From IMG/VR virus record IMGVR_UViG_3300042868_003731, positions 153,967 through 217,966 of that record: a stretch of 64,000 nt of DNA; one strand, written 5' to 3'. Under the pieces are notes generated by a model. The model made no database searches and was not told the DNA's origin. It saw nothing but the letters and a program-made list of their open reading frames with translations. This DNA is from a virus (taxonomy: Duplodnaviria > Heunggongvirae > Uroviricota > Caudoviricetes). Made by a program: the position numbers and the translations under genes. Below, piece by piece: positions 1 to 64,000 of the stretch (position 1 is the stretch's first letter; each line of letters opens with the position of its first letter).

Positions 1-1032
1 CAAGTAGAGCAAACATACAGATATGAAACTTCTATCACTCTAGCACAACAAGCATTAACGGACGGCGGCAGCATTCATCCGCTTATCGTTCCAGTCGAAC
101 TCACCGGTGGAACTGGTCTCATGAACCCATCCATCTTGGTTCATAATGATAAATTGATTGTTAATGTAAGATGCACCAACTATCTATTCTATCATTCAGA
201 GAAAAAGAAATTCGTCCATCCTTGGGGGCCTCTAACATATCTTCACCCCGAAGACGATATGAAGCTTCGCACTGAAAACTACTACTGCGAACTTGATGAT
301 AACTATAACATTACTAGATTCAATCACGTAGATACTTCAAGATTGGACAAAGAACCAATCTGGGACTTCGTAGGACTTGAAGACGCAAGACTCGTGGAAT
401 GGGGCGGAAAGCTCTATATGACTGGAGTTCGTAGAGATACGACTACAAACGGACAGGGTCGTATGGAACTGTCAGAGATAGAAGTTCTGGAAAACGAAGT
501 CATAGAAGTGTCAAGAACTCGTATCGGTGCACCTGGTGAAGACAAGTCTTATTGCGAAAAGAATTGGATGCCAGTTCTAGATCAAAACTATACGTACATA
601 AAGTGGTGCAACCCAACAGAAGTAGTTCTTGTAGATATAGAAAAATCTAAAGCAGAAACAGCCTTTCTTAGCGAGAAGCGTCTGTTTAATGGAAATCCTA
701 AGGGTCTTACAGAACCTCGTGGAGGATCGCAAGTCATTCCGTTCGGTGATCACTATATTGCTCTTACTCACGAGGTGGATCTGTTTAAAGGAGAGAAGCG
801 AGTAAAGGACGGAGTATATCGGCATCGCTTTATAGTATGGGATAGGAACTGGGACATAGTAGGTTTCTCTGATGACTTTACCATTATGGGAGGACATACT
901 GAGTTTACGTGCGGAATGTGTCACCATAAAGGAAAGATCCTCATCACGTTTGGTTTTCAAGACAACGTTGCATACGTATTAGAAACTCCATATGCAACCG
1001 TAGAAAAGTTTTTAAATTATGCAAAGGGTTAA
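1..1032 (+). CDS. 5'-truncated hypothetical beta-rich domain protein; paralogue of the C-terminal half of the next ORF (shared motifs GGS.H..VP, YCEKNWMPVLD, VWDRNW.IV)
   Basis: Frame 1 is open from base 1 with no stop before the ORF-track ATG at 121. Residues before that Met (GGSIHPLIVPV) align to GGSVHSIVVPH of the 1019..2635 product, so the true start lies upstream of the window. Confidence 0.5.
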   Translation, partial: QVEQTYRYETSITLAQQALTDGGSIHPLIVPVELTGGTGLMNPSILVHNDKLIVNVRCTNYLFYHSEKKKFVHPWGPLTYLHPEDDMKLRTENYYCELDDNYNITRFNHVDTSRLDKEPIWDFVGLEDARLVEWGGKLYMTGVRRDTTTNGQGRMELSEIEVLENEVIEVSRTRIGAPGEDKSYCEKNWMPVLDQNYTYIKWCNPTEVVLVDIEKSKAETAFLSEKRLFNGNPKGLTEPRGGSQVIPFGDHYIALTHEVDLFKGEKRVKDGVYRHRFIVWDRNWDIVGFSDDFTIMGGHTEFTCGMCHHKGKILITFGFQDNVAYVLETPYATVEKFLNYAKG

Positions 1033-2635
1033 TATGCTTGAAGAAATGAAACAATTGATCACGATGTTTGCTCTTAACCCTAGTGATCCAGAAGTAAGTT
1101 TTACTCTAGGATCTTACTATGAGGATCTGGGGCAGTATTCTTCGGCTGGTTCTTATTACTTAAGAACAGCAGAAAGAACAGAGAACCGTCTTCTGTCATA
1201 TGAGAGCCTAATAAGGTTTGCAGCATGTACTGCTTCACTAGGAAGACGTAGATATTCAACAAAGGGTATGCTAAACTTTGCGATATCGCATATGCCTGAT
1301 AGACCCGAAGCATATTTAATTCTAAGTAAGTTCATAGAAAATAACGAAACGAACGATGAGAAGTGGTTCACCGCGTACTCTCTAGTGTGCACCGCATTAT
1401 CTATTAAAGACATAGATAATTTAAAACCCTTGAGATTTAAAACTATTTTTGAAGGAAAGTATTCACTTCTTTTGCAAAAAGCGCATGCTGGTTTTAACAG
1501 CGGTTTCATTGAAGAAGCAAGAGAGATATTACTATCGTTAACAAAGATCAAGGACGTTCCGAACCACATAAAAAGAGATGCGTTAAAGAATCTTATGCAG
1601 ATCAAAAAAGAAAACGAAAGAGCTAACTACTATCACAACTCTTCAGATTTAAAGGATGTATATAGTTCTAGTCTTTCCAAATATGTTTTGGAAAAGGGAG
1701 GATCCGTGCATTCTATCGTAGTTCCTCATTCTGTTTCTAAAGGAGTTGCGACTACAAATGCTTCCGTGTTTGTTGATGATAAAGAGAGAGTCTTTGTAAA
1801 CTTAAGAGAAACAAACTACACACTCTACTACAGTAATAAGTTTCCAGAAAAAGACGGTCCTCTCAAATATCTATATTCCGACAACGACATTAATATCAGA
1901 TCCGAAAACGTCGTGTGCAGATTAGACGATCGACTTAATGTTATAACTGCAGATCGCGTTGACATGAGACTCAATGAGAATCCTAACTGGTTCTACATTG
2001 GATTGGAAGATGCTAGGTTTGTAGAGTGGGATGGAAAGAAGTATCTATGTGGAGTAAGAAGGGACCACATACTAGAAGGTAAGGGTCGTATGGATCTTTC
2101 ACAGATCGAGATAACCGAGAATGGCGTAGTCGAAGTAGAACGTTTTTCAATTCCTGCGCCAGGAAACGACGATACCTATTGTGAAAAGAACTGGATGCCT
2201 GTTCTAGATAAACCGTTCCAATGGGTGAAGTGGTCTAACCCAACTCAGATAGTTTCATTTGATACTAAAACTCTAAAGACCGAGACCGTTCACTTGGAAG
2301 AGTCTAAGACTTATCGGTTTCCTCGAGACTTAAGAGGCGGTTCTCATATTCTTCCTTGGAATGACGATTACTACATAGGTGTTACTCACGAGTGCTTATA
2401 TAGCGGCAAGGATAGCGGAAGAAGATACTTTCAGCGAATCGTAGTCTGGGATAGAAACTGGAACATCGTATGCTCTACTCGTGACTTTACTATGATGGGT
2501 GGTACTATTGAGTTTGTATCTGGTATTGCTTACCATAAGAATGACGTACTTATATCCTATGGCTATGAAGATAATGCTTCTTACATACTAAGAATACCTA
2601 GAGACGTGTTTGATGATTTTATTTTGAGAGGGTAA
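1019..2635 (+). CDS. Two-domain protein: N-terminal TPR-like domain (paralogous to the N-terminus of 2637..3653) plus a C-terminal paralogue of ORF 1..1032; probably glycan-active, family unresolved
   Basis: Internal paralogy is visible directly: YCEKNWMPVL and VWDRNWNIV recur in both proteins. N-terminal 'YYEDLGQYSSAGSYYLRTAERTEN' matches 'EYEILQQYSSACGYFLRAADRTDD' in the next ORF. Confidence 0.5.
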   Translation: MQRVNMLEEMKQLITMFALNPSDPEVSFTLGSYYEDLGQYSSAGSYYLRTAERTENRLLSYESLIRFAACTASLGRRRYSTKGMLNFAISHMPDRPEAYLILSKFIENNETNDEKWFTAYSLVCTALSIKDIDNLKPLRFKTIFEGKYSLLLQKAHAGFNSGFIEEAREILLSLTKIKDVPNHIKRDALKNLMQIKKENERANYYHNSSDLKDVYSSSLSKYVLEKGGSVHSIVVPHSVSKGVATTNASVFVDDKERVFVNLRETNYTLYYSNKFPEKDGPLKYLYSDNDINIRSENVVCRLDDRLNVITADRVDMRLNENPNWFYIGLEDARFVEWDGKKYLCGVRRDHILEGKGRMDLSQIEITENGVVEVERFSIPAPGNDDTYCEKNWMPVLDKPFQWVKWSNPTQIVSFDTKTLKTETVHLEESKTYRFPRDLRGGSHILPWNDDYYIGVTHECLYSGKDSGRRYFQRIVVWDRNWNIVCSTRDFTMMGGTIEFVSGIAYHKNDVLISYGYEDNASYILRIPRDVFDDFILRG

Positions 2636-2636
2636 C

Positions 2637-3653
2637 ATGCTTAAAGAAAAGATTAACACTTATATAAGTGATCCAGGAAACGCTCAGTACAACTACGATC
2701 TTGGAAAAGAGTATGAAATCCTTCAGCAGTATTCTTCTGCCTGTGGATACTTTCTAAGAGCGGCAGATAGGACAGATGACGTAGAACTTATCTATAATTC
2801 TCTAGTGTCAGCTGCAAAGTCATTGATAGAACATGGCGATAGTTTTGCGATGGCAGAGAAAATTTTAAAGAATGCATTGAACGTTGACTCGTCAAGAATA
2901 GATGCGTTTTATATGTTACTGCTAATATATAAATATATTGGAAAAGAAGATGATTTTATGAACATACATCCGTTCTTTCTTAAAGCAAAAGAAAAGAACA
3001 CTAAGAGTGAGATATATGATATGGTAAATTTGAACGACATAATGAAAAAGTATATTCCTTCGGTTGGTACTATTAGACATTCGGAAGACCAGCCGCAAAA
3101 AAATTTCAAACACATGATAGAGAAAGAGTTCGCGATCGCGGCTTCGTCTCCTAGTGACATTCACGAACACCTTCCAGTTCTATATGAACTAGCTAAAGAT
3201 TGTAATCATATAATAGAGATGGGTGTAAGAACCGGAATAAGTACACGAGCATTCTTAAGAGTTGATGCGAGACTAATTTCATATGACATCGTAACAGATC
3301 AAAAAGTAGTAGATCTAATCAACGAGGCAAAGAAAGCTGGAAAGGATGCTACATTCATCGAAGCAGACGTTCTTAAGATTGATATCGAAGAAACAGACCT
3401 GCTCTTCATTGATACTTGGCATACATACGAGCAGTTAAAACAAGAGCTTTCACTTCATGGAAATAAGTCTAGAAAATACATGGTGTTCCACGATACAAAT
3501 ACTTTTGGTCTAAAGAACGAGGGAGGCCAAGCATACAGTACTTCTCAAGGTCTTCTTCCAGCTATAATAGAGTTTCTCATGGTTAACCCTCACTGGAGAT
3601 TCAAAAAATTCTTAACAAACAACAACGGTTTAACTGTTTTAGAAAGGTTATAA
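2637..3653 (+). CDS. TPR-like N-terminus + class I SAM-dependent methyltransferase (CmcI/TylF-like O-methyltransferase fold)
   Basis: 'IIEMGVRTGIST' resembles a motif I glycine-rich loop. Acidic motif II ('LLFIDTWHTYEQ') and a 'VFHDTNTFG' motif follow. This is fold-level recognition only. Confidence 0.5.
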   Translation: MLKEKINTYISDPGNAQYNYDLGKEYEILQQYSSACGYFLRAADRTDDVELIYNSLVSAAKSLIEHGDSFAMAEKILKNALNVDSSRIDAFYMLLLIYKYIGKEDDFMNIHPFFLKAKEKNTKSEIYDMVNLNDIMKKYIPSVGTIRHSEDQPQKNFKHMIEKEFAIAASSPSDIHEHLPVLYELAKDCNHIIEMGVRTGISTRAFLRVDARLISYDIVTDQKVVDLINEAKKAGKDATFIEADVLKIDIEETDLLFIDTWHTYEQLKQELSLHGNKSRKYMVFHDTNTFGLKNEGGQAYSTSQGLLPAIIEFLMVNPHWRFKKFLTNNNGLTVLERL

Positions 3654-3654
3654 T

Positions 3655-5226
3655 ATGATAGTAGATTTTTTTCCATTTTTTGCTCCGTATGGCGAGCAAA
3701 CACTAGAGCTGAGAGTAAATCTTCTTAAAGATTATGTAGACTATTTTGTGATTGCAGAGTCGAATAAAACACATAGCGGACAGAACGTCGAGAGAAAATT
3801 TAGTGAGATTGCAAAAAAACTAAATTTACCAGAAGATAAGATCGTATATATAGAGCACGATATTCCAGAAGACGAAGATCTAGTGATTCTTCCTATCGAC
3901 ACCGCGGATATGAAAAACGATAGTCGTAACGAAATTGAATCAAAGAGAGCAAAGGTAAGAGAGCGCCTACAGAAAGATGCTCTTTTAATTGCGCTAGATA
4001 AGTTTGATGATGATACCGTGTTCATACATAGTGACGCTGACGAAATTATAAAGCCTGAAGTTATTCAATATCTTTCTAACGTATGCAAGCAAAATCAAAA
4101 TATTATTATTAAAGTTCCGTTGATATACTTAGAAGGAAGAGCAGACCTTCGTGTTTGTTATAGTAATGGGTATCCAGTAGATTGGTCTGGCGGAATGTTT
4201 CTTGCTACGAAGAGTCAACTAAAAAAAATAAATCCTTCGAATATAAGATCAAATATCGGTAACCCATTTCCTGTTCATTATATAACAGAAAATGGACAAC
4301 CCGTTAAAGATCTTGGATGGCACTTGTCATGGATGGGCGGAGTTGAAAATAGAGTTTTAAAAGCAAAAGTCTTTGCCCATTACAACGATTCGTTTGAATG
4401 GATGCGTAAAGAAGATAACAGTTCTATCAAATTTAGCGATGACTCGTTTATTGATTTTCTCAACAAAACTCCTCTTACTGAAGGTTCTGTTCCACCTTCT
4501 GGAAATAATGATCATGTTTTGAAAAAGTATCCAATAAGCGAGTTGCCAAAAATGATACTTGAAAGAGAGCATCTTAAAAACTTTTTCTTACCAAACTTTG
4601 ATTACAAAGACTTGGATGTATTCGAAAAATCAGTATTAAACCCCTCTTCGATTATAAATCCTTATAAGAAGAGACTGTGGGTCGTAGATGACTTTTATCA
4701 AAATCCGGATGAAGTAAGGAAGTATGCTATGACTAGAGAATTTGACGAGGGTGGCATAGGAAGAGGATACATTGGAAGAAGAACTCACAAACAGTACCTC
4801 TTTAACGGATTAAAAGACGAGTTCGAAAAGATCATGGGAATGAAGGTTACTAAGTGGGAACAGTATGGAATGAACGGTAGATTCCAGTACTGCTACGCAG
4901 GCGAACCTCTCGTGTATCACTGCGACGAACAGAAGTATGCAGGAATGTTGTTTCTAACACCAGACGCGCCATATCAGACAGGTACATCTATGTTTGCACA
5001 TAAAGCAACACGTATACGTCATAACTCGCATCCAGAAATTATGAGCACATTCTCTGGTCATACTACTCTGGATAGAACTCCATACGAGCCAGTTGATGTG
5101 GTTGGAAACGTTTATAATAGACTAGTTATATTTGATGCTGGGTTGATACACGCAGCGTCTGAATACTTTGGATATGCTTTAGAAAATTCACGTCTATGGC
5201 AAATGTTCTTTTTTGATGCGGAGTAA
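3655..5226 (+). CDS. GT17-like glycosyltransferase (N-terminus) fused to a C-terminal domain with a possible 2OG-Fe(II) oxygenase HxD...H arrangement
   Basis: N-terminus 'DFFPFFAPYGEQTLELRVNLLKDYVDYFVIAESNKTHSG' fits the Glyco_transf_17 signature D.F.F..E.d.LE.R...L...VD.FVi.ES. C-terminus has 'YHCDEQ' and, about 75 aa later, 'LIHAAS'. Confidence 0.5.
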   Translation: MIVDFFPFFAPYGEQTLELRVNLLKDYVDYFVIAESNKTHSGQNVERKFSEIAKKLNLPEDKIVYIEHDIPEDEDLVILPIDTADMKNDSRNEIESKRAKVRERLQKDALLIALDKFDDDTVFIHSDADEIIKPEVIQYLSNVCKQNQNIIIKVPLIYLEGRADLRVCYSNGYPVDWSGGMFLATKSQLKKINPSNIRSNIGNPFPVHYITENGQPVKDLGWHLSWMGGVENRVLKAKVFAHYNDSFEWMRKEDNSSIKFSDDSFIDFLNKTPLTEGSVPPSGNNDHVLKKYPISELPKMILEREHLKNFFLPNFDYKDLDVFEKSVLNPSSIINPYKKRLWVVDDFYQNPDEVRKYAMTREFDEGGIGRGYIGRRTHKQYLFNGLKDEFEKIMGMKVTKWEQYGMNGRFQYCYAGEPLVYHCDEQKYAGMLFLTPDAPYQTGTSMFAHKATRIRHNSHPEIMSTFSGHTTLDRTPYEPVDVVGNVYNRLVIFDAGLIHAASEYFGYALENSRLWQMFFFDAE

Positions 5227-5229
5227 GAA

Positions 5230-5976
5230 ATGAAGATAGTACTTGTAACCGGCGGTTTTGATCCAATTCACAGCGGTCACATCGCATATTTTAACGAAGC
5301 AAAAGAGCTCGGCGATATTCTAATAGTTGGAGTCAATAGTGACGAATGGTTAACTCGTAAAAAGGGCCAGCCATTCATGAGTCTATCAGAAAGAGTTGCA
5401 ATCGTTGAGAGCCTTCATATGGTCGATAGTGTCATGATCTTTGACGATAGTGATGGCGGGGCATCAGAAGCAATTAAGTTGTGCCTAGGAAAGTTTCCTA
5501 ATGATGAAATCATCTTTGCAAATGGCGGGGATAGAACGAATATTAATATTCCGGAAATGAGTATTAAGGATGAAAGACTATCATTTGTATTTGGCGTCGG
5601 TGGAACTCATAAGATGAATTCGAGTAGCAAGATCCTCACTGAGTGGAAGACTCCAAAGACTGAAAGAAAGTGGGGATACTATCGTGTTCTTCACTCAGAC
5701 GGTCCTTCTACGAAGGTAAAGGAGCTCGTCGTCGAACCAGGTAAGTCACTGAGTCTTCAGAGACATAAGTATCGAAGCGAACTTTGGTACGTGACGAATG
5801 GTACAGGTGCAATCCTACACAATGGAATAAGAAAACCTTTGAAGAAAGGTGACTTCGTCACCATTGTCGTAACCGACTGGCATCAACTCATTAACGACTC
5901 GTCTGAAGAACTCAAGATTGTTGAGATCCAGTATGGAGAGAACTGCTATGAAGAAGATATCGAACGCATCGAGTGA
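5230..5976 (+). CDS. Nucleotidyltransferase (cytidylyltransferase family, HxGH motif) fused to a C-terminal cupin domain
   Basis: 'LVTGGFDPIHSGHIAYF' is the (T/H)xGH cytidylyltransferase motif as in TagD/HldE domain II. The C-terminal 'ELVVEPGKSLSLQRHKYRSELWYV...G' is cupin-like. Confidence 0.6.
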   Translation: MKIVLVTGGFDPIHSGHIAYFNEAKELGDILIVGVNSDEWLTRKKGQPFMSLSERVAIVESLHMVDSVMIFDDSDGGASEAIKLCLGKFPNDEIIFANGGDRTNINIPEMSIKDERLSFVFGVGGTHKMNSSSKILTEWKTPKTERKWGYYRVLHSDGPSTKVKELVVEPGKSLSLQRHKYRSELWYVTNGTGAILHNGIRKPLKKGDFVTIVVTDWHQLINDSSEELKIVEIQYGENCYEEDIERIE

Positions 5977-6063
5977 GTATATACTACCGGCCTGATAGAT
6001 ATTAAATCTAATTATATCAGTAATTTCACATATGTCAATAGAAAAATGCGGTTCGTCTTCTTT

Positions 6064-6071
6064 TATAAATA
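6064..6071 (+). promoter_or_regulatory. T4-type late promoter box TATAAATA, 37 nt upstream of the 1718-aa structural gene
   Basis: Exact TATAAATA. The same box recurs upstream of five other structural genes in this window. Confidence 0.55.
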
Positions 6072-6108
6072 GAAGAAACAATCTTATCATTAAGCTAGGA
6101 AGCAATAA

Positions 6109-9100
6109 ATGGCTAAAGTACTTATCCCATCTTATACGTTTACACCATCAACGGATACAATTGTCATTGATGGAATATATCGTTTAGAGAGATTCCTGCT
6201 TATCACGAATGTTACGGATAATCAAATCATTTTTTCGTTCGCTGATTCAGCAAAGGGAATAAGTAACTACACCATTAACACGACTGCAGAAACCACAACT
6301 CTCGTCTTAACATACGACTGCAGTGCTATGAGTGCATCTGATAAGCTTCAGATCTTCGTTGAAAAAGACAATCAATCATTTGAGCCTAGTGAAACGTTTG
6401 TTGATCCTGTTTCAAAATTAAGAATAAGTCAACCAGAAAACCTAATCGATACTGACTTCGAATACGGTCTTCAGTCAACTAAATGGGAGACTCTTGAACT
6501 CGTTAAGAATATTCCTACTTTCTATTCAAGAACTGGTGACACTTCTTTTAGTATTACTTCTATGTCTACAATTAATGGAAGCGATCTTGTCACTGTTGAA
6601 CTTGGAGAAGTTCACAACTTTATTAGCGGAAGCCCAGTGATCGTTTCTGGTTCTAGAAGTATTTCTTGCGATGGCGGATTTGTTGTAACTAATATTATAA
6701 GTACAACTTCGTTCCAATACAAATCAAAGTCAATACAAAACTTTACAGGAAGTATACTTGATACATTCACTCAGATCTTTGCTGGATCACTTTATCAAGG
6801 AACCGAATTTGATATTTCTGGAATTTCCGCAATCACAACGAGCGGATCTGGAAATACTGCCCTAACTGTTACGACGGCATACCCGACAAATTTTACACCT
6901 GGAACCAGCTTCTTTTTAACAAACAGTAAAGGTGTTGTAGACTTAGACATTGATGCGTCTCTAGTAGAAGCAAATAATTTTGTTACTAGCACGGTAACAA
7001 GCACAAACAATACTGCAACTGGAGAAACAGGTTCGTTTGCTCTTGGTGCAGTTCAGCCATATAACTACAGTGGAGACTCATCAAAAGGTTCACCTGTACT
7101 ATACTTTAGAAATTCGGCAGTCACAATTGATGCTGGAGCTGGAGTTGAGACGATTACGTTTCCAACTGCTCATGGATTGTCGGATAACTTTCCATACGTG
7201 TATGTAGCTGGTGAAGGAAATACCGTAATCGGCGGTCTTACTACCTTTAACTGGTACTACGTAAGAGTGGTAAATCCTACAACTATATATCTTACCACTA
7301 CAAGCGGAAGCACAACAAGAGTAAACTTGTCAGGAGCAGGAACTGACGGTGGAGTTATGAGAAGCGCTTTCATAAGAGGCACAAGAGTTAGTGGCGTGGC
7401 CACTGCAACAGAAATTGTTACGTTCGTTGAACCGCACAATCTTACTAACTCTGATAATAACGTTCCACTTTTATTCTTTGGCCCAGGTGGAGCAGGCAAC
7501 GTTTCCGTATCAACCGACCTTCTATCTTCTTACACTCCATATTATGTTTCGGTTGTCAGTGGTGCAACAACAATGACGATTAGAACTACACCTACGGGCG
7601 CAACTCTAAATATGACAACGACCACGAATGGTGCTGTGATGATTGCTGCGTCACTTCTTCCAGATTTTGATACGATATGGTTTTCAAATCACGGTTTTGA
7701 AACCGGAGACATAGCAACATATACTGTTCAATCTGGCACTGCCATCGGCGGTATTACATCTTCTACGGCTTACAGAATTGAAAAAGTTAATGTCAACAGA
7801 GTTAGATTTACGTCAGTTTCAAACGGCGCACAAATTAACCTTACTTCGTTTGGAAGCGCAGCTGGCCAGTATCGCATATCTGGAAATTATTCTATTTTAA
7901 ACAATGATAGTATATTTGCTCCTAGTAATACACTTATAGACGGTTCTTCAGTATTGTACAACAATAATGGAAATTCTAATATCAGTGGTCTTACTAGTGG
8001 TGACTTTTACTATGTTTTTCAAAAATCACAGAACAATTTTAAACTTGCGACCACTACTGCTGGATTTAAGACCGTTGAGCGAACATTTACACAATCCTCT
8101 GCTGTTAACGTTTCGACTGACGTGATCACTACGGCTGTTGCTCACGGTTTTACAAACGGCGACGCCGTACAATACTTAAGCTCAACGCCGATATCTGGCC
8201 TTAGAAGCGGCGCATGGTATTGGGCAAGAATTGGGACTACAACAACGCTTACTCTTCACTGGACAAAAGCCGGCGCAAATGCAAATACAGATCGTGTTGA
8301 TATAGGCGGCCCTCTTAGTGGATCAGGATCTTTGCGCGCAGCAGACTTGGTGGATATAGCGGCCTCCGGTACAGCCACACATACCTTCTCGGCTACGACG
8401 CCCGGTGCAGCAGATGGGGTGTATACGTTAGTGGATAATATAACTTCTAACACGTTTACGGTGTCTACAGCTAACGTTAGCGTGCCTTTGAGAATTATTA
8501 GTATAAATCCTAATCTGTTTTTAGATTTAAGTAAGAGTGCTTTCTATTCGTTAACACACGGACTCAGAACCGGCACTGCCGTAGAATATAACACAACTGG
8601 AACTGCAATAGGCGGTCTTACAGATTCTACTACTTATTATGTGATAAGAGTGAGTAAAAACTGGTTTAGACTGGCGTCTTCTGAGCAAAATGCGATTGAT
8701 GGTGTGTCAATTACTTTAACTTCGAAAGGTACCGGTACAGATCACACCATAACAACTTCTACAGTATCCGGTGAAGTGCTAGGACCTGGAACAGTAACTA
8801 TTACTGCTGGCGAGACTACAATCACTGGAACGGACACAAACTTTCCTTCATTGTTTACTCGAGGAAACGAGTTCTTTGTTTATGAAAGCCAAACTATAGG
8901 AGCGAACGTAACAGTAAGCAGTATAAACACAACTACAGACGTTATTACAACCTCTGCTTCACATGGATATATTACAGAAGATGCAGTATTTGTGTCATCT
9001 GATTCGACGCCGGGTGGAATAACAGAAGATGGGATTTATTACGTAAATGTCTTAAGTAGCACAACTCTTCAACTACACCCAACTCCAGCCACAGCGACCG

Positions 9101-11265
9101 CAAACACAAATAAAATCGATATAACATCAAGCGGAACTAGTGTTATACTAAATGAAATTATAGGTATTGGTGCGACGTACAACGCAACTATAGAAAGCAT
9201 AAACAGTACAACTGAAATTATTGCACGAGAGAGTGTCGCAAACACCACTCTTACGAGCTCTGAGTATGCTGTTGGTACATCTCTCTTGCTTCGTGCAGAT
9301 GGCTTCGCTCTTCATAGACCATACGATGGCGGAGTTGAACTTATTCCGAGCACAAATCCAGACAGTACTATGATACGCCAGACACGTAAATATTTCCGTT
9401 ATCAGTCTGGTAAGGGTATTCAAGTTAGCTTTGCTGTTAACTTTAGTCCAACCACTACTATTGACTCGATGGTGTATGACACTGGAAACACGGCAATAAT
9501 AACGACTCGTTTTCCAAGTAGAGTGACAGAAGATTTGAGTATAACAGTAAGTGGAGCTACAGTTACTGCCGGACAAAATTATTGGAATGGGTCCTTTACG
9601 GTGGATAGCATCATAGACCCATATTCGTTTAGAGTCAACATCGGCGGCCAACCTGCCGATACTTTTGCGCTTGGTATTCCTGAGTACTATGTCAACACGT
9701 GGTCTAACAGTCTTCTAAAATGCGGCCTCTTTGATGATCAAAACGGACTATATTTTGAATATGACGGTTCGGAACTATATTGCTGTCGAAGAAGCAGTAC
9801 CCTTCAGATAAGCGGTACTGTATCTGTTCAGTTTAAGCAGGGTAACGTTGTTGGAACAAACACGAAGTTTCTTTCTCAATTAAACGCAGGCGGTCGAATA
9901 GTCATCAAAGGCCAAACTTATGTCATATCAGAGATAGCAAGTAACACTCTTCTTTACATACTTCCTAGTTATAGAGGAACGGATGCTACGAATGTAATCA
10001 TTACAAAAACGATTGACACTAAAATACCACAGTCTCAGTGGAATATTGACACCTGCGATGGAACCGGCTCGACTGGTTTCTATCTTAATACTAATAAGAT
10101 ACAGATGGCCTATATGGATTACAGCTGGTATGGTGCCGGTAAAGTGAGATTTGGTTTTAAAGATCAAAAAGGTAAAGTCGTATACGTTCATGAATTTATA
10201 CACAATAATAAACAAAACGAAGCTTATATGAGATCTGGTAATATACCAGGAAGATATGAGATTGAGAACGTTGGAGCTCCAACATATGTTCCGGCGCTAG
10301 CTCACTGGGGTACTTCTGTGATCATGGATGGAAGATATGACAACGACCGTGCATACGTGTTTGCTGCAAGCTCGAATACACTAAGTATTTCAGGAACCGC
10401 GAGTATCGTAGCTAACGGTGCAATTGCAAATACTTCATTATACTATGTTCTATCACAAGGCCAATTTAGAACAGCAAACTATGCTATTGAAGTTGTGACT
10501 CCAAGCACAGCATTAAACGCGATTCCTGCTGGCGTGTCTATAACTGGTAACGGAATTACTGGAAGACTAACCGCAAACCCACTGGACACTAGAACTACTC
10601 CATTCCAAGCGTACCTTCCAAGCGTTTCTTCAAGAATACAATTTCCAGGAAACGTCGCTTCTACTGCTACAAGAAACCTTATTCTATTGAACGGTCCTCC
10701 AACAGCAACTGCAGCAGCGAACAACTACACTGTAACTCTTTCTGCTGCAACTACTTCCGTTGTGTACGAACAACCTCTTATTAGCATTCGTCTAGCTCCT
10801 AGCGTTGACAACGGAACGCCAGGAAATCTTGGAGAAAGAGAGATCATAAATCGTATGCAACTGATCTTAGATAGCGTTGGTATTCTGACGACTCACAGCT
10901 GCGAGGTTCTTCTGAAATTGAACGGCAAGTTGAATAACTATGACTGGAAGAGAGTTGCGAACCCGAGCTTGAGTCAACTTATCTATCACGATTCGTCGGA
11001 TAGAATCACCGAAGGAACTACGGTGTATACGTTCAGAGCGCAGGGTACATCGGGCACAACCGCTCGTTCACAAAACAATATCATAGTTTCTCTCGATGAA
11101 ATCGCGACACTTGGAAACTCTATCCTCGGTGGAGACGGAACATTCCCAGATGGCCCAGATGTTCTAACTCTTGTTGTTAAGCTTTTAGAAGATCCTAGTA
11201 ATGTTACCGCAGCAAATCCATTCGTGGTTGCTGGTAGAATAGGTTGGTCTGAATCTCAAGCTTAA
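6109..11265 (+). CDS. Very large (1718 aa) Thr/Ser/Gly/Asn-rich virion structural protein (fibre/baseplate-associated?)
   Basis: Long uninterrupted ORF. It lies directly upstream of the gp13-gp14 neck genes, is preceded by a late promoter and followed by a terminator. Composition is typical of fibrous phage proteins; no specific family recognised. Confidence 0.6.
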   Translation: MAKVLIPSYTFTPSTDTIVIDGIYRLERFLLITNVTDNQIIFSFADSAKGISNYTINTTAETTTLVLTYDCSAMSASDKLQIFVEKDNQSFEPSETFVDPVSKLRISQPENLIDTDFEYGLQSTKWETLELVKNIPTFYSRTGDTSFSITSMSTINGSDLVTVELGEVHNFISGSPVIVSGSRSISCDGGFVVTNIISTTSFQYKSKSIQNFTGSILDTFTQIFAGSLYQGTEFDISGISAITTSGSGNTALTVTTAYPTNFTPGTSFFLTNSKGVVDLDIDASLVEANNFVTSTVTSTNNTATGETGSFALGAVQPYNYSGDSSKGSPVLYFRNSAVTIDAGAGVETITFPTAHGLSDNFPYVYVAGEGNTVIGGLTTFNWYYVRVVNPTTIYLTTTSGSTTRVNLSGAGTDGGVMRSAFIRGTRVSGVATATEIVTFVEPHNLTNSDNNVPLLFFGPGGAGNVSVSTDLLSSYTPYYVSVVSGATTMTIRTTPTGATLNMTTTTNGAVMIAASLLPDFDTIWFSNHGFETGDIATYTVQSGTAIGGITSSTAYRIEKVNVNRVRFTSVSNGAQINLTSFGSAAGQYRISGNYSILNNDSIFAPSNTLIDGSSVLYNNNGNSNISGLTSGDFYYVFQKSQNNFKLATTTAGFKTVERTFTQSSAVNVSTDVITTAVAHGFTNGDAVQYLSSTPISGLRSGAWYWARIGTTTTLTLHWTKAGANANTDRVDIGGPLSGSGSLRAADLVDIAASGTATHTFSATTPGAADGVYTLVDNITSNTFTVSTANVSVPLRIISINPNLFLDLSKSAFYSLTHGLRTGTAVEYNTTGTAIGGLTDSTTYYVIRVSKNWFRLASSEQNAIDGVSITLTSKGTGTDHTITTSTVSGEVLGPGTVTITAGETTITGTDTNFPSLFTRGNEFFVYESQTIGANVTVSSINTTTDVITTSASHGYITEDAVFVSSDSTPGGITEDGIYYVNVLSSTTLQLHPTPATATANTNKIDITSSGTSVILNEIIGIGATYNATIESINSTTEIIARESVANTTLTSSEYAVGTSLLLRADGFALHRPYDGGVELIPSTNPDSTMIRQTRKYFRYQSGKGIQVSFAVNFSPTTTIDSMVYDTGNTAIITTRFPSRVTEDLSITVSGATVTAGQNYWNGSFTVDSIIDPYSFRVNIGGQPADTFALGIPEYYVNTWSNSLLKCGLFDDQNGLYFEYDGSELYCCRRSSTLQISGTVSVQFKQGNVVGTNTKFLSQLNAGGRIVIKGQTYVISEIASNTLLYILPSYRGTDATNVIITKTIDTKIPQSQWNIDTCDGTGSTGFYLNTNKIQMAYMDYSWYGAGKVRFGFKDQKGKVVYVHEFIHNNKQNEAYMRSGNIPGRYEIENVGAPTYVPALAHWGTSVIMDGRYDNDRAYVFAASSNTLSISGTASIVANGAIANTSLYYVLSQGQFRTANYAIEVVTPSTALNAIPAGVSITGNGITGRLTANPLDTRTTPFQAYLPSVSSRIQFPGNVASTATRNLILLNGPPTATAAANNYTVTLSAATTSVVYEQPLISIRLAPSVDNGTPGNLGEREIINRMQLILDSVGILTTHSCEVLLKLNGKLNNYDWKRVANPSLSQLIYHDSSDRITEGTTVYTFRAQGTSGTTARSQNNIIVSLDEIATLGNSILGGDGTFPDGPDVLTLVVKLLEDPSNVTAANPFVVAGRIGWSESQA

Positions 11266-11294
11266 TTACAAAGTGGATCTATTGCATTTTGATA

Positions 11295-11330
11295 AAGTAA
11301 GGCTGTCGAATAGATCGCCTTACTTTTTAT
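11295..11330 (+). terminator. Rho-independent terminator after the 1718-aa gene
   Basis: Stem AAGTAAGGC/GCCTTACTT (9 bp) with a 13-nt loop, followed by TTTTT. Confidence 0.5.
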
Positions 11331-11335
11331 AAATA
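11328..11335 (+). promoter_or_regulatory. T4-type late promoter box TATAAATA upstream of gp13
   Basis: Exact TATAAATA, 25 nt before the ATG. Confidence 0.5.
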
Positions 11336-11359
11336 GATCAAAAAGTAAGGTGATCAAAC

Positions 11360-12103
11360 ATGGCACGTCCTTCAACAAGAAGCGAATTCAAAGATTATGT
11401 TCTTAGAAAGATCGGTGCACCAGTCATTCAGATCAACGTTTCTGACGAACAGATAGAAGATCGTATTGACGAGGCAATAGCATTCTGGAGAGACTATCAC
11501 TACGATGGTAGCCAGATGATATATCTTAAACACGCGCTAACTCAAGAAGAGATAGATCAGGGATATGTAGAAGTACCTGAGAGCATGCTTGGCATTACTC
11601 GTATCTTTGATCTTAGTTCATCGATCTCGACCGGAACTGGCTTCTTCAACGTTCAGTATCAGTTCGTTTTGAATAATCTCGAAGACATAACCGGTTATAA
11701 CATTCAGCATTACTACATGGCTCTATCGCACCTACAATTTCTTCAGGAAATTCTCGTGGGTAAACCTCTTATAAGATATAACCGCCACATAAATCGTTTG
11801 TATCTCGATGTAAATAAGAACATCTTAAATCCTGGGTCGTTTATCATTATAGAAGGATACGACATTATTGATGGCAACACATATTCCGATGTATGGAGCG
11901 ATCGCTTTCTTCAGAACTATGCGTCTATCCTAATACGTGAGCAGTGGGGTGTAAACCTAACAAAGTTCACAAACATGCAGCTTATCGGTGGTGTTCAGTT
12001 CAACGGTGAACAGATCCTATCGGAAGCAAAGGCAGACCGCAAAGAGATGGAAGAAAACGCGAAGACTTCACTTCAACCACTCGTTTACAATTTCGTTGGA
12101 TGA
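11360..12103 (+). CDS. 13: Neck protein gp13
   Basis: 'EFKDYVLRKIGAPVIQINVSDEQIEDRIDEAIAFWRDYHYDG' parallels T4 gp13 '[32 protein letters not shown]..YHFDG'. The T4 gene order is conserved. Confidence 0.75.
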   Translation: MARPSTRSEFKDYVLRKIGAPVIQINVSDEQIEDRIDEAIAFWRDYHYDGSQMIYLKHALTQEEIDQGYVEVPESMLGITRIFDLSSSISTGTGFFNVQYQFVLNNLEDITGYNIQHYYMALSHLQFLQEILVGKPLIRYNRHINRLYLDVNKNILNPGSFIIIEGYDIIDGNTYSDVWSDRFLQNYASILIREQWGVNLTKFTNMQLIGGVQFNGEQILSEAKADRKEMEENAKTSLQPLVYNFVG

Positions 12104-12106
12104 TAA

Positions 12107-12853
12107 ATGGCGACTAACGTCTTTTTTCAAAACTATGGATACTTCAATGAGCAACAACTCATTGACGACTTGGTCATTGAAGCAATTCAGATCTATGGCG
12201 TTGATACTTACTACTTAACTAGAAAGTTAGAAGCAACGGATCACATACTTAACGAAGACGATCTGTCTATCTTTAATGCTGCTTACTCGATGGAAGTTTA
12301 TGTAAAGAGTGTTGACGGGTTCCAAGGTGAAGGCGACTTTCTTAGTAAGTTTGGTCTTCAGATACGTGATCAAGTTACTTTCACAGTTGCTATGAGAACG
12401 TTTGAAAGATATGCGACAAGACTGAACACTACATTAATACGTCCTAAAGAAGGCGACCTAGTCTACCTGCCGTTGAACGATAAGTTCTTTAAGATAATGT
12501 TTGTTGAACACGAGAGTGTATTCTATCAGAGTGGATCACTGCAAGTTTTTGATCTTAAGTGTGAACTATTCGAATACTCGAACGAAATGTTCAATACCGG
12601 AATCCAAGAGATAGACACTTACTTCGATAGCATAAATACAGAAGATCCGCATGTATATTCTCTTGATAAACTTCTAAGCAAGGATCCGATAGCTAAGAAC
12701 ATATTCTTTGAAGAAGAAGGTGAAGATATCATCGACTTTACAGAGATAGATCCGTTTAGTGAGATTATTACTAGACCAACGAATTATTCAATCACCGCCG
12801 ACAGTAACAATATAACTGCTGACACTACTGAGATCACAGCAGACACCGTATAA
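12107..12853 (+). CDS. 14: Neck protein gp14
   Basis: Motifs FQNYGY, RPKEGDL, KIMFVEHES.FYQSG and CELFEYSNE match T4 gp14 (IQNYGY, RPKEGDL, KFVEHESPFYQMG, CELFQYSHE). Confidence 0.8.
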   Translation: MATNVFFQNYGYFNEQQLIDDLVIEAIQIYGVDTYYLTRKLEATDHILNEDDLSIFNAAYSMEVYVKSVDGFQGEGDFLSKFGLQIRDQVTFTVAMRTFERYATRLNTTLIRPKEGDLVYLPLNDKFFKIMFVEHESVFYQSGSLQVFDLKCELFEYSNEMFNTGIQEIDTYFDSINTEDPHVYSLDKLLSKDPIAKNIFFEEEGEDIIDFTEIDPFSEIITRPTNYSITADSNNITADTTEITADTV

Positions 12854-12862
12854 GAGGAAGAC

Positions 12863-15265
12863 ATGGCAAAGCAAACCATCAATATCGGTACAACAGCGAA
12901 CGATAGAACCGGTGATCCGTTAAGAACGGCATTCACGAAGATTAACCAGAACTTTACTGAACTCTATAACGATGACGCTGCAGATTTTTCTGGAAACTAT
13001 AACGATCTGTCGAATAAGCCAAACTTAAACTTGTATCAGTTAGTAAGTACCGCTTTTTCTGGTGACTATGATGACTTGGATAACAAACCAACGATACCAA
13101 CTGACATTTCTGATCTTACAGATGCGAATAATTTAATTGTATCTGACGTGTCAGACTTGACGGATACTTCCAATATCATTGAAAGAAAATATAGTATCAT
13201 AAAACAGAACTATGTTATTAAAGATAAGGCAGCGACCGCAATTGAAAATGGTGAGCTTATACCACAAGACTTAAGCGAAAACTATATAGGTAACACTGAG
13301 GACACTCGTGTTCTAAACTTTAGCACAGAGTCTGAGGACGGCGCTTCTTTCTCTACTCTTTTTGAAAGCGCGGTATTTAATAAGCAAGCTTTTGAACTGT
13401 TCATTACAGATCACCAAGGTAACGATGACGTATTCTTTACAAAGGCGGTGTCATATATACCAACCGACACAAACAACTATAGAGGGTTTAGCGCGTCGTT
13501 CTCTACAATATATAACACCGGTATACCAAGTATAAATCAAATCGTAATTACATCAGAAGCCGTAAACCCAAATACAAGTGTTACACAAACTGAGGACGAC
13601 GATTTCGCAGTTTCGAATATAAGTGGTTCCGCAACGGTTGCTGTTATATCAATCTTTAGAGGTTCTGAAGATCCGATCGGAAGAGGACAGCTGTGGGAAT
13701 TCTTTAAAGAGTACGTTGATCTAGTTCTATACACAGGAGATACTCAGAATAGCACTGCGACTATAAAGACTAGGTTCTATCAACATATTGAGTCTCTTAA
13801 GTCAAAAGTTCCAGTTCTTTATCCAGATTTTTGGTTCTACGAAGGTAGCGAAATAACTGCCAATTCGAGCATAGTTACGGGCGGGTCTGGAACTGGCGCC
13901 GCATTCGGTCTGCTTTTTGGTAGATATGAAGGCGAGTCTTGGAGAGACAATAGCTTACTTAATGGCGGGACTGGTTATGAAGTCGGCGACACTCTAACGA
14001 TATTGGGAACTAACTTAGGTGGAACTAGTAACAATAATGTAAGTATTCTAATCTCGGGTGCTGATGAAAACGGTGTTATTACCTCATACACAGTTTCAGG
14101 AACGGCCGTGAATATATGGCCTGCTACTGAAATTTCAGGTGGTGGATCTGGCCAGTACGATACTTCCGGAAATATTATAAACACGAACCGATCAACGGGC
14201 ATAGATTATAATGATGGCAACAGAGTACCATCTGCTGGAACTGCAGCCACACCGTTTGGATCGGCAAGTAGCTATGTAACTCTATATAAAGACTCTATCT
14301 TTTCTATGGTTGCAAAAGATGCAGACATAACGAGTGTATACTTCTCAGGTACACTTGGATCCGAAGGCGACATAGAAAAGACGCATGGAGAGCTTGAAGG
14401 AGTAATCGGTTATAAAGTAGAAGTTGGCGGCCTATCTGTAACAGGGAACTGGGTTGAAGATAGAGAGTACACCGTTTCTTACAGCTATGCAGGGTATGAT
14501 TTCCCAAGAACTGCGGCTGGTTCTATAACCAGTACAAATGTGTCTAACTGGAACACAGCTTATTCTTGGGGTGATCATGCTCTAGCTGGGTATTTAACAG
14601 GAGCAGCTTCATTCACTGAGTTGGAAGACATAATCCCGGCAGAAGATCTAACTTACGACATCGGTTCTCTGTCAAACTATTGGAGCGACCTCTATGTAAA
14701 TACAATATTTATGAAAGGTGACGAGTTCAATGACACGTCTGGAAGTATAAGAACTGACTTTTCTTCGATTCTATTCACTGCTATTCCTGCAAACACGGTT
14801 TCAGTCGCTGCAAACACCGGACCTTTCTATGCTATAGGGCTGTTTCCGACAGTAGACTCAGGTTCTGAGGACCATTTTATAATCGTAGATGCAATAAGAC
14901 CGAATGATATTCGTATCCGTGCCGGCGGAATTGAAGATGACAGTGAGTCGAATTTAACAATAGGCGGAAATAACAGTTACTTTAGAGTTGAGTCCGGATT
15001 AAATCCTGATTTACAAGTCGCTGCAAATAACAATGTTTGGACATTTGGTGCGAATGGATCTATAATTTTTCCAGACGAAACCTTACAGAATACTGCCTGG
15101 TCTGGCGGAAGGGTAGTGCCAGTTCCATCAAGTAGTATTGGGGCATTAGGAGATAAGACTGGCGACATATCCTTTAGTTCTTCTTACATATATTATTGCA
15201 CTGCGAACTATAATGGTTCTACTAATATCTGGAAAAGAACTGCTTGGTCACTAGACACTTGGTAA
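12863..15265 (+). CDS. Tail-fibre-like structural protein (800 aa) with a conserved phage-fibre N-terminal motif
   Basis: N-terminus 'TINIGTTANDRTGDPLRTAFTKINQNFTELY' is the widespread phage tail-fibre N-terminal box. The C-terminus 'YIYYCTANYNGSTNIWKRTAW' has a fibre-tip-like appearance. Confidence 0.55.
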   Translation: MAKQTINIGTTANDRTGDPLRTAFTKINQNFTELYNDDAADFSGNYNDLSNKPNLNLYQLVSTAFSGDYDDLDNKPTIPTDISDLTDANNLIVSDVSDLTDTSNIIERKYSIIKQNYVIKDKAATAIENGELIPQDLSENYIGNTEDTRVLNFSTESEDGASFSTLFESAVFNKQAFELFITDHQGNDDVFFTKAVSYIPTDTNNYRGFSASFSTIYNTGIPSINQIVITSEAVNPNTSVTQTEDDDFAVSNISGSATVAVISIFRGSEDPIGRGQLWEFFKEYVDLVLYTGDTQNSTATIKTRFYQHIESLKSKVPVLYPDFWFYEGSEITANSSIVTGGSGTGAAFGLLFGRYEGESWRDNSLLNGGTGYEVGDTLTILGTNLGGTSNNNVSILISGADENGVITSYTVSGTAVNIWPATEISGGGSGQYDTSGNIINTNRSTGIDYNDGNRVPSAGTAATPFGSASSYVTLYKDSIFSMVAKDADITSVYFSGTLGSEGDIEKTHGELEGVIGYKVEVGGLSVTGNWVEDREYTVSYSYAGYDFPRTAAGSITSTNVSNWNTAYSWGDHALAGYLTGAASFTELEDIIPAEDLTYDIGSLSNYWSDLYVNTIFMKGDEFNDTSGSIRTDFSSILFTAIPANTVSVAANTGPFYAIGLFPTVDSGSEDHFIIVDAIRPNDIRIRAGGIEDDSESNLTIGGNNSYFRVESGLNPDLQVAANNNVWTFGANGSIIFPDETLQNTAWSGGRVVPVPSSSIGALGDKTGDISFSSSYIYYCTANYNGSTNIWKRTAWSLDTW

Positions 15266-15274
15266 GGAAAATAC

Positions 15275-16090
15275 ATGGCCTTTGTAAATCACTTCTATAA
15301 TGCGACTACGCGGAAGTATGTTGCGCTATTCGGTACTATCTTTAATAAGATCTCGATCACTCGAGACGGCTTAGATGGTGCTGAAGTGCAGCGTATGGTA
15401 GTTCCAATTGCATACGGCCCGTTTCAAAAGTTTCTTGCTCGTATCACGCAGGATCCAGATCTAACTCGTAAGACTGCTATCTCTCTTCCTCGTATGTCTT
15501 TTGAAATCACAAATATGACATACGATGGAGCGAGAAAGATACCATCGAAGCAAAAGATTCAAAAGAACCTAGGTGAGACAGATAGCCAAAAATCATATGT
15601 GTGGACGGCGACACCATATAACCTCGACTTTTCTCTTTATATAATGACTAAGTATTCGGAAGATGCAACAAAGATCGTAGAGCAGATCATACCATTCTTT
15701 AAACCAGAGTGGACAGCTACGGTTAAGTTGATTAACGACCTTGATCCTATTGATATTCCTATCATTTTGAATGGAATTACGAACGAGGATCTATACGAAG
15801 GAGGCTTTGAAGAAAGAAGATCCGTCCTATGGACTCTTAACTTTACTATGAAGGGCTGGTACTTTGGTCCTGAAAGAGAAAAGAAGATCATTAAGTTCAT
15901 AGACACAGATATCTGGACATCTATGGACGCATCTTCGGATCCTTCTGAAGGTGTCAATGTATATCCAGGTCTAACCGCAAACAACGTGCCGACGACAGAT
16001 CCTGACCTAACTATTCCATACGAAGAAATCCAGTTTGACGATGATTGGGGAATCATACGAGTCATAACAAGTAACCCAGAAGAAGAGTGA
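15275..16090 (+). CDS. 15: Tail sheath stabiliser / tail completion protein gp15
   Basis: 'MAFVNHFYNATTRKYVALFGTIFNKISITR...VVPIAYGPFQKF' parallels T4 gp15 'MFGYFYNSSFRRYATLMGDLFSNIQIKRQ...IRVPITYASKEHF'. Length is 271 aa versus 272 in T4. Confidence 0.75.
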   Translation: MAFVNHFYNATTRKYVALFGTIFNKISITRDGLDGAEVQRMVVPIAYGPFQKFLARITQDPDLTRKTAISLPRMSFEITNMTYDGARKIPSKQKIQKNLGETDSQKSYVWTATPYNLDFSLYIMTKYSEDATKIVEQIIPFFKPEWTATVKLINDLDPIDIPIILNGITNEDLYEGGFEERRSVLWTLNFTMKGWYFGPEREKKIIKFIDTDIWTSMDASSDPSEGVNVYPGLTANNVPTTDPDLTIPYEEIQFDDDWGIIRVITSNPEEE

Positions 16091-16527
16091 AAATGAACAA
16101 TGATAAAATTTCAGAGGTTCTTGGTCTTAGACCTTTAGAAGAAGCAAAATCAGAAGAACTTGTGGTTGTATACGAAGAAAAGGAAGTCATCACTGCTGTT
16201 GCAACAGTCGTAGAAGACGATGAAACAATTCGAGATATCGAACAGGTTCGCGGAAACATCAAGAACATTATAGAGCAAGGCGATGACGCATTAAAGGAAA
16301 TGATTAGTCTTGCAAAACAATCTGAGTCTCCACGTGCGTTTGAAGTTGCGTCAACTCTTATGAAGACTCTCCTCGATGCTAACAAAGATTTCGTTGAAAT
16401 CTCTACGAAGAAGAAGTACGCAATTGAAGAAAAGAATGGTCCTAAGGAAGCTGCTCAGACGAACGTAACGAATAACAATCTCATACTCTCGACAGCAGAT
16501 CTTCTTAAGATGTTAAAGGGTGAATAA
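16087..16527 (+). CDS. 16: Terminase small subunit gp16
   Basis: 'SPRAFEVASTLMKTL' matches T4 gp16 'SPRHMEVFATLMGQM'. Immediately precedes TerL with a TAATG overlap. Confidence 0.7.
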   Translation: MKMNNDKISEVLGLRPLEEAKSEELVVVYEEKEVITAVATVVEDDETIRDIEQVRGNIKNIIEQGDDALKEMISLAKQSESPRAFEVASTLMKTLLDANKDFVEISTKKKYAIEEKNGPKEAAQTNVTNNNLILSTADLLKMLKGE

Positions 16528-18140
16528 TGGGTGACGGATATCTTGGTAATATACACTTAAAGAAAACTGGTGAACCAATCGAATGGACGCCGGAACTCAT
16601 AAAGGAATACGTTAAGTGTTCTGAAGATCCAATATATTTCGCTAAGAAGTATATTAAGATCGTTCACGTTGATCACGGTCTCATTCCTCTCGACATGTAT
16701 GACTATCAGAAAGAGATAGTTGAAAAGATTACAAACAATCGTCGTCTTGCAGTTCTTACGGCTCGCCAGTCTGGTAAAACGACTACGGCCGTCGCAGTGA
16801 TTCTACACTACATACTCTTTAACGAGTTTAAGACTGTCGCCATCCTTGCGAACAAGGGAGACGCAGCGAGGGAAGTTCTTGCTCGTATTAAACTTGCGTA
16901 TGAAGCTCTACCTAAGTGGCTACAGCAGGGCATTGAAGAATGGAACAAAGGAAACATCGCTCTCGAGAACGGATGTAACGTTTTGGCCGGAACAACGTCT
17001 TCTTCGGCTATTCGTGGTAAGACGGTGTCGTTCCTCTATCTAGACGAGGTAGCCTTCATCGAGGGATACGATGAATTCTTTGCATCGGTATATCCAACCA
17101 TTTCATCAGGCGAGTCTACAAAGCTTCTAATGACCTCTACACCAAACGGATTGAACCACTTTTGGAAAACATGTAAGGGAGCCGAAGAAGGCACTAACGG
17201 TTACGAATACGTTAAAGTCATGTGGTATGACGTCCCTGGCCGTGATGAGAAATGGAGAAAAGAAACGATCGAGTCGCTCGATCACGACGAGGAAAAGTTC
17301 AATCAGGAATACTGCTGTCAGTTCCTCGGATCTTCTGGTACTCTCATATCGGGTTCAAAGCTCAAAGAGCTGTCATACTCAACACCACTATACGCAAACG
17401 AAGGTCTTTCACAATATGAAAAGCCAGTCGGTAATCATGTGTATGCGATGACTGTTGACGTATCGAGAGGAAAGGGTCTAGACTATTCTACCTTTAGCGT
17501 GATAGATATAACTTCTATGCCATATAAACAGGTATGTACATTTAGAGATAACTTTGTATCGCCGATTGATTTCGCTTCGATAATATATAGAGTAGGTACC
17601 GCATATAATGGAGCCTTGATTCTAACTGAGATTAACGACATCGGAGCTCAAGTGTCTGATACTCTTATCATGGATTTTGGATATGAAAATATGCTTTACA
17701 CTGAGAACGCTGGAAGAGAAGGAAAGCGTATTTCAAATGGTTTCGGAAAAATAACCGATACAGGAATAAGAACCACAAAATCTGTGAAGGCCGTTGGGTG
17801 TTCTATGCTTAAGCTATTAATCGAACAGAACCAGTTACTCATTAATGATTTTCAAACTATCCAAGAACTATCACGTTTTTCAAAAAAGGCGAACTCATAC
17901 GAAGCAGAACCGGGATCTCACGACGATTTAGTTATGAACCTCGTATTATTTGCTTGGTTGACTAACCAGGCGTATTTCAAAGAGATTACTGACATTAATA
18001 CGCTGCACAGATTAAGAGAGAAGACCGAAGAACAGATCGAAGATGATCTTCTTCCCTTTGGGTTTATTGATATAGGCGCCGACGACCTAAAACCTGGTTG
18101 GAAGCAGGCATCCGATAAATCAGACAACTGGATGATGTAA
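16527..18140 (+). CDS. 17: Terminase large subunit gp17 (ATPase/nuclease)
   Basis: 'DYQKEIVEKI...LTARQSGKTTTAVAVILHYILFNEFKTVAILANKGDAAREVL...LPKWLQQGIEEWNKGNIALENG' closely parallels T4 gp17 '[70 protein letters not shown]'. Confidence 0.9.
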   Translation: MGDGYLGNIHLKKTGEPIEWTPELIKEYVKCSEDPIYFAKKYIKIVHVDHGLIPLDMYDYQKEIVEKITNNRRLAVLTARQSGKTTTAVAVILHYILFNEFKTVAILANKGDAAREVLARIKLAYEALPKWLQQGIEEWNKGNIALENGCNVLAGTTSSSAIRGKTVSFLYLDEVAFIEGYDEFFASVYPTISSGESTKLLMTSTPNGLNHFWKTCKGAEEGTNGYEYVKVMWYDVPGRDEKWRKETIESLDHDEEKFNQEYCCQFLGSSGTLISGSKLKELSYSTPLYANEGLSQYEKPVGNHVYAMTVDVSRGKGLDYSTFSVIDITSMPYKQVCTFRDNFVSPIDFASIIYRVGTAYNGALILTEINDIGAQVSDTLIMDFGYENMLYTENAGREGKRISNGFGKITDTGIRTTKSVKAVGCSMLKLLIEQNQLLINDFQTIQELSRFSKKANSYEAEPGSHDDLVMNLVLFAWLTNQAYFKEITDINTLHRLREKTEEQIEDDLLPFGFIDIGADDLKPGWKQASDKSDNWMM

Positions 18141-18151
18141 AATCTCGTTAT

Positions 18152-18159
18152 TATAAATA
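18152..18159 (+). promoter_or_regulatory. T4-type late promoter box TATAAATA upstream of gp18
   Basis: Exact TATAAATA, 53 nt before the ATG. An AAGGAG RBS follows. Confidence 0.5.
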
Positions 18160-18212
18160 AAGAAGAAAAGATTGAAACTTATCAAATAAATCTTACGAAA
18201 AAGGAGAAAAAT

Positions 18213-20072
18213 ATGGTTTTTTCTGTAAGCCCATCCGTCATTGTTAGAGAAGTGGACGCGACTGCCGTAATACCGGCCGTAGCTACACCTCCTGCTGCTG
18301 TTGCCGGTGTGTTTCGCTGGGGACCAACCAACGAACGCATTCTAATCACATCAGAAGATGAACTTGCTTCACGTTTTGGAAAGCCGTTTGCTAACACAAC
18401 ATGGCAGAATCATGAGACATTCTTTACCGCAGCTGACTTTCTGTCATACTCGAATGCTCTATATATAACTCGAGTAACGTCAGATTCTGCTGCATCTGCT
18501 AACAGCACATACTTCGAAGCAAAGTATGAAGGTGCACTCGGTAACTCTCTCCAGGTTGCGGTAGTATCTTCCGCTTCGTTTTCTGATACACTTGCTGCGG
18601 TTGGAGACGCGACAGGTATCTTTAACTTTAACTCTAACACGGTAAACCTATCTCTTGAAGACGAGATCACAACTGCGCTTCAAGTAGATGATATAGTTCG
18701 TATCGGCAATCCAACGATTGGTTATCAAGATTTAATCGTCACCGCTTTCACGGACAACGAAGCAAACACTACGCCGTTTACATACAGTGTTAGTTTTAAG
18801 AACAGATACACTCTAACGGAAACGGATATGGCGTTTCTTAGCCTAGAAAGAAGATGGGGATACGGCGACCGCGTAGGTGCTGCTCCATCTAACAATACTC
18901 TAGTTCATATCTCTGTTATTGATAAACTAGGAACAATCAGCGGTATCGTAGGAAGCGTTCTTGAACTATACGAAAACGTATCAGTTTCATCGTCTGCAAA
19001 ACTTCCAGATGGAACGACAAACTACTATGTTGACGTAATTGCAAACCGTTCCGCATACATTAAAGCGATCGGGACTGACGCTGCGCTAGGCGATAACACG
19101 CCATCCGCTGCACTCACAGGAACGTTTACATCCCCGATCTATGGAGCTCTAAGCGGTGGTTCTGACGGTGACGGTGAAGCTGCAATCTCTCTTGGAAAAG
19201 TTGCTCTTGGATACGATCTCTATAAGGATCCTAACGAGGTTGACATCTCTGCGCTTCTAACCGGCAAGTCATCAAGTTCTAACCTTGCTAACTATCTAAC
19301 ACAGAACATAGCAGAGTCACGTAAAGACTGCGTTGTGTATGCGTCTCCGACGTATGCTAACGTTGTAACACCAGCAAATCCAACCGATAAGATGAACAAC
19401 GCGATTGCATTTAGAAATAGCTGTACATCGTCATCCTATCTTGTGATTGACACTGGATACAAGTATCGTTACGATAAGTATAACGATGCATATCGTTGGG
19501 TTCCACTTAACGGTGACATTGCAGGTCTATCAGCTCGCATCGAGTCATGGGAGTCTCCGGCTGGATACAAGCGTGGTGTTATCAAGAACGTCGTAAAGCT
19601 TGCATTCAATCCAAACAAAGCACAGCGAGATCAACTTTACGGCAGCGACATTAACCCAGTCATCGCGCAGGTTGGGCAAGGTGTTCTTCTGTTCGGTGAT
19701 AAGACTGCTCTTGGAACTGCGACAGGAAGCGCGTTCACTCGCATCAATGTTCGCAGACTCTTCATCACTGTTGAGAAAGCAATCGCCACTGTGGCTGCTT
19801 CGTTCCTCTTTGACTTCAACGACGAGTTCACTCAGACACAGTTCAAGAACTTGGTCGAACCGTTCCTTCGTGACATTCAAGGAAGAAGAGGTATCATAGA
19901 CTTTAGAGTCGTCTCTGATGCTACAGTAAATACACCAGACGTAATCGACCGTAACATCTTTAGAGGCAACATCTTCATTAAGCCAGCGCGTTCAATCAAC
20001 GTGATCGAGCTTACATTCGTTGCGACTAGAACCGGTGTAGAATTCGATGAAATCGTTGGTCAGCCACTCTAA
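18213..20072 (+). CDS. 18: Contractile tail sheath protein gp18
   Basis: 'FRWGP', 'YRYDKYNDAYRWVPLNGDIAGLSAR..SPAGYKRGVIKNVVKLAF..AQRDQLY..INPV' and 'FTRINVRRLF' parallel T4 gp18 ('FQWGP', 'YQYDKYNDVNRWVPLAADIAGLCAR..SPAGYNRGQILNVIKLAI..AQRDRLY..INPV', 'FDRINVRRLF'). C-terminal 'IKPARSINVIELTFVATRTGVEFDE' matches 'IQPARSINYITLNFVATATGADFDE'. Confidence 0.9.
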   Translation: MVFSVSPSVIVREVDATAVIPAVATPPAAVAGVFRWGPTNERILITSEDELASRFGKPFANTTWQNHETFFTAADFLSYSNALYITRVTSDSAASANSTYFEAKYEGALGNSLQVAVVSSASFSDTLAAVGDATGIFNFNSNTVNLSLEDEITTALQVDDIVRIGNPTIGYQDLIVTAFTDNEANTTPFTYSVSFKNRYTLTETDMAFLSLERRWGYGDRVGAAPSNNTLVHISVIDKLGTISGIVGSVLELYENVSVSSSAKLPDGTTNYYVDVIANRSAYIKAIGTDAALGDNTPSAALTGTFTSPIYGALSGGSDGDGEAAISLGKVALGYDLYKDPNEVDISALLTGKSSSSNLANYLTQNIAESRKDCVVYASPTYANVVTPANPTDKMNNAIAFRNSCTSSSYLVIDTGYKYRYDKYNDAYRWVPLNGDIAGLSARIESWESPAGYKRGVIKNVVKLAFNPNKAQRDQLYGSDINPVIAQVGQGVLLFGDKTALGTATGSAFTRINVRRLFITVEKAIATVAASFLFDFNDEFTQTQFKNLVEPFLRDIQGRRGIIDFRVVSDATVNTPDVIDRNIFRGNIFIKPARSINVIELTFVATRTGVEFDEIVGQPL

Positions 20073-20097
20073 TAAATAAAGAAAAAGGAGTATAAAC

Positions 20098-20631
20098 ATG
20101 GCCTTCAATATAAACGAATTCAAATCACAACTAGTAGGAGGAGGAGCGAGACCATCGCTCTTCCAAGTCCAAATTACAAACCCAATCAATGCTATCGCCG
20201 ACTTTAAAGTTCCTTTCATGGTAAGAGCAGCTGCTCTTCCTGAGTCAACTACAGGATCATATCAGATACCATACTTTGGACGTTTCATAAAGTATGCTGG
20301 AGATAGAACGTTTGCCGACTGGACAGCTACAATCATCAACGACGAGGACTTCCTTGTTCGTAACGCGATGGAAGCTTGGTCAAACGCAATTAACTCTCAC
20401 GACTCAAATACGAGAGCTCTACCACAGACTTATAAGTCGAACGCAATCATAACTCAGTACAGCAAAGATGGTAGACCTCTTCGCACGTATGTATTCGAAG
20501 GAATTTATCCTATCAGTATCGGTGCGATACCGGTTGCTTGGGAAAACACAGATCAAATTGAAAACTTTGATGTCACATTCCAATACGATATGTGGAGAGT
20601 TGAAGGCTCGACTGGCATTTCCACTACTTAA
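20098..20631 (+). CDS. 19: Tail tube protein gp19
   Basis: 'RPSLFQVQI', 'YAGDRTFADWTATIINDE', 'YKSNAIITQYSKDG' and 'FDVTFQYDMW' parallel T4 gp19 ('RPNLFQVEI', 'VAGDRTFDDWTVTVMNDE', 'YKKSAIVRQYARDA', 'FEVTLALDYWE'). Confidence 0.85.
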   Translation: MAFNINEFKSQLVGGGARPSLFQVQITNPINAIADFKVPFMVRAAALPESTTGSYQIPYFGRFIKYAGDRTFADWTATIINDEDFLVRNAMEAWSNAINSHDSNTRALPQTYKSNAIITQYSKDGRPLRTYVFEGIYPISIGAIPVAWENTDQIENFDVTFQYDMWRVEGSTGISTT

Positions 20632-20704
20632 TAGTTGATAAAGGAATTGCTAATTGGACTGTTTTGTAATACCGTTTGGTAAATCACAGAACGATATATT
20701 TCAC

Positions 20705-20723
20705 GGCGGGATCAAATCCCGCC
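20705..20723. other. Stable stem-loop (GGCGGGA-TCAAA-TCCCGCC) in the 190-bp gp19-gp20 intergenic region
   Basis: 7-bp GC-rich stem seen directly. No U-tract follows and there is no TATAAATA box in this spacer. Possible attenuator or RNA-processing structure. Confidence 0.3.
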
Positions 20724-20823
20724 ACATGATAGATATTATGAAAGACGCTGCGACCTCTTTAGGCACTGCTGATTGTTTTATCAATAAGATACTAAAGAAT
20801 GGCGAAGCAAGGAGATTGAAATA

Positions 20824-22491
20824 ATGCGTGTATTTGGATTTGAAATCAAAAGAGAAATCGGCGGAGCCGAAGAAGAAAGAGCTGTCTCTTTTGTAGAACC
20901 TAACAACGACGAAGGCGCAATCACCATAGGAAACTCTCTAGGAGGATCCTATGGTATCGCTATTAATATGGAAGGCGACGCCAAGACTGAAGGCGAGCTT
21001 ATCACCAAGTATCGTGGAATGGTAATGCAGCCTGAGATTGCACAGGCCGTAGACGAAATTGTAAACGAAGCAATTAACGTCGATAGTCATGAGAATGTTG
21101 TAGAGATTATTCTTGACGATACAGAATTACCAGACAAAGTAAAAGATCGTATCGTCGAAGAGTTTGAAGAAGTGCTACGTCTTCTCGACTTTTCCAACTA
21201 CGGCTATGATATTTTTCAGAAGTTCTATGTAGATGGAAGATTGAATTATCATATCATTATTGATAACGAAGATCTGAAAGCTGGCATCAAAGAGCTACGC
21301 TACATTGACCCACGTAAGCTTCGTCTCGTCAAAGAGATGGACGAGAAGTCAAAGGATCCGCACTCCGGTATACCTCTTAAGAAGATCAAGAAGGAGTACT
21401 ATCTATACTCCGATTCTGGTTTTGGTTCAAAGTCAACAACGAGCAATGTTAACTCTGGTCAGACGGTTCAGGGATACCGCATCGCAAAAGATTCCGTTGC
21501 TCGTGTAACGTCTGGTCTCATGAATGAGACGAATTCGCTTGTACTATCGCACCTGCATCCTGGTATTAAACCTCTAAACCAACTGCGTATGCTTGAAGAT
21601 GCGACTGTTATCTATACGATTACCCGTGCTCCGGAAAGAAGAATTTTCTATATCGACGTCGGTCAGTTACCAAAGGCTAAGGCTGAGCAGTATCTACACG
21701 ATATGATGACTCGCCATAAGAACAAACTACAGTACGACTCCGACAGCGGTGACATTACAGACGGTCGTAAGTTTATGACAATGACTGAAGACTTCTGGTT
21801 CCCTCGTCGTGGCGGCGAGCGTTCCACAGAAGTTGACATTCTTGCTGGTGGATCCGCGCCCGCTCTAAGCGGTGACGAAAACCTTCAGTACTTCCAAAGA
21901 AAGCTTTATAAGTCCCTTAAAGTTCCGATATCACGTTTAGAACCAGAGACTATGTATAGCTTCGGCAGAGTGTCCGAGATATCAAGAGACGAACTCAAAT
22001 TTAGTAAGTTCATTCGCCGTCAAAGACTACGTTTCTCTGGTATATTTGATCTCTTCTTAGAAAAGCAACTCATTCTTAAAGGTATTCTCGATCCTGAGGA
22101 ATGGGCTGACATAAAGAATAAGATACGATATGACTTCATGAAAGATAACTACTTCGAAGAACTCAAGCAGACGGAAATACTTCGTGAAAAAGTAACGATG
22201 CTTAGAGATATCGAGGAACAGATCGGTAAGTACTACTCAAGAGAATGGGTTATCAAAAACGTTCTATTCATGTCAGATGAAGACATACGTGAAATGAAAA
22301 AGCAGATCAAGAAAGAAACTGACGAAGGCTTGTACGACGTTGGTATGCCTGATGATGAACAACCTCCAGCACCAGCAGATCAGCCGCCAGAAAATCAGCA
22401 ACAGCCTCCTCAGAATGATCAAGAGGCCGAAGAATCATTAAAAGTTATAAATAATAAAGTAAAACCATTCAAAAGAGGGCTTAAAAGATGA
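20824..22491 (+). CDS. 20: Portal vertex protein gp20
   Basis: 'KPLNQLRMLEDATVIYTITRAPERRIFYIDVGQLP..MTMTEDFWFPRRGGERSTEVDILAGG' parallels T4 gp20 '[61 protein letters not shown]'. Also 'IKELRYIDPRKL'. Confidence 0.9.
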   Translation: MRVFGFEIKREIGGAEEERAVSFVEPNNDEGAITIGNSLGGSYGIAINMEGDAKTEGELITKYRGMVMQPEIAQAVDEIVNEAINVDSHENVVEIILDDTELPDKVKDRIVEEFEEVLRLLDFSNYGYDIFQKFYVDGRLNYHIIIDNEDLKAGIKELRYIDPRKLRLVKEMDEKSKDPHSGIPLKKIKKEYYLYSDSGFGSKSTTSNVNSGQTVQGYRIAKDSVARVTSGLMNETNSLVLSHLHPGIKPLNQLRMLEDATVIYTITRAPERRIFYIDVGQLPKAKAEQYLHDMMTRHKNKLQYDSDSGDITDGRKFMTMTEDFWFPRRGGERSTEVDILAGGSAPALSGDENLQYFQRKLYKSLKVPISRLEPETMYSFGRVSEISRDELKFSKFIRRQRLRFSGIFDLFLEKQLILKGILDPEEWADIKNKIRYDFMKDNYFEELKQTEILREKVTMLRDIEEQIGKYYSREWVIKNVLFMSDEDIREMKKQIKKETDEGLYDVGMPDDEQPPAPADQPPENQQQPPQNDQEAEESLKVINNKVKPFKRGLKR

Positions 22492-23621
22492 AGACTCTAC
22501 GTCAAATAATATCAGAGGTCTCTCAGCCAAAAGCAGACGACGAAAAAGATTTCAAAGATAAGCATATCGTAACAAAGGTTCAGCATCCTGTAGCTACAGA
22601 TCATACTTTCACTGGAAAGCTCGGAAAGGCTCCTAAGCGTCGTGCGGATTATAACAAGGGCGAGGACGAAGCTGTCTATGAAAATAGCTTTAAATCGCCA
22701 ACTGCAGCTGGCGGAGAATACGACTCAGAAGATAGTCACCAGAAGTATAAAAAAAGTAACAAGTCTTCTAAGACAATGAAAGAAGCAAAGAAGATGGACC
22801 CGGTCGGCAAGGAAGATGACGACATTGATAACGACGGCGACACGGACAAGTCTGATAAGTACCTTCACGCTCGTCGTAAAGCGATTGGTAAGGCCATGTC
22901 TGAAAGAGTAAGAGAACCATACGCGATTGGTATGGCTGCTGCTATGAAGGCAACCGGAGATAAGCCACCTCTAAAGAAAAGCACAATCACTAAGGCTCAT
23001 AAGATTGCAAAGTCAATCGCAAAGAATGAGCAAGCCGACCTAGTTGCCGAAGACGCGATGGAAGAAATTCCAATGATGATGAATCAGCTATATTACATCG
23101 CATACGGTGCTGAAGAAATCATGGGATATCTCGAGGGTATGGATTTTGATCCAGAAGAGTGGTTCCAAAATAAACTTTCTGCCGTACATAAAGAAATGAT
23201 GAGCCTACACGCTTACATGGAAGGTGACAGACGTATGATGTCAGCCATGGATTACGAAGATATGTATGGCGAAGAAACAAACCTCGGTGAAGTAACTCGT
23301 TCTGCAATAAAGAAAACAGTATCCTATACAGGTGCAGACGGAAAGTCTCATACTCGAAATGTTCCTATTCGTAAAGTGGAACGCGACGACGATGGTGAAG
23401 AAAAGATCCGTGAATCTGCAGAACTAACTGAAGTTTTTAGCCAGGGTATTGTTAAGCTCAAGGACGGTGGTTCAGTTATTCTTAAGAAAGAAGACGCCGA
23501 TCTTCTAAACCAGATGCTTAAAGATCTTTCTTCTGCAAATCGTAAAAAGATGGAAGAAGTAGCACTCAAAGATAAAGTTGGCTTTAATGAGATCCTAGGA
23601 TTTGCGAGGGAAGCACTATGA
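22488..23621 (+). CDS. Highly charged 377-aa protein in the gp67/gp68 (prohead core) position; candidate prohead core / internal virion protein
   Basis: Synteny slot between portal and prohead protease. K/D/E-rich low-complexity composition. No T4 counterpart of this size. Confidence 0.35.
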   Translation: MKTLRQIISEVSQPKADDEKDFKDKHIVTKVQHPVATDHTFTGKLGKAPKRRADYNKGEDEAVYENSFKSPTAAGGEYDSEDSHQKYKKSNKSSKTMKEAKKMDPVGKEDDDIDNDGDTDKSDKYLHARRKAIGKAMSERVREPYAIGMAAAMKATGDKPPLKKSTITKAHKIAKSIAKNEQADLVAEDAMEEIPMMMNQLYYIAYGAEEIMGYLEGMDFDPEEWFQNKLSAVHKEMMSLHAYMEGDRRMMSAMDYEDMYGEETNLGEVTRSAIKKTVSYTGADGKSHTRNVPIRKVERDDDGEEKIRESAELTEVFSQGIVKLKDGGSVILKKEDADLLNQMLKDLSSANRKKMEEVALKDKVGFNEILGFAREAL

Positions 23622-23860
23622 TGATAATCAAACCTACTGATGTAGAAATTTCATTCACGACTGCAAACACAGTATACGATGCAAAACTCGTTCGTATCTA
23701 TGCCGCAGCAAATTCTGTAGTTACTATTGTAACTGAAGCACACGCAAATACTACGTTTACGATGCATCAGGGAACTGTTGAAATTGTGGAAAAGCTGCCA
23801 ACCGAAACAATCGCTGGCACCACTACTCTTCGTTGCACTCCAGTTTCATATAAGTACTAA
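23618..23860 (+). CDS. Small hypothetical protein (prohead core slot)
   Basis: ATGA-overlapped with the preceding gene. Position suggests a head-assembly accessory; no recognisable motif. Confidence 0.35.
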   Translation: MMIIKPTDVEISFTTANTVYDAKLVRIYAAANSVVTIVTEAHANTTFTMHQGTVEIVEKLPTETIAGTTTLRCTPVSYKY

Positions 23861-23863
23861 AAG

Positions 23864-23871
23864 TATAAATA
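23864..23871 (+). promoter_or_regulatory. T4-type late promoter box TATAAATA upstream of gp21
   Basis: Exact TATAAATA, 20 nt before the AAGGAG RBS and the ATG at 23892. Confidence 0.5.
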
Positions 23872-23891
23872 AAGAACAAAGGAGAAATCAT

Positions 23892-24566
23892 ATGAAACTG
23901 ATCACGGAAACAATTGAAGAAGTTAGAGTTCTAACTGAAACAAGCGAACACGAGCCAAAGCAGTATTTCATCGAAGGTATCTTCATGCAAGGAGATATCA
24001 AGAACCGTAATGGAAGAATATATCCATCGACGATTCTAGAAAAAGAAATGATGAGATACGGCGAGCAGTTCATTAAGACTAAAAGAGCTCTTGGAGAACT
24101 TGGGCACCCAGATGGTCCTCAGATCAACGGTGATCGCGTATCTCACCTTATTACTGAGATGAAGCGCGACGGTTCAAACTTCGTTGGTAAGGCAAAGATC
24201 CTAGGTACTCCAATGGGTAACATTGTAAAGACGTTCATTGACGAGGGTGTCAAGGTTGGTGTTTCTACTCGCGGCCTTGGATCTGTAAAGGCAACGAAAG
24301 AAGGCATCATGGAAGTTCAAAACGACTTTCATCTTGCGACTGTCGATATCGTCACAGATCCATCGGGTCCAAACTGCTTTGTGAACGGTATTATGGAAAA
24401 CACGGACTACTATTACGATATAGTATCTGGAACTTGGAGAGCTCAGCAGATGATTGAGCAGGCCGTTCAAGAAGTGAAAAAAGAGTATAAGAGAACTGTA
24501 AGAAAGGTAGACGAAGCATATGCTGCGCGTCTATTCGAAAACTTCATTCGTTCTCTGAAGAACTAA
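23892..24566 (+). CDS. 21: Prohead core protease gp21
   Basis: 'YFIEGIFMQGDIKNRNGRIYP..ILEKE', 'ALGELGHP' and 'VSTRGLGSV' parallel T4 gp21 'LYIEGIFMQAEVVNRNKRLYP', 'ALGELNHP', 'VSSRGLGSL'. Start chosen at the RBS-preceded ATG 23892 rather than the track's 23778, which would read through the late promoter. Confidence 0.85.
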   Translation: MKLITETIEEVRVLTETSEHEPKQYFIEGIFMQGDIKNRNGRIYPSTILEKEMMRYGEQFIKTKRALGELGHPDGPQINGDRVSHLITEMKRDGSNFVGKAKILGTPMGNIVKTFIDEGVKVGVSTRGLGSVKATKEGIMEVQNDFHLATVDIVTDPSGPNCFVNGIMENTDYYYDIVSGTWRAQQMIEQAVQEVKKEYKRTVRKVDEAYAARLFENFIRSLKN

Positions 24567-24570
24567 GTTT

Positions 24571-24578
24571 TATAAATA
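24571..24578 (+). promoter_or_regulatory. T4-type late promoter box TATAAATA upstream of gp22
   Basis: Exact TATAAATA. It overlaps the first ATG of the ORF-track call, which argues that the real start is the downstream RBS-preceded ATG. Confidence 0.5.
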
Positions 24579-24616
24579 TGGATATGAAACACGAATCCAA
24601 TAAAAGGAGAGTAAAT

Positions 24617-25564
24617 ATGTCAGGGTTAGACGAACAAAATTTTGTAAGTGACGACGGAATATCTACCGTTCCTGGTCCAGTCACACCAGTAGGTGGAGAG
24701 ATCAAGAAGCGTAAGGCAGATGTAAGCAAAGTCGTTGACGCAAAGGCAGGAACAGTGGCAAAGCCACCAATGTCCGAAGCTGAAGAAGCTTCAGACGAAG
24801 AAGTAATCGAAGAAGAGGTAATCTCTGTCGAAGAATCGATTAAGAACATGTTCGAAGGAATGGATCTTTCAGAAGAGTTCAGATCAAAGGTAACACTTGT
24901 ATTTGAAGCAGCTGTAAACGAAGCTGTTACTCTTCGTCTAGAAGAAGCTACCGCTTCTCTTGAAGAGCAGTTCGAAAATGATCTTAATGAGTCGCTCAAT
25001 GAAGCGATGGCAGAAGTTGTAGAGAACCTCGATTCATATCTTGACTACGTAGTCGAAGAGTGGATGACTGAGAATAAAGTTGCTATTGAAGCTGGTATCA
25101 AAGTAGAAATGGCAGAGTCCCTAATGGATGGACTTAGAGAACTATTCACTGAGCACAACATTGAAATCGATGATGAGACAATCGATGTTGTAGCAAGTCT
25201 AGAAGAAGATAACGCTTCTATCACAGAACAAGCTAACGAAATAATCAACGAAAACATCGAACTTAAGAAAGAGGTTGCTGCACTAAAAGCTGAAATCGCT
25301 TTCGAAGAAGTTTCAGAAGGTCTTACCGTTTCTCAAAAAGAGAGACTTAAGGTTCTTTCAGAAAAGCTCGATGTAGATGAAATCGATGGTTATAAGTCAG
25401 ATCTTGCAACTCTTAAGGAGTCATTCTTTAAGACTAAAAAAGCTCAGGTGATTAACGAAGAAGCAGAAGAAGTTGTTCAGGAAGACACCGCCAAAAAGCC
25501 AGTATCTTCTTACTCAACCGTTAATGCTATCGTTGAAGCTCTAAATAACAAAACTATTAAGTGA
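24617..25564 (+). CDS. 22: Prohead scaffolding protein gp22 (acidic, coiled-coil)
   Basis: Position between gp21 and gp23. Strongly acidic with E/A/L-rich heptad-like sequence. AAAAGGAGA RBS lies 8 nt before the ATG at 24617. Confidence 0.65.
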   Translation: MSGLDEQNFVSDDGISTVPGPVTPVGGEIKKRKADVSKVVDAKAGTVAKPPMSEAEEASDEEVIEEEVISVEESIKNMFEGMDLSEEFRSKVTLVFEAAVNEAVTLRLEEATASLEEQFENDLNESLNEAMAEVVENLDSYLDYVVEEWMTENKVAIEAGIKVEMAESLMDGLRELFTEHNIEIDDETIDVVASLEEDNASITEQANEIINENIELKKEVAALKAEIAFEEVSEGLTVSQKERLKVLSEKLDVDEIDGYKSDLATLKESFFKTKKAQVINEEAEEVVQEDTAKKPVSSYSTVNAIVEALNNKTIK

Positions 25565-25576
25565 AAACAACAAAAT

Positions 25577-25584
25577 TATAAATA
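25577..25584 (+). promoter_or_regulatory. T4-type late promoter box TATAAATA upstream of gp23
   Basis: Exact TATAAATA, 36 nt before the ATG. AAAGGAGAG RBS. Confidence 0.55.
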
Positions 25585-25620
25585 CAACCAGACAATAACA
25601 ACAGCCAAAGGAGAGACAAA

Positions 25621-26931
25621 ATGAGTCAATCTAATAAAACTTTAGTCGAAAAGTGGGGTCCTCTTCTTGAGCACTCTTCCTTCTCGCCAATCACAGACAA
25701 CCACAGAAAAGCAGTAACTGCTACTCTTCTAGAGAACACAGAGAAAGCACTTCTTGAGACCAGCGACGCGTCAATCAACATGACTTCGCTTCTTCAGGAA
25801 ACACCAACCAACTTCGCTGGAACCGGCGGTTTTGGTGCTGGTGCTAGCACACCACAAGCTGGTTACGATCCAATCCTTATCAGCCTAGTTCGTCGTGCTA
25901 TGCCAAACCTAATGGCATACGACATCGCTGGTGTTCAGCCAATGACTGGCCCAACTGGTCTTATCTTCGCAATGCGTTCTAACTACAACGCAATGTCAGG
26001 TAACACCGCAGTTGAAGCATTCTACAACGAAGCTGACACTGACTTCTCCGGTACTGGCTCTATGACTGGCGTTACTGGTTCTGCTGCAACAGCACCAACC
26101 GGTACTGGTCTAACAACCGCTGCTGCTGAAGCGCTTGGCGACGGAAACGGAACAAACTTCGCAGAGATGGCTCTTGCTATCGAAAAAGTTACTGTGTCTG
26201 CAAAGAGCCGCGCTCTTAAAGCAGAATATACCAGTGAACTTGCACAGGATCTCCGCGCTGTTCACGGTCTTGACGCTGAAACAGAACTTGCAAACATTCT
26301 ACAGTCTGAAATCCTTGCAGAAATCAACCGTGAAGTTGTTCGTACTGTTTACACCTCAGCCGTAACCGGTGGTGCAAACACTGCTGTAACTGGTATCTTC
26401 GATCTTGACGTTGACTCAAACGGCCGTTGGTCAGTTGAGAAGTTCAAGGGTCTTATGTTCCAGATCGAACTCGAAGCCAACGCGATTGCAAAAGCAACTC
26501 GTAGAGGCAAGGGTAACATCGTTATCTGTTCTTCTGACGTAGCTTCTGCTCTTCAGATGGCAGGTGTTCTCGATTACACCCCAGCTCTTAACAGCAACGC
26601 TCTAAACGTTGACGACACCGGAAACACCTTCGCTGGTGTTCTAAACGGTCGTTACAGAGTTTACATCGACCCATACGCTGGTGCAAACTACCTCGTAGTT
26701 GGCTATAAGGGATCCTCCGCATTCGACGCAGGTCTCTTCTACTGCCCATACGTTCCACTACAGATGTACCGCGCAGTTGGTGAAAACAGCTTCCAGCCAA
26801 AGATCGGCTTCAAAACCCGTTACGGTATGGTTGCTAACCCATTCGCTTTCGGCCCAACCCGTAGCGAAGGTGCTCTTACCGCTAACAGCAACGTCTACTA
26901 CCGTAGAGTTCGCGTTTCGAACCTATTCTAA
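25621..26931 (+). CDS. 23: Major capsid protein gp23
   Basis: 'KWGPLLE', 'VRRAMPNLMAYDIAGVQPMTGPTGLIFAMR', 'SAKSRALKAEYTSELAQDLRAVHGLDAE', 'FAGVLNGRYRVYIDPYA..YLVVGYKG' and 'FQPKIGFKTRYGMVANPFA' closely parallel T4 gp23. Confidence 0.92.
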   Translation: MSQSNKTLVEKWGPLLEHSSFSPITDNHRKAVTATLLENTEKALLETSDASINMTSLLQETPTNFAGTGGFGAGASTPQAGYDPILISLVRRAMPNLMAYDIAGVQPMTGPTGLIFAMRSNYNAMSGNTAVEAFYNEADTDFSGTGSMTGVTGSAATAPTGTGLTTAAAEALGDGNGTNFAEMALAIEKVTVSAKSRALKAEYTSELAQDLRAVHGLDAETELANILQSEILAEINREVVRTVYTSAVTGGANTAVTGIFDLDVDSNGRWSVEKFKGLMFQIELEANAIAKATRRGKGNIVICSSDVASALQMAGVLDYTPALNSNALNVDDTGNTFAGVLNGRYRVYIDPYAGANYLVVGYKGSSAFDAGLFYCPYVPLQMYRAVGENSFQPKIGFKTRYGMVANPFAFGPTRSEGALTANSNVYYRRVRVSNLF

Positions 26932-26941
26932 TAATAAAAGA

Positions 26942-26959
26942 GGCCGGAAACAACCGGCC
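26942..26959 (-). terminator. Rho-independent terminator for the - strand (ends the convergent methyltransferase transcript)
   Basis: GGCCGG-AAACAA-CCGGCC hairpin. On the - strand it is followed by UCUUUUAUUAUU. Confidence 0.5.
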
Positions 26960-26973
26960 CCTTCTAATAACTC

Positions 26974-27000
26974 GGCGGGTCTTCGGATCCGCCTTTTATT
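26974..27000 (+). terminator. Rho-independent terminator after gp23 (UUCG tetraloop hairpin + T-tract)
   Basis: GGCGGGTC-TTCG-GATCCGCC (8-bp stem including one G-U) followed by TTTTATTT. Confidence 0.6.
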
Positions 27001-27631
27001 TAATAGACGTCCGCTTAAAGATGATAGCGCCGTCAATCCATCGTTGTTCTTCGAACCCAATCTCTTTAAGAGCATCAGGAACGAGAGAAACATCTCCCCA
27101 GTTAATATCGTCCGCAATACAGTAACCACCAAGTTTTACTTGGCGCGCATACTTATTTACATCACGAATTGCTTGGATTGTATGCTGACCATCAATATAA
27201 AGAAAATCAATATCGAAGATAACAGGCGCATCGTCGCTTGGCTTTCGAATGATCTCTACGTACTTTCCACAGTCGTTTTCTTCCAAGACTGTAGTAAAGA
27301 CATTATAGATCCAAGGCATGTTGACGTTGGTCCAAAACTTGTAGTTGTCGCCGTCATAGCCCTTGGTTGCCTCTACGTTATCCCATGGATCAATCGCATA
27401 GAACTTGCCAGAGTTCATTCTCTTAAGTTCTAGAACTGCAGGAATGACACTCTTTCCACCATAGACGCCAATCTCTACGCATACCGGATCTTTCACGTGA
27501 GTAAAGATATCATCAATACAGTCAATAATACACCCAGCTTTGTTTAGAGAACACCAGCCCCACTCGCCAAAACGATTATCGAAGTCAGGATATATCTTTT
27601 CAATAAGGCGTTTACTTTCTTCCTTACTCAT
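26996..27631 (-). CDS. Class I SAM-dependent methyltransferase (CmcI-like O-methyltransferase fold)
   Basis: 'VCVEIGVYGGKSV' motif I, an acidic 'FYAIDPWD' motif II and a 'FLYIDGQH' motif. Confidence 0.55.
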   Translation of the reverse strand: MSKEESKRLIEKIYPDFDNRFGEWGWCSLNKAGCIIDCIDDIFTHVKDPVCVEIGVYGGKSVIPAVLELKRMNSGKFYAIDPWDNVEATKGYDGDNYKFWTNVNMPWIYNVFTTVLEENDCGKYVEIIRKPSDDAPVIFDIDFLYIDGQHTIQAIRDVNKYARQVKLGGYCIADDINWGDVSLVPDALKEIGFEEQRWIDGAIIFKRTSIK

Positions 27632-27876
27632 TAGATCATACCCAATGCAGCTTTGTACATCTCAAGAACTGCTTCTTCTTCGGCGATTGCATCTGCTTTA
27701 CGTTTACGAATGGCGATGATCTTCTTCATGACTTTCGTGTCGTATCCACGACCCTTAGCTTCTGCCATCAATTCCTTTTGAGAATTTGTGACGTCTTTCT
27801 TTTCTGACTCAAGCTGTTCGTAGCGTTCGATGAACTGACGAAGTTCATCGGCGGTTACGTTATATGCATCGTTCAT
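27631..27876 (-). CDS. gapR: GapR-like (DUF2312) nucleoid-associated DNA-binding protein
   Basis: 'LRQFIERYEQLESEKKDV..KELMAEAKGRGYDTKVMKKIIAIRKRKADAIAEEEAVLEMYKAALGMI' aligns along its whole length with Caulobacter GapR '[66 protein letters not shown]'. Confidence 0.8.
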   Translation of the reverse strand: MNDAYNVTADELRQFIERYEQLESEKKDVTNSQKELMAEAKGRGYDTKVMKKIIAIRKRKADAIAEEEAVLEMYKAALGMI

Positions 27877-28058
27877 ATCTCTTCTCCTTTTGTTAATTCA
27901 TTCAATCGAATGGTTGCAGTAACTGCGGCATCCAATTCTTCTCTTGTTTGGGACAGTGATACACAATCCCAAAGTTGTTCAAAGGAAACTCCACTGAAAA
28001 ACGCATTTCCAATCGAGCTTCCAATATAGTCATAGTCTGAGATCTTAAAGTCAGACAT
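27873..28058 (-). CDS. Hypothetical small protein
   Basis: ORF in the ATGA-coupled - strand series; no motif. Confidence 0.3.
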   Translation of the reverse strand: MSDFKISDYDYIGSSIGNAFFSGVSFEQLWDCVSLSQTREELDAAVTATIRLNELTKGEEI

Positions 28059-28470
28059 TCTTTACCTGTAGAACTCCCTCTTTTACGATAAGTGTTGCAT
28101 ATCGAGATTCATCAACCAAGCTAACTCTTGTATAGGATCGACCGCCGTCAATGAAAACAGAACCATCGGATGAGGATCGATAGTCGTGTCGAAACCTACT
28201 ATATACAATCTCGCCGTCATCAGCGATCACGGCAGAGATCTCTTGATCTTCAACGAATCCGCCGTTAGTAATATAGAGTTGATTATCTAGACTGCTAAAG
28301 TATAGGCCAAAGTATCGTCCGCCAGCAACATGCGCATCCTCTGAGTAGAATATCTCGATAGTCTTATCGTCTCTTTCGGTTGCGCATACATATCTTGCTC
28401 GCTTCAGATCTTCGATCTTTGCGATCTGTTCTCGGTTAAATAGAACCGGTTCGTTAAGGATCTTATTCAT
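28051..28470 (-). CDS. Hypothetical protein
   Basis: ORF with a plausible RBS context; no motif. Confidence 0.35.
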   Translation of the reverse strand: MNKILNEPVLFNREQIAKIEDLKRARYVCATERDDKTIEIFYSEDAHVAGGRYFGLYFSSLDNQLYITNGGFVEDQEISAVIADDGEIVYSRFRHDYRSSSDGSVFIDGGRSYTRVSLVDESRYATLIVKEGVLQVKNV

Positions 28471-28500
28471 AGTACTCTTTCTAAAGTAAAGAGAGGCTGC

Positions 28501-29457
28501 TCACGCAGCCTCTGCCATTTCTACTGCCAGGTTTAGAGCGTCAACCTTGCGCTTTGCGTTGGCACCGAACCAAGCCGACGAAAGACGAGTGTCGTTCGAA
28601 CGGCCGAGTTCATGGTCAGTCAGGTAGGTAACTGCGTTGAACATCTGCCAGAACGAACCCTTCTTGAACTCTGCGCCGGGCTGAGTCTCGACGACTTCGA
28701 GGGCACGTTCAGCGGTCGGCGACAGAAGCTTACCTTCCTTCGTCGACTCACCGAAGATCTTACCGAAGTACTTTTCCAGATCTTTCTGACCGTACTGCTT
28801 CGAACCAAGCAGTTCAGCAGCCGATTTGAAGGTTTCGACCTTACGGTGCGAGATGCCGAGCAGTTCTTTCACGCGCTCAGCGTCGAAGACCGAACGGTGG
28901 TTGACACGAACAGCAGCCTGACCGCTCTCAGCCAGAGCAACAGTCAGAGTGTTGTTGCAGACAACGCGCTCAAGTACGAAACGAACGTCGATCGACTTAC
29001 CGTACTGGTGCGGGTTGGAGAAGAGCAAGTAACCCTTCACTTCATCGCCACCGAACAGAGTGAAACCGTCACGAACATCTGCAAGAGCCCAGACGATACG
29101 ACCGTCGCGGAGCGAACCAGCGGTGTCCATCACCATGTCGCCTTTGGAAACAAAGTCGGTGAAGAAGTTAAAGGCTTCTTCGTTCTGAACCGGATTCCAA
29201 CCAGGACCGACCTGAGTCAGGATCTTACCGTCAGTTTCGCGAATGAGCGACTGCTGACCGGTCGGAATGCGCTTGCCGTTGAATTCGACGAAGGAGTCAA
29301 CCTTCTGAACATTCCAATCAAGGCCAGCGGCCTTCATCATTTCGGCAGGAGTCATATCGTCGCCAACCGGAGTACCAAGGCCATGCCAAGGTTTGCCTTT
29401 CGACGAGCGGTAAGCCATCTGGGCAACGCCGTCGATCATTTCAATCATGTGAGCCAT
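28501..29457 (-). CDS. DUF932-family phage/plasmid protein (TIGR03299-like); locally GC-elevated
   Basis: Overall resemblance to the DUF932 family ('KPWHGLG', 'WNVQKV', 'DGRIVWALA'). GC is about 55-58% against 43-45% in the flanks, which creates a 297-aa spurious antisense ORF. Confidence 0.5.
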   Translation of the reverse strand: MAHMIEMIDGVAQMAYRSSKGKPWHGLGTPVGDDMTPAEMMKAAGLDWNVQKVDSFVEFNGKRIPTGQQSLIRETDGKILTQVGPGWNPVQNEEAFNFFTDFVSKGDMVMDTAGSLRDGRIVWALADVRDGFTLFGGDEVKGYLLFSNPHQYGKSIDVRFVLERVVCNNTLTVALAESGQAAVRVNHRSVFDAERVKELLGISHRKVETFKSAAELLGSKQYGQKDLEKYFGKIFGESTKEGKLLSPTAERALEVVETQPGAEFKKGSFWQMFNAVTYLTDHELGRSNDTRLSSAWFGANAKRKVDALNLAVEMAEAA

Positions 29458-29479
29458 TCTGTAGACCTTTCAGTTTGTG

Positions 29480-29523
29480 TTCCTTACATTATTAGAATAC
29501 ACTGATTCTAAACGAATGTCAAC
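29480..29523 (-). promoter_or_regulatory. Conserved early promoter-leader cassette copy 1 (PeSL-like), serving the DUF932 gene
   Basis: - strand reads GTTGACA-17 nt-TATTCT-AATAATGTAAGGAAC then the leader and ATG. Nearly identical to copies at 31400, 45080 and 47490. Confidence 0.6.
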
Positions 29524-29538
29524 CATTAAATGAAAAAA

Positions 29539-29838
29539 TTAGTGCATAGTTGTAGAAGTCATAGGAATGAAATCAATCATCTTATGAGTATACTTTCCAT
29601 AACCATTCTTCACTAGGTATACGACACTAACGTATTCGTCTTTCGTGTCGACCGGAATTACTTTCCAGACTCCACGATCTCGTCCGAGAAAATCGTCGAT
29701 GTATAGATTCGCTTCATCCTCGGTATCAAATGCGATTGCCTTTGAGAGACCTATGACATCATTCTTAGCAAAGATTCCATACTTCTGGAACGCGCCCAGA
29801 AAGAAACCTAGATCTTCTTCTGCAATCGCGTATCTCAT
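29539..29838 (-). CDS. Hypothetical protein
   Basis: ORF; no motif. Confidence 0.35.
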   Translation of the reverse strand: MRYAIAEEDLGFFLGAFQKYGIFAKNDVIGLSKAIAFDTEDEANLYIDDFLGRDRGVWKVIPVDTKDEYVSVVYLVKNGYGKYTHKMIDFIPMTSTTMH

Positions 29839-30395
29839 TAAGCTGCTACTTTAAACCACTCAGGGATATCACGTTTAGTCCACACCATTTTGAACCTTGC
29901 TTGTTTCGTCTGATAGAACTCTCGATAAGAACGAACAGGATCGTTAGGGAACATGCACTCAGGATTAGCTTTCATTGCGAGCGGCTGCTGAGTTAGATAT
30001 CCGATAGGAATGTTTCGTGGTAGTTCCTTCAGCTTTTCGCGAAGAAGTTTGTCAGTCGAATGAACCTTGCCATAACGATAGGTGTACTCGTCGCAGAGAG
30101 CAGCGAAGTGAACCCAGTGCCAAGTGTAGTTGTTATTCGACTGAGTAGTCCATACGGTACAAGGGTGCGCCATGTGAACTGCTTTGTATAGAATATGTTC
30201 GCGCTCATCAGGAAGAGTCCAATGCTTTGACATCGTCTTACCCGACTTCGATGGCGCACGTTTAAGAACACCATCAAGCATACGATGCGCAGTCGACAAC
30301 ATCTGTGCCGACTCCACGATCATTTTGACTACGTGCTTATCACACTGCAGTTGCGCTGCGACAACTGGGTCTTTATCCAAAATAAAAAGATTCAT
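29838..30395 (-). CDS. Possible pyrimidine-dimer DNA glycosylase (DenV / Pyr_excise-like); uncertain
   Basis: N-terminus 'MNLFILDKDPVVAAQLQCDKHVVKMIVESAQML' resembles the 'MRLWSLHPKYLD..GLVA.WREALLAQ' start of bacterial/phage pyrimidine-dimer glycosylases. This is weak pattern-level recognition only. Confidence 0.3.
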   Translation of the reverse strand: MNLFILDKDPVVAAQLQCDKHVVKMIVESAQMLSTAHRMLDGVLKRAPSKSGKTMSKHWTLPDEREHILYKAVHMAHPCTVWTTQSNNNYTWHWVHFAALCDEYTYRYGKVHSTDKLLREKLKELPRNIPIGYLTQQPLAMKANPECMFPNDPVRSYREFYQTKQARFKMVWTKRDIPEWFKVAA

Positions 30396-30608
30396 GATGA
30401 TTTATCCAAAAAGATGCATTCCTGACAAGAACCAGGCAATGAGAATGAACCCCATCCGCCCAGTGAAATAATGCTTACGTATTTTCATTCTACGCTGAAA
30501 GTCACTTACTGTAAACTGAAAAATGCTGTCCAATAGCGCAATGAAGATAAAAAAGATCCAACAACAAATGCGATCCATGCAACAATAGTCGTGAACATAG
30601 GATTTCCT

Positions 30609-30812
30609 CTATAGTTTATACTTAATCTGATTTACACCTAGAATGCCAAGTTCTACGCTCTTTACGTGATTGCACTTTGCAAAGTGGCGCTTCTTGCAGT
30701 TACAAGAAAAGCCATTCGCATGCATCTCTACTTGGCATCCACGAAACTTCCAGACATATCCAATGAACTGGTGTCCATTCGTATTGATTGACTTAGACTG
30801 AAACAGCGTCAT
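30609..30812 (-). CDS. Small SWIM-type zinc-finger protein
   Basis: 'FSCNCKKRHFAKCNHV' fits CxCxnCxH. Confidence 0.4.
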   Translation of the reverse strand: MTLFQSKSINTNGHQFIGYVWKFRGCQVEMHANGFSCNCKKRHFAKCNHVKSVELGILGVNQIKYKL

Positions 30813-31009
30813 TCGAATTCACAGACGAGTTCTTCGTGATAGTAGCAGTCGTCTACATATTCAGGATCGTAATCCTTTTCATGAGCTTGCTGAGTATGAT
30901 ACTGATGGCGAGCAAAGTCAGCTTCGGCTTCAAGATGAGCTTTCAGCTCGGGGTCCATCGAAGAGCAAGCCGACATAGTCAAAGCAAAGAGAACGATTGC
31001 GTATTTCAT
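30809..31009 (-). CDS. Small putative lipoprotein
   Basis: N-terminus 'MKYAIVLFALTMSAC' is signal-peptide plus lipobox-like (L-T-M-S-A-C). Confidence 0.4.
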   Translation of the reverse strand: MKYAIVLFALTMSACSSMDPELKAHLEAEADFARHQYHTQQAHEKDYDPEYVDDCYYHEELVCEFE

Positions 31010-31023
31010 GATGTTTCTTTCGA

Positions 31024-31383
31024 TTAAGCTGCGAAGCGGATCTTAGTCATCATTTCGGTGCACTTATAGAGCTTACCGTCTGCAGCGTTACGATAGACGA
31101 ACGGCATCTTCGGGGCGCGAGTGTTATAGTCAACGAGCTCGTCACCTGCTTTATTCTTCAGCTTGATGCCGAGAGCAGCTACACGAGACTCAAGGATCAC
31201 ATTGGTGAGAGTCTTTGCACCTTTGACCTTCGCTTTGACTTTAATCTCAACTTCGTTCGCGCTGAACTTCATATTGCCGACTTCAAACTCAAGGTTCGAG
31301 TCAACGCCGTACTTATTCAGAAGAACGGCCATCTCGGCACGAAGAGCATTCAGATTGGTACGGTCAAACTTGGAGAATTTCAT
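31024..31383 (-). CDS. Hypothetical protein
   Basis: First ORF downstream of cassette copy 2; AGGAGG RBS. Confidence 0.4.
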   Translation of the reverse strand: MKFSKFDRTNLNALRAEMAVLLNKYGVDSNLEFEVGNMKFSANEVEIKVKAKVKGAKTLTNVILESRVAALGIKLKNKAGDELVDYNTRAPKMPFVYRNAADGKLYKCTEMMTKIRFAA

Positions 31384-31399
31384 AGGAGGTTCCTTTCGT

Positions 31400-31443
31400 T
31401 CCTTACATTATTAGAATACACTGATTCTAAACGAATGTCAACT
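31400..31443 (-). promoter_or_regulatory. Conserved early promoter-leader cassette copy 2 (PeSL-like)
   Basis: 44/44 identity to copy 1. Confidence 0.6.
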
Positions 31444-31448
31444 ACTTT

Positions 31449-31679
31449 TTAGATTTCTCGGATTGCGTCGAGGATATGTTGATAGTCGATGTCACCTAGT
31501 ACTTGAGAGACGAGTTCCTCGAGGCAGTCTTGACTGTTAGACGAGAACTGATAGAGAGGGTTACCGCCGGCAGGGCCGTATTCCATGATAAGAAGAGCGG
31601 TGCAGCCGTGTTCGGTTGCGAACTGATGAATGGATTCTTGCGAGGCTTCGGCGGAGATGTCGAGTTCGGCGACGTACAT
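31449..31679 (-). CDS. Hypothetical acidic protein
   Basis: ORF downstream of a cassette variant. Confidence 0.35.
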   Translation of the reverse strand: MYVAELDISAEASQESIHQFATEHGCTALLIMEYGPAGGNPLYQFSSNSQDCLEELVSQVLGDIDYQHILDAIREI

Positions 31680-31711
31680 GGTGTATCCTTTCGTTTGATA
31701 TAGAACAGTCT

Positions 31712-31737
31712 ATACTGATTCTGAACGAATGTCAACC
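31712..31737 (-). promoter_or_regulatory. Degenerate cassette variant (TTGACA-17-TAGACT)
   Basis: Shares the core GTTGACATTCGTTCAGAATCAGTATA with the other copies; the leader differs. Confidence 0.4.
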
Positions 31738-32403
31738 GTTTTCATGAAGAAGTTTGTACTTTTTTCGAACCTTTAAGAACTCTGGCAAGTAATCGTATGT
31801 GTTGACTTTAAAGACTTGTGGCTCTGAGTCGTCAACCATTATGACTATGGCAGCTTGCTTGATAGGTATGCCAGTCATCTCGTAGAAAGCAGCCGCATAG
31901 AACGCAGCCTGAATGAAATACCCAAGGATCCATTCCTTCTTCTTTTCTTTTCTTGATGTTTTGAAATCTATGATAGAGAGTTCGCCGTCGAACTCGGCTA
32001 TACAGTCAGTCTGACCTGCGCACTTTAGGCTATCGCTGTATAGAAAGGTTTCTTGGAACCATACATTGTTTACTCTTTCATCAAGTATCTTTTTGATCTG
32101 ATTGAACGAGAATAGGTTCCCCGGCATATGATCTTTTTGCCATTCTGGTTCGTTATTGAGATAGTCCTCGGCTAGCTTGTGTACTGCGGTACCTCGCCCT
32201 GCGGCTTGTTTAGAGATACGGTTCGCTTCTTCTTCGCCGACTCTCTTACGCCATTCGATTAGGCCATCTTTGTCCATAACAGACAAAACCGTCGTGATTG
32301 ACGGATACGCATTGCCTTCTGGCGTATAATACTTTCTTCCACTTTCGGTAGTCTTCCTAGTGATAACAGGAAGCACCAACCCATGATCTACGTGTTGAAA
32401 CAT
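31732..32403 (-). CDS. PD-(D/E)XK nuclease (RecB/Cas4-like exonuclease fold)
   Basis: 'GTAVHKLAE' with 'DCIAEFDGELSIIDFKTSRK' (D..E.K core). Confidence 0.5.
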   Translation of the reverse strand: MFQHVDHGLVLPVITRKTTESGRKYYTPEGNAYPSITTVLSVMDKDGLIEWRKRVGEEEANRISKQAAGRGTAVHKLAEDYLNNEPEWQKDHMPGNLFSFNQIKKILDERVNNVWFQETFLYSDSLKCAGQTDCIAEFDGELSIIDFKTSRKEKKKEWILGYFIQAAFYAAAFYEMTGIPIKQAAIVIMVDDSEPQVFKVNTYDYLPEFLKVRKKYKLLHENG

Positions 32404-32709
32404 TCACCCTCCGCATGATACTTTACCTGACCCAGTTGCCACAGACCCAGCGTCGGCCGAGTCTCCTACACGCGCAACCGGTATTCCTGCTATCGTTACT
32501 TTTGAAGAACCCGCATTGATAACAGAAGAATGCGGGACACAAACTGGTCCCGCATTAATAGTATGAGGTGCAATTGCATCACCTTGCACAGCGACTCTCT
32601 TTCCACCTATCGTAACCTTTGTCTGAAGAGAACCTTGTATGAGAGCGGTGCCGTCACAACCGTGACCGGTGGTGATCGTATCAACAGTACAGACGGCAAC
32701 CGCTGGCAT
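32404..32709 (-). CDS. PAAR-repeat spike-tip protein (T4 gp5.4-like)
   Basis: 101 aa, Gly/Val-rich, with repeated 'GxxVxxGxxxV' beta-strand units and His/Cys ligands (HGCDG...CVPHS). Confidence 0.65.
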   Translation of the reverse strand: MPAVAVCTVDTITTGHGCDGTALIQGSLQTKVTIGGKRVAVQGDAIAPHTINAGPVCVPHSSVINAGSSKVTIAGIPVARVGDSADAGSVATGSGKVSCGG

Positions 32710-32724
32710 ACGTAATTCTCCTCT

Positions 32725-33474
32725 TTACGCGTAGTCTAAAACTTTTTCTTCTGCGAGGATAAACGACTTCACGAGACCAGATCTTACGATGTCATCGACT
32801 GTGAATTCTATCGTTTTAAACTCTCTTATCTCTTTCAACACATTGATAAAGCTCGATAGTCCAGAGCGATCCAATCGGTTCTTAGAATTTCGAAGGTCGT
32901 CCTGCTTCGTATCACCACAGAAAATAATCTTAGAAGACTCGCCAACACGAGTCATAATTGATCTTATTTCTTCGTATGTCATGTTCTGGCATTCGTCAAC
33001 TACGATGACTGAGTTATCGAAAGTAAGACCACGAACAAACGAAGAGCTCATGAATTCGATGCATCCTTGCTGTTTCATAATGCTATAGCCATCAGATCTT
33101 CCAAACAAATCGTTTACTATATCTATATATGGCGTCTCATAGTATGCTATTTTTTCCTTAAGACTACCTGGCATAAATCCTTGATCGCGAGTCTGAACCG
33201 CAGATCGAATGACTATGACCTTTTCGTAGTTCTTTGTCTCCATCACGTCGTTCAACGCGAGATAGAGAGCACACATTGTTTTACCTGTTCCTGCTGTTCC
33301 GATGGCCGCTATGTTGTATCCTTGTTTATAATCGTCGAATAGCATCTCTTGAGTTGAAGTAATTGGTTGTATCTTTTTCATTGTGAACTTCTGATTAACT
33401 ACGTTCACTATATTATCTAGATTTCTTTCATGTCTTCTTTTTTCTTTTCGAGATAGACGACGTGATACTACCAT
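32725..33474 (-). CDS. phoH: PhoH-like phosphate-starvation-inducible ATPase
   Basis: Walker A 'GTAGTGKT', 'VIVVDECQNMT' (DExx box) and 'IIFCGDTKQDD' are typical of PhoH. Confidence 0.85.
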   Translation of the reverse strand: MVVSRRLSRKEKRRHERNLDNIVNVVNQKFTMKKIQPITSTQEMLFDDYKQGYNIAAIGTAGTGKTMCALYLALNDVMETKNYEKVIVIRSAVQTRDQGFMPGSLKEKIAYYETPYIDIVNDLFGRSDGYSIMKQQGCIEFMSSSFVRGLTFDNSVIVVDECQNMTYEEIRSIMTRVGESSKIIFCGDTKQDDLRNSKNRLDRSGLSSFINVLKEIREFKTIEFTVDDIVRSGLVKSFILAEEKVLDYA

Positions 33475-33490
33475 GCGGCCTCCTTATGAC

Positions 33491-33724
33491 TTAAAAGTCA
33501 TTGATTGTGTTATGTTTATGAACCTTTGCTTTTTTCAACACATCACGAAAATTATCATCGGGCTTGCGAATGCCGATGCGTACCGAGTCAACTGTCCCCG
33601 GGAATCGAGTAAATATTTGTACTATGTGGGAGTTGTTTTTTAGATACTCATCAAGCTCAGAGTATCGCATTGTAGCTTCGTATTCTTCTTTAGTTTCAGT
33701 ATCTCTAAAGCTATATACCGGCAT
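33491..33724 (-). CDS. Hypothetical protein
   Basis: ORF immediately upstream of phoH in the same transcription direction. Confidence 0.35.
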   Translation of the reverse strand: MPVYSFRDTETKEEYEATMRYSELDEYLKNNSHIVQIFTRFPGTVDSVRIGIRKPDDNFRDVLKKAKVHKHNTINDF

Positions 33725-33742
33725 TTAGTCTCCTGTTAATAA

Positions 33743-33763
33743 CAAAGGGCGATCCCGCAAGAT
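33743..33763 (-). terminator. Possible intrinsic terminator/attenuator between the HAD gene and the next gene
   Basis: - strand GGCGATC-UUGCGG-GAUCGCC followed by CUUUGUUAUU. The U-tract is imperfect. Confidence 0.3.
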
Positions 33764-33808
33764 CGCCACATCATGATATAGATCTGCTTAATTGTATTTA
33801 TTCCTGTA

Positions 33809-34441
33809 CTACTCTGAGTCTACGACGATATCGTAGATTTGTTTCCAATTATTTACTCTTAGGTACTGAGGTTCATCAAATGGATGTTCAATGTAATTTA
33901 GGTTGTATGAATGATTGATGAGAATTGATCGCAGGCCAAGTTCGTGCCCCATGATAGCATTCGATACTTTATCCTCTACCCAGTAGAGTCTAGAGTCTTT
34001 GTACTCTTCAAGGATTGGTCTCTTTGCCCTACTTGACTCTGTACATACAAGCCGTTTAATCACATTAGAACCAAAGAGATCGTTAAGATTCTTGAGGCGA
34101 AGATCATGTACGCGATGATGAGTACCACAGGCAGTGATGCAATGGAATACATATCCGTGCTCTTCGTGTAGCTTTCGAATGTACTTAATCGCATCTTTCA
34201 GAGGAGGTAGATGGCCTAGGTGGATACTCTCGTTAAACATATCGACCATAAAGTCAGCTTGCTGTTTACTGATACCATAGAGATCTTCAATCTCATATAC
34301 GTCGTCGCGATACAACCACGGATGAATATTATTATCTCTTTCGACAACGTTTTCGAAACCGTGTCTCTCCATGAAATTGTTGAATTCGTTTTTCCAAACA
34401 ACCATACAACCATCGACGTCAGATAGTATCACCTTAGACAT
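33809..34441 (-). CDS. HAD-superfamily hydrolase (putative nucleotidase/phosphatase)
   Basis: N-terminal 'ILSDVDGCMV' matches HAD motif I (DxDG). Confidence 0.45.
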   Translation of the reverse strand: MSKVILSDVDGCMVVWKNEFNNFMERHGFENVVERDNNIHPWLYRDDVYEIEDLYGISKQQADFMVDMFNESIHLGHLPPLKDAIKYIRKLHEEHGYVFHCITACGTHHRVHDLRLKNLNDLFGSNVIKRLVCTESSRAKRPILEEYKDSRLYWVEDKVSNAIMGHELGLRSILINHSYNLNYIEHPFDEPQYLRVNNWKQIYDIVVDSE

Positions 34442-34443
34442 TA

Positions 34444-34596
34444 ATCATCAGCCTTTTCATCAAATCGAGAAAATTTCTCAGCGGTCTTTTTTCGACGCTG
34501 ATCGCGACGTTTCTGAAGTTCACGATCCTTGTCATCAGAATCGTCATTCCAATCATCATCCCACTGCTCGCGGAATTTCTTAAACGACTTTGCCAT
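34444..34596 (-). CDS. Unannotated small acidic/basic protein (~50 aa; MAKSFKKFREQWDDDWNDD...)
   Basis: My own translation of a gap not covered by the >=60-aa ORF track; coordinates +/-3. Confidence 0.25.
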
Positions 34597-35026
34597 CTTG
34601 TTCCTCTTTTACTCCTTCGATTAATCCTGGGAACGATTGTACTATAACACTTCGAGGCAGACCTGTCAATGGTTTTTGTGCAATCATCTTACACAAAAGT
34701 TCTGCATCACCATTATCAATATCTTCTAAAAGACTGATGAAAAGGTTTTCGCGTTTGACTTGATTAAGAGTATCGTAGCCGCCACCCTTCACAAAGATAC
34801 GAAGACGTCTTGCTTCTTTCAAAAGCATACCTTCAACGCCGATGTAGCTGTTCTTCTTCCAAGGCGGAGGAGTGTTTGGAATAAGGAATTCCACACTCTT
34901 ATCATAGGTGTTCTTAAGTATTGTTCGAAGTGGAACAGAATCATTCTTACGAAGCCATTCGATCTTTTCTTGATTCGTCTTTAGTTCTGCCGCTTTATTT
35001 ACAATTTCCGATAGGGAGAGTAACAT
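34580..35026 (-). CDS. Hypothetical protein
   Basis: Directly downstream of rnh; no motif. Confidence 0.35.
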   Translation of the reverse strand: MLLSLSEIVNKAAELKTNQEKIEWLRKNDSVPLRTILKNTYDKSVEFLIPNTPPPWKKNSYIGVEGMLLKEARRLRIFVKGGGYDTLNQVKRENLFISLLEDIDNGDAELLCKMIAQKPLTGLPRSVIVQSFPGLIEGVKEEQDGKVV

Positions 35027-35887
35027 TCAAAAGTCCTGTATATCAGTGATTAAATTTTTAAGTTTGTTCTTCATAAAGTAATCAAATAGTTGAGATCTCC
35101 CAACTTCTTTATCCACGCTGTAGTCTTCAAGGATTTTCTTTTTATAAGCATCTGGAATCTCAGTCAGATCAATCATCATCTTATTACGATGATAGTTTCT
35201 AACTGTATTTTCATCCATGTGATCAGGGCCTTTCAAAAAATTGGCCAGGCGATTCGCAGTCATCATTTTTTGGCGTTCACCAATCGCAAGACAGTTGTCT
35301 GGAGATAGAATGTTCGGTACACCGTCACCGCTGTCGCCTTTAATGATATGTTCCATGAGGTATTTATCGGGATCTGAATTCTGAACCCATTTCTTGCGAA
35401 CCGGATCGTACTGCTTTACGTTTGCATACTTATGCAATTGGATGTAGTCTTTATCACCCGAAAGGATAAGGAACTGCTCAGCGCCGATGTTTAGTTCTGT
35501 TCCATGCTCATGGACGACAGCACCGATGATGTCGTCTGCTTCACAGTGGTCGATATGAATGACCTTATAAGGGAAGTGATCTTTAAGCTCAGAACGAATG
35601 GTATTGATCATTCGAAACAGTTCGTTCCAATCGAGCTCAGACTCTTCACGAGACTTTCTGCGGTTTGCTTTGTAGTAAGGAAAGGTTTCTCGCCGCCAAG
35701 AGTTCTTACCGTCGGCGCAGATAACGATCTCACCGAACTCTTTATGAAACTTTTTTCGGTTTGAACGGATTGAGTTTAGAAACATATGACGAAGAAGATT
35801 TTCATCCAAGTCAATGTTGTGGTGATTGCCGATACCGACAAATAGTGATGCTAGGATCACTTGGTTGAAGTCAATGAGTATTGCCAT
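35027..35887 (-). CDS. rnh: RNase H / FEN-like 5'-3' exonuclease
   Basis: 'LIDFNQVILASL', 'MFLNSIRSNRKKF', 'REESELDWNE', 'VIHIDHCEADDIIGAVV' and 'LHKYANVKQYDPVRKKWV' parallel T4 RNase H ('LIDFSQIALSTA', 'LILNSIKFNVKKA', 'REESTWDWEG', 'IVMDIDKYEADDHIAVLV', 'LHKYPNVKQWSPMHKKWV'). Confidence 0.85.
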   Translation of the reverse strand: MAILIDFNQVILASLFVGIGNHHNIDLDENLLRHMFLNSIRSNRKKFHKEFGEIVICADGKNSWRRETFPYYKANRRKSREESELDWNELFRMINTIRSELKDHFPYKVIHIDHCEADDIIGAVVHEHGTELNIGAEQFLILSGDKDYIQLHKYANVKQYDPVRKKWVQNSDPDKYLMEHIIKGDSGDGVPNILSPDNCLAIGERQKMMTANRLANFLKGPDHMDENTVRNYHRNKMMIDLTEIPDAYKKKILEDYSVDKEVGRSQLFDYFMKNKLKNLITDIQDF

Positions 35888-35926
35888 GTTGTATGTGTTT
35901 CTCTTATATTTGGATCTTATGAGTCT

Positions 35927-35955
35927 ATACTACTCTAGTAATTCACCAATGTCAA
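35927..35955 (-). promoter_or_regulatory. Sigma70-like promoter for rnh (TTGACA-17-TAGTAT)
   Basis: Seen directly on the - strand. The -10 overlaps the stop codon of the upstream ORF. Confidence 0.4.
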
Positions 35956-36271
35956 TCATTTCTTTGTCGATTTCTTCATTTTCTATAAATTCATCTGCAA
36001 AGTCTTGCAGAGGATGATATATGTCGCTTGCCATTAAATGAAGCGAGCGAATTGATTCGAGAAGAAGAATGATGGACGGGTAGTACCTTTCGGTGTCTTG
36101 TTCGAACCTGCACCCAGACCTTACCATCTCGATAAGAACAAGGTTCCAAAGACTTTCTGCGACGTCGTTCGAAAAACTCGTTCTGTATTCCGTAAGTTTT
36201 TCGGATAACTCTTCGAGTGATTGTGGTGGTGAGTCGAGTTTCATTCGAGGGAATTTTATGATTTCAGCCAT
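35930..36271 (-). CDS. Hypothetical acidic protein
   Basis: ORF; no motif. Confidence 0.35.
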   Translation of the reverse strand: MAEIIKFPRMKLDSPPQSLEELSEKLTEYRTSFSNDVAESLWNLVLIEMVRSGCRFEQDTERYYPSIILLLESIRSLHLMASDIYHPLQDFADEFIENEEIDKEMIDIGELLE

Positions 36272-37217
36272 TACTTAAACGCCTCAACAAGTTAATCCAA
36301 GAGTTCTTAAAGGTATTTATGCTATTCCGTGGAAGGTTACATGCGTCCGAATTCGTTATCTTATTAATGAAGTTTTCGTCGATACGCTGGGCATCAAGTA
36401 TGTTCTTTACTGCAGAAAAAGAACGGTTCGCATGCTCGTTTCTATCCTCAGTATATTCATACATTAGAGTAGCGTTAGAAGACGTTTCTGGCAGAGCTGC
36501 ATAATTAGGATGGATCACCAATACACCAGAACGTATCGCTTCTATCATCGCGATACAAGACGTTTCCTGCCATATTGAAGGGAAAAGGAAGATATGAGAT
36601 TCCTTCAGAGCTTCGAGAACTTCTTCGTTACTCTTTGATCCATGATATGTAATTCGTGGATGAGCTTTGAGTTTTTCGAACAAGTTTTCATATGGCTTAT
36701 CACGTTGTTCCCAACCATAAATCTTAAAGGATGAGTATACATCCAGATGAATGTTGTCGTATTGTTTGCTGAGAGCATCAAAGATCGGATAGACGAGTTC
36801 CAATCCACGATGCGGAGTCGTGTGATAGATGAAACGAATTTGATCGGTTCTCTTTTGATGCGGGTGATACTCCAACTCAATCGCATTGTGTATTACGCTA
36901 CACTTCGAGTATGGAATCTGATAGATGAGCATGTATTGATCACGCTGCCAATACGAAACGAAAACAAAGTGATCGAACTTTTGCCAACCGCCGTCACGAA
37001 GAACAGCATTCTCTGGATCAAAAACTAAATCATGGCAGTAGAAAATGTTTTTCACATCTTTGTGCATCTCACGAGGCCTCGAGAAGTGAACTGCAAAATT
37101 CTGTAGAAGTTCCGGCGGAACATTATTAAGCAGCCTCTCTCGCATCATCTCAGTGCCTCCACGAGCATTGCGAGAGAGGTTTGTATCTACAATGTTTCCC
37201 TTGTAAATACAGCTCAT
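36264..37217 (-). CDS. GT-B fold glycosyltransferase (GT1/GT4-like)
   Basis: 'FPSIWQETSCIAMIEAIRSGVLVI' fits the E-x7-E donor-binding motif. Confidence 0.5.
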   Translation of the reverse strand: MSCIYKGNIVDTNLSRNARGGTEMMRERLLNNVPPELLQNFAVHFSRPREMHKDVKNIFYCHDLVFDPENAVLRDGGWQKFDHFVFVSYWQRDQYMLIYQIPYSKCSVIHNAIELEYHPHQKRTDQIRFIYHTTPHRGLELVYPIFDALSKQYDNIHLDVYSSFKIYGWEQRDKPYENLFEKLKAHPRITYHGSKSNEEVLEALKESHIFLFPSIWQETSCIAMIEAIRSGVLVIHPNYAALPETSSNATLMYEYTEDRNEHANRSFSAVKNILDAQRIDENFINKITNSDACNLPRNSINTFKNSWINLLRRLSNG

Positions 37218-37477
37218 TATTTGTCTACTGTGCTGAACTCTTTAAGAGAGTCCCAACGGAAAGAACGCCATCCGTTTGCTTCAACATCCCAGACCGCAAG
37301 CACAGTGTGGTTTGGAATCTTCTTTTGAATTGCTTCTTCAAGATCTACTTGAGCTGGCAGAAACTCATTTGATAGAGTGCAGTGCATCACTCGAGTCTCA
37401 CCGTTTGCTTTTGTGAAAACGACCTTGCAGATCGTTTCGTTTAGCTTTTTAATGATATCGTCTTTATCATAATTCAT
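37217..37477 (-). CDS. Hypothetical protein
   Basis: ORF; no motif. Confidence 0.35.
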   Translation of the reverse strand: MNYDKDDIIKKLNETICKVVFTKANGETRVMHCTLSNEFLPAQVDLEEAIQKKIPNHTVLAVWDVEANGWRSFRWDSLKEFSTVDK

Positions 37478-37487
37478 AACTGTTTCC

Positions 37488-37766
37488 TTAGGTCATAGCA
37501 AAGATTTTTTTGGAGCGCTCTTTTGCGGGTCCACCGTTCAGATCGTTCATTCGAACACGAATGAAACGCTTATTCGTCTGTTCTTTGTTTGGATTCTCGA
37601 TGGTCAGCCATGGGTTCGATCCATTCACCCATGCACGCTGCTTATTGAGCATGTCATCGGCGCCAGTTCTTTCGGCGCGAATGCTATTCAAAAGCTTGGA
37701 GTTAACGTTTTTGTTTTCGCCCTTAGAAACATAATTTTTACCGGACGAGCTCTTTCCCTTTGCCAT
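37488..37766 (-). CDS. Hypothetical basic protein
   Basis: ORF; K/N-rich. Confidence 0.35.
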   Translation of the reverse strand: MAKGKSSSGKNYVSKGENKNVNSKLLNSIRAERTGADDMLNKQRAWVNGSNPWLTIENPNKEQTNKRFIRVRMNDLNGGPAKERSKKIFAMT

Positions 37767-37780
37767 AATATAGTATCTCC

Positions 37781-38002
37781 TTAGTTGGTCATTTCAAGTG
37801 TTACGAGGTTAAGATCTTTAAGTATCTTGAAGTTAAGAGTTGTTAGATCGACTTCTGGGTCTAATCTCAATAGAGAGATGAGTCTATCGACGAATATAAG
37901 TTCCTTATCATGTTCTGACGCAATTGATAACGATTCGAATAATGTCTCTAAGTCGTATGGATTTTCATAGAAAACCCTAGGTTTTGTTTTCTGTTTTTGC
38001 AT
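37781..38002 (-). CDS. Hypothetical protein (start trimmed to an internal Met to limit overlap with the kinase gene)
   Basis: The track ORF 37781..38071 overlaps the dNMP kinase C-terminus by 95 nt. An internal start at MQKQ (38002) is assumed. Confidence 0.3.
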   Translation of the reverse strand: MQKQKTKPRVFYENPYDLETLFESLSIASEHDKELIFVDRLISLLRLDPEVDLTTLNFKILKDLNLVTLEMTN

Positions 38003-38612
38003 CACGTTCCTTATCGTAAATATCTTGGAGAACATCATGGAACTCCTCAAGAGAACCATTGTTATGTACACGATAGGTACGGATTGGAAATTTGTGAGAG
38101 AGCACGTGTTCGCTATCGATCTCTGTCGTCTCGCGAATAACGTATTCTTTTTCTAATCTTCCATTGAAATATCGGCGTGAGTCTGAAGAGTAGTCGCACC
38201 CATTGCGTGTAAGCTGAACCAATAGTATATTTTCAGCTCTAACTCTATTTATTAATGGAACTAATTCCTCTTCGAAGCCGCCGTCTGAGATCGCGTAGTC
38301 AACGCCATCTTCGATCTTCGATGCCACTGCGACACCAAATACGTCCTTACCGAAGGCAGGTTTCGTGATCACTTCTGATACATAGATCATAGCTTCTCGT
38401 CTCGACATGTCTTCGAGAAGTTCTTCTTTTCTCTCTTTGACGGATCTATCGTTATAGCCATCCATGAACCATTCTTTGTCAACGCCAAAGAAAGAGATGG
38501 TCTCTTCGAATAGAACATCCTTAAAACTTAAATGAGTAAATCCGCGGCGAGCGAAATACGCCGCAGATTCATCTTTACCAGATCCAGGAGGACCATTAAA
38601 AATTACGATCAA
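37977..38612 (-). CDS. 1: Deoxynucleoside monophosphate kinase (T4 gp1-like)
   Basis: Walker A 'IFNGPPGSGKDESAAYF' with C-terminal 'VHNNGSLEEFHDVLQ', parallel to T4 gp1 'IFLSGVKRSGKDTTADF' and 'ITNDGSLEELFSKIK'. Confidence 0.7.
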   Translation of the reverse strand: MIVIFNGPPGSGKDESAAYFARRGFTHLSFKDVLFEETISFFGVDKEWFMDGYNDRSVKERKEELLEDMSRREAMIYVSEVITKPAFGKDVFGVAVASKIEDGVDYAISDGGFEEELVPLINRVRAENILLVQLTRNGCDYSSDSRRYFNGRLEKEYVIRETTEIDSEHVLSHKFPIRTYRVHNNGSLEEFHDVLQDIYDKERDAKTENKT

Positions 38613-38830
38613 AACCTATGCTCCTCCGTCGATGCTTCTGCAAATGCTTCATCCCACTCCTTGGCAGTGATACCGGAAAGAATGAACTCGCGGTCGGTAT
38701 CGTTAAGATACGGCATCAGCTCCTGAATGTTGCCTAGGCCAGTTTCCCAAGCAGCCATGTCGTCAGGGTTAACCGGAATGTTGCGAGTACGCTCAACACC
38801 AGTCAGAATGCTCTTACGCTTGATCCACAT
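38609..38830 (-). CDS. Hypothetical protein
   Basis: ATGA-coupled small ORF. Confidence 0.35.
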   Translation of the reverse strand: MWIKRKSILTGVERTRNIPVNPDDMAAWETGLGNIQELMPYLNDTDREFILSGITAKEWDEAFAEASTEEHRF

Positions 38831-39380
38831 TTTCTTTTTCCTTTATGAAGCCTAGCTTTGCGATATAGTAGGAATCAACAATGTCCGAAACCGGATTCCA
38901 TTGATTCTTATTTAATATATCCAATTCTACGCGAATGTCAACCATTGTTTCTTCAAAAAAGCTTTCATACATCTTTTCTTTGTTTGCGTTTCCCTTCGTG
39001 GTAGCAAACTTTTTGATCTCGGGTGGCGCAAACACTTGAAAGGGAATCTTGTCTTTCCAAAGACGATACTTTAGTTGGCCGGTGTTCTCTGCTATCTGAA
39101 AGACTCGGCCGACAGCATTGAAGGCGTATCCTTCAATGAAGCACTTAGTTACGTTGTTTGATGTGAGAGTCTTGAGTGACCACTTTGAGAGGTTATCGTA
39201 TCGATGCGCGTCGCAAAGATACTCTTGATACATCTCTCCATAGAACTGCCCAGAGACAACGACTGATTTCTCTCGATGTACGACATAGTAGAAACGGCAG
39301 TTTTTCACGTTCCATTCATCGCCCTCGTGAACGCATATAGCGGGGCTCGTCAAACTATAATCAATACCAGCAACTATCAT
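38814..39380 (-). CDS. RuvC-like Holliday junction resolvase
   Basis: N-terminal 'MIVAGIDYSLTSPAICV' (catalytic Asp in the GID.S context) and C-terminal 'DIVDSYYIAKLG' (D..D.Y.IA). Confidence 0.55.
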   Translation of the reverse strand: MIVAGIDYSLTSPAICVHEGDEWNVKNCRFYYVVHREKSVVVSGQFYGEMYQEYLCDAHRYDNLSKWSLKTLTSNNVTKCFIEGYAFNAVGRVFQIAENTGQLKYRLWKDKIPFQVFAPPEIKKFATTKGNANKEKMYESFFEETMVDIRVELDILNKNQWNPVSDIVDSYYIAKLGFIKEKENVDQA

Positions 39381-39407
39381 AAAATATCTCCATCTTGTAG
39401 AGATATT
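39381..39407 (-). promoter_or_regulatory. Leader hairpin at the RuvC-like gene start (stem AAATATCTC / GAGATATTT) overlapping the Shine-Dalgarno
   Basis: Perfect 9-bp inverted repeat with a 9-nt loop, ending 1 nt before the ATG. The GGAGA RBS lies in the loop/3' arm. Confidence 0.4.
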
Positions 39408-39416
39408 TATCTTAGA

Positions 39417-40352
39417 CTACTTATGATATGAAGTGTACCAATCAACGAATGAAGCAACACCTTCTTCGATATTGACTGAAGGTTGATAACCATACTTTAC
39501 AAGTTTTGATACGTCAGACTGAGTCTCAAGACAATCGCCTGCTTGGTGTTCGATATACTCAATATCAGCTTTCTTTCCAGTCGCCGTTTCGATTGCTTCT
39601 ACGAAACGTTTAAGAGTGACTTGCTGAGTGTTACCTATGTTAAAGATCTCGTTCGAAGGAATACTGTCGTTTTCCATCACTATCTGAACACCTTTCACGA
39701 TATCATCAATGTACGTGAAATCGCGCTTCATGTTTCCATAGTTATACAGCTTTATCTTTTCACGATTGAGAATGTTCTTTGTGAAGTCATAGAGAGCCAT
39801 GTCGGGTCTACCCCAAGGTCCATATACTGTGAAGAAACGAAGACCGATGTCGTTCAGGCCAGACATCTTAAACTGGCATTCATTAACAAACTTAGTGTAT
39901 CCATACGGACTTATCTGATGAAGAACCGGTTCGTCTTCTCTCCATGGAAGTTGTTCGATTCCAGCGCAGACGCTAGAAGTAGATGCATAGACGACTTTTT
40001 CTATGCCGTTTTCTTTGCACGCATCAATAACGTTTTGAGTTCCGTCTATGTTTACCTTATGGTAGATACCAGGGTTCTTCATAGAATATCTTACACCCGC
40101 CATCGCTGCTAGGTGTACAACAATGTCTGGCTTCGCACTCTTAATAAAGCGAGATAGAGCTTCTTTATGAATGATATCTACTAGGTGTACTGGAGGCAAG
40201 CGAAAATGCTTAACTCTATCCACCTTAAGTGTAGCTGGATAGTAATCACAATAGTTGTCAATACCAATTATCTCGTAACCGCAATCGCGAAGACGAGCGG
40301 ATAGTGAAGCTCCAATAAATCCTGCTGCACCAGTTACAAGAACTCTTTTCAT
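39417..40352 (-). CDS. NAD-dependent nucleotide-sugar epimerase/dehydratase (SDR family)
   Basis: 'VLVTGAAGFIGASL' Rossmann motif and the 'YGYTK' catalytic YxxxK. Confidence 0.85.
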   Translation of the reverse strand: MKRVLVTGAAGFIGASLSARLRDCGYEIIGIDNYCDYYPATLKVDRVKHFRLPPVHLVDIIHKEALSRFIKSAKPDIVVHLAAMAGVRYSMKNPGIYHKVNIDGTQNVIDACKENGIEKVVYASTSSVCAGIEQLPWREDEPVLHQISPYGYTKFVNECQFKMSGLNDIGLRFFTVYGPWGRPDMALYDFTKNILNREKIKLYNYGNMKRDFTYIDDIVKGVQIVMENDSIPSNEIFNIGNTQQVTLKRFVEAIETATGKKADIEYIEHQAGDCLETQSDVSKLVKYGYQPSVNIEEGVASFVDWYTSYHK

Positions 40353-41176
40353 TTAAAAAATAAACCTTCTTCGAAGTCTTTATAAATTAGTTTTTTAGAT
40401 GCGCCTTCATAATGAATAAAGCTTGGAGACACCTCAATCATTTCCGATCCACTTCTAAAGAATGGCTTTTCGCTAAATTTTCTGCGATAGTTATACTTTC
40501 TTCCGATATGGAATGGAAGTAGAGTATATAAGTTCACAATGTAGTGAAAGAAATTTTCATCTGAAGCTGTTTTGTTCTTTAGATAAATTACGTTTTCAGA
40601 ATGCTTTTCTTCCCAATGCTCCCACCATTTGCCCTTTGAAAATTTCTCAAGTATATGAGTTTCAGATGGAGTTCCTCTGCATGGATAGTTACCAGAAAAT
40701 ATATCCATGTTATATAGTTTTCCATGTCCGTTCTTTAAATTTCTATTTGTGTTATTAAACAGTATGACACCAGAATTTATCTTTCCGAGCGAGCTGCTAT
40801 CCCTATGAATATATCTATCAGCGACATTATCAAAGTAACCGACGAGTCCGCTATGCATAAATTCTTCAAAGATGTTATCGGCATTTTGGTGTATGATCAC
40901 GTCGGTGTCTACGTATAGAACCTGATCGTAATCCTTTAGATGTTGAACTGCTCTATACTTATCAAAGGTCTCAACGCCAAATGCCCAAGGTTTATATTCC
41001 TCTTCACTTAGGAACTCAAACTTATAGTCGATACCATATCTCTCACAGTATGCTTTTGCAAAAGTTGTGCTATGTTTCCAGTATTCTCCAACCGAAACTC
41101 GATCAAAGCTTTCGCCGAAAACATTCTTACTTCTATCTTTAAAGTCGACGTGAAACTGGTACAGTAATCTCTTCAA
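40349..41176 (-). CDS. Putative GT-A glycosyltransferase (GT8-like, DxD)
   Basis: 'VLYVDTDVII' DxD-containing segment in a roughly 275-aa protein. Family assignment is tentative. Confidence 0.4.
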   Translation of the reverse strand: MKRLLYQFHVDFKDRSKNVFGESFDRVSVGEYWKHSTTFAKAYCERYGIDYKFEFLSEEEYKPWAFGVETFDKYRAVQHLKDYDQVLYVDTDVIIHQNADNIFEEFMHSGLVGYFDNVADRYIHRDSSSLGKINSGVILFNNTNRNLKNGHGKLYNMDIFSGNYPCRGTPSETHILEKFSKGKWWEHWEEKHSENVIYLKNKTASDENFFHYIVNLYTLLPFHIGRKYNYRRKFSEKPFFRSGSEMIEVSPSFIHYEGASKKLIYKDFEEGLFFK

Positions 41177-41179
41177 TAT

Positions 41180-41524
41180 CTATCTTCTCATACTCGCTGC
41201 ATCAACCGCAGCCTGTTTATTGTCTTTACGAATAGGAACCATGTTGGACTTGTGCGTGGTCGCAATGCCGAGGATCTCATTGCCTGTGTACTTAACGCTA
41301 GCTTTCTTTGCGCCGTTGGCGGCAACAACATCGCTTGTGACTCGAGGGCCAGTGTTGTAGTCCGGAATCTCGTAACGGTAGTCCTTTGAGTTTCCTTTAT
41401 AGCCAGCACGAGCAAGAAACCGAGCGTGTTCCGCTTCGGCTTCGATCATACGCTTCGTTTTGGTCTTTGGCTTTCTCTTACGAGTGTTGAGGGAAGTCAT
41501 CCCTCGAATCAAATGCATAGTCAT
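41180..41524 (-). CDS. Hypothetical basic protein
   Basis: ORF; Lys/Arg-rich N-terminus. Confidence 0.35.
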   Translation of the reverse strand: MTMHLIRGMTSLNTRKRKPKTKTKRMIEAEAEHARFLARAGYKGNSKDYRYEIPDYNTGPRVTSDVVAANGAKKASVKYTGNEILGIATTHKSNMVPIRKDNKQAAVDAASMRR

Positions 41525-41778
41525 TATTGGATCTTCTTCAGTTCAATATCCAGCTCTTGGCCGGTCCATACCATCATGTAGTACATGACCTTTTCAAGGT
41601 CAACAAGTTTTTCTTCAAGAAATTCGCACGGATCAAAGACGTTTGATATATCGATGCATTCTGCTTCAAAGTCAAAGCTGAGTGCTTCCGATAGAGTTAG
41701 ATGATAGTCCCTCATAAGAGTAACAAGATGAATCTCATAGTCAGAAGCTTCTGTCTTGGTAGCCATGTCTATCTCCAT
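41524..41778 (-). CDS. Hypothetical acidic protein
   Basis: First ORF downstream of the cassette variant at 41791. Confidence 0.35.
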   Translation of the reverse strand: MEIDMATKTEASDYEIHLVTLMRDYHLTLSEALSFDFEAECIDISNVFDPCEFLEEKLVDLEKVMYYMMVWTGQELDIELKKIQ

Positions 41779-41790
41779 ATGATATTTACT

Positions 41791-41820
41791 AGAGTATACT
41801 GATTCTATCAGAATGTCAAC
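41791..41820 (-). promoter_or_regulatory. Degenerate cassette variant (TTGACA-17-TACTCT)
   Basis: The core GTTGACATTCTGATAGAATCAGTATACTCT shares GAATCAGTATA with the other copies. Confidence 0.4.
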
Positions 41821-42072
41821 TCAAAAAGCTGACTGGCCGTAATTTCCTAGTGTATCTTCGATCTCTTTTACGAATTCCGAGTATCCTCCGATGTGTCTCT
41901 CATCCCACCAGATCTGCGGAACCGTCTTTACTTCTGGATAACGTTCAAACATTTCATCGCGGTTATCTGTAAACCCGGTATTCTTGTATTCGTACTTTAA
42001 GTCGTATTGCTCGGCGATCTTTTTTGCTTCTTGGCACCAGTGGCAGTTGTCCTTACCGTATATTGTAATCAT
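41821..42072 (-). CDS. Glutaredoxin/NrdH-like redoxin (T4 nrdC analogue)
   Basis: 'IYGKDNCHWCQEAK' CxxC active site, followed by 'TVPQIW' and 'IGGY' glutaredoxin-fold motifs. Confidence 0.6.
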   Translation of the reverse strand: MITIYGKDNCHWCQEAKKIAEQYDLKYEYKNTGFTDNRDEMFERYPEVKTVPQIWWDERHIGGYSEFVKEIEDTLGNYGQSAF

Positions 42073-42103
42073 TTATGCTCCAATCCTATTGAAATACCTA
42101 ACT

Positions 42104-42280
42104 TATTTATCAGTCCGACCAGTTAAAAAATCCTTCGACGAATGCCCATAGTACAAAGAGAGGAAGGATTAAAAAGAATAGCGCTAGCGCTAACCAAAAA
42201 TTTTTTGAAAACACGATGATCGCGCCACGAATGAATGTAGCTACGAGCAATAACACAATGCCTAGAACAACAAATTCATT
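42104..42280 (-). CDS. Unannotated small hydrophobic membrane protein (~58 aa)
   Basis: My own translation (MNEFVVLGIVLLLVATFIRGAIIVF...); below the track size cutoff. Confidence 0.3.
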
Positions 42281-42485
42281 CATATTTTTCTCGTATCTCT
42301 TTTAGTTTTTCATTATCAATCCGATAGTCGGATACTTGCTTTACGATAGTAAGCAACCAAAGAATATCATTCAGCATCTCTGCTTCAGTTATCTTCGTCT
42401 TCATCATATACCCATTCTTGAGCTTCGTCAATAAAACCATCATCGTGCATTGCTTCAAAGATATCATCCACCATGAAATCCTCAC
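42276..42485 (-). CDS. Hypothetical protein
   Basis: ORF; competes with an alternative-frame 49-aa ORF, so it is uncertain. Confidence 0.25.
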   Translation of the reverse strand: MRISWWMISLKQCTMMVLLTKLKNGYMMKTKITEAEMLNDILWLLTIVKQVSDYRIDNEKLKEIREKYE

Positions 42486-42573
42486 CCTCGATTAGCATCA
42501 TACACCATTTTGCATATTCTTGCTTCGTTGCCATATCGCCCTCTTATTCTAAAGTTACTTTCTTACAACCTTG

Positions 42574-42599
42574 CGCTCTTCGTGAAATTTCACGAAGAG
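42574..42599. other. Perfect 26-bp palindrome GCTCTTCGTGAAA|TTTCACGAAGAGC followed by TTTTTG
   Basis: Seen directly in a ~200-bp non-coding gap. It could be a + strand terminator or a dimeric-protein operator. Confidence 0.4.
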
Positions 42600-42732
42600 C
42601 TTTTTGCAGATTTACTTAGTTGTTCTAAAACTCTCGTCAGGATCTCTCTGTCGTGATGAGAGCCAGTTCTTCTTATGAGATCTTCTAGTTCCTGTACCAA
42701 AGACATGCAATCACTCCCATCCTATTAAAGAA

Positions 42733-42966
42733 CTATTTATTTTGTTTCCAATAGGGATGTTCAAGAATATATTCGGCACATAGCATAAAGATGATGTCTT
42801 CTTCTACGTCTTCTTTTGAAGACAGATGAAACACCACGCTTCGGTCCATGCTTTGTGGTTTTTCAATACCTACAACGAGCTTATCCTTAAAGGATGGATT
42901 GATGCTGCGAAGGAACTTTGTAACTGAAACAAGGTCGCTAATTGCTACATCTACAAATTCGACCAT
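42733..42966 (-). CDS. Hypothetical protein
   Basis: ORF. Confidence 0.35.
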   Translation of the reverse strand: MVEFVDVAISDLVSVTKFLRSINPSFKDKLVVGIEKPQSMDRSVVFHLSSKEDVEEDIIFMLCAEYILEHPYWKQNK

Positions 42967-42969
42967 CTT

Positions 42970-43212
42970 TCAATTCTCTTTAGCGTATTTTTCATCGATG
43001 CCGAGCTCTTCCATCTCGCAGCTCACGGCGAATTCATTCGTCGGAAACATGAACAAAGTTTGCGGATCGATATTTTCCGGTTCCGCATAACTCTGCTCAA
43101 GGTCTAACGTCATCGTTCGCGTGAGTGACAAACACTCGTCGGCAGTTTGACCTTCATAGCCAAGCTGCATCACGACCGCACCAGAGTACCATAGTGTAGC
43201 CCAATAAGTCAT
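42970..43212 (-). CDS. Hypothetical protein
   Basis: ORF. Confidence 0.35.
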   Translation of the reverse strand: MTYWATLWYSGAVVMQLGYEGQTADECLSLTRTMTLDLEQSYAEPENIDPQTLFMFPTNEFAVSCEMEELGIDEKYAKEN

Positions 43213-44355
43213 TTACTTCATTCCCATCCAAGTTGCGCATTCATCCCACTTGACGTTAGACGACAATTGCTTTTCGATATGATCAAGGATCATCTCGCGA
43301 CCGTCACGGCCAGCGAAACGCCCAAACACATAGTTAGGAGCGAATGAGTCGTTGTCCTTGATGGACGGCATCCACTCCAAAGCGTAACGCTTGCGGTCGA
43401 GACCGCTTGCGACCACGGTGTTCCAGTAGCGATCGTAGATTTCTACGACAGCATGAAGCCGCTCTGCAAAACGAACCTCAAAGTTACGAACACGGTTTGC
43501 CTGAATGACAGGTAGCATCGGCATCACGTCGTCCATTTCCTCGTTGAGGATAAGAGCAACGATGTTACGGTCGAACACGATACGATCCACAGTCTTGTGG
43601 ATACGCACATACCAATCATTCTTGACCTTAACCATATGGCCATCAGCAAAACGAATGATGTCACCCTCACGACCTTCTGCACCGCGCTGACGGCTAATGT
43701 AGTCAGCAAGGTTGCCTTCTACACTACCATAACGAGGAACAGTGGAGAACGGACAAGACTTATCCATTACATACGCACCGGTTGCGTTGTCACGAGTACC
43801 AAGATACACGAGGTCTGCTTCTTCGTATGCCAACACGATCTGGTTGAACGGGCTTACCCACTCAAAGATCGGAGTCACCGAGTCGTGTACACACTGACGA
43901 AGCCATTCGTTCAACGAAGGGTCCTGAGCAGCAAGCCAGGTCTCAGCCTGCATAGCCACTTCAGTCACGCCCATCTTGGTAGCAAGACGAAGGTAACCAT
44001 CGACCAAGATAGGACGGATCATCGAACCATCGAGCTTTTCCATGATCACGTGATCAAACAAAACACTGAGATCCAACCGATGTGCTTGAGTCTCTTCACG
44101 TTCGTTCACGTTGAAGAACTTGTGAAACGGGCGGCTCATCAGGTTACCATCAGCATCAAAGATAAGACCACGGCATTCACGGCGGATCGCGCCACCAAGG
44201 TCATCGGGGCCAGTCATATCAAAGGTGTCAGCCATCGCCACCACATAGTTGACGATGGTATACCCTTCACGTTCTGCCACAACGAACTCAGGACGACCTT
44301 CGATGTGAGGAAGGACGTCTTCGATGGTGCGTATGATAGGAAAGGCGTAGTGCAT
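43213..44355 (-). CDS. rnlA: RNA ligase 1 (T4 RnlA-like)
   Basis: 'ECRGLIFDADGNLMSRPFHKFFNVNE', 'EKLDGSMI' (adenylation KxDG), 'IFEWVSPFNQIVLAY' and 'DGHMVKVKNDWYV' parallel T4 Rnl1 'ECRGIMFEMDGE..RPMEKFFNLNE', 'TKEDGSLV', 'NFEFVAPTNRIVLAY', 'DGSHFKIKSDWYV'. GC-elevated. Confidence 0.85.
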   Translation of the reverse strand: MHYAFPIIRTIEDVLPHIEGRPEFVVAEREGYTIVNYVVAMADTFDMTGPDDLGGAIRRECRGLIFDADGNLMSRPFHKFFNVNEREETQAHRLDLSVLFDHVIMEKLDGSMIRPILVDGYLRLATKMGVTEVAMQAETWLAAQDPSLNEWLRQCVHDSVTPIFEWVSPFNQIVLAYEEADLVYLGTRDNATGAYVMDKSCPFSTVPRYGSVEGNLADYISRQRGAEGREGDIIRFADGHMVKVKNDWYVRIHKTVDRIVFDRNIVALILNEEMDDVMPMLPVIQANRVRNFEVRFAERLHAVVEIYDRYWNTVVASGLDRKRYALEWMPSIKDNDSFAPNYVFGRFAGRDGREMILDHIEKQLSSNVKWDECATWMGMK

Positions 44356-44657
44356 TAGGTGTTCCTTTTTCGACTCGATAGATACTCTGTCATCTCAAGA
44401 GTGAGTTCACGAATTCGTGGCTTTACCGAAGCGTCATTATCTTGAACGAGTTTCTTCATAAGCTTCTCTCGTTCGCGGCGGAGGTCTCCAAATTTAGAAC
44501 CAATCCAGAGACCATTCGCCACTTCGTATTGTTTTTCGTCAGTCATTTTTAATCTTTGCTTTGCGCCATACACGATACCGATAGACAAACAAACCCAACA
44601 CGATGGCACCATCTGCATAGCTGTAACCATCAGTGACTTCTTCAAAATCTTCGGCAC
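44355..44657 (-). CDS. Hypothetical protein (start uncertain)
   Basis: ORF overlapping the next track ORF in another frame; one of the two is probably shorter than called. Confidence 0.25.
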   Translation of the reverse strand: MPKILKKSLMVTAMQMVPSCWVCLSIGIVYGAKQRLKMTDEKQYEVANGLWIGSKFGDLRREREKLMKKLVQDNDASVKPRIRELTLEMTEYLSSRKRNT

Positions 44658-44868
44658 GATACCAATGAAAACCGGACCACTTAATCCGAAGGAAGCCTAC
44701 TCTTTCAATACTACTTCGGCTTGGGCAGGCACGACCCTGGTTGCAGTCACTGTTACACGAAGAACAAGTCATTCTGCTTTTCCTAGCACAAGATCTTCGA
44801 TTGCACCGTACACAACGAGTACGATAAGAAAGACGACGGGGATCATTACAGCGGTCATTAGAAGTCAC
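44539..44868 (-). CDS. Hypothetical Cys/Arg-rich ORF (doubtful)
   Basis: GC-rich segment; the ORF may be an artefact. Confidence 0.2.
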   Translation of the reverse strand: MTSNDRCNDPRRLSYRTRCVRCNRRSCARKSRMTCSSCNSDCNQGRACPSRSSIERVGFLRIKWSGFHWYRAEDFEEVTDGYSYADGAIVLGLFVYRYRVWRKAKIKND

Positions 44869-45066
44869 TCCAGTTCATTGCCATACCGACATTCGTTTCG
44901 GCGTTACGCTTAGCAGCTTCGAAGTCCACGAAAGGACCGGCTGAGGTGAAGTTGTCGAGCAGACGACCCTCGGGGGTAAAGACCATGTAACCTTTGAAAG
45001 TCTTATGGATCATAACCGGCTTGATGGAGTTGGTAGCTTCGTTGTGTTCGTTGAAGGTCATCATGG
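44858..45066 (-). CDS. Small hypothetical protein (~69 aa, MMTFNEHNEATNSIKPVMIHK...), trimmed to the RBS-preceded ATG
   Basis: The track ORF extends through the upstream promoter cassette. AAGGAA-N7-ATGATG defines the start. Confidence 0.4.
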
Positions 45067-45079
45067 TCAGTTTCCTTTC

Positions 45080-45123
45080 GTTCCTTACATTATTAGAATA
45101 CACTGATTCTAAACGAATGTAAA
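45080..45123 (-). promoter_or_regulatory. Conserved early promoter-leader cassette copy 3 (-35 TTTACA variant)
   Basis: Identical to copies 1 and 2 except that the -35 reads TTTACA and the upstream flank shares AATAGGAAAGTGCACT with copy 4. Confidence 0.6.
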
Positions 45124-45149
45124 TAGGAAAGTGCACTGACCACGATTTT

Positions 45150-45461
45150 TTAGGAAATATTTTTCCAATTGCGAACGTATTCGACCTTCTTCTCACGAGT
45201 CCAATCTTTAAGATAGTCGTTGTCAGCGTCGAACTTCTCGAGCATCTGTTCTTCGGTGAGAATCTCCGAGTCGATGATAGTCTCGCCAACGTGCTTCTGA
45301 GAAAACTCTACTACCTCGTCACAGGTAACACAGTCTTCAGCCCATTCGATCTCACGTCCTTCGACAGGAACTTCAACGTTCAATTCCTGCAGTTCATCTA
45401 CAGGAATACAATACCGCATACGGTAAGACGAGATAGCAGTTACGATTACATATTTGGTCAT
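45150..45461 (-). CDS. Hypothetical acidic protein
   Basis: ORF. Confidence 0.35.
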   Translation of the reverse strand: MTKYVIVTAISSYRMRYCIPVDELQELNVEVPVEGREIEWAEDCVTCDEVVEFSQKHVGETIIDSEILTEEQMLEKFDADNDYLKDWTREKKVEYVRNWKNIS

Positions 45462-45823
45462 TTAATTAAATTACTCCAAGTTTTAAGTTTATTTCGCTTT
45501 ACATCTACTCTATCATCTAATTCATCATTAGTCAAGACGCCGTGTTCTACCATTAGTTTAATCATACAAAGCACATCACCTGCTTCTTCAACTAGTTGAT
45601 ACCTATATTTGTCTTTAGACATATCTTCCATGTTATCATACTTACGCATAATTTTCATGCAGACTTGAGTTAATTCGCCCGATTCTTCTGCTGTAATTGC
45701 CATTAACTGTTGGAAGGCATTAATTGGAGATTTTAGTTCTTCGTTACTTACCATGTCTTCTTTCCCGCAATCTCGCCCAGCGTGGTGCGGGCCATATCTC
45801 TTGCATACGTGTCTTCTCCCCAA
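45458..45823 (-). CDS. mazG: MazG-like nucleoside triphosphate pyrophosphohydrolase
   Basis: 'AEESGELTQVCMK' and 'LVEEAGDVLCMI' form the two EExxE/D metal-binding helices of the MazG fold. Confidence 0.55.
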   Translation of the reverse strand: MGRRHVCKRYGPHHAGRDCGKEDMVSNEELKSPINAFQQLMAITAEESGELTQVCMKIMRKYDNMEDMSKDKYRYQLVEEAGDVLCMIKLMVEHGVLTNDELDDRVDVKRNKLKTWSNLIK

Positions 45824-46017
45824 ACATAGATTGCATTAAGACCCCCGACGGCCTTCGCCAGATTGTCCTCTAGTTCTTCGATGCGGTCGGCGGCTTCGAG
45901 AGCATCTTCATCTTTCCACTCAATCCGCTTGTACCCGTCAATAGACTCAAACTCTTGCCGCTTCCGCAGCCGCTTCACCAGTTCTTCGTCAGTCATTTTA
46001 CTTCCTTTGCAATACAA
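45748..46017 (-). CDS. Hypothetical protein (probable start at MTDEELVKRL, ~45996)
   Basis: ORF; an upstream ATGA chain couples it to two unannotated small ORFs. Confidence 0.35.
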   Translation of the reverse strand: MYCKGSKMTDEELVKRLRKRQEFESIDGYKRIEWKDEDALEAADRIEELEDNLAKAVGGLNAIYVWGEDTYARDMARTTLGEIAGKKTW

Positions 46018-46323
46018 TATCCTTCCAAGGCGCGCACCGGCTCAAGCTGTGTAATAGCAGATTTGCAAGAATCATAATTAGGGAATTCCAGTGTTGTAAT
46101 AGCAGCTCCGTTATAAGAGCTGATTAGAATAAGAATATATGCGCCTGCTGTGTCAATCATTTGCTCACCTTTGTAACTGCCTTACGCAGCTCTCCACCTT
46201 CAAAGTTATCCATTGCCAGATAGTGTTTCAGTTTAGCATTATCTGGATCCACTCGATGCAACTCCTGTGCAAGAGTTTCGATTAGATCGTAGTCCAGTTG
46301 AGTTTTGATATGTTTACCCATTA
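45994..46323 (-). CDS. Two unannotated tandem small ORFs (~56 aa MIDTAGAYILILISSYNG... and ~54 aa MGKHIKTQLDYDLIETLAQ...) joined by ATGA overlaps
   Basis: My own translation; each start overlaps the previous stop (TAATG / AAATGA). Reported as one span. Confidence 0.3.
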
Positions 46324-46767
46324 GAAGTCCTCCTCACCTTGATAGACGTTAAACACAAAGATACCAGCATCACGCCACATGCGAACCACGCGAGGACGAT
46401 CGTCAAACACCATGTCTGGCTTCTTACCAAAGTCAGAGATGATTTGATCCAGCATTTCACGCTTTACAATATCATCACCACGGAAGTCATCTGCGGGACG
46501 CATGTAGAGCTTGTCCCACGTATGCAGGTTGTTCTTAGTCAACCATGCGACTGTGGCTTCACGACTGCGCTCGTTGCGACCGCTCGCTAGGACAATGGTG
46601 TTCCTAGCAGCACTTAGAGAGTGAAAGGCTTCCGCAACAAATCGGTTCACTTTATCATTCGGAATGCCAGCATCAAATGCAGCCCAGTTCTTAGGCTTGC
46701 TACGAACATAGTCCAAACGATGCTCGATGTTAGCGAGTGTTCCGTCCAAGTCAAATACGATTAGCAT
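46321..46767 (-). CDS. Polynucleotide 3'-phosphatase (stand-alone phosphatase domain of T4 PseT/Pnkp; HAD family)
   Basis: 'FDLDGTLA', 'SGRNERSREATVAWL' and 'VFDDRPRVVRMWRDAGIFVFNVYQGEEDF' parallel T4 Pnkp 'FDVDGTLA', 'SGRESGTKEDPTKYY', '[27 protein letters not shown]'. Confidence 0.8.
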   Translation of the reverse strand: MLIVFDLDGTLANIEHRLDYVRSKPKNWAAFDAGIPNDKVNRFVAEAFHSLSAARNTIVLASGRNERSREATVAWLTKNNLHTWDKLYMRPADDFRGDDIVKREMLDQIISDFGKKPDMVFDDRPRVVRMWRDAGIFVFNVYQGEEDF

Positions 46768-47116
46768 TTATAATCCTCAGATAGTTGTTCAGCAAGCCTT
46801 CGATGTTTGCTTTGCCGATAGGGTTTTGTGAGTGGACGTAGAAGTCAAAGTTGTCTGGAAGCGGGTAGCGCTTATCATTCATATCCCAATACATAATACG
46901 TTTAGCGACATCGTGACCGGTGGGTTCATCTTGACCAAGATCGTGATCAAATGAAATATATGATGGCATTCCTCTCGTCCTAACAGCTATAACAACTTCA
47001 TAAAAATTGCGGCAGATCACCCACTCTTCGTTACGATACTTCTCGCGAACCTGCCAAGGTGCCCAAGTGGCATCCTCGAGGTTACGTTCGTCATCAAGAA
47101 ACAGGTTCCAAGTCAT
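46751..47116 (-). CDS. Hypothetical protein
   Basis: ORF; no motif. Confidence 0.35.
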   Translation of the reverse strand: MTWNLFLDDERNLEDATWAPWQVREKYRNEEWVICRNFYEVVIAVRTRGMPSYISFDHDLGQDEPTGHDVAKRIMYWDMNDKRYPLPDNFDFYVHSQNPIGKANIEGLLNNYLRIINANRI

Positions 47117-47117
47117 C

Positions 47118-47279
47118 TTAGATCACCTTTGCGATTTCAATAAAAACATAGTACTCTTTGTCGAGACCTTCAACGATCTTTTCGACCTCTTCTTTTGTGT
47201 CTGCTCTAAACATGTCGTAAGACTCGAGTCGATCGCCGTAACGATCGAACTCTTCGTAGTGTGCGTAGACCTTGTACAT
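47118..47279 (-). CDS. Small hypothetical protein (~53 aa, MYKVYAHYEEFDRYGDR...)
   Basis: Trimmed from the track ORF 47118..47411, which overlaps 47290..47475 in another frame. Confidence 0.3.
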   Translation of the reverse strand: MYKVYAHYEEFDRYGDRLESYDMFRADTKEEVEKIVEGLDKEYYVFIEIAKVI

Positions 47280-47289
47280 CTGATTCTCC

Positions 47290-47475
47290 TTAGAAGCGAT
47301 ATTCTGCAGGTGCATCAACTGCGACTTCACGAACAACGAACTGCTCATAAGATGGCAGATCACGTTCAGCATCAACCAGATACTGTTGCGAAGCAGCTTC
47401 TGCGAGTTCACGAGACGAGTATACGCCTAGAAGGGTTTCACCTTCGTAGTCAGCAGCAAGAGTGAGTACAAACAT
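47290..47475 (-). CDS. Small hypothetical protein
   Basis: First ORF after cassette copy 4, with an AAGGAAC leader. Confidence 0.4.
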   Translation of the reverse strand: MFVLTLAADYEGETLLGVYSSRELAEAASQQYLVDAERDLPSYEQFVVREVAVDAPAEYRF

Positions 47476-47489
47476 CGGATGTTCCTTTC

Positions 47490-47535
47490 GTTCCTTACAT
47501 TATTAGAATATACTGATTCTAAATGAATGTAAATA
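47490..47535 (-). promoter_or_regulatory. Conserved early promoter-leader cassette copy 4
   Basis: Near-identical to copy 3 (TTTACA -35; one A/G change in the spacer). Confidence 0.6.
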
Positions 47536-47556
47536 GGAAAGTGCACTCTTTTTCAT

Positions 47557-48681
47557 TTAATCTTCTCTTTTTCCAAAGCCCCAATCGATTACGACTGGAA
47601 ACCGAGGAACGCCATCCGGAGTCGGAGTGAAGTAGCGAAGAGTAACCCAATCGGGTTTCTTGCCTGCATCCCAGAGAGCACGTAGAGTGTCCATGTCACC
47701 ACGAACACCAGCTTGGAAGTCACGAGTATCATTCAGTTTCAAAACAAAATGTTTAGTGCATCCCTGCCAGTTTCCAATACCAGACATCATTTCCTTGACT
47801 TCGAACTCGTCGGTCAAGAACTCTTTACGCTTCAGCAAGTTTTTCGTACGCTTGTTCTCGTAACGACCATCGATGCGGATCATCTGACCTTCGTATCCAT
47901 GTTCGAGATAACCCTCATACAGAGTATCGATCGACTGCGGATCGTTGACCTGCATGGTCGGAACCATCTTTACGAATTCGTTCGAAGCTTCGTAGCGCAA
48001 CAGCTCACGCTTACGGAACGGCAGATCCGGACTATCAGTCACATAGACGTCATAGACGTGATACTGCACGAGTTCCTTCGATTTCATGATGTCTTCGGGC
48101 TTCGGTTTTGTCTTACGAACCATCGAGGTGATGGTGTTGAAGTCATCCTTCAGCTCGTGATTATAGAGTTCGCCGTCAAGAATTAAGTTTGGATTCTTTT
48201 CAAAATAAGACTGCAGCGACTCCCAGACGTGAGGAACAGCGACGATTTCTTTTCCTGCGCGAGTCCATAGACCATCCTTACGAGCGATGCAACGAATGCC
48301 ATCGAGCTTCGGTTGACTATAGATGTATCCCTTTGACCAGTTAACCGGAACCTCTTCATACTTCTCAGCCAACATCGGCTTGAACTTATCAAAGGTATGG
48401 ATCATATCGATGTTAGAGAAATAGCCAGTATCTTCTTTCTTCTGCATTTCAGATACCATCTCAGCGTTTGCTTGCGCTTCGAGAGACGTCTCGTTTGAGC
48501 GTCCGACGTTCTTTTGTTCAACGAAGGTCCATTCAGAAGTAATCTGTTTTCCGTCCTGAAGCCCTGAGATCGTCCGTAGACCCCATCGAGTTCCATCAGT
48601 GCCGGTCTCTGCTCGCCAGACTCGCGTCTTACCTTTTGTATCTACCTTATACAGGTTCTCAGTGCTTGTTTTAACTTCCAT
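47557..48681 (-). CDS. ATP-dependent DNA ligase
   Basis: 'SQPKLDGIRC' carries the KxDGxR adenylation motif I in a ~370-aa protein with the expected downstream 'ILDGEL' and 'EGQMIR' motifs. Confidence 0.8.
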   Translation of the reverse strand: MEVKTSTENLYKVDTKGKTRVWRAETGTDGTRWGLRTISGLQDGKQITSEWTFVEQKNVGRSNETSLEAQANAEMVSEMQKKEDTGYFSNIDMIHTFDKFKPMLAEKYEEVPVNWSKGYIYSQPKLDGIRCIARKDGLWTRAGKEIVAVPHVWESLQSYFEKNPNLILDGELYNHELKDDFNTITSMVRKTKPKPEDIMKSKELVQYHVYDVYVTDSPDLPFRKRELLRYEASNEFVKMVPTMQVNDPQSIDTLYEGYLEHGYEGQMIRIDGRYENKRTKNLLKRKEFLTDEFEVKEMMSGIGNWQGCTKHFVLKLNDTRDFQAGVRGDMDTLRALWDAGKKPDWVTLRYFTPTPDGVPRFPVVIDWGFGKRED

Positions 48682-48744
48682 AACGATTCTCCGAATTGGT
48701 TCATACTTGTTCTGTATAAACTAGTTTTATGAGATTGTAAACAA

Positions 48745-48772
48745 AAAAGAGCGCCGAAGCGCTCTTTTTCTT
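48745..48772 (-). terminator. Rho-independent terminator after the SPFH gene (bidirectional-looking)
   Basis: AGAGCGC-CGAA-GCGCTCT hairpin flanked by an A-tract and a T-tract. Confidence 0.55.
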
Positions 48773-48784
48773 CATATTTTTATC

Positions 48785-49741
48785 TTACTGGGCTGGCTTA
48801 GCAACAACGTCCATGAATGGAACAGTCGAGTCTGGGATCATAGTGGTAGGAAGAGCACCGTTCCACTTTTCAGCTTGAACTAGAGCAATCAAACCTGCGT
48901 TATCCTTCAGAGCTTCTGCTTTCGCCTTAATCGCGCTTGCTTCTGCTTCACCTTGAATACGAGTTGCTTCTGCGGCCGCAACTGCTTGAGCTAGTTGAGC
49001 GTCGGCTTGTGCCTGTGCCTGAGTCACGACGATCTCAGCCTGAACCTTTTCACGTTCTGCGTTCTGCCGAACCTTTTGCACTTCGACTTCTGCAAGCATA
49101 CGAGCTTCAATCGATTGTTCATAAGCATCAGAGAAGTCGATGTTCTCAATTTGAACCGACTCAACGATGATAGGACCAATTACAGCTTTCTGGATTGCCA
49201 TCTGAACTTCTGCAGCAAGACGTTCACGTTCCTGAATAGCGGTTGCTGCGTTGAACTTACCAAAGACGTTCTTGACTTCTTCAAGAACCTGACGATCAAG
49301 CAAGCGAGAGATCACGCCAGCTTCGCCACCATATTCACGATAGATCGTCTCAACTTGATCTGCAGGGAAGCGATAGTTAACAGACAGGTTTAGACCCGCA
49401 GTCTGTTGATCACGAGAGTAAGCAAGGATGTTCTCGTACAACTGAGCCTGTGATTGAACAGAAATATCAACCACCTTTTCGATCAAAGGGATTTTAAATC
49501 CAAGACCTGGTTCTGCAGTACCAACCACGGCACCGTTACGAAGAGTTACACCACGGTAACCTTCATCAACAGTATACCACGATCCGCCAATTACAGTCAG
49601 TGCAGTAAGACCGACGACAGTAGCGATAGTTCCACCAACGATAGCATTCATTTTCATTTTCCTTTTACGTTCATTATATTGATTTAGTGCTGCTTCATAC
49701 TCAGCTTTAGTGTTAAAGTCATAGCGATCAGGTTTAAACAT
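48785..49741 (-). CDS. SPFH/band-7 (prohibitin/HflKC-like) membrane protein
   Basis: N-terminal TM helix, then 'YTVDEGYRGVTLRNGAV' and the long Ala/Glu/Gln-rich coiled-coil typical of band-7 proteins. GC-elevated. Confidence 0.75.
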   Translation of the reverse strand: MFKPDRYDFNTKAEYEAALNQYNERKRKMKMNAIVGGTIATVVGLTALTVIGGSWYTVDEGYRGVTLRNGAVVGTAEPGLGFKIPLIEKVVDISVQSQAQLYENILAYSRDQQTAGLNLSVNYRFPADQVETIYREYGGEAGVISRLLDRQVLEEVKNVFGKFNAATAIQERERLAAEVQMAIQKAVIGPIIVESVQIENIDFSDAYEQSIEARMLAEVEVQKVRQNAEREKVQAEIVVTQAQAQADAQLAQAVAAAEATRIQGEAEASAIKAKAEALKDNAGLIALVQAEKWNGALPTTMIPDSTVPFMDVVAKPAQ

Positions 49742-49919
49742 CAGGTTTATCTTTCGTTGTTACAGTGTTATCACGGACGTATTCATTACCATCTTCATCT
49801 TTGGTATACGTGAAGCGTTCAGGCTGGCGTTTAAACGTGATATTTGACACCACCCAATACGCACCAACACCAATCACAGCCGCAACGACAATGAAGCCAA
49901 TCATAGTATAAAAAGCCAT
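49734..49919 (-). CDS. Small single-pass membrane protein; possible NfeD-like partner of the SPFH protein
   Basis: One hydrophobic helix (MIGFIVVAAVIGVGAYWVV), immediately upstream with an ATGA-style overlap. Confidence 0.35.
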   Translation of the reverse strand: MAFYTMIGFIVVAAVIGVGAYWVVSNITFKRQPERFTYTKDEDGNEYVRDNTVTTKDKPDV

Positions 49920-49959
49920 CTATTCCTCCAATTTCCAATTAATAACTAAGTACGCAATA

Positions 49960-50544
49960 TCATGCATTTTTCTTCTCCATAATTACATTGCAAAAGATGT
50001 CGACAATGGTGATCTTATCGAAGCCTTCATCGAGTTCAGGTTCAACATAGGAATCAGCCATAGCTTCAATGATGTGATGAGGGATAGTCTTCCCAGGACG
50101 AGAATCAAGGCGACGATCGAGTTCAGCCCACTCTTCAGCAGTCTGAGGAACACGAACGCACCAACATTCCTTGTGATAGTTCTTAGGGAACTTCGACAAG
50201 ATGCTCTTACGCTTCTTCGAAGACATATTAGTCTGATCCCAGTACACATCAATCCCTGCGCTGATAGCAATTGCAAGCACATTATTCATATGCTTAGTTG
50301 CTTCGTTGATGTGATCACCGAACACGTCGTCGTAAGACTTACCAGCTTCTTTGGCTCGAGCTTCGATATATGCATCAGTGCTATACACAAAGACGTCTCC
50401 ACCAAACTCCGGATCGTCAACAAACGACAATCGAGTCGACTTACCTGAACCAGGCAGACCTACGAGAACTTCAACCTTAGGCATCTTCGCCAACCTCTGC
50501 ATCTTCAAAAATCTTGTTAAAGGTAATCTCGTTGTATTCGCCAC
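49960..50544 (-). CDS. Polynucleotide 5'-kinase (stand-alone kinase domain of T4 PseT/Pnkp)
   Basis: 'VLVGLPGSGKST' P-loop and 'WDQTNMSSKKRKSILSKF..CVRVPQTAEEWAELDRR..GKTIPHHIIEAM' parallel T4 Pnkp 'ISDTNLNPERRLAWETF..HKVFDVPWTELVKRNSKR..TKAVPIDVLRSM'. Confidence 0.65.
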   Translation of the reverse strand: MANTTRLPLTRFLKMQRLAKMPKVEVLVGLPGSGKSTRLSFVDDPEFGGDVFVYSTDAYIEARAKEAGKSYDDVFGDHINEATKHMNNVLAIAISAGIDVYWDQTNMSSKKRKSILSKFPKNYHKECWCVRVPQTAEEWAELDRRLDSRPGKTIPHHIIEAMADSYVEPELDEGFDKITIVDIFCNVIMEKKNA

Positions 50545-50755
50545 GGCCGGTCATGCCGAGTTCATAAAGTCGGGCCATCATCTTTGCATCGTGTTCAGTC
50601 TTGATATACATCGATGTGTCGAGATCGCCGTGCAACATACCTACTTCAGTTCTAAAGAAGTCAACTACATACATAGTTTTGGTATAGGAACCGTCAAAGT
50701 TGCCGTAGCAGACGTCGACTTCAACTTCTTCGGGGGTCACGATTGCGATAGCCAT
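50477..50755 (-). CDS. Hypothetical acidic protein
   Basis: ORF with a weak TTGACA-17-TATATC promoter-like sequence upstream (50782..50810). Confidence 0.35.
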   Translation of the reverse strand: MAIAIVTPEEVEVDVCYGNFDGSYTKTMYVVDFFRTEVGMLHGDLDTSMYIKTEHDAKMMARLYELGMTGRGEYNEITFNKIFEDAEVGEDA

Positions 50756-50818
50756 AGTTGTTCTCCATTGCTTACAATATAGATATAATCAATGTAGAAG
50801 CAAATGTCAATGGCTTTC

Positions 50819-51577
50819 TTAAACTTTTTTTCGAACAGACTCATTATATTTTACGGCAGCTTCTAGCGTCTGTAGCTCGACGCCTGAGTTCTTTGCCGTC
50901 TGCAGAATCGCCGCGGTATCCTTTGGAAAACACGCTCCGCCCCAGCCTCTATCGTTCTCATTTACAAAAGTATGGCTCTCACCGATACGAGAGTCTAACG
51001 TGACACCAGAGCGAACCGACTCGTAATCCAATCCGAGCGTTTCACAGAAATCGTAGATCTCGTTGAAGAAGCTACACTTTGCCGCAAGAAACGAGTTTCG
51101 AAAATACTTGATGGCAATTGCGTGCTTTGGCTTACATACAGTTATGCTGATGTCTGGATACACCGTCGTGTAAAAATCTAACCAGTATTGAACGTTACCG
51201 CCAGCCAAGAACGCATGAGTGAGGTTCTTAAGGTCGTCGTCTGCGCTTGCAGCTCGAAGAAATTCTGGACTAAATGTGATGGAGTGTTCAGGAAAGTTTC
51301 TTTCGAGAGTTTCCCATCCCTCCATCGATATCGTGCTCTTAATGAGAATTGGAGCTTCTTTTGGAATGTCTTGAATTACATTATAGATTATGCTCATATC
51401 ACAGCTTCCATCTTCAGATGATGGAGTCGAAACACAGACGATAGCACCACTAATGTTTTCTATGTCTTTGATACGAATATTGCTGAAGGCCGGATCTACG
51501 ATAGACATTTCGTGATGAGGGCTAAACGCTTTATAGTGAGCTTTACCAACGAAGCCGTATCCTAATAGTACAATCAT
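50819..51577 (-). CDS. Short UDP-glucose/GDP-mannose dehydrogenase-family protein
   Basis: N-terminal 'VLLGYGFVGKA' Rossmann motif and 'GWGGACFPKDTAAI' catalytic-Cys motif (GG.C.PKD). At 252 aa it is shorter than canonical UDPGDH. Confidence 0.6.
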   Translation of the reverse strand: MIVLLGYGFVGKAHYKAFSPHHEMSIVDPAFSNIRIKDIENISGAIVCVSTPSSEDGSCDMSIIYNVIQDIPKEAPILIKSTISMEGWETLERNFPEHSITFSPEFLRAASADDDLKNLTHAFLAGGNVQYWLDFYTTVYPDISITVCKPKHAIAIKYFRNSFLAAKCSFFNEIYDFCETLGLDYESVRSGVTLDSRIGESHTFVNENDRGWGGACFPKDTAAILQTAKNSGVELQTLEAAVKYNESVRKKV

Positions 51578-51587
51578 GGTTTATCCT

Positions 51588-52595
51588 CTAGTTAGTTTTA
51601 CAGTTTATAAGATTGTCTCGAAAAATGTTCCAAGCGTTTCCCCAATCCCATTTCATGCTGAATTTGTATACTGATTCTCTATCGAGGTCAAGAGATTTTT
51701 TAATAGCGATAGTGATATCCTCATCCATATAACCAGTTACATCTTGATCTATTACGTCTAATGGTCCTTGCACAGGATAAGCAGCGACCGGAGTACCGCA
51801 TGCCATTGCCTCAATCATCACCAATCCAAATGTATCCCAACGACTAGGAAACACAAAAACATCAGCCTGTTGATAATAATGCGCGAGTTCAGCACCACGT
51901 TTGGCACCTACAAAGTTCACGTAAGGATATTGCTTCTTGTATGTTTCTAACATAGGACCATCGCCTACGATAGTTTTAACTGCATTGGGGTAGTTTATCT
52001 CAAGAAAAGCTTCCAGATTTTTTTCTTTGCTTACTCGACTCACGCAAACGAGGTTAATGTGCGAGCATGGTTCTTTCACTGCCGGTTTGAATATATCCCT
52101 ATCAACTCCTCGAGTCCAATGAATAACATTGTTATTAAATCCATGCGCATGAAGTTCATCGACCATTGATTTTGTCGTAGTGAGTACCTTATTGCTATTC
52201 TTATGGAACCAGCGCACAACTGCCCAAGTAATTCCTTCAGGAATTCCTAGTAACGTCCTTACACCTTCAGGAAACTTAGTATGGTAAGCAGTATTGTACT
52301 TAATCCCACGTATTGCAAGATACCTTCTAGCAGACATACCCATAGGACCTTCTGTGGCGATGTGTATATAATCCGGATCAATCTTCTTGATCTCTTTCCC
52401 AACAACCCAAGGAGGTGCCCAGGCAAGCTTAACTTCATTGTACTTTGGGCAATCAATATGGCCGTACATCCCGGGATGAATATAATCAACAGTATAACCG
52501 TCGCGAATCGCATACGTCTCAATATTTTTGTAGGTCGTAACCACACCATTAATCTGATTCGGTAAGTTGTCTGTAACTATTAAGATCTTCGGCAT
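51588..52595 (-). CDS. GT4-family (GT-B) glycosyltransferase
   Basis: 'FPSRWDTFGLVMIEAMACGTPVAA' fits the E-x7-E motif. Confidence 0.7.
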   Translation of the reverse strand: MPKILIVTDNLPNQINGVVTTYKNIETYAIRDGYTVDYIHPGMYGHIDCPKYNEVKLAWAPPWVVGKEIKKIDPDYIHIATEGPMGMSARRYLAIRGIKYNTAYHTKFPEGVRTLLGIPEGITWAVVRWFHKNSNKVLTTTKSMVDELHAHGFNNNVIHWTRGVDRDIFKPAVKEPCSHINLVCVSRVSKEKNLEAFLEINYPNAVKTIVGDGPMLETYKKQYPYVNFVGAKRGAELAHYYQQADVFVFPSRWDTFGLVMIEAMACGTPVAAYPVQGPLDVIDQDVTGYMDEDITIAIKKSLDLDRESVYKFSMKWDWGNAWNIFRDNLINCKTN

Positions 52596-53319
52596 AATGC
52601 ACTATCTCCCATCTTCCATCAAAGTGTTCTACCAGAGCGGTGGCACTCTCGACCCAGTCGCCATCGTTCATGTATATAACACCATTTATTTCTTTTATTT
52701 CAGCATGATGAATGTGACCACAAATTATTCCGTCATATCCATGTTGCTTACAATAGGCAGCTAGATGTTCTTCGTAACGATTGATAAAGTTTAACGCGTG
52801 TTTAGTATTCTGTTTTAGATATTTACTTAAACTCCAATAGTCCATACCAAACAAACTTCTTACTCGATTAAACTGAACATTGGCATATATCATAGCGTCA
52901 TACAAAGTATCTCCAATGTGCATCAACCATTTTTTATCATGCATCAATACGTCAAAGAAGTCACCATGAATAACCAGATAACGTTTGCCGTCTAAACCTA
53001 TGTAGTCTTGTCTGTTAGTTACTTTAATATTACCGAAGCTGATATCAAAGTTTAAAAACTTACGGCCTGCTTCATCGTGATTACCTAATATGTATTCTAC
53101 TCTAGTGCCACGCTTAGCTGCCGTGAGTATTCTGCGTATCACATTGGCATGACTCTGTGGAAAGTACCAACGTTTCTTTAAGCGCCAACCATCCAGCATA
53201 TCACCAACTAGGAATAGGTTTTCGCTTGTGTTGTTTTTTAAGAAAACACAGAGGGCGTCTGCTTGACACCCTCTGGTTCCTAAATGCACATCACTTATGA
53301 AGATGCTTTTATATTTCAT
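52549..53319 (-). CDS. LpxH-like calcineurin-type metallophosphoesterase (nucleotide-sugar pyrophosphatase family)
   Basis: 'IFISDVHLG', 'LFLVGDMLDGW' and 'ICGHIHHAEI' match the LpxH arrangement (FISDLHL / GDlFeaWiGDD / GHTH). Confidence 0.5.
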   Translation of the reverse strand: MKYKSIFISDVHLGTRGCQADALCVFLKNNTSENLFLVGDMLDGWRLKKRWYFPQSHANVIRRILTAAKRGTRVEYILGNHDEAGRKFLNFDISFGNIKVTNRQDYIGLDGKRYLVIHGDFFDVLMHDKKWLMHIGDTLYDAMIYANVQFNRVRSLFGMDYWSLSKYLKQNTKHALNFINRYEEHLAAYCKQHGYDGIICGHIHHAEIKEINGVIYMNDGDWVESATALVEHFDGRWEIVHYAEDLNSYRQLTESD

Positions 53320-53321
53320 TC

Positions 53322-54287
53322 TTATTTAAGAGCAGAAACTTCAGCCTGAGTAGCTGCAAGTTCTGGATCTGGAACCAATCCATACTGTGCAAGAGCGCCA
53401 TCAGGACCTGCCATCTCATCACTCACGAAGAACTCGATGTATTCCTTCAGACCAGGAATGACGCTGAGGTGAGCGTTCTTCACGTAGAAGTAAAGTGGAC
53501 GGCTGATTGGATAGTCACCGCTTGAGATGGTTTCTACGCTTGGTGCCACGCCACTTACCGTGGCAACTTCTAGTTTATCAGTGTTGTTCTGATAGAAGCT
53601 AAGACCAAACACACCTAGCGATGTTTTATTAGCATCAAGACGAGCAAGTGTTTCTGTGTAGTCGCCATCGATGTCAACTGCTGCACCGTCAGTTCTTACT
53701 TTCACACAAGCTTTCTTTTGATCGTCATCGAGTTTCTCAACACCGAGAGCTGCTTTACAACCTTCTTCCATCACCTTTACATCGAACACTTCACGAGTGC
53801 CGTGTTTGGTACCTGGAATGTATGCAAGGATTGCTACTTCTGGAAGAGTCGAGTCGACTTCACTCCAGAGTTTTGCAGTGCTCGACTCGTGTAGAGCGCT
53901 ATAGAGTTGTTCGACTGTTAGATTATCGATATTAAGTTGATCGATGTTCGATGCAAACACGATACCGTCATAACCAATACGAACCTCAGTCACTTCACCA
54001 ATTGCTTCTTCACACTTGGCTCTTTCTTCATCCTTCATCTTTGAAGAACTATTTGCGATGTCAACAGTGTTTTCACCAACACCTTCGCAGAGCTTCTTAC
54101 GGCCTGCACCCGAACCACCACCTTCAACTACTGGCGACGGAAAATCAAAATTTTCACCAAATGCCTCTGCGACAATGGTTGCATATGGTAGTACTGTAGA
54201 CGATCCTGTTACTTGAACGTTATCTCTTGCAAACGCAGTCGTGGACGCCAAAGCAATAATTGCCGCCGCTGATAGTAAAGCTTTCAT
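53322..54287 (-). CDS. pstS: Periplasmic phosphate-binding protein PstS (PBP_like_2) with signal peptide
   Basis: Signal peptide 'MKALLSAAAIIALASTTAFA', then 'VQVTGSSTVLPYATIVAEAF' and 'GGGSGAGRKKL', the hallmarks of phosphate-binding SBPs. Confidence 0.75.
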   Translation of the reverse strand: MKALLSAAAIIALASTTAFARDNVQVTGSSTVLPYATIVAEAFGENFDFPSPVVEGGGSGAGRKKLCEGVGENTVDIANSSSKMKDEERAKCEEAIGEVTEVRIGYDGIVFASNIDQLNIDNLTVEQLYSALHESSTAKLWSEVDSTLPEVAILAYIPGTKHGTREVFDVKVMEEGCKAALGVEKLDDDQKKACVKVRTDGAAVDIDGDYTETLARLDANKTSLGVFGLSFYQNNTDKLEVATVSGVAPSVETISSGDYPISRPLYFYVKNAHLSVIPGLKEYIEFFVSDEMAGPDGALAQYGLVPDPELAATQAEVSALK

Positions 54288-54349
54288 ATAATTCTCCTTT
54301 GTTTAAATATCCCTATTCATTGGGGATATTACTATATTATATTGAAGAT

Positions 54350-54367
54350 GTAACAATCGTATAACAG
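54350..54367 (-). promoter_or_regulatory. Pho-box-like direct repeat (CTGTTAT-ACGA-TTGTTAC), 8 bp upstream of a TATAAT -10, in front of pstS
   Basis: The - strand reads CTGTTATACGATTGTTAC-ATCTTCAA-TATAAT. It matches the CTGTCAT-N4-CTGTCAT PhoB consensus at 11 of 14 positions. A leader hairpin (AATATCCC..GGGATATT) follows. Confidence 0.45.
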
Positions 54368-54388
54368 TTGGAATAAATTTTTGTAAAA

Positions 54389-55048
54389 TTAATCCCAAAG
54401 TGAAAAATAATACTTTCCAAAAAGTCGGTGGCCGTTCTTGATGCGATCGTAGTGAGCTTTCTTACCTTCTTCGTCTACCTTGAACGTATGGTTCGGGCCA
54501 TATTCCATTCTAGAGTATTTGTCGTCTTCTTTTACAAACTTCCAATCAACCTCACCAGAGTAGAATTGATCGTCACCAGTGTCGTCCTTTGCGCATTGCT
54601 CGAATGCCCAGATCATCTCGTCGAGAACCCAGTCCCAACGTGCTTCGTGGTTATCATCAATGTCCCATTCATCCCTTTTTGGTGGTGCAGCAGTGCTACG
54701 AAGATGCTCAGGAACATCCTCATCATCAACATAAGGTGCACCGTGCTTGTTCTCTTTCAGCTTCAACAGCAAAGGATGAACAAGCATTGCGATCGTATGA
54801 TCCGCACCCCAAACATCGTATCCGTCAACGTGGATCTTAACCTTGCGTTGAGCTTTGTCAAGATACTTATTGATAGTTTTGTTATAGAGAGTTTGAAGGG
54901 CACTCTCGAGTTTGTAAGTAAACTTGTCCATCCAAGTATACTTGTCTTCATCCATATCCCACCATGTCTCGGCGTACTTTCTATCCATCCAACGATCATG
55001 GACTTTAGAAATCCAACGGTAGCGATAAGGTCCTATGTATACACGCAT
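54389..55048 (-). CDS. Hypothetical Trp-rich protein
   Basis: ORF; unusual W/D/K-rich composition. Confidence 0.4.
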   Translation of the reverse strand: MRVYIGPYRYRWISKVHDRWMDRKYAETWWDMDEDKYTWMDKFTYKLESALQTLYNKTINKYLDKAQRKVKIHVDGYDVWGADHTIAMLVHPLLLKLKENKHGAPYVDDEDVPEHLRSTAAPPKRDEWDIDDNHEARWDWVLDEMIWAFEQCAKDDTGDDQFYSGEVDWKFVKEDDKYSRMEYGPNHTFKVDEEGKKAHYDRIKNGHRLFGKYYFSLWD

Positions 55049-55050
55049 CT

Positions 55051-55233
55051 TTATCCCTCGTATTTTTCTTTTAGTCGAGCAAGTTCGGCTCGTTCTTTAC
55101 GTTCTTTGTCTTTACGCAGCCATCTGATATAGATATCTTGGTCGTATGTACAATCCTTATTGCAGCATTCCCAACCGATAGGACCACAATCGGTGAGTGG
55201 CTGTTTACACCCTTCACATACTAACTCAGTCAT
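55051..55233 (-). CDS. Small Cys-rich zinc-ribbon-like protein
   Basis: CEGC...C..C...CC..C pattern in 60 aa. Confidence 0.35.
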   Translation of the reverse strand: MTELVCEGCKQPLTDCGPIGWECCNKDCTYDQDIYIRWLRKDKERKERAELARLKEKYEG

Positions 55234-55754
55234 TCGATTACCTCGTTTGGAAACTGTTCTGTTGGTACAAAAACATACTCAGGCTTTTCTGGTTGTGTCC
55301 ACGGAAACTCAATAAACACTCGGCTTTCACGACCCGTATAGTAGCTCTTATATGGTTTACCTTCGTCAATATCTGGCGATGAATACCATTCCCAAAACAC
55401 TCGACCATCCATCCAGTATGGTCGCCCATCTTCATCCTTAAAGACAGAACTGTTACGTTTGTTCTGCCACATATCTGCGCTGACTTCCGTCCACTCGTCA
55501 GATTCGCCAGTCAAAGGAGCAATAGGTTTCCATGATGCGAGCTTCTCAAACAAAGCTACTGCATACGGTGCCGACATACCGCTGTGTCCTTGTTCTGAGA
55601 ACACTTTGAGAAGCTCAAGCGTTCCTTCTGCAAGCCAACGGTTTGGTCCATCTTCTGGATCATTAATATCATATCCAGCCAGTTTAAGTTCGGCTTCCGC
55701 CCATTTCAACATGTTGCTCATTTGCTTTCCTCTATTAGATTTTTCAAGCGCCAC
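55230..55754 (-). CDS. Hypothetical protein
   Basis: ORF. Confidence 0.35.
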   Translation of the reverse strand: MALEKSNRGKQMSNMLKWAEAELKLAGYDINDPEDGPNRWLAEGTLELLKVFSEQGHSGMSAPYAVALFEKLASWKPIAPLTGESDEWTEVSADMWQNKRNSSVFKDEDGRPYWMDGRVFWEWYSSPDIDEGKPYKSYYTGRESRVFIEFPWTQPEKPEYVFVPTEQFPNEVIE

Positions 55755-55906
55755 ATAACGAAGTCATAGTCGCCATCTTCATTTTTATACATTTGGTCAT
55801 AAGCAGTTTGAAGCCCTGCGATGTATGCTTTCTTCATAAGGTCAAGCGAGTCTTCACCTGTATCAATATCCATACTGTGATAACCAAGCCATTCATACCA
55901 GTTCAT
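55718..55906 (-). CDS. Hypothetical protein
   Basis: ORF. Confidence 0.3.
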   Translation of the reverse strand: MNWYEWLGYHSMDIDTGEDSLDLMKKAYIAGLQTAYDQMYKNEDGDYDFVMWRLKNLIEESK

Positions 55907-56226
55907 TCTTTAGGCTTCTCATTATATGATTGCCAGGGAGTGTACCCTGTGGTGACAATTTTCGTGCCGTAATACGGTCTCATAAACGTAGGACAGTGAA
56001 TATCAGCACAGACATATCCCATTACTCCTCTAAACTCCATTCCACACTTTGAACATTTCACTGGAGGAGTTGGAATACCGTCACGAGGATATGGAACATG
56101 AGGAGGAATTGGATTAGGTTCATCTTTCTTAAGGAGGTGCTGAATGATCAAAGCAACATCATGCTTGATATCTTCAACATCAGACTGAATCTTCTCGATT
56201 GCCTTATTGCGTTCTTCTTTATTCAT
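55903..56226 (-). CDS. Hypothetical protein with a C-terminal CxxC...HC metal-binding-like segment
   Basis: 'CSKCGMEFRGVMGYVCADIHCPTF'. Confidence 0.35.
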   Translation of the reverse strand: MNKEERNKAIEKIQSDVEDIKHDVALIIQHLLKKDEPNPIPPHVPYPRDGIPTPPVKCSKCGMEFRGVMGYVCADIHCPTFMRPYYGTKIVTTGYTPWQSYNEKPKE

Positions 56227-56588
56227 TAGTTAATATCCTCATCTTCCCATTCTTTGGTGTATATCACATTTGAAGGTCGGTTGTACTTTTCAATCAGTGG
56301 CTTGATCTGGTCACGACGATAGCCAGCAAGACCACAACCAATAGGAGTCAGTAGAAACTCATCATCAGGATTAGCATATGCATACTTGATAAAGTCAGCG
56401 ATGTGTTGCTCAATTGCTTCAAGAGTAAGAGTCTTAAGACTAAAGTCTTTGGTGGGAATGGCATATGAACAGCCAGTCCGACCAACACCTACACCATACT
56501 CTGCGCCGTAGCGCTCGTGTGCATACTTAGCTGCCCCGGCACCGTGGCGACCAGCAAGGTTAGAACCAAAGACAAAGATCTTAGTCAT
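56226..56588 (-). CDS. Conserved hypothetical; possible macro/Rossmann-like nucleotide-binding fold
   Basis: 'IFVFGSNLAGRHGAGAAKYA' loosely resembles the macro-domain 'IVNAAN..L.GGGGVDGAI' P-loop. Low confidence. Confidence 0.3.
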   Translation of the reverse strand: MTKIFVFGSNLAGRHGAGAAKYAHERYGAEYGVGVGRTGCSYAIPTKDFSLKTLTLEAIEQHIADFIKYAYANPDDEFLLTPIGCGLAGYRRDQIKPLIEKYNRPSNVIYTKEWEDEDIN

Positions 56589-56737
56589 TTGCGTTCCTCC
56601 GCAATTCGAATTAACTCAGCCAATAGCAACAGACCAGCAGTTACTTCGGCAACCAGAAACCCTGCAGCCAATCCACCAAATGCGATGACTCGAAGCACGC
56701 TCTTGGCGTATGATAGATACAGAGTAGGTATTTTCAT
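56586..56737 (-). CDS. Unannotated small hydrophobic ORF (~50 aa, MKIPTLYLSYAKSVLRVIAFGGLAAGFLVAEV...)
   Basis: My own translation; ATGA-coupled at both ends. Confidence 0.3.
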
Positions 56738-56991
56738 TTCTGCACCGCGGTAAATCGTTTCATCCAGTCCGAATGAATTGACTTTTGACCCAAACCAGAA
56801 ACTCTGAAGTGTGTTACTCTCATAGATTTTTGATTGGTGTATTGTTCTATGTAAATTTCGCCGTTTTCATCTTCAACAAGTTCTATGGTTCTTTCTTCAA
56901 TACCATCTACGAGTGCTGGATATACTAGATTAAATGTTGGGTGTGGCCAATCCCTAGTGTCTCCGGGTTTTTCTATTAGATAGAGTTTCAT
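56734..56991 (-). CDS. Hypothetical protein
   Basis: ORF. Confidence 0.35.
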   Translation of the reverse strand: MKLYLIEKPGDTRDWPHPTFNLVYPALVDGIEERTIELVEDENGEIYIEQYTNQKSMRVTHFRVSGLGQKSIHSDWMKRFTAVQK

Positions 56992-57416
56992 TTATCATAC
57001 TCCACCATTGGGCAGACCTTAGACTTGTACGACTTATACTTTGCAACGAACAGAGAGTCTGGAACTTCTTTGTTTTGGTATTTACGCTTTTCAAAATACT
57101 CGCTGAGGAACATTCCACATACAATTATCGTACCAAACGCAAAAATTACACCAACTACGCTACCTACAACCTTAAAAGTATCCCAAGGATTTTGATAGGC
57201 AACTACACCAATAACGAAAAGGAACGATAGAATACCGGCCGTGCCGGCCGCTGCGGCCACTAAACGAAACATAGTCACTCGCCAGTATGCGCAGAAGTTA
57301 TTGTGCTTTTGCTCCCAAGTGTCTCGCATATACCATTCGTTATCACCACGTTCGTTAAAGAAGTGTTGATTCAGTTTATAGTGCCAAGAGTCACGATTTA
57401 CTTTAAATGGTTTCAT
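56988..57416 (-). CDS. Integral membrane protein (2-3 predicted TM helices)
   Basis: Hydrophobic stretches 'FRLVAAAAGTAGILSFLFVIGVVAY' and 'VVGVIFAFGTIIVCGMFL'. Confidence 0.4.
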   Translation of the reverse strand: MKPFKVNRDSWHYKLNQHFFNERGDNEWYMRDTWEQKHNNFCAYWRVTMFRLVAAAAGTAGILSFLFVIGVVAYQNPWDTFKVVGSVVGVIFAFGTIIVCGMFLSEYFEKRKYQNKEVPDSLFVAKYKSYKSKVCPMVEYDK

Positions 57417-57580
57417 TTCACACAGCTCCCACTAATATATTGCATGCCACTTTCAATGCATTGCTTCTTGAACTCTCTTGTTTGTTCTTCAGTAGTCAGA
57501 ATCATATACCCAACTCCCCACAAGAAGAAGATTGCAACAATTGCAACAAGAATCTCTACCGTATAATCAAGTAGTTTCAT
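57413..57580 (-). CDS. Unannotated small membrane ORF (~55 aa, MKLLDYTVEILVAIVAIFFLWGVGYMIL...)
   Basis: My own translation; ATGA-coupled to both neighbours. Confidence 0.3.
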   Translation of the reverse strand: MKLLDYTVEILVAIVAIFFLWGVGYMILTTEEQTREFKKQCIESGMQYISGSCVK

Positions 57581-58053
57581 AGCGAAATTTTCTCCATAAT
57601 CTTTTCAAGTTTTTTCAAAGAAGGACTATTATAGTAATTCATCTCATTACGCATTTCCATCCGCAAATCAAATAGATCTCTACGCAGTTCGCCATACACA
57701 TGTTCAATGATTGCGTGTTTCATATTCTCGACTGCATGCGTGATCACTTCACCATCTGATGCTCGAATTAGATCTTCTGCAATCCATTCATTAGTACCAA
57801 TAGTGACAATGATTGCATATTCTCTAGCAAATCTGGAGCGGTGGTCAATTGGGTCTTTGTCAAAAGTTAGCTTAATCGAATGAAGAGGTTCGAAGATATG
57901 CCGACGATTGCCGGTTTCTACAGCCTTGAGATTTTCAATTAGTTTCATTCGGTTTCCTTTACGACTTTGTCCACGGAGTAGACCAATAAAAACAGAAGAA
58001 GTATAAGTCAAGTTGAGCATGTGGTCCATCATGCCAAAACCGATTAATACCAA
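57577..58053 (-). CDS. Hypothetical protein (start probably internal)
   Basis: ORF. Confidence 0.35.
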   Translation of the reverse strand: MVLIGFGMMDHMLNLTYTSSVFIGLLRGQSRKGNRMKLIENLKAVETGNRRHIFEPLHSIKLTFDKDPIDHRSRFAREYAIIVTIGTNEWIAEDLIRASDGEVITHAVENMKHAIIEHVYGELRRDLFDLRMEMRNEMNYYNSPSLKKLEKIMEKISL

Positions 58054-58228
58054 AGATCTTCCACTTTAACTTTTTTCGTGCCTCTCTTCCAGTCTTACTA
58101 ATCCAATCCCACTTAAAATAATAGAAGTAATGGTCAGTACCAAGAGTTACATCACTCTGCCACCACTCAATACCATCCCGTTCTAGTTTGAACTTCCAAG
58201 GATACTGTTTCATTTTTCGATGATCCAA
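57959..58228 (-). CDS. Hypothetical Trp-rich protein
   Basis: ORF; overlaps its neighbour, so the start is uncertain. Confidence 0.3.
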   Translation of the reverse strand: MDHRKMKQYPWKFKLERDGIEWWQSDVTLGTDHYFYYFKWDWISKTGREARKKLKWKIFGINRFWHDGPHAQLDLYFFCFYWSTPWTKS

Positions 58229-58539
58229 TCCATATTCATCCAGTCCGTATCTTCTGGCATCATTTCAACTTCGCCTCCATATTCATCTTGTAGCCGCGAC
58301 CAGATATGAGCATTGTTCATACGAAGGCAATACGAAGTCTTGCGGCACTGGTAGCAAGAACCAGTGGAACCATAGAAGTTGAAGCAGTGTTTGTCCTCGG
58401 TGACTCGAACAATACCACTGTTCATACGCCAAGAGTCACCAGTGGTGTAACCGCCGGACCAACCAGCAAGAACACGATAGTGAGGATCATCACCTTTGAA
58501 TTTGATCACGACCCAGTTATCAGGAAAATAGTTTCTCAT
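58210..58539 (-). CDS. Hypothetical protein
   Basis: ORF; contains a CYQC pair. Confidence 0.35.
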   Translation of the reverse strand: MRNYFPDNWVVIKFKGDDPHYRVLAGWSGGYTTGDSWRMNSGIVRVTEDKHCFNFYGSTGSCYQCRKTSYCLRMNNAHIWSRLQDEYGGEVEMMPEDTDWMNMDWIIEK

Positions 58540-58826
58540 TAATAGTTCCTTGGCAACTCGATGTTACGAATCATATCCAGCATCTTGTCTTTCGCCTTGC
58601 GGAACGTGTCTTGAGCCCAGTGAATCGTGTTTTCCCAGTCAGTCACTTCTTCAATCATTTTATCAAGGATTTCTTTCGTCTCAAAACCATCAGTACCAAC
58701 TTCTCTGATGCGGTTGAGAGCATTTTCCTTGATCTTTTTAATCTCATTCTGAGCCTTCGTGTAGTCACGGGCAGCTTGTTCGAGTTCAAACGTAAGACGT
58801 TCAAAATTACGATTGTCGATCATCAT
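58539..58826 (-). CDS. Hypothetical protein
   Basis: ORF. Confidence 0.35.
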   Translation of the reverse strand: MMIDNRNFERLTFELEQAARDYTKAQNEIKKIKENALNRIREVGTDGFETKEILDKMIEEVTDWENTIHWAQDTFRKAKDKMLDMIRNIELPRNY

Positions 58827-58986
58827 TTAGCATCCTTTACTTTAATATTGCCGCAGTGATCGCACTGCAACGTATAGCGATCACACGACCCTTTTGAAAA
58901 GTCGGTTTCATAATCAACTCTAAGTTTATCAATGATCTTCCACTTATGGATATGACCAAAGAAGAGTAGTTGAATTAGACGAATCA
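58825..58986 (-). CDS. Unannotated small Cys/His ORF (~54 aa, ...CDRYTLQCDHCGN...)
   Basis: My own translation; ATGA-coupled on both sides. Confidence 0.3.
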
Positions 58987-59376
58987 TTCCTTCACCTCAT
59001 ATACTGGAATTCCAGCTTTCTTTCCTTGTCGAATCATATCAGCGGTACCTTTACCACCTCTAAAAGCTATTATAACATGCGGTTGCCCAGATGTCAACAT
59101 TAATTTATTGCGAATTGGTCCTGCAGATCTTCCATGATTTGCCCAGTCTGCAGGAAATGATAGAACCTTAAGCGATCTCTCTCTTGCGTATTGATCTGCG
59201 AGAAGATCCGCCCCTCGTGCGTTTCCATGAATGATGACCAGAACTTTTTCTGCATTCCGGACTCCTTCATGTACTGCGTCAAGTACTCTTCTAAGTCGAA
59301 CGGAGTCTGAATAGTCTCTGCCTCCGCAGACGAGGACTCGGAACTCATCACCATCCATCCTTGAAATTGACTCCAC
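58984..59376 (-). CDS. SLOG-superfamily protein (DUF2493/YspA-like Rossmann nucleotide-binding domain)
   Basis: 'VLVCGGRDYSD', 'IIHGNARGADLLADQYA' and 'VIIAFRGGKGTADMI' give the GG.....GAD...A / GG.GT pattern of DprA/LOG/SLOG-type domains. Confidence 0.45.
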   Translation of the reverse strand: MESISRMDGDEFRVLVCGGRDYSDSVRLRRVLDAVHEGVRNAEKVLVIIHGNARGADLLADQYARERSLKVLSFPADWANHGRSAGPIRNKLMLTSGQPHVIIAFRGGKGTADMIRQGKKAGIPVYEVKE

Positions 59377-59593
59377 GAATGAGTATTTCGATTAGTTTAT
59401 CAATCTTATTGTTCACGTCGTCAACGTCGGTCACTCGCGTAAAACGAATATCATTCAATTCGTCAAGCAGATTTGATACTTGTGCGTTATGTCTTGCGAC
59501 CATCATAGGAACTTCTTTATCGGTTCCTTGCTTACGCCATTGCTTAACCTGTTCTACAGTGACAGGAGTATGTCCAATAATACTATACATCAT
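59348..59593 (-). CDS. Hypothetical protein
   Basis: ORF. Confidence 0.35.
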   Translation of the reverse strand: MMYSIIGHTPVTVEQVKQWRKQGTDKEVPMMVARHNAQVSNLLDELNDIRFTRVTDVDDVNNKIDKLIEILIRGVNFKDGW

Positions 59594-59594
59594 C

Positions 59595-59798
59595 TCAGTA
59601 CCCTTGCTTGATCAAGAAGTTCTTCATAGCTGTAGCTTCTTCTGCAGTCATAGTAAAGCTGGCTCGTTGACTATCCCAACCGTTGTCTTCATTCGTAGTG
59701 ATCATAATATCACCACCCGCAAACACATAGGCTTCTACGCTGCGGCCACCACCAGAGACTTCAAAACTACGATCATCTTCAAAAACACGATCAGTCAT
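59595..59798 (-). CDS. Hypothetical protein
   Basis: First ORF after the cassette remnant at 59808. Confidence 0.35.
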   Translation of the reverse strand: MTDRVFEDDRSFEVSGGGRSVEAYVFAGGDIMITTNEDNGWDSQRASFTMTAEEATAMKNFLIKQGY

Positions 59799-59807
59799 GA
59801 TAGGTTC

Positions 59808-59850
59808 CTCTCGTTCCTTATAGAATCAGTATAAACCATTTCGCAACGAA
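59808..59850 (-). promoter_or_regulatory. Rearranged or degenerate cassette remnant (TTTACA -35; the TAGAATCAGTATA core on the opposite orientation)
   Basis: Shares ACGAATGTAAAC and TAGAATCAGTATA blocks with the other copies, but the arrangement differs. Confidence 0.3.
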
Positions 59851-59863
59851 TGTAAACAACTTT

Positions 59864-60514
59864 TTAGAGTTCAACGTCCACGTGATCGTATATTCCTATA
59901 CAATGAAACAGGGTTCTTCCAGATTTATATTGCATCGTATTGTGCCAATGACCAAAATACCAACTTTCCGGTTGATGAAGCTCGAATAGTTTCTGCAAGA
60001 AGTCGCCAGTTCGAGTGTTGTATCGAGGTCCTTTTAGAAATCCGGTGTTCCAGAACATTTCAGTGGCGATGTTATGCGGGCAGTCGTGAGTAATCATAAT
60101 CCGAGGCTTGACTGCCAGATATGTATCTAACATCAAGTCAAACTGTTCATCCGAACACTCTTCGTCTTCCCACCAGTCAAGATCCTTAGTACGTTTGTAC
60201 CAGCCAGGAGGAGCATCAGGGTTATCAATGCTCCATGCACCACCGATGAACATCACATCGTTCTCTACAGTGCCGTCCTTGATCCAGCCAACCATCTCTT
60301 TGCACTTAGCAGGGTTGTCGTGGTTGCCACGGATGAAGCGGTGAGTGCCATCAGAATGAAAGCTATTGATACTCTCGTGCCAATAGTCCGACTGACCAAA
60401 GCCTACGCCAAAGTCACCGATCTGAATCGTAGGACCTTCGAAATTATTAATGCCATATACTTTGTATTCAGCCATCTGGCCGTGGATATCGCCAATCAGT
60501 CGTGTAAGTGTCAT
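59864..60514 (-). CDS. Calcineurin-like metallophosphoesterase (Ser/Thr phosphatase or nucleotide phosphodiesterase fold)
   Basis: 'LIGDIHGQ', 'IGDFGV', 'RGNHD' and 'GHWH' match the conserved metallophosphoesterase motif series. Confidence 0.7.
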   Translation of the reverse strand: MTLTRLIGDIHGQMAEYKVYGINNFEGPTIQIGDFGVGFGQSDYWHESINSFHSDGTHRFIRGNHDNPAKCKEMVGWIKDGTVENDVMFIGGAWSIDNPDAPPGWYKRTKDLDWWEDEECSDEQFDLMLDTYLAVKPRIMITHDCPHNIATEMFWNTGFLKGPRYNTRTGDFLQKLFELHQPESWYFGHWHNTMQYKSGRTLFHCIGIYDHVDVEL

Positions 60515-60726
60515 CGTTTCCTCATCTTCTCATAAATGTGGTAGCCCATCGTTCCAGGCGCATGGGTTGAAAACGTTGCTAGGATAAAGTCAACCTCTTC
60601 TGGAATCAAATCACCAGGAACAAACTCATCATCTTCAACGACTCGATACCCACGATCTTCGATTTCATCGATCAAGTCATCGTCATCGAATTCTCTTAGG
60701 CTTATGTCAATTGTTGCGTATGCCAT
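60511..60726 (-). CDS. Hypothetical acidic protein
   Basis: ORF. Confidence 0.35.
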   Translation of the reverse strand: MAYATIDISLREFDDDDLIDEIEDRGYRVVEDDEFVPGDLIPEEVDFILATFSTHAPGTMGYHIYEKMRKR

Positions 60727-60912
60727 CTTACACCTTTATCTGGTTAATCTTTTCTTCGATAACATCGAGACGACGCAACACGTCTTCGAACAACTCAGCA
60801 ATCGTCGGCTCTTGTTCATGGATTGCCATAGGTTCGTACTGCTGAGTGTTCATATTATCACCTTCAACCCACATGATGTCTTTCAGTTTTTTGATATACA
60901 TGTCTCTTCTCC

Positions 60913-62013
60913 TTACGATTTGACTAGAGTAATTTTTTCAGAAGCTCGAGTGATTGCAGTATACAACCACCTTTGCCAGTCGTCTCGGAAACACCAAGAC
61001 TCGTCATATATGAGAACATTTTCCCACTGCGAACCCTGCGACTTATGACACGTGATCGCGTATCCAAAGTCGAACTCTTGACTTCCTTTTAAGAACTTCC
61101 AATCTGGAACTGCAACTTCTGAACTAAAGAAGCTCTTATGAACCTTTACCATCACAGGAAGACTCGTGTCGTCGTCTTCTGGATTGAGACTCATATTCAG
61201 AAAGCTAGTCTTATACTTTGACTCAAAGACACGATCCACATTAAACATACCGCCGTTAAAGATTGCTCGATCGCGATCGTTACGAAGGCAGATGAGTTTT
61301 TCTCCTTTGATTGGATACTCATCATAGATCTTTAGAAGTTTGCGAACCTTTAAGTTCATCGTGTCACGAGTCGCATTCCTTCCTACGAGGATCTGGCTCG
61401 CCTCGAGTGCATCAGTCGAGGACACCTTCGAAACGATACGAGAATCTCCGTAGTCACCAATGTCTGGTTGAATTCCTTGGCGAACCTGAGACGCAAGATA
61501 GACGATTGGATTGTCTTGTGCTTGACGATGGATCTCAGTCAACATAACGTCAGGCTTTGCTTCTGTGAAGAAACCAGCTCCTGAGACTGGAGGCAGCTGA
61601 GCCGGATCTCCTAGAACCAAGACAGGAACTCCAAACGAAAGAAGATCCTTCGCCAGTTCTTCGTCAACCATCGAACACTCGTCAATGATCAAAAGAGATG
61701 CTTCCTTGAGCATGCTCTCTTTATTCAGACGCCACCAAACCTCGCCCGTCTTTTTGTCCGGTTCGGCGATATAGATTAGACTGTGGATGGTTCTTGCACC
61801 TTCGCAACCACGCTTTCTCATTACGAGCGCAGCTTTACCGGTGAATGCCGCAAACAAGACGAGACCGTCAATGTTTTGAGCGAAGTGTGTGGCCAGTGTA
61901 GTTTTTCCCGTGCCAGCATAACCAAAGATGCGAAAGACCTGCTTCTTTTTTGATTCCGTATAGAACCATCTATCGACCGCTTTAAGTGCGGTCTCTTGTT
62001 GTGGTGACCACAT
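60913..62013 (-). CDS. dda: Dda-like SF1 DNA helicase (RecD-like)
   Basis: 'IFGYAGTGKTTL' Walker A, 'LLIIDECSMV' Walker B, and 'GDPAQLPPV' and 'YAITCHKSQGSQW' helicase motifs, as in T4 Dda ('INGPAGTGKTTL', 'VLICDEVSMY', 'GDNKQIRPV', 'TFHKAQGMS'). Confidence 0.85.
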   Translation of the reverse strand: MWSPQQETALKAVDRWFYTESKKKQVFRIFGYAGTGKTTLATHFAQNIDGLVLFAAFTGKAALVMRKRGCEGARTIHSLIYIAEPDKKTGEVWWRLNKESMLKEASLLIIDECSMVDEELAKDLLSFGVPVLVLGDPAQLPPVSGAGFFTEAKPDVMLTEIHRQAQDNPIVYLASQVRQGIQPDIGDYGDSRIVSKVSSTDALEASQILVGRNATRDTMNLKVRKLLKIYDEYPIKGEKLICLRNDRDRAIFNGGMFNVDRVFESKYKTSFLNMSLNPEDDDTSLPVMVKVHKSFFSSEVAVPDWKFLKGSQEFDFGYAITCHKSQGSQWENVLIYDESWCFRDDWQRWLYTAITRASEKITLVKS

Positions 62014-62042
62014 AACTGCCCCTTATCTTACCATACAAAACC

Positions 62043-62071
62043 ATAATATCACACAACTAAAGGGTTGTAAA
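62043..62071 (-). promoter_or_regulatory. Sigma70-like early promoter for dda (TTTACA-17-TATTAT with upstream TG)
   Basis: Seen directly on the - strand: TTTACAACCCTTTAGTTGTGTGATATTAT. Confidence 0.5.
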
Positions 62072-62088
62072 TAGATAAATACTAGCAG

Positions 62089-62310
62089 TTACAAATCTGC
62101 ACCCGCAGCATCCCAGTGATAACACGAATATTTCTTTGGCTCATAGCCAACGTACGCCGTCTGAAAATATTCGTTGCTGACGAAAGACGCAATCGCATCT
62201 TCGCATTCTCTTTCAGACTCTAAAATATTTTGATTTGATAGTATGATACAGTTACTTGAGCTTATAGGATTGTCGATAAGACATATCATGATCATTGCTG
62301 TAAACATCAA
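62089..62310 (-). CDS. Hypothetical ORF (doubtful)
   Basis: It would start only 14 bp from the divergent + strand lipoprotein gene. No RBS or motif support. Confidence 0.2.
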   Translation of the reverse strand: MMFTAMIMICLIDNPISSSNCIILSNQNILESERECEDAIASFVSNEYFQTAYVGYEPKKYSCYHWDAAGADL

Positions 62311-62324
62311 GGGAATCCTTTCAT

Positions 62325-62876
62325 ATGAAAATAACCATGATTTTATTTATATTAACATTCTTAACTGCTTGCACGAATCCTGAATATCTTGCTAAACGTG
62401 AAGAAAAGCTTGCAAAAGAAAATAGTGAAAAGGTGGTTTACTATGCTAGTAACTACGTAGGCATGCATGAGGTAACAGACAGAAAGCAACTAAAGAGTCT
62501 AATGGGTATGGATCCATCACGTTTCGAGTGGTGCGCCGCCTTCGTAAATTCAATTCTATCCACAAAGGGTATACCAGGATCCGAGTCAGTCAGTAATCAT
62601 CCTCTCGTGGCAAAAAGCTTTTTAAAGTGGGGTGAAGAAGTTACTGAGAGTCCTCGACCTGGAGATGTAGTCGTGTTTCCGAGAGGAAGGCAACAGTGGC
62701 AAGGACACGTCGGATTCTTTGTTACTTCCTATGTCGACGAAGGAAAGATGTACTATGTTATTCTTGGTGGAAATCAAGGAAACGAAGTAAGCTACAAGGT
62801 ATATGAAGCAAGAAAGGCCATCTCCGTTAGAAGATGGCCTACAGATGTGAACACAACAGTTATGACTATGAACTAG
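62325..62876 (+). CDS. Lipoprotein with a CHAP/NlpC-P60-like (TIGR02594-like) Cys-His domain; putative periplasmic peptidoglycan-active enzyme
   Basis: Lipobox 'LTAC' after the signal peptide. 'FEWCAAFVN' (Cys) and 'QGHVGFFVT' (His) are spaced as in CHAP-type hydrolases, and 'GGNQGNEV' is TIGR02594-like. It is a lone + strand gene in the - strand block. Confidence 0.5.
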   Translation: MKITMILFILTFLTACTNPEYLAKREEKLAKENSEKVVYYASNYVGMHEVTDRKQLKSLMGMDPSRFEWCAAFVNSILSTKGIPGSESVSNHPLVAKSFLKWGEEVTESPRPGDVVVFPRGRQQWQGHVGFFVTSYVDEGKMYYVILGGNQGNEVSYKVYEARKAISVRRWPTDVNTTVMTMN

Positions 62877-63223
62877 GTCAGCTGCGGATATTTGCCAACA
62901 GCGACGAAGCCAAAGGTATCGCAGACGAAGCAATCACCGCTATCGTCGATGAAGATATCACCGACAGAACTGGAATAAGCACGGCCGATGCGCTTACCCT
63001 TGTAACGATCACCAATCCCATTCGAAACTTCGAACGCTTCGTCCAGGTCGGTAGTATCGATTTCCCAACCTTTGACGTAGTGCTTCAGATAAGCTTCAGA
63101 GAACTTAGACTTATCAAAGCCGAACTGCATTCGGTTGCGAACCGTAAAAGCTTCAACCTCACGACCTGCGTTGATAGCGATGATCTGATCGTCGGTCAGT
63201 TGGATCTGGTAGATGGTAATCAT
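62873..63223 (-). CDS. Hypothetical protein
   Basis: First ORF after the cassette copy at 63258. Confidence 0.35.
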   Translation of the reverse strand: MITIYQIQLTDDQIIAINAGREVEAFTVRNRMQFGFDKSKFSEAYLKHYVKGWEIDTTDLDEAFEVSNGIGDRYKGKRIGRAYSSSVGDIFIDDSGDCFVCDTFGFVAVGKYPQLT

Positions 63224-63257
63224 GGTGGCCTCCTTGCCATTCCTTATATTATCAATC

Positions 63258-63288
63258 TACACTGATTCTAAACGAATGTAAATAGAAA
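63258..63288 (-). promoter_or_regulatory. Conserved early promoter cassette copy (TTTACA -35 variant; -10 region diverged)
   Basis: Shares ACACTGATTCTAAACGAATGTAAATAG with copies 3 and 4. Confidence 0.45.
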
Positions 63289-63292
63289 AGTG

Positions 63293-63478
63293 TTATGATA
63301 AAGACTTTTTTAGAGTCTCCATAACGTTTTCTGGAAGTTCGCCTGCCTTGAGCGAGTCCTTCATATAGTCATTCTCTGGTTCGTACCCAGGATTATCCAC
63401 GATCATTTGAGCTCTCTTTTGCTCGTATTCTTTCCACTCTTCTGGAGTGATGGTCGGTACAAATTCTATTTCAGCCAT
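63293..63478 (-). CDS. Hypothetical protein
   Basis: ORF. Confidence 0.3.
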   Translation of the reverse strand: MAEIEFVPTITPEEWKEYEQKRAQMIVDNPGYEPENDYMKDSLKAGELPENVMETLKKSLS

Positions 63479-63894
63479 GCTATCTTCTTACCCTCTTTAA
63501 CTCTTTGATCGTGTTCTTCTACACTTCCTGGATATCTCCATCCCCACACTGCTACGAAGAACATAAACAATGCAGACCACATAACGGCGTTGATGTTCTG
63601 AGTAGCGATCCACAACATAAGAAGTGATACCGACATCGTTCCTATCATAAGGTACTTTGCTTTCGTAGGAAAGACTTTCTTTTCATTCCAATTGGTCAGA
63701 AAAGGACCGAACACACGATGGTTATAGATCCAAGCGTGCATTCGGTTGCTTGACTTTGCAAAACAGATAGCAGCAAGAACTGCTGGCGTACTCCATGGAA
63801 TACCAGGAAGTATGATACCTAGGTATGCAATGCCTAACAGCACGATACCTAGGATCAACCAGAACAATTTCTTTACTTCTGAATACTTACTCAC
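63466..63894 (-). CDS. DUF454/YbaN-family inner-membrane protein
   Basis: 'LGIVLLGIAYLGIILPGIPWSTPAVLAAICFAKSS' reproduces the YbaN signature (G..LP..P.T.....A..F...S). Four predicted TM helices. Confidence 0.5.
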   Translation of the reverse strand: MSKYSEVKKLFWLILGIVLLGIAYLGIILPGIPWSTPAVLAAICFAKSSNRMHAWIYNHRVFGPFLTNWNEKKVFPTKAKYLMIGTMSVSLLMLWIATQNINAVMWSALFMFFVAVWGWRYPGSVEEHDQRVKEGKKIAWLK

Positions 63895-64000
63895 GTTTTT
63901 CTTCCATACGCAGCCTTACCTGACAATATATATTAGCCCAAAGATCCCAGATAAGAGCAAAAAGTAAACTTATGCCTATCTGCAGCCAAAAAGTCTCTGC

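Follow-up and report, generated by a model that had tools for sequence, protein, structure and literature searches.

The question raised by this locus is what a gene for the nucleoid-associated protein GapR is doing in a T4-like phage genome, and whether its product serves the DNA of the phage or acts on that of the host. In the 64-kb stretch of DNA that was analysed (the window), the gene itself is defined by two features:

27631..27876, minus strand: gapR, encoding an 81-aa DNA-binding protein of the GapR family (PF10073/UPF0335/DUF2312), from the open reading frame, Pfam, PDB and BLASTP
27884..27889, minus strand: Shine-Dalgarno sequence AAGGAG, 7 nt 5′ of the gapR ATG, by direct reading of the sequence

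The reading frame runs from ATG to TAA exactly within these bounds. Its product matched only PF10073 (GapR_DNA-bd) in Pfam at E<=0.01, scoring 105.3 bits (E=1.3e-30) over profile positions 1-72 of 72 against a curated gathering threshold of 22.6 bits, with no match to PF11126, the family of T4 DsbA (see below). GapR structures in the PDB were matched at E=6e-21 (Bosea 6cfy/6cfx) and E~3e-16 (Caulobacter 6jyk/6ozx), and BLASTP aligned phage residues 2-81 collinearly with residues 9-89 of Caulobacter GapR at 46% identity (E=1e-21). The original prediction of a phage-encoded GapR/DUF2312 homologue alignable over its full length with Caulobacter GapR is borne out by these matches and, by sequence comparison, the open reading frame is a true member of the GapR family. 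No second copy was detected by tblastn in the 64-kb window, and the identical 81-aa protein is present on 51 public contigs, the longest being 217,966 bp.

Caulobacter GapR contacts DNA through K34, K42, K49, K56, K59 and K66, with E28 and R65 forming a structural pair (PMC7373187, PMC7498317, PMC6853979). The six channel lysines correspond to K26, K34, K41, K48, K51 and K58 of the phage protein and all six are retained. Among 13 distinct phage copies the equivalents of the contact lysines and of the E20-R57 pair are conserved in 12-13, with E20 and R57 themselves (Caulobacter E28-R65) present in every one of the 13 and in 73 of 73 distinct bacterial copies. The helix that mediates tetramerisation (helix 3) agrees with the Paracoccaceae consensus at 16 of 16 positions, and helix 1 is mostly identical to the host consensus. 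As a group the phage GapR copies carry less negative charge than those of bacteria (core net charge -0.9 vs -2.4), and because of this the phage protein may not be a simple stand-in for host GapR. The GapR fold has one long and two short helices, which assemble into a tetrameric ring. An AlphaFold2 model of the phage monomer, of moderate quality (pLDDT 68.7), places helices at residues 9-42 and 48-77. Its helices 2 and 3 are joined into one, resembling the DNA-free dimer form described for GapR (PMC6853979). Foldseek comparison of this single chain of an obligate oligomer with the PDB returned insignificant helical-hairpin matches only, with no GapR structure among them.

The closest cellular homologues are 85-90% identical over residues 2-80, and every one of them belongs to a freshwater member of the Paracoccaceae (Tabrizicola, Rhodobacter, Gemmobacter). 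Among the best 80 genome loci, 78 are named as alphaproteobacterial, nearly all Paracoccaceae/Rhodobacterales, the remaining two being a ‘Variovorax’ MAG, probably mis-binned, and a MAG with the generic label ‘Pseudomonadota’. The alphaproteobacterial host proposed earlier is therefore supported and can be narrowed, with gapR as the single gene behind the prediction, to a host that is probably a freshwater Paracoccaceae; a small number of cyanophage isolates (Synechococcus S-ESS1 and phages of Microcystis) also have GapR. Searches with the DUF932 and PstS-like proteins against a set of 5.8 billion proteins gave top matches that all lay on phage-sized contigs, with no host signal. A 330-kb contig with an 86%-identical PstS also looks phage-like.

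The GC3 of gapR is 0.45, compared with a phage mean of 0.416 +/- 0.066 and with 0.68-0.93 in bacterial gapR copies. Between phage and bacterial copies pS is ~0.9 (saturated) with a dN of 0.07-0.11, while among the phage copies dN/dS is 0.010-0.045 and GC3 is phage-like throughout (0.29-0.51). The phage-like GC3, the saturation of synonymous sites against the host and the low dN/dS mark the capture of gapR as old and show strong purifying selection on it. In a neighbour-joining GapR tree (75 columns) the T4-like copies formed one clade in 1 of 200 bootstraps; with so short and so conserved a protein, the tree does not separate single from multiple capture. On the shared derived residues and nearest-neighbour identities, a mostly single origin of the T4-like copies is favoured, with that at locus L116 doubtful.

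The surroundings of gapR comprise the following features:

25621..26931, plus strand: g23, major capsid protein (PF07068 Gp23), convergent to the methyltransferase/gapR unit
26942..26993, both strands: terminator-like hairpins at the point where the late g23 unit and the early-type methyltransferase/gapR unit converge
26996..27631, minus strand: class I SAM-dependent methyltransferase (Methyltransf_24; Pfam PF13578, E=2.4e-12)
27873..28058, minus strand: 61-aa open reading frame, its stop overlapping the gapR start
28051..28470, minus strand: DUF7695 protein of 139 aa (Pfam PF24749, 27 bits; PHROG 12504)
28492..28513, minus strand: terminator-like hairpin with a weak T tract, straddling the DUF932 stop
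28501..29457, minus strand: DUF932 phage/plasmid-like protein (Pfam PF06067, 128 bits), upstream of gapR in the same orientation
29494..29522, minus strand: nearest upstream sigma-70-like promoter, TTGACA-N17-TATTCT, belonging to a set of repeated 29-bp elements that resemble early promoters

The genes nearest gapR form a tightly packed sub-cluster in the order DUF7695-orf61-gapR-methyltransferase, the DUF7695 gene being first. The gapR stop and the methyltransferase start overlap by 1 nt (TAATG) and the gapR start overlaps the stop of the 61-aa frame (ATGA), the latter arrangement suggesting translational coupling. The 61-aa frame has no match in Pfam or PHROG, and many loci of related phages have a homologue of it (59-100% identity) 5′ of gapR. 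The methyltransferase gene is present in some of the related loci (L082-84, L088-95) and absent from others (L085, L086, L096-98). The DUF932 gene has a GC content of 0.54 vs 0.42 for the window.

The g23 product is 66% identical in amino acid sequence to g23 of Sinorhizobium phages phiM12/phiN3. In ~24 related viral contigs gapR is likewise convergent to g23, with GapR 78-96% and g23 70-80% identical, and the greater conservation of GapR than of the capsid argues for a real role of the phage protein in infection. In a g23 tree the gapR-bearing phages fall within one clade (24 of 93 sequences) without being strictly monophyletic. Some members of that clade have no gapR downstream of g23 and the gene is therefore dispensable for at least some relatives. 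The gapR site is a variable region downstream of g23.

These data bear on whether gapR might be a neutral passenger, picked up from a host not long ago and serving no purpose in the life cycle of the phage. Taken at face value, the high identity with host proteins might suggest recent transfer, and the gene lies in the variable region past g23 and is lacking in some relatives. Such a passenger is nevertheless scarcely credible, given a composition fully ameliorated to that of the phage, saturated synonymous sites and a phage dN/dS of 0.01-0.045, together with conservation above that of g23 across the clade, the strength of its Shine-Dalgarno sequence and the overlap of its start and stop codons with the adjoining frames. 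Recent transfer and a passenger gene are effectively refuted by composition and dN/dS.

The T4-type head genes on the identical contig are recognised by Pfam as Portal_T4 (gp20), Peptidase_S77 (gp21), T4_CASP (gp22 scaffold) and Gp23. Late promoters of the form TATAAATA occur at nine sites vs 3.1 expected. Eight of the nine are plus-strand sites among the structural genes, those directly before g22 and g23 (the g23 copy at 25577-25584) included, and none lies in the minus-strand block 26996-62000. This block holds gapR and also T4 rnh, DNA ligase, RNA ligase and a Dda-like helicase, and TTGACA-N17 promoters are enriched on the minus strand (11 vs 2.8 expected). The T4-like character claimed for the genome is thus confirmed by g23, the gp20 portal, the gp21 protease, the T4 scaffold and the late promoters, while the placing of gapR among early genes is supported indirectly, by T4-type early genes, sigma-70-like promoters and the lack of late promoters in the minus block. 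The 29-bp promoter-like element is kept upstream of DUF932 in related phages. The hairpin at 28492-28513 lies between this nearest good promoter and gapR, and transcription of gapR may need read-through of the hairpin or some other promoter. The window has no detected tRNA genes, and there is no close nucleotide relative among deposited phages. The phage genome is ~205-218 kb with 42% GC vs 61-73% for the predicted host.

The family, the conserved DNA-contact and oligomerisation residues, the host-like sequence, the purifying selection, the synteny and the early-type context are all established here. From them we infer expression timing, tetramer formation, activity on DNA and with topoisomerases, and a rationale of supply. 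A Paracoccaceae (Rhodobacteraceae) host would have been the ancient source from which an uncultured, probably freshwater T4-like lineage took gapR, which this lineage would most likely express from a host-sigma-70-dependent early/middle block. Like cellular GapR, the phage protein would most likely form a dimer-of-dimers ring round AT-rich and overtwisted DNA in front of moving replication forks and RNA polymerases, where it would help type II topoisomerases to remove positive supercoils. Cellular GapR prefers AT-rich and positively supercoiled DNA and is present at ~500 tetramers/cell in Caulobacter (PMC13408042). Since the phage genome is large, AT-rich relative to the predicted host and present in many copies while the host pool is small, the phage copy would most likely supplement that pool with GapR for the AT-rich, fast-replicating DNA of the phage itself. 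Taken whole, this account of an old GapR clamp captured from Paracoccaceae, held under strong selection, expressed early and supplied for phage DNA is considered the best explanation and somewhat better than an even chance.

The original prediction had raised a possible manipulation of host chromosome topology, in which phage GapR would join or compete with host GapR and so alter the nucleoid, or draw GapR or topoisomerase off the host chromosome. Mixed phage/host tetramers are plausible, since the host consensus is matched by the whole of helix 3 and the greater part of helix 1, and the phage copies share derived changes that are almost never bacterial (A61 for Pro and loss of the acidic residue 63), often lack the acidic residue 31 and have a higher net charge. 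Infection by phiCr30 alters the accessibility of one host chromosomal region, a result that the study does not link to GapR, although the remaining host chromosome profile was similar to that of the uninfected control. The full length and the retention of all DNA-contact residues indicate that this is no truncated dominant-negative form, and the AT-rich preference of GapR predicts binding to phage DNA of 42% GC over host DNA of 61-73% GC. Interference with the host is accordingly judged unlikely, and action on the AT-rich DNA of the phage, which would fit better than manipulation of the host chromosome, is favoured.

A different role for GapR in this lineage would be the job of T4 DsbA, namely the enhancement of transcription from some late promoters and not the control of topology. 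T4 DsbA (PF11126), likewise from a T4-type phage, is small (89 aa) and helical, binds dsDNA and has been described as a GapR-family homologue (Iyer et al., 2021; PMC7824862), while some GapR-like genes of Rhodobacter phages are annotated ‘DsbA-like’. It belongs to a separate Pfam family, scoring 139.5 bits against its own profile and a sub-threshold 14.6 bits (E=0.026) against PF10073. Alignment by hhalign gave a collinear match to GapR of 69 columns (E=0.0011), but with a probability of 20%, and the homology is weak in pairwise BLASTP as well (E=1.5). The window protein, at 85-90% identity to cellular GapR, was clearly taken from a host and not from a T4 ancestor. In T4 the gene order is rnh-dsbA-33, whereas here rnh (35027-35887) is followed downstream by a DUF6433 gene and gapR lies 7 kb from rnh, next to g23. 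No DsbA-like open reading frame was found by tblastn in the 64-kb window of a genome of ~205 kb or larger; the window is about one third of the genome and a real dsbA may sit elsewhere. Substitution for DsbA is on balance distinctly improbable. A combined scheme, in which a charge-shifted variant with its host oligomerisation helix intact co-assembles with host GapR, retargets supercoil relief to phage DNA and replaces T4 DsbA, is a still more doubtful proposal. The acidic residues lost in such a variant would be those close to the DNA channel and within the hinge that links helix 2 to helix 3.

Were the charge-shifted, DsbA-replacing variant real, rings of the GapR/DsbA type would be a recurrent element of replication-coupled transcription in T4-like phages, repeatedly re-acquired. 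The supply of GapR to phage DNA remains the preferred account, and the locus gives a concrete host prediction for an abundant uncultured T4-like lineage, namely freshwater Paracoccaceae such as Tabrizicola, Rhodobacter and Gemmobacter. It illustrates that a nucleoid-associated protein can rank among the most conserved proteins of a phage clade, here above the capsid, and the phage-specific substitutions (A61, A/S63, positions 31-32 and the higher charge) provide ready mutants for GapR ring opening and the tuning of DNA affinity.

Phage-encoded GapR, T4-like phages included, is already known in the literature and databases. The novelty implied earlier was overstated, as GapR homologues occur in 140 INPHARED phage records, at least 114 of the 140 with alphaproteobacterial hosts, and expression of phiCr30 gapR has been published. 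Carriers of the same family (PHROG 4212/DUF2312) include Ruegeria phages DSS3-P1 and 45A6, Rhodobacter, Rhizobium and Agrobacterium phages, Sinorhizobium phiM9, Erythrobacter R34L1 and Synechococcus S-ESS1, and the Erythrobacter-phage paper likewise infers capture of gapR from the host. They differ from the window phage in being mostly high-GC siphoviruses or podoviruses, none of them in its g23 clade, and the best isolate match to the window protein (75%, Ruegeria phage 45A6) is below the 85-90% seen with bacterial GapR.

The T4-like alphaproteobacterial phage phiCr30 also carries gapR (AGS81025.1) in its early/replication region, the transcript being detected from 3 min post-infection (phiCr30 infection study), and its protein resembles that of its own host (69% identity to Caulobacter GapR). 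Identity to the window protein is only ~44%, and the gene adjoins those for the gp45 clamp and gp44/62 clamp loader instead of being convergent to g23; the low identity and different position point to an independent capture.

Caulobacter crescentus GapR (CCNA_03428; 6jyk, 6ozx, 6k2j) shares with the phage protein its Pfam family, a collinear full length, the six lysines and the E28-R65 pair. Where it contacts DNA through R63, the phage and Paracoccaceae proteins both have Ala, and the disordered N-terminal tail is shorter in the phage protein. The nearest system is Paracoccaceae GapR (Tabrizicola, Rhodobacter, Gemmobacter, Fuscovulum; e.g., WP_430464090.1), with which the DNA contacts and helix 3 are shared. 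The bacterial proteins are 84-85 aa vs 81 aa for the phage protein with its shorter N-terminus, and at the K59 equivalent the phage has Lys where bacteria mostly have Arg. The phage A61 stands against mostly Pro in bacteria, I56 against invariable Leu and A/S63 against invariable D/E, while positions 31-32, E/D then Q in bacteria, are variable in phage, and the core net charge is 0 in the phage protein vs -2 to -4 in the bacterial ones.

The gapR ORF lies on the minus strand and runs from ATG to TAA at exactly the position of the original prediction, whose end-to-end alignment with Caulobacter GapR was also borne out, with Caulobacter residues 9-89 aligning with residues 2-81 of the window protein at 46% identity on direct comparison. 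The HMM search proposed with that prediction returned Pfam PF10073 (GapR_DNA-bd) at 105.3 bits over all 72 profile positions (curated cutoff 22.6 bits). PHROG 4212, the dedicated PHROG for phage GapR, matched with E=1.7e-34, and solved GapR structures matched with E=6e-21 (Bosea 6cfy/6cfx) and ~3e-16 (Caulobacter 6jyk/6ozx). In Caulobacter GapR the channel lysines K34, K42, K49, K56, K59 and K66 touch DNA phosphates and an E28-R65 ion pair pins helix 2 to helix 1 (PMC7373187, PMC7498317, PMC6853979); the equivalents of all six lysines (K26, K34, K41, K48, K51 and K58) and of the ion pair (E20-R57) are kept in the window protein. An AlphaFold2 monomer model of moderate confidence (pLDDT 68.7) has a long helix at 9-42 and a second at 48-77; in it helices 2 and 3 are fused, as they are in the DNA-free dimer form of GapR (PMC6853979). 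Foldseek of this model against the PDB gave no significant match, which is unsurprising because GapR is an obligate oligomer. Judged by profile, alignment and retained residues, the window protein is a true GapR-family member. The identical 81-aa protein is carried by 51 public contigs, the longest of 217,966 bp, and the gene order of the window recurs on one 205-kb ENA contig. A 129-aa database protein (P0125) in the 90%-identity cluster of P0001, present on 6 Logan contigs, could represent either a gene call with an extended N terminus or a fused version of phage GapR.

By its gene content the window comes from a T4-like myovirus. Positions 1 to 26931 of the plus strand hold the structural module, whose last genes encode the gp20 portal, gp21 protease, gp22 scaffold and gp23 capsid. 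The T4 late-promoter motif TATAAATA occurs nine times in the window against 3.1 expected; eight of the nine sites lie among the structural genes on the plus strand, some of them directly before g22 and g23. No deposited phage searched by nucleotide was close to the window; the best g23 matches were Sinorhizobium phiM12/phiN3 (~66% amino acid identity), followed by Stenotrophomonas DLP_6, Methylophilales Melnitz and cyanomyoviruses. Between 26996 and about 62000 all genes read from the minus strand; among them are T4-type RNase H, RNA ligase, DNA ligase and a Dda-like helicase, together with PhoH, a PstS-like protein, glycosyltransferases and sugar-nucleotide enzymes. A motif scan found no TATAAATA in this block. 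Sites of the form TTGACA-N16-18-TANNNT are more frequent in the window than expected (11 vs 2.8), and 10 of the 11 are on the minus strand. The features around gapR are as follows.

27631..27876, minus strand: gapR, ATG to TAA, 81 aa
27884-27889: AAGGAG, canonical ribosome-binding site 7 nt 5′ of the gapR ATG
28492-28513: terminator-like hairpin between the 29494-29522 promoter and the DUF7695-orf61-gapR-methyltransferase sub-cluster
29494-29522, minus strand: nearest TTGACA-N16-18-TANNNT site 5′ of gapR, preceding DUF932; a copy of the 29-bp element
31413-31441, 31707-31735, 41791-41819, 45095-45123, 47505-47533 and 63254-63282, minus strand: further copies of the 29-bp element (repeat search)

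The gapR ATG shares bases with the stop of the upstream 61-aa ORF (ATGA) and its stop shares one base with the start of the downstream methyltransferase gene (TAATG), so that gapR sits in a tightly packed cluster which is probably translationally coupled. The 29-bp promoter-like element, TTGACATTCGTTTAGAATCAGTGTATTCT, has at least seven copies on the minus strand, two of them exact, and none in shuffles, and it is kept at the same position 5′ of DUF932 in related phage loci. The spacer between its -35 and -10 hexamers is itself conserved and contains inverted half-sites (ATTC/GAAT/ATTC), a possible operator bound by a phage regulator. The gene content of the block, the absence of TATAAATA and the TTGACA promoter-like sites mean that the proposed placement of gapR among early genes is well supported by anatomy; the hairpin that follows the nearest such site, however, means that transcription of gapR may depend on read-through or on another promoter.

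Other genes of the block have features of their own. The DUF932 gene (28501-29457, minus strand) has GC 0.54 and GC3 0.61, the top of 61 genes in a 0.42-GC window, and its homologues are all on phage-sized contigs. Sugar-nucleotide and glycosyltransferase genes at 36264-37217, 39417-41176 and 50819-52595 (minus strand) comprise two GT4 glycosyltransferases, an NAD-dependent epimerase/dehydratase and a UDP-glucose/GDP-mannose dehydrogenase-like protein, whose targets might be phage DNA or the host surface, as sites of modification. The block also encodes, on the minus strand, a PAAR-motif protein (32404-32709) adjoining PhoH (32725-33474), a PstS-like phosphate-binding protein (53322-54287) and an SPFH/Band-7 protein (48785-49741). 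Many phage-sized contigs have genes 84-97% identical to this PstS gene, which therefore seems to circulate among phages. On a phage-like 330-kb contig a Ribosomal_L12 (L7/L12)-domain protein lies directly downstream of a PstS homologue (L7/L12-domain/PstS finds at L246 9263-9658 and L247 5224-5595; NCBI GCA_006365055.1/GCA_006365115.1).

The nearest cellular homologues of the window GapR (84-85 aa, 85-90% identity) are on megabase-scale Paracoccaceae/Rhodobacteraceae contigs of the Tabrizicola-Rhodobacter-Gemmobacter-Fuscovulum group, many of them belonging to MAGs from lakes or ponds, while no isolated phage searched exceeded 75% identity. The GapR of phiCr30 is 69% identical to that of its known host Caulobacter and ~44% identical to the window protein; phage GapRs therefore resemble that of their own host, making freshwater Paracoccaceae the best host prediction, one drawn from the single gene gapR, and narrowing the alphaproteobacterial host originally proposed. 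A second host signal sought from DUF932 and PstS homologues led to phage-like contigs only, and the host inference is tempered by isolated cyanophages with GapR (Synechococcus S-ESS1 and four Microcystis phages). The phage has a GC content of 0.42 against 0.61-0.73 in the predicted host, for which phiCr30 offers a precedent, its locus being 0.36 GC in a host of ~68% GC (PMC13408042).

Composition and divergence indicate that the capture of gapR is not recent. Its GC (0.43) and GC3 (0.45) fall within the phage distribution (0.416 +/- 0.066, rank 17 of 61 genes), against GC3 of 0.68-0.93 in bacterial copies, with which it shares 70-76% nucleotide identity, a saturated proportion of synonymous differences (~0.9) and dN of 0.07-0.11. 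GC3 is phage-like (0.29-0.51) in all phage copies, as would not be expected had the gene been recaptured repeatedly from high-GC hosts. Wherever dS is measurable, dN/dS between phage copies is 0.010-0.045, and the selection analysis rejects the reading of gapR as a neutral passenger.

Related T4-like phages, represented by some 24 IMG/VR contigs (GC 0.37-0.45), share with the window the placement of gapR convergent to g23. In diverged relatives GapR is better conserved than the capsid, with GapR vs g23 identities of, for example, 96% vs 75% (locus L084), 89% vs 70% (L098) and 78% vs 71% (L116), and the methyltransferase and scaffold neighbours are just 54-65% identical in the most diverged gapR-bearing relatives. 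The gene is clade-restricted, being absent from all 34 relatives chosen by capsid for which 2.5 kb or more downstream was available; in the g23 tree all gapR-bearing phages fall within one clade (24 of 93 unique sequences), which also has members without gapR at that position. The GapR tree does not gather the T4-like copies into one clade (1 of 200 bootstraps), and shared derived residues favour a mostly single origin. Dozens of high-GC viral or prophage contigs (L100-L161, IMG/VR, GC 0.50-0.72) have GapR at 68-83% identity and no T4-like genes; Rhodobacteraceae temperate/siphovirus-type elements therefore often bear their own gapR.

Helix 3, the tetramerisation helix, equals the Paracoccaceae consensus at 16 of 16 positions in the window GapR and the N-terminal half of helix 1 at 23 of 25, with phage-bacterial differences concentrated at positions 31-32, in helix 2 and in the helix 2-helix 3 linker. 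Comparison of 13 distinct phage copies with 73 bacterial copies revealed Ala at position 61 in 12 phage copies (Pro in 54 bacterial), Ala/Ser at 63 in 11 (Asp/Glu in all 73), Ile at 56 in seven (Leu in all 73) and a non-acidic residue at 31 in eight (Glu/Asp in all 73). As a result the core net charge is less negative in phage copies (mean -0.9, window 0) than in bacterial copies (mean -2.4, never above -2; Mann-Whitney p = 2e-6, for sequences that are not phylogenetically independent). This makes the phage protein a slightly altered GapR, whose predicted affinity for DNA is no lower than that of the host protein and which is also predicted to be capable of co-assembly with host GapR. A rival, less favoured reading of its role, plausible given the intact oligomerisation helix and the altered charge, is that it disturbs or retargets host GapR.

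On the best-supported reading, the phage produces GapR of its own to look after phage DNA. GapR favours AT-rich and positively supercoiled DNA and aids the progress of the replisome and RNA polymerase; Caulobacter has just ~500 tetramers per cell, enough to cover ~5 kb of DNA (PMC13408042). At 42% GC and ~205 kb or more per genome, phage DNA replicating in many copies inside a 61-73%-GC cell would, we infer, be a very large, high-affinity sink for the host pool, with phage-made GapR serving the phage genome. A role in late transcription like that of T4 DsbA, which has been reported to be a GapR homologue (Iyer et al. 2021, PMC7824862), is improbable, the link being weak both in Pfam (14.6 bits) and in hhalign (collinear, E=0.0011, 20% probability).

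Phage-encoded GapR is already established, and the novelty implied by the original prediction was overstated. Homologues are encoded by 140 deposited phage genomes, at least 114 from alphaproteobacterial hosts, including the T4-like Caulobacter phiCr30, Sinorhizobium phiM9 and Rhizobium and Agrobacterium phages, which contradicts a 2025 paper claiming the first report of GapR as an auxiliary gene, in Erythrobacter phages. For phiCr30 a gapR transcript is reported as early as 3 min into infection. The top isolate-phage match, at 75%, is in Ruegeria phage 45A6 (KT820175.1 3396-3635), where the label 'cell division protein FtsK' looks like a mis-annotation. Rhodobacter capsulatus phages (records H56-H67; RcPutin, RcIroh, RcRios and others) match residues 2-50 of the window GapR only, at 71-73% identity, in genes annotated 'DsbA-like protein', a possible case of GapR helix 1 as a truncated or chimeric module. 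The new elements are this particular uncultured clade, a sharper host prediction and very strong conservation accompanied by a characteristic charge shift. In phiCr30 gapR adjoins the sliding clamp and clamp loader and in phiM9 a RecBCD inhibitor, whereas in the window it is convergent to g23; with their proteins just 44-49% identical to the window GapR and their genes sited elsewhere, the captures by phiCr30, phiM9 and the window lineage appear independent.

Follow-up and report, generated by a model that had tools for sequence, protein, structure and literature searches.

The window analysed here is a 64,000-nt stretch of the genome of an uncultivated T4-like myovirus. Its plus strand carries the terminase, sheath, portal, scaffold, and major capsid genes, and the capsid protein is 66% identical to those of Sinorhizobium phiM12, Melnitz, and cyanophages. 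The motif TATAAATA occurs at eight sites on the plus strand and at one on the minus strand; the plus-strand sites mostly lie directly 5' of structural genes and are the predicted T4-type late promoters of those genes. The minus-strand region encodes an RNA ligase, a DNA ligase, a Dda-like helicase, exonucleases, PhoH, and many ORFans, and also a GapR-like (DUF2312) protein (27631–27876, minus strand), which provides a clue to the host. In terms of portal, capsid, and DUF932 sequences, the nearest isolates are the Sinorhizobium phiM12-type phages, with Caulobacter Cr30 a close second, and the host is probably an alphaproteobacterium. The repeated cassettes described below were found only in the early, variable minus-strand region, always oriented along the genes. 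Because the late plus-strand genes appear to use the TATAAATA promoters, the cassettes are very probably early promoters of the sigma70 type.

Eight co-oriented minus-strand copies, each located in a short gap immediately 5' of an ORF, as the sequence-only reading had described, share the pattern TTKACA-TTC-N4-AGAATCAGTR-TAnnnT and a leader with a ribosome-binding site. Each intergenic copy consists of a -35 hexamer, a 17-nt spacer, a -10 hexamer, a leader with an AAGGA-type ribosome-binding site, and an ATG, and this organization supports the earlier proposal that a sigma70-type -35/-10 pair is joined to a 5'UTR and ribosome-binding site that are conserved. Exact matches to the 41-nt string ACATTCGTTTAGAATCAGTGTATTCTAATAATGTAAGGAAC lie at 29479–29519, 31398–31438, and 45080–45120, and one with two mismatches lies at 47490–47530 (all minus strand), with no matches expected (100 shuffles), confirming the four near-identical copies reported previously. 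The copies at 29522 and 31441 are identical over 45 nt, and all four are nearly identical over 41–45 nt. The degenerate relatives listed at 31712, 41791, 59808, and 63258 also all proved real. All nine GAATCAGT octamers in the 64-kb window lie within cassette elements (approximately two expected from length alone). The 17-nt spacer length given by the sequence-only reading was correct, but the spacer it wrote out had only 14 nt; the actual sequence is TTCGTTTAGAATCAGTG. Its AGAAT-N6-ATTCT inverted repeat is confined to copies with the -10 hexamer TATTCT and is therefore not a feature of the family. The conserved feature outside the hexamers is instead an asymmetric box, AGAATCAGT, at about -22 to -14.

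The individual cassettes all lie on the minus strand. In P29522 (29455–29522), the -35 TTGACA (29517–29522), the box AGAATCAGT (29501–29509), the -10 TATTCT (29494–29499), and the leader precede the ATG (29455–29457) of the DUF932 gene (28501–29457), which had been taken for an import but is conserved across the clade and is also present in phiM12 and Melnitz. P31441 (31381–31441) has TTGACA, the box, TATTCT, and the leader GTAAGGAACGAAAGGAAC and ends at the ATG of orf119 (31024–31383, no family). P31735 (31677–31735; TTGACA, box, TAGACT) ends at the ATG of orf76 (31449–31679), and its -35 TTGACA contains the TGA stop codon of the exonuclease gene. P41819 (41764–41819; TTGACA, TTCTGATAGAATCAGTA, TACTCT) ends at the ATG of orf80 (41524–41766). 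The -35 hexamer is TTTACA in P45123 (45062–45123; box, TATTCT, conserved leader), which ends at the ATG (45062–45064) of orf68 (44858–45064); in P47533 (47473–47533; TTCATTTAGAATCAGTA, TATTCT, conserved leader), which ends at the ATG of orf61 (47290–47475), whose product has a weak DUF7336 match; and in P63282 (63221–63282; box, TAGATT), which ends at the ATG of orf116 (62873–63223). A second class (class B) is represented by P59856 (59796–59856), in which TTTACA, TTCGTTGCGAAATGGTT, and TATACT are directly followed by GATTCTA, and which ends at the ATG of orf67. Here the box is inverted and lies just 3' of the -10 hexamer, TATACTGATTCTA being the reverse complement of TAGAATCAGTATA. Class B promoters also occur in relatives L088 and L107, and the orf67 orthologue in L050 has a class A promoter, with the box in the spacer.

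Several elements were added to those listed earlier: an intragenic box-bearing copy (-35 at 51691), a weak intragenic copy (38941), and box-less relatives (50810 and 48741). The intragenic copy at 51663–51691 (minus strand; TTGACC, ...AGAATCAGTA, TACAAA) lies in the 3' end of a glycosyltransferase ORF (51588–52595) and is possibly an internal promoter for 50819–51577. The box-less class C relative at 50753–50810 (minus strand; TTGACA, TTTGCTTCTACATTGAT, TATATC) ends at the ATG of orf92, the orthologue of which in L001 has a box-bearing class A promoter. At 48682–48784 (minus strand), 5' of the DNA ligase gene, a hairpin (AAAAAGAGCGCTTCGGCGCTCTTTTTT; folding z -4.1) is joined to TTTACA-17-TATACA with no box, and this is the only true terminator-plus-promoter composite among these elements. 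A contrasting box-less promoter of the sigma70 type with an extended -10 (TTTACA-17-TGaTATTAT) lies at 62011–62071 (minus strand), 5' of the Dda-like helicase gene.

Repetition of this kind might also arise from duplication of a coding segment, from a small transposable element, or from a structured RNA, but nothing beyond the repetition itself favours such origins, and we give them practically no weight. The intergenic position of the copies and the unrelated ORFs on their flanks exclude a local duplication of coding sequence. The copies lack terminal inverted repeats and always have the same orientation to the genes; they have no Rfam matches, show no covariation, and mostly fold with z scores around 0.

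The sequence-only reading had likened the cassettes to the PeSLs of T4-type phages (Arbiol et al. 2010, PMC2839356; Comeau et al. 2014, PMC4122927). The likeness holds for the repeated, conserved sigma70-like early promoters with a Shine-Dalgarno sequence and ATG, for the T4-like genome, for the position before small ORFans in variable regions, and for identity extending past the hexamers. However, the stem-loop or terminator, which is the defining feature of PeSLs (PMC2839356, PMC4122927), is absent upstream, where the AT-rich tract is inconsistent. Terminator scans 5' of the cassette copies gave no matches, and none of the six window copies captured by the folding test has an upstream terminator. 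The 55 nt 5' of the -35 hexamer had a median folding z of -0.1 (60 contexts), and RNAalifold found no consensus structure across the family; P45123 with its flanks can form a 77-nt hairpin (z -5.9), but this is not conserved in the family. In several copies, the upstream stop codon lies 0–8 nt before the -35 hexamer or inside it, leaving no room for a hairpin. Although a terminator hairpin directly 5' of the -35 hexamer was found in a few relatives (L001, L056, and L074), and the element at 48682–48784 is such a composite, it is quite unlikely that the cassettes are true PeSLs, that is, mobile terminator-plus-early-promoter composites whose recombination, including via mini-circles, is the main driver of gene shuffling. 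The invariant spacer box is also undescribed for PeSLs.

Comparison with relatives gave a mixed picture of shuffling. The order of the orf76 and orf119 modules is swapped in L004, L006, L009, and L052, with each gene retaining its own -10 hexamer and leader. Three to four different genes follow the exonuclease gene across the same P31735 core in relatives, a different gene follows the gene 5' of P45123 in L016, and in L071 one identical cassette lies 5' of two different genes. Promoter class also differs between orthologous genes. Some insertions, swaps, and replacements thus have their junctions inside the core, which would also suit PeSLs, but breakpoints do not accumulate at cassettes. About 26 of 116 rearrangement endpoints were within 45 nt of a cassette, many of them near DUF932, which had served to select the loci, and about 13 of 82 gene junctions hold a cassette, which leaves no clear enrichment over other gene junctions. 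Most synteny breaks occurred at junctions without a cassette, and relative L030, 99% identical, has its indel away from any cassette. The evidence for cassette-linked shuffling is anecdotal.

The cassettes themselves are of an ordinary kind; what is new is the AGAATCAGT box between the hexamers. The pattern ACATTC-N4-AGAATCAGTRTA occurred in 76 IMG/VR stretches, representing 64 unique contexts. In 596 Gb of GTDB prokaryote genomes, there were only 16 single matches, none preceded by TTG or TTT, and no full copy. At loci chosen by DUF932 homology alone, independently of the box pattern, the orthologous promoter keeps (A)GAATC(A/G)G, whereas the 7 nt between the box and the -35 hexamer vary freely. 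A promoter pattern that ignored the spacer yielded 258 unique contexts, 117 of which had GAATC at a fixed offset (99 at -21 to -17 and 18 at -20 to -16), although such frequencies are biased because about half of the locus sample was gathered via the box pattern; the DUF932 set is unbiased. In box-bearing promoters, the -10 hexamers are weak (3–4/6 matches), TATAAT is outside the ten commonest (≤1/117), and TGn occurs in 0%, an absence partly imposed by the box itself, in which positions -15/-14 are fixed as G and T. Among box-less promoters, TATAAT was found in 45 of 141 and TGn in 33%, and in the window, TGn is combined with 5–6/6 matches in the -10 hexamer at each of the box-less promoters 59097, 62071, and 34669. 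These patterns indicate that the box is under selection independently of the hexamers. It looks like a positive promoter element, given that the promoters bearing it have a weak -10 without an extension, whereas TATAAT, TGn, or both are found where the box is lacking, in this genome as well as in sister lineages.

The long identity between copies might also have arisen by recent copying and gene conversion, with selection on the hexamers only and nothing reading the box. Leader variants peculiar to one lineage do tend to recur among the paralogous copies of a genome (AATAAT four times in the window, ATATCT in L001, and ATATTT twice in L071), and the spacer consensus differs from one more distant lineage to the next. 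Related uncultivated phages and Melnitz (Kyanoviridae) share the A-rich tract, (C)TTGAC(A/T)TTTGTTyT, the 17-nt spacer, and several near-identical copies per genome 5' of small early genes, but their promoters lack the GAATC box and have a TATAAT that is often accompanied by TGn. Such copying without a reader is nevertheless very unlikely, as the box is kept at orthologous promoters (of genes with 68–85% protein identity) amid variable neighbouring spacer bases and at a fixed offset, its presence covaries with the quality of the -10 hexamer, and a second promoter class, also encountered in other lineages, has a 13-nt inverted copy at its -10 hexamer.

We consider it likely that the cassettes are early promoters with a leader and ribosome-binding site, a clade-specific positive box, and a role as patches of homology for recombination. 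Each early promoter, fused to its short leader and ribosome-binding site, would directly precede a small early gene. The host sigma70 holoenzyme would initiate about 7 nt past the -10 hexamer, producing a leader of about 25 nt (GUAAGGAACGAAAGGAAC...), in which the second AAGGA would serve as the Shine-Dalgarno sequence, 6–8 nt 5' of the AUG. Activity with sigma70 alone is not assured because the -10 hexamers are weak, and the reader of the box would be a factor that accompanies RNA polymerase or assists it. Because 25–60 nt are identical between copies, the cassette would also offer homology to the phage recombination system, and crossovers within the shared core would swap or replace promoter–gene modules, a functional resemblance to PeSLs minus the terminator stem-loop. 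The box may reveal how the phage recruits the host RNA polymerase.

The box could alternatively be the operator or target of a phage protein, such as the GapR-like protein, a factor delivered with the virion, or a repressor of early genes that acts in the early-to-late switch. An invariant asymmetric 9-mer lies just 5' of the -10 hexamer (in class B, over the -10 hexamer and start site), where a bound protein would occlude polymerase; the motif is confined to this phage clade and absent from prokaryote genomes, and the GapR-like phage gene co-occurs with it. We regard this as unlikely, given that the box-bearing promoters are intrinsically weak and the box-less ones strong, the opposite of what is expected if strong promoters needed repression. 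Moreover, no sequence-specific DNA-binding domain other than the GapR-like one was found in the approximately 80 proteins of the window, which covers about one-third of the genome, and what GapR is described as binding is not a motif but AT-rich or overtwisted DNA (PMC13408042).

The positive-box explanation is also compatible with a specific candidate reader, the alphaproteobacterial regulator GcrA, whose complex with sigma70–RNA polymerase would recognize TGATTCT as a (methylated) GANTC heptamer and bring about open-complex formation at promoters with weak -10 hexamers. Speculatively, the heptamer would lie in the spacer in class A and just after the -10 hexamer in class B. The reverse complement of AGAATCA, TGATTCT, fits YGAKTCK and matches the top GcrA site TGATTCG at six of seven positions (PMC4647560). 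If transcription starts 7 nt after the -10 hexamer, GAATC is at -21 to -17, centred on -19; in Caulobacter, GcrA boxes are concentrated at -20 ± 1, and the promoter used in cryo-EM has GAATC at -22 to -18 (PMC9976885). GcrA acts as a monomer at sites 5' or 3' of the start site and promotes open-complex formation (PMC4647560, PMC9976885), which fits an asymmetric box used in both orientations, on either side of the -10 hexamer, and promoters with weak -10 hexamers. The GapR-like family is restricted to Alphaproteobacteria, and its homologues in 149 phage records are almost all from phages of Alphaproteobacteria, as are the nearest isolates of this phage. Across 79 DUF932-selected loci, the box and the GapR gene co-occur (22/4/5/48, p = 4e-11, with no correction for relatedness), and a rough DUF932 tree shows them together in two separate places, although this may reflect shared ancestry only. 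The GcrA reading is nonetheless doubtful. The match was noticed post hoc after many regulators had been considered, the box is longer than the heptamer, conserving AGT past it, and the class B site (about -6 to -2) is outside the described +5 to +30 range. A tblastn search of the window and 1.3 Mb of related loci, with queries confirmed as members of the respective Pfam families, found neither a CcrM-like nor a GcrA-like gene. The T4-like phages of known alphaproteobacterial hosts (phiM12 and Cr30) have no consistent GANTC at -20, and YGAKTCK is not depleted elsewhere in the window (99 observed vs 83.5 expected). The likeness to the CcrM-methylated, GcrA-activated sigma70 promoters of Caulobacter (PMC4647560, PMC9976885) is one of sequence, and those promoters serve host cell-cycle genes, whereas the family described here belongs to a phage.

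The early promoters of T4 combine TGn and a strong TATAAT with an A-rich UP region, and work by Wilkens and Ruger and by Sommer et al. (Alt ADP-ribosylation) reportedly gave them an extended consensus. Extra conserved positions in phage early promoters presumably let the phage out-compete host promoters. The cassettes resemble T4 early promoters as phage early promoters for the host sigma70 polymerase with more conserved positions than host promoters, but those bearing the box differ in their weak -10 hexamer, their lack of TGn, and their discrete spacer 9-mer.

The sequence-only reading had described near-identical promoter–leader copies on the minus strand, and these copies are real. The 41-nt string ACATTCGTTTAGAATCAGTGTATTCTAATAATGTAAGGAAC occurs exactly at positions 29479–29519, 31398–31438, and 45080–45120, and with two mismatches at 47490–47530, and no matches to it are expected in shuffled sequence. 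Repeat finding, direct reading, and alignment located additional minus-strand members with -35 elements starting at positions 31735, 41819, 59856, and 63282 (hereafter, each copy is named by this first base, e.g., P31735), which correspond to the degenerate relatives previously placed at 31712, 41791, 59808, and 63258. Another copy lies within a gene (51691), and a weak copy is located at 38941. In all intergenic copies, TTGACA or TTTACA is followed by a 17-nt spacer and TAnnnT (TTKACA-17-TAnnnT), and then by a leader of approximately 25–40 nt with an AAGGA-type Shine–Dalgarno sequence and an ATG, which lies 6–8 nt past this ribosome-binding site wherever the leader is the conserved one. The variant TTGACC occurs only in the intragenic copy, 51691. 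The 17-nt spacer, the reading of which required a small correction, is TTCGTTTAGAATCAGTG, and all nine occurrences of the octamer GAATCAGT in the 64-kb window fall in cassette elements. An A-tract (AAAAAGT) lies 5' of P31441 and P59856, and a pyrimidine tract (CACTTTCCTA) lies 5' of the three TTTACA copies (P45123, P47533, and P63282) that carry the box, i.e., the conserved 9-nt element containing GAATC between the -35 and the -10. The identification of the family copies as putative early promoter–leader cassettes is well supported at the level of sequence. The repeat AGAAT-N6-ATTCT, suggested as an operator, was rejected because it exists only where the -10 reads TATTCT, and other family members lack it.

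The window comes from the genome of a T4-like myovirus that has not been cultivated. Its plus strand carries the genes for the large terminase, tail sheath, portal, scaffold, and major capsid proteins, and the capsid protein shares approximately 66% identity with its counterparts in Sinorhizobium phage phiM12, Methylophilales phage Melnitz, and cyanophages. T4-type late promoters have TATAAATA at the -10 and no -35. This motif occurs eight times on the plus strand, mostly directly before structural genes (at 6064, 11328, 18152, 22446, 23864, 24571, and 25577), and only once on the minus strand (62351); it is absent from the cassettes, which therefore do not belong to this class. The cassettes also differ from the MotA-dependent middle promoters of T4, in which a MotA box near -30 takes the place of the -35 and there is no -35 consensus, whereas the intergenic cassettes keep the TTGACA or TTTACA hexamer. 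The minus-strand genes at 27–64 kb encode RNA ligase, DNA ligase, a Dda-like helicase, exonucleases, PhoH, PstS, and sugar-modifying enzymes, together with many small ORFs without a family, and the genes immediately 3' of the cassettes are mostly ORFans. From this contrast between the late promoters and structural genes on the plus strand and the early genes on the minus strand, we infer that the cassettes would serve as early promoters for the host polymerase. Gene content among the relatives varies between the exonuclease and DUF932 genes and elsewhere; the DUF932 gene itself, which had been considered imported-looking, is a conserved gene of this phage group.

To avoid circularity, 80 loci were fetched with the DUF932 protein alone, and the region 5' of the gene was read. 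Where the DUF932 protein was 68–95% identical to that of the window, the orthologous promoter retained (A)GAATC(A/G)G with constant spacing to the -10, and the seven bases between the box and the -35 varied freely (TTCGTTT, TTCTCTT, TATCGTG, AATAGAC, ATCACAA, and others). Remoter lineages and Melnitz shared a common plan, consisting of an A-rich tract, TTGACATTTGTTyT, and a 17-nt spacer, in which the spacer sequences differed. A spacer-blind promoter pattern identified 258 unique contexts in the window and the related loci, 117 of which contained GAATC at a fixed offset (99 at -21 to -17 and 18 at -20 to -16). Among these box-bearing promoters, the commonest -10 hexamers were TATTCT, TATATT, TAGTAT, and TAGATT, and TATAAT was outside the ten commonest (at most one of 117). 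The extended -10 (TGn) occurred in none of them, although this absence is partly forced, because the box fixes G and T at -15/-14, whereas the absence of TATAAT is not forced. In contrast, the box-less promoters used TATAAT in 45 of 141 cases and TGn in 33%, and the box-less promoters at 59097, 62071, and 34669 in the window all combined TGn with five or six of the six -10 bases. Based on this sharp difference in the -10 and TGn between the two groups, we conclude that the box is probably a positive promoter element that offsets a weak -10, and not a hitch-hiking repeat; that it is a box without any reader seems improbable. Repeated T4-like early promoters and the idea of module shuffling were already known, and the new finding is a discrete box in the spacer that is under strong selection. 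Throughout a large clade of uncultivated phages, this box marks out a promoter class and trades off against -10 strength, a relationship that would provide a testable way into how these phages take over the host RNA polymerase within minutes of the start of infection. It could also serve as a sequence tag for early genes and clade members in metagenomes.

Besides the promoters with the box in the spacer (class A), a second arrangement, with the inverted box just after the -10 (class B), was found at P59856. This promoter has an ordinary spacer and the -10 TATACT followed by GATTCTA, and reverse-complementing its 13-mer TATACTGATTCTA gives exactly the class A string TAGAATCAGTATA. The class B arrangement recurs in other lineages (L088, L107, and L093), and the gene served by P59856 has a class A promoter in another related locus (L050), suggesting that the box is retained, and may function, in both orientations and on both sides of the -10.

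The pattern ACATTC-N4-AGAATCAGTRTA was present in 76 stretches of IMG/VR viral contigs, representing 64 distinct contexts. One scan of 596 Gb of bacterial and archaeal genomes (GTDB) returned 16 isolated matches, which we judge to be chance because none of the 16 was preceded by TTG or TTT (to give TTGAC or TTTAC); host identification by the motif was therefore rejected, as these matches carry no host information. A megablast search of 20 kb for close isolates yielded only a 75-bp match, to a Roseobacter phage, and a short-query search with the cassette yielded chance matches only, indicating that the element occurs in no cultured phage. Judging from these searches, the element is clade-wide and phage-specific.

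One candidate for the reader of the box, proposed tentatively and regarded as unlikely, is GcrA, a cell-cycle sigma70 cofactor that the host would supply. On its other strand, the box contains TGATTCT, which matches the motif recognized by GcrA (YGAKTCK) and differs at one base from the best GcrA site, TGATTCG (PMC4647560); of the variants in the relatives, GAATCG and CGAATC also fit, but GGAATC does not. The GAATC of the box is centred at -19 if the start site is assumed to lie 7 nt after the -10, and only with this assumed start do the class A promoters fit the described site positions, which are -20 ± 1 or -30 ± 2 in the spacer, or +5 to +30 (PMC9976885). In Caulobacter, GcrA boxes cluster at -20 ± 1, the promoter in the cryo-EM structure has GAATC at -22 to -18, and GcrA, as a monomer, uses sites on either side of the start and promotes open-complex formation (PMC9976885). 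However, the class B site (approximately -6 to -2) is nearer the -10 than the described downstream sites and falls outside +5 to +30, the box is longer than the GcrA heptamer, and the match to GcrA was reached after many regulators had been considered. The window shows no depletion of YGAKTCK sites outside the cassettes, and the avoidance of GANTC is uninformative as evidence because GAWTC is mildly under-represented (0.58–0.70) but YGAKTCK overall is not. In addition, tblastn searches with GcrA and CcrM queries, confirmed against Pfam, found no match to either gene in the window and 1.3 Mb of related loci, and within this coverage, which takes in the minor part of the phage genome, a phage-encoded GcrA or CcrM was rejected. 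A GcrA-activated promoter would further have the adenine of GANTC N6-methylated, by CcrM or a phage enzyme, and would depend on a host that has GcrA. To our knowledge, the motifs of LexA, Fur, PhoB, CRP, NrdR, NtcA, and TyrR do not fit the box. Some protein encoded by the phage could instead read it, a possibility that we regard as about as unlikely as GcrA.

Because GcrA and CcrM are, as far as we know, confined to the Alphaproteobacteria, the identity of the host matters to the GcrA reading. An 81-aa GapR-like (DUF2312) nucleoid-protein gene at 27631–27876 on the minus strand (Pfam E = 1.4e-28) is a likely host clue. GapR has been described as restricted to the Alphaproteobacteria, and homologues of the window protein were found in 149 phage records, nearly all from phages of Alphaproteobacteria (hosts: Rhodobacter, Rhizobium, Ruegeria, Agrobacterium, Caulobacter, or Brevundimonas), with the best matches (70–77%) in phages of Rhodobacteraceae. 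The gene would point to an alphaproteobacterial host only indirectly, as would the nearest isolates by portal protein: phiM12-type phages come first, and Caulobacter phage Cr30 follows closely. Box-bearing promoters and the GapR gene co-occurred among 79 DUF932-selected loci (22/4/5/48; Fisher p = 4e-11, a value that ignores relatedness) and the pair recurred in two different regions of a rough DUF932 tree, in which relatedness was likewise uncontrolled. On the other hand, the promoters of phiM12 and Cr30 have no consistent GANTC at -20, and these phages, which have their own repeated promoters, were rejected as a precedent. The repeated early-promoter family of Cr30 (L174, 1–50000), (C)TTTACTTTT...TATAGTTCAT.ATAAGG, precedes small genes and shows that extended, lineage-specific putative early promoters are common in the wider phage group. 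In its full form, the GcrA reading would be that a clade of apparently freshwater T4-like phages (a label taken from IMG sample identifiers only), probably infecting Alphaproteobacteria, built the GcrA box into their early promoters as a GANTC heptamer at approximately -19 or just after the -10; that the early genes are switched on by GcrA and so depend on how the incoming DNA is methylated; and that the 25-nt core doubles as a crossover site that shuffles early-gene modules. Taken jointly, these propositions are doubtful. If true, the GcrA reading would connect early transcription in the phage with the cell-cycle epigenetics of Alphaproteobacteria, a connection of which we found no description.

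The flanking genes do differ between relatives, and in some cases the change can be placed within the cassette. The modules of orf76 and orf119, the genes that follow P31735 and P31441, respectively, occur in the opposite order in four related loci (L004, L006, L009, and L052), with the junction in the shared core, and neither gene has lost the -10 and leader that belong to it. At the exonuclease gene, the same core leads into one of three to four genes, depending on the lineage, the gene 5' of P45123 is followed in L016 by a different gene, and an identical cassette precedes two different genes in L071. Some orthologous genes have different promoter classes, i.e., the promoter class has been replaced. 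Paralogous copies within one genome have the same leader variants (AATAAT four times in the window, ATATCT in L001, and ATATTT in L071), which suggests gene conversion between paralogous cassettes. However, many synteny breaks lie at junctions without a cassette. The 58 distinct rearrangements have 116 breakpoint ends, of which approximately 26 fall within 45 nt of a cassette; this proportion, raised artificially by choosing loci around DUF932, is similar to that of gene junctions with a cassette (approximately 13 of 82). The cassettes apparently can and do act as crossover sites, with no demonstrable preference for them over other gene junctions. Away from the cassettes, a locus that is 99% identical to the window (L030, 1062–1729 versus window 28470–28505) has a 666-bp insertion between the DUF932 stop codon and the next gene, which carries an AT-rich ORF on the opposite strand together with a terminator and a TTGACA promoter of its own; this insertion may be a mobile gene, perhaps for a homing endonuclease.

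The sequence-only reading had likened the cassettes to the promoter-early stem-loop (PeSL) cassettes of T4-like phages. PeSLs are defined by an AT-rich tract, a terminating stem–loop, a sigma70-like early promoter, a Shine–Dalgarno sequence, and an ATG, and they concentrate in hyperplastic regions, beside indels between close relatives (PMC2839356, PMC4122927). Neighbouring PeSL copies would also recombine to give mini-circles. The cassettes resemble PeSLs in their location in a variable (hyperplastic) region of a T4-like myovirus genome and in their predicted sigma70-like -35/N17/-10 followed by a Shine–Dalgarno sequence and start codon, but they differ in having no effective-terminator stem–loop 5' of the promoter. 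Terminator scans found no terminator-like site before any family copy, and the 55 nt 5' of the -35 folded no better than shuffles (median z -0.1 across 60 contexts); in this interval, none of the six window copies tested had a terminator-like hairpin, and real terminators occurred in only approximately five of the 60 contexts, all in relatives. RNAalifold found no shared structure (-1.2 kcal/mol, no compensatory pairs), and there was no match to known RNA families. At several copies, the stop codon of the upstream gene lies 0–8 nt from the -35 or inside it, and within the region a terminator is combined with a promoter only before the DNA ligase gene (48682–48784), where the promoter lacks the box. 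The PeSL label fits part of what the element would do, but the lack of the stem–loop sets the family apart from PeSLs. P45123 and its flanks (45062–45141, minus strand) form a 77-nt imperfect palindrome (RNA fold -27.9 kcal/mol, z -5.9), a hairpin that encloses the promoter and ribosome-binding site; P47533 folds only weakly, and a conserved hairpin enclosing the promoter was rejected for the family as a whole. In read-through transcripts at P45123, the upstream CTTTCC tract would pair with the Shine–Dalgarno sequence, and transcripts from its own promoter would be without the left arm of the hairpin.

Several other features were observed in the minus-strand early region. Two family cassettes lie within or beside an RNA-repair-like cluster (43213–47116), which contains an RNA ligase (43213–44355), a PNKP-type phosphatase (46321–46767), and a cyclic-phosphate-processing receiver domain (46751–47116); the DNA ligase gene is located at 47557–48681. 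The gene for a PstS-type phosphate-binding protein (53322–54287; PBP_like_2, E = 8e-54) encodes a product with 47% identity to a homologue in the "Acinetobacter phage MD-2021a" records and 41% to that of Pelagibacter phage Mosig. The 101-nt gap before this gene (54288–54388) contains the palindrome ATATCCCCAATGAATAGGGATAT and no family promoter, and phosphate-responsive control is possible there. A PAAR-motif protein (32404–32709) and a YAcAr/SLOG-family protein (58984–59376) are also encoded among the early genes. An apparent 565-nt gap in the minus-strand array (62308–62872) holds a plus-strand ORF (62325–62876, 183 aa) and a strong hairpin (62815–62840). The minus-strand ORF at 55230–55754 matches Tad3, a type I Thoeris inhibitor (Pfam PF25185, E = 7e-39), and is a candidate anti-defence gene of the early region.
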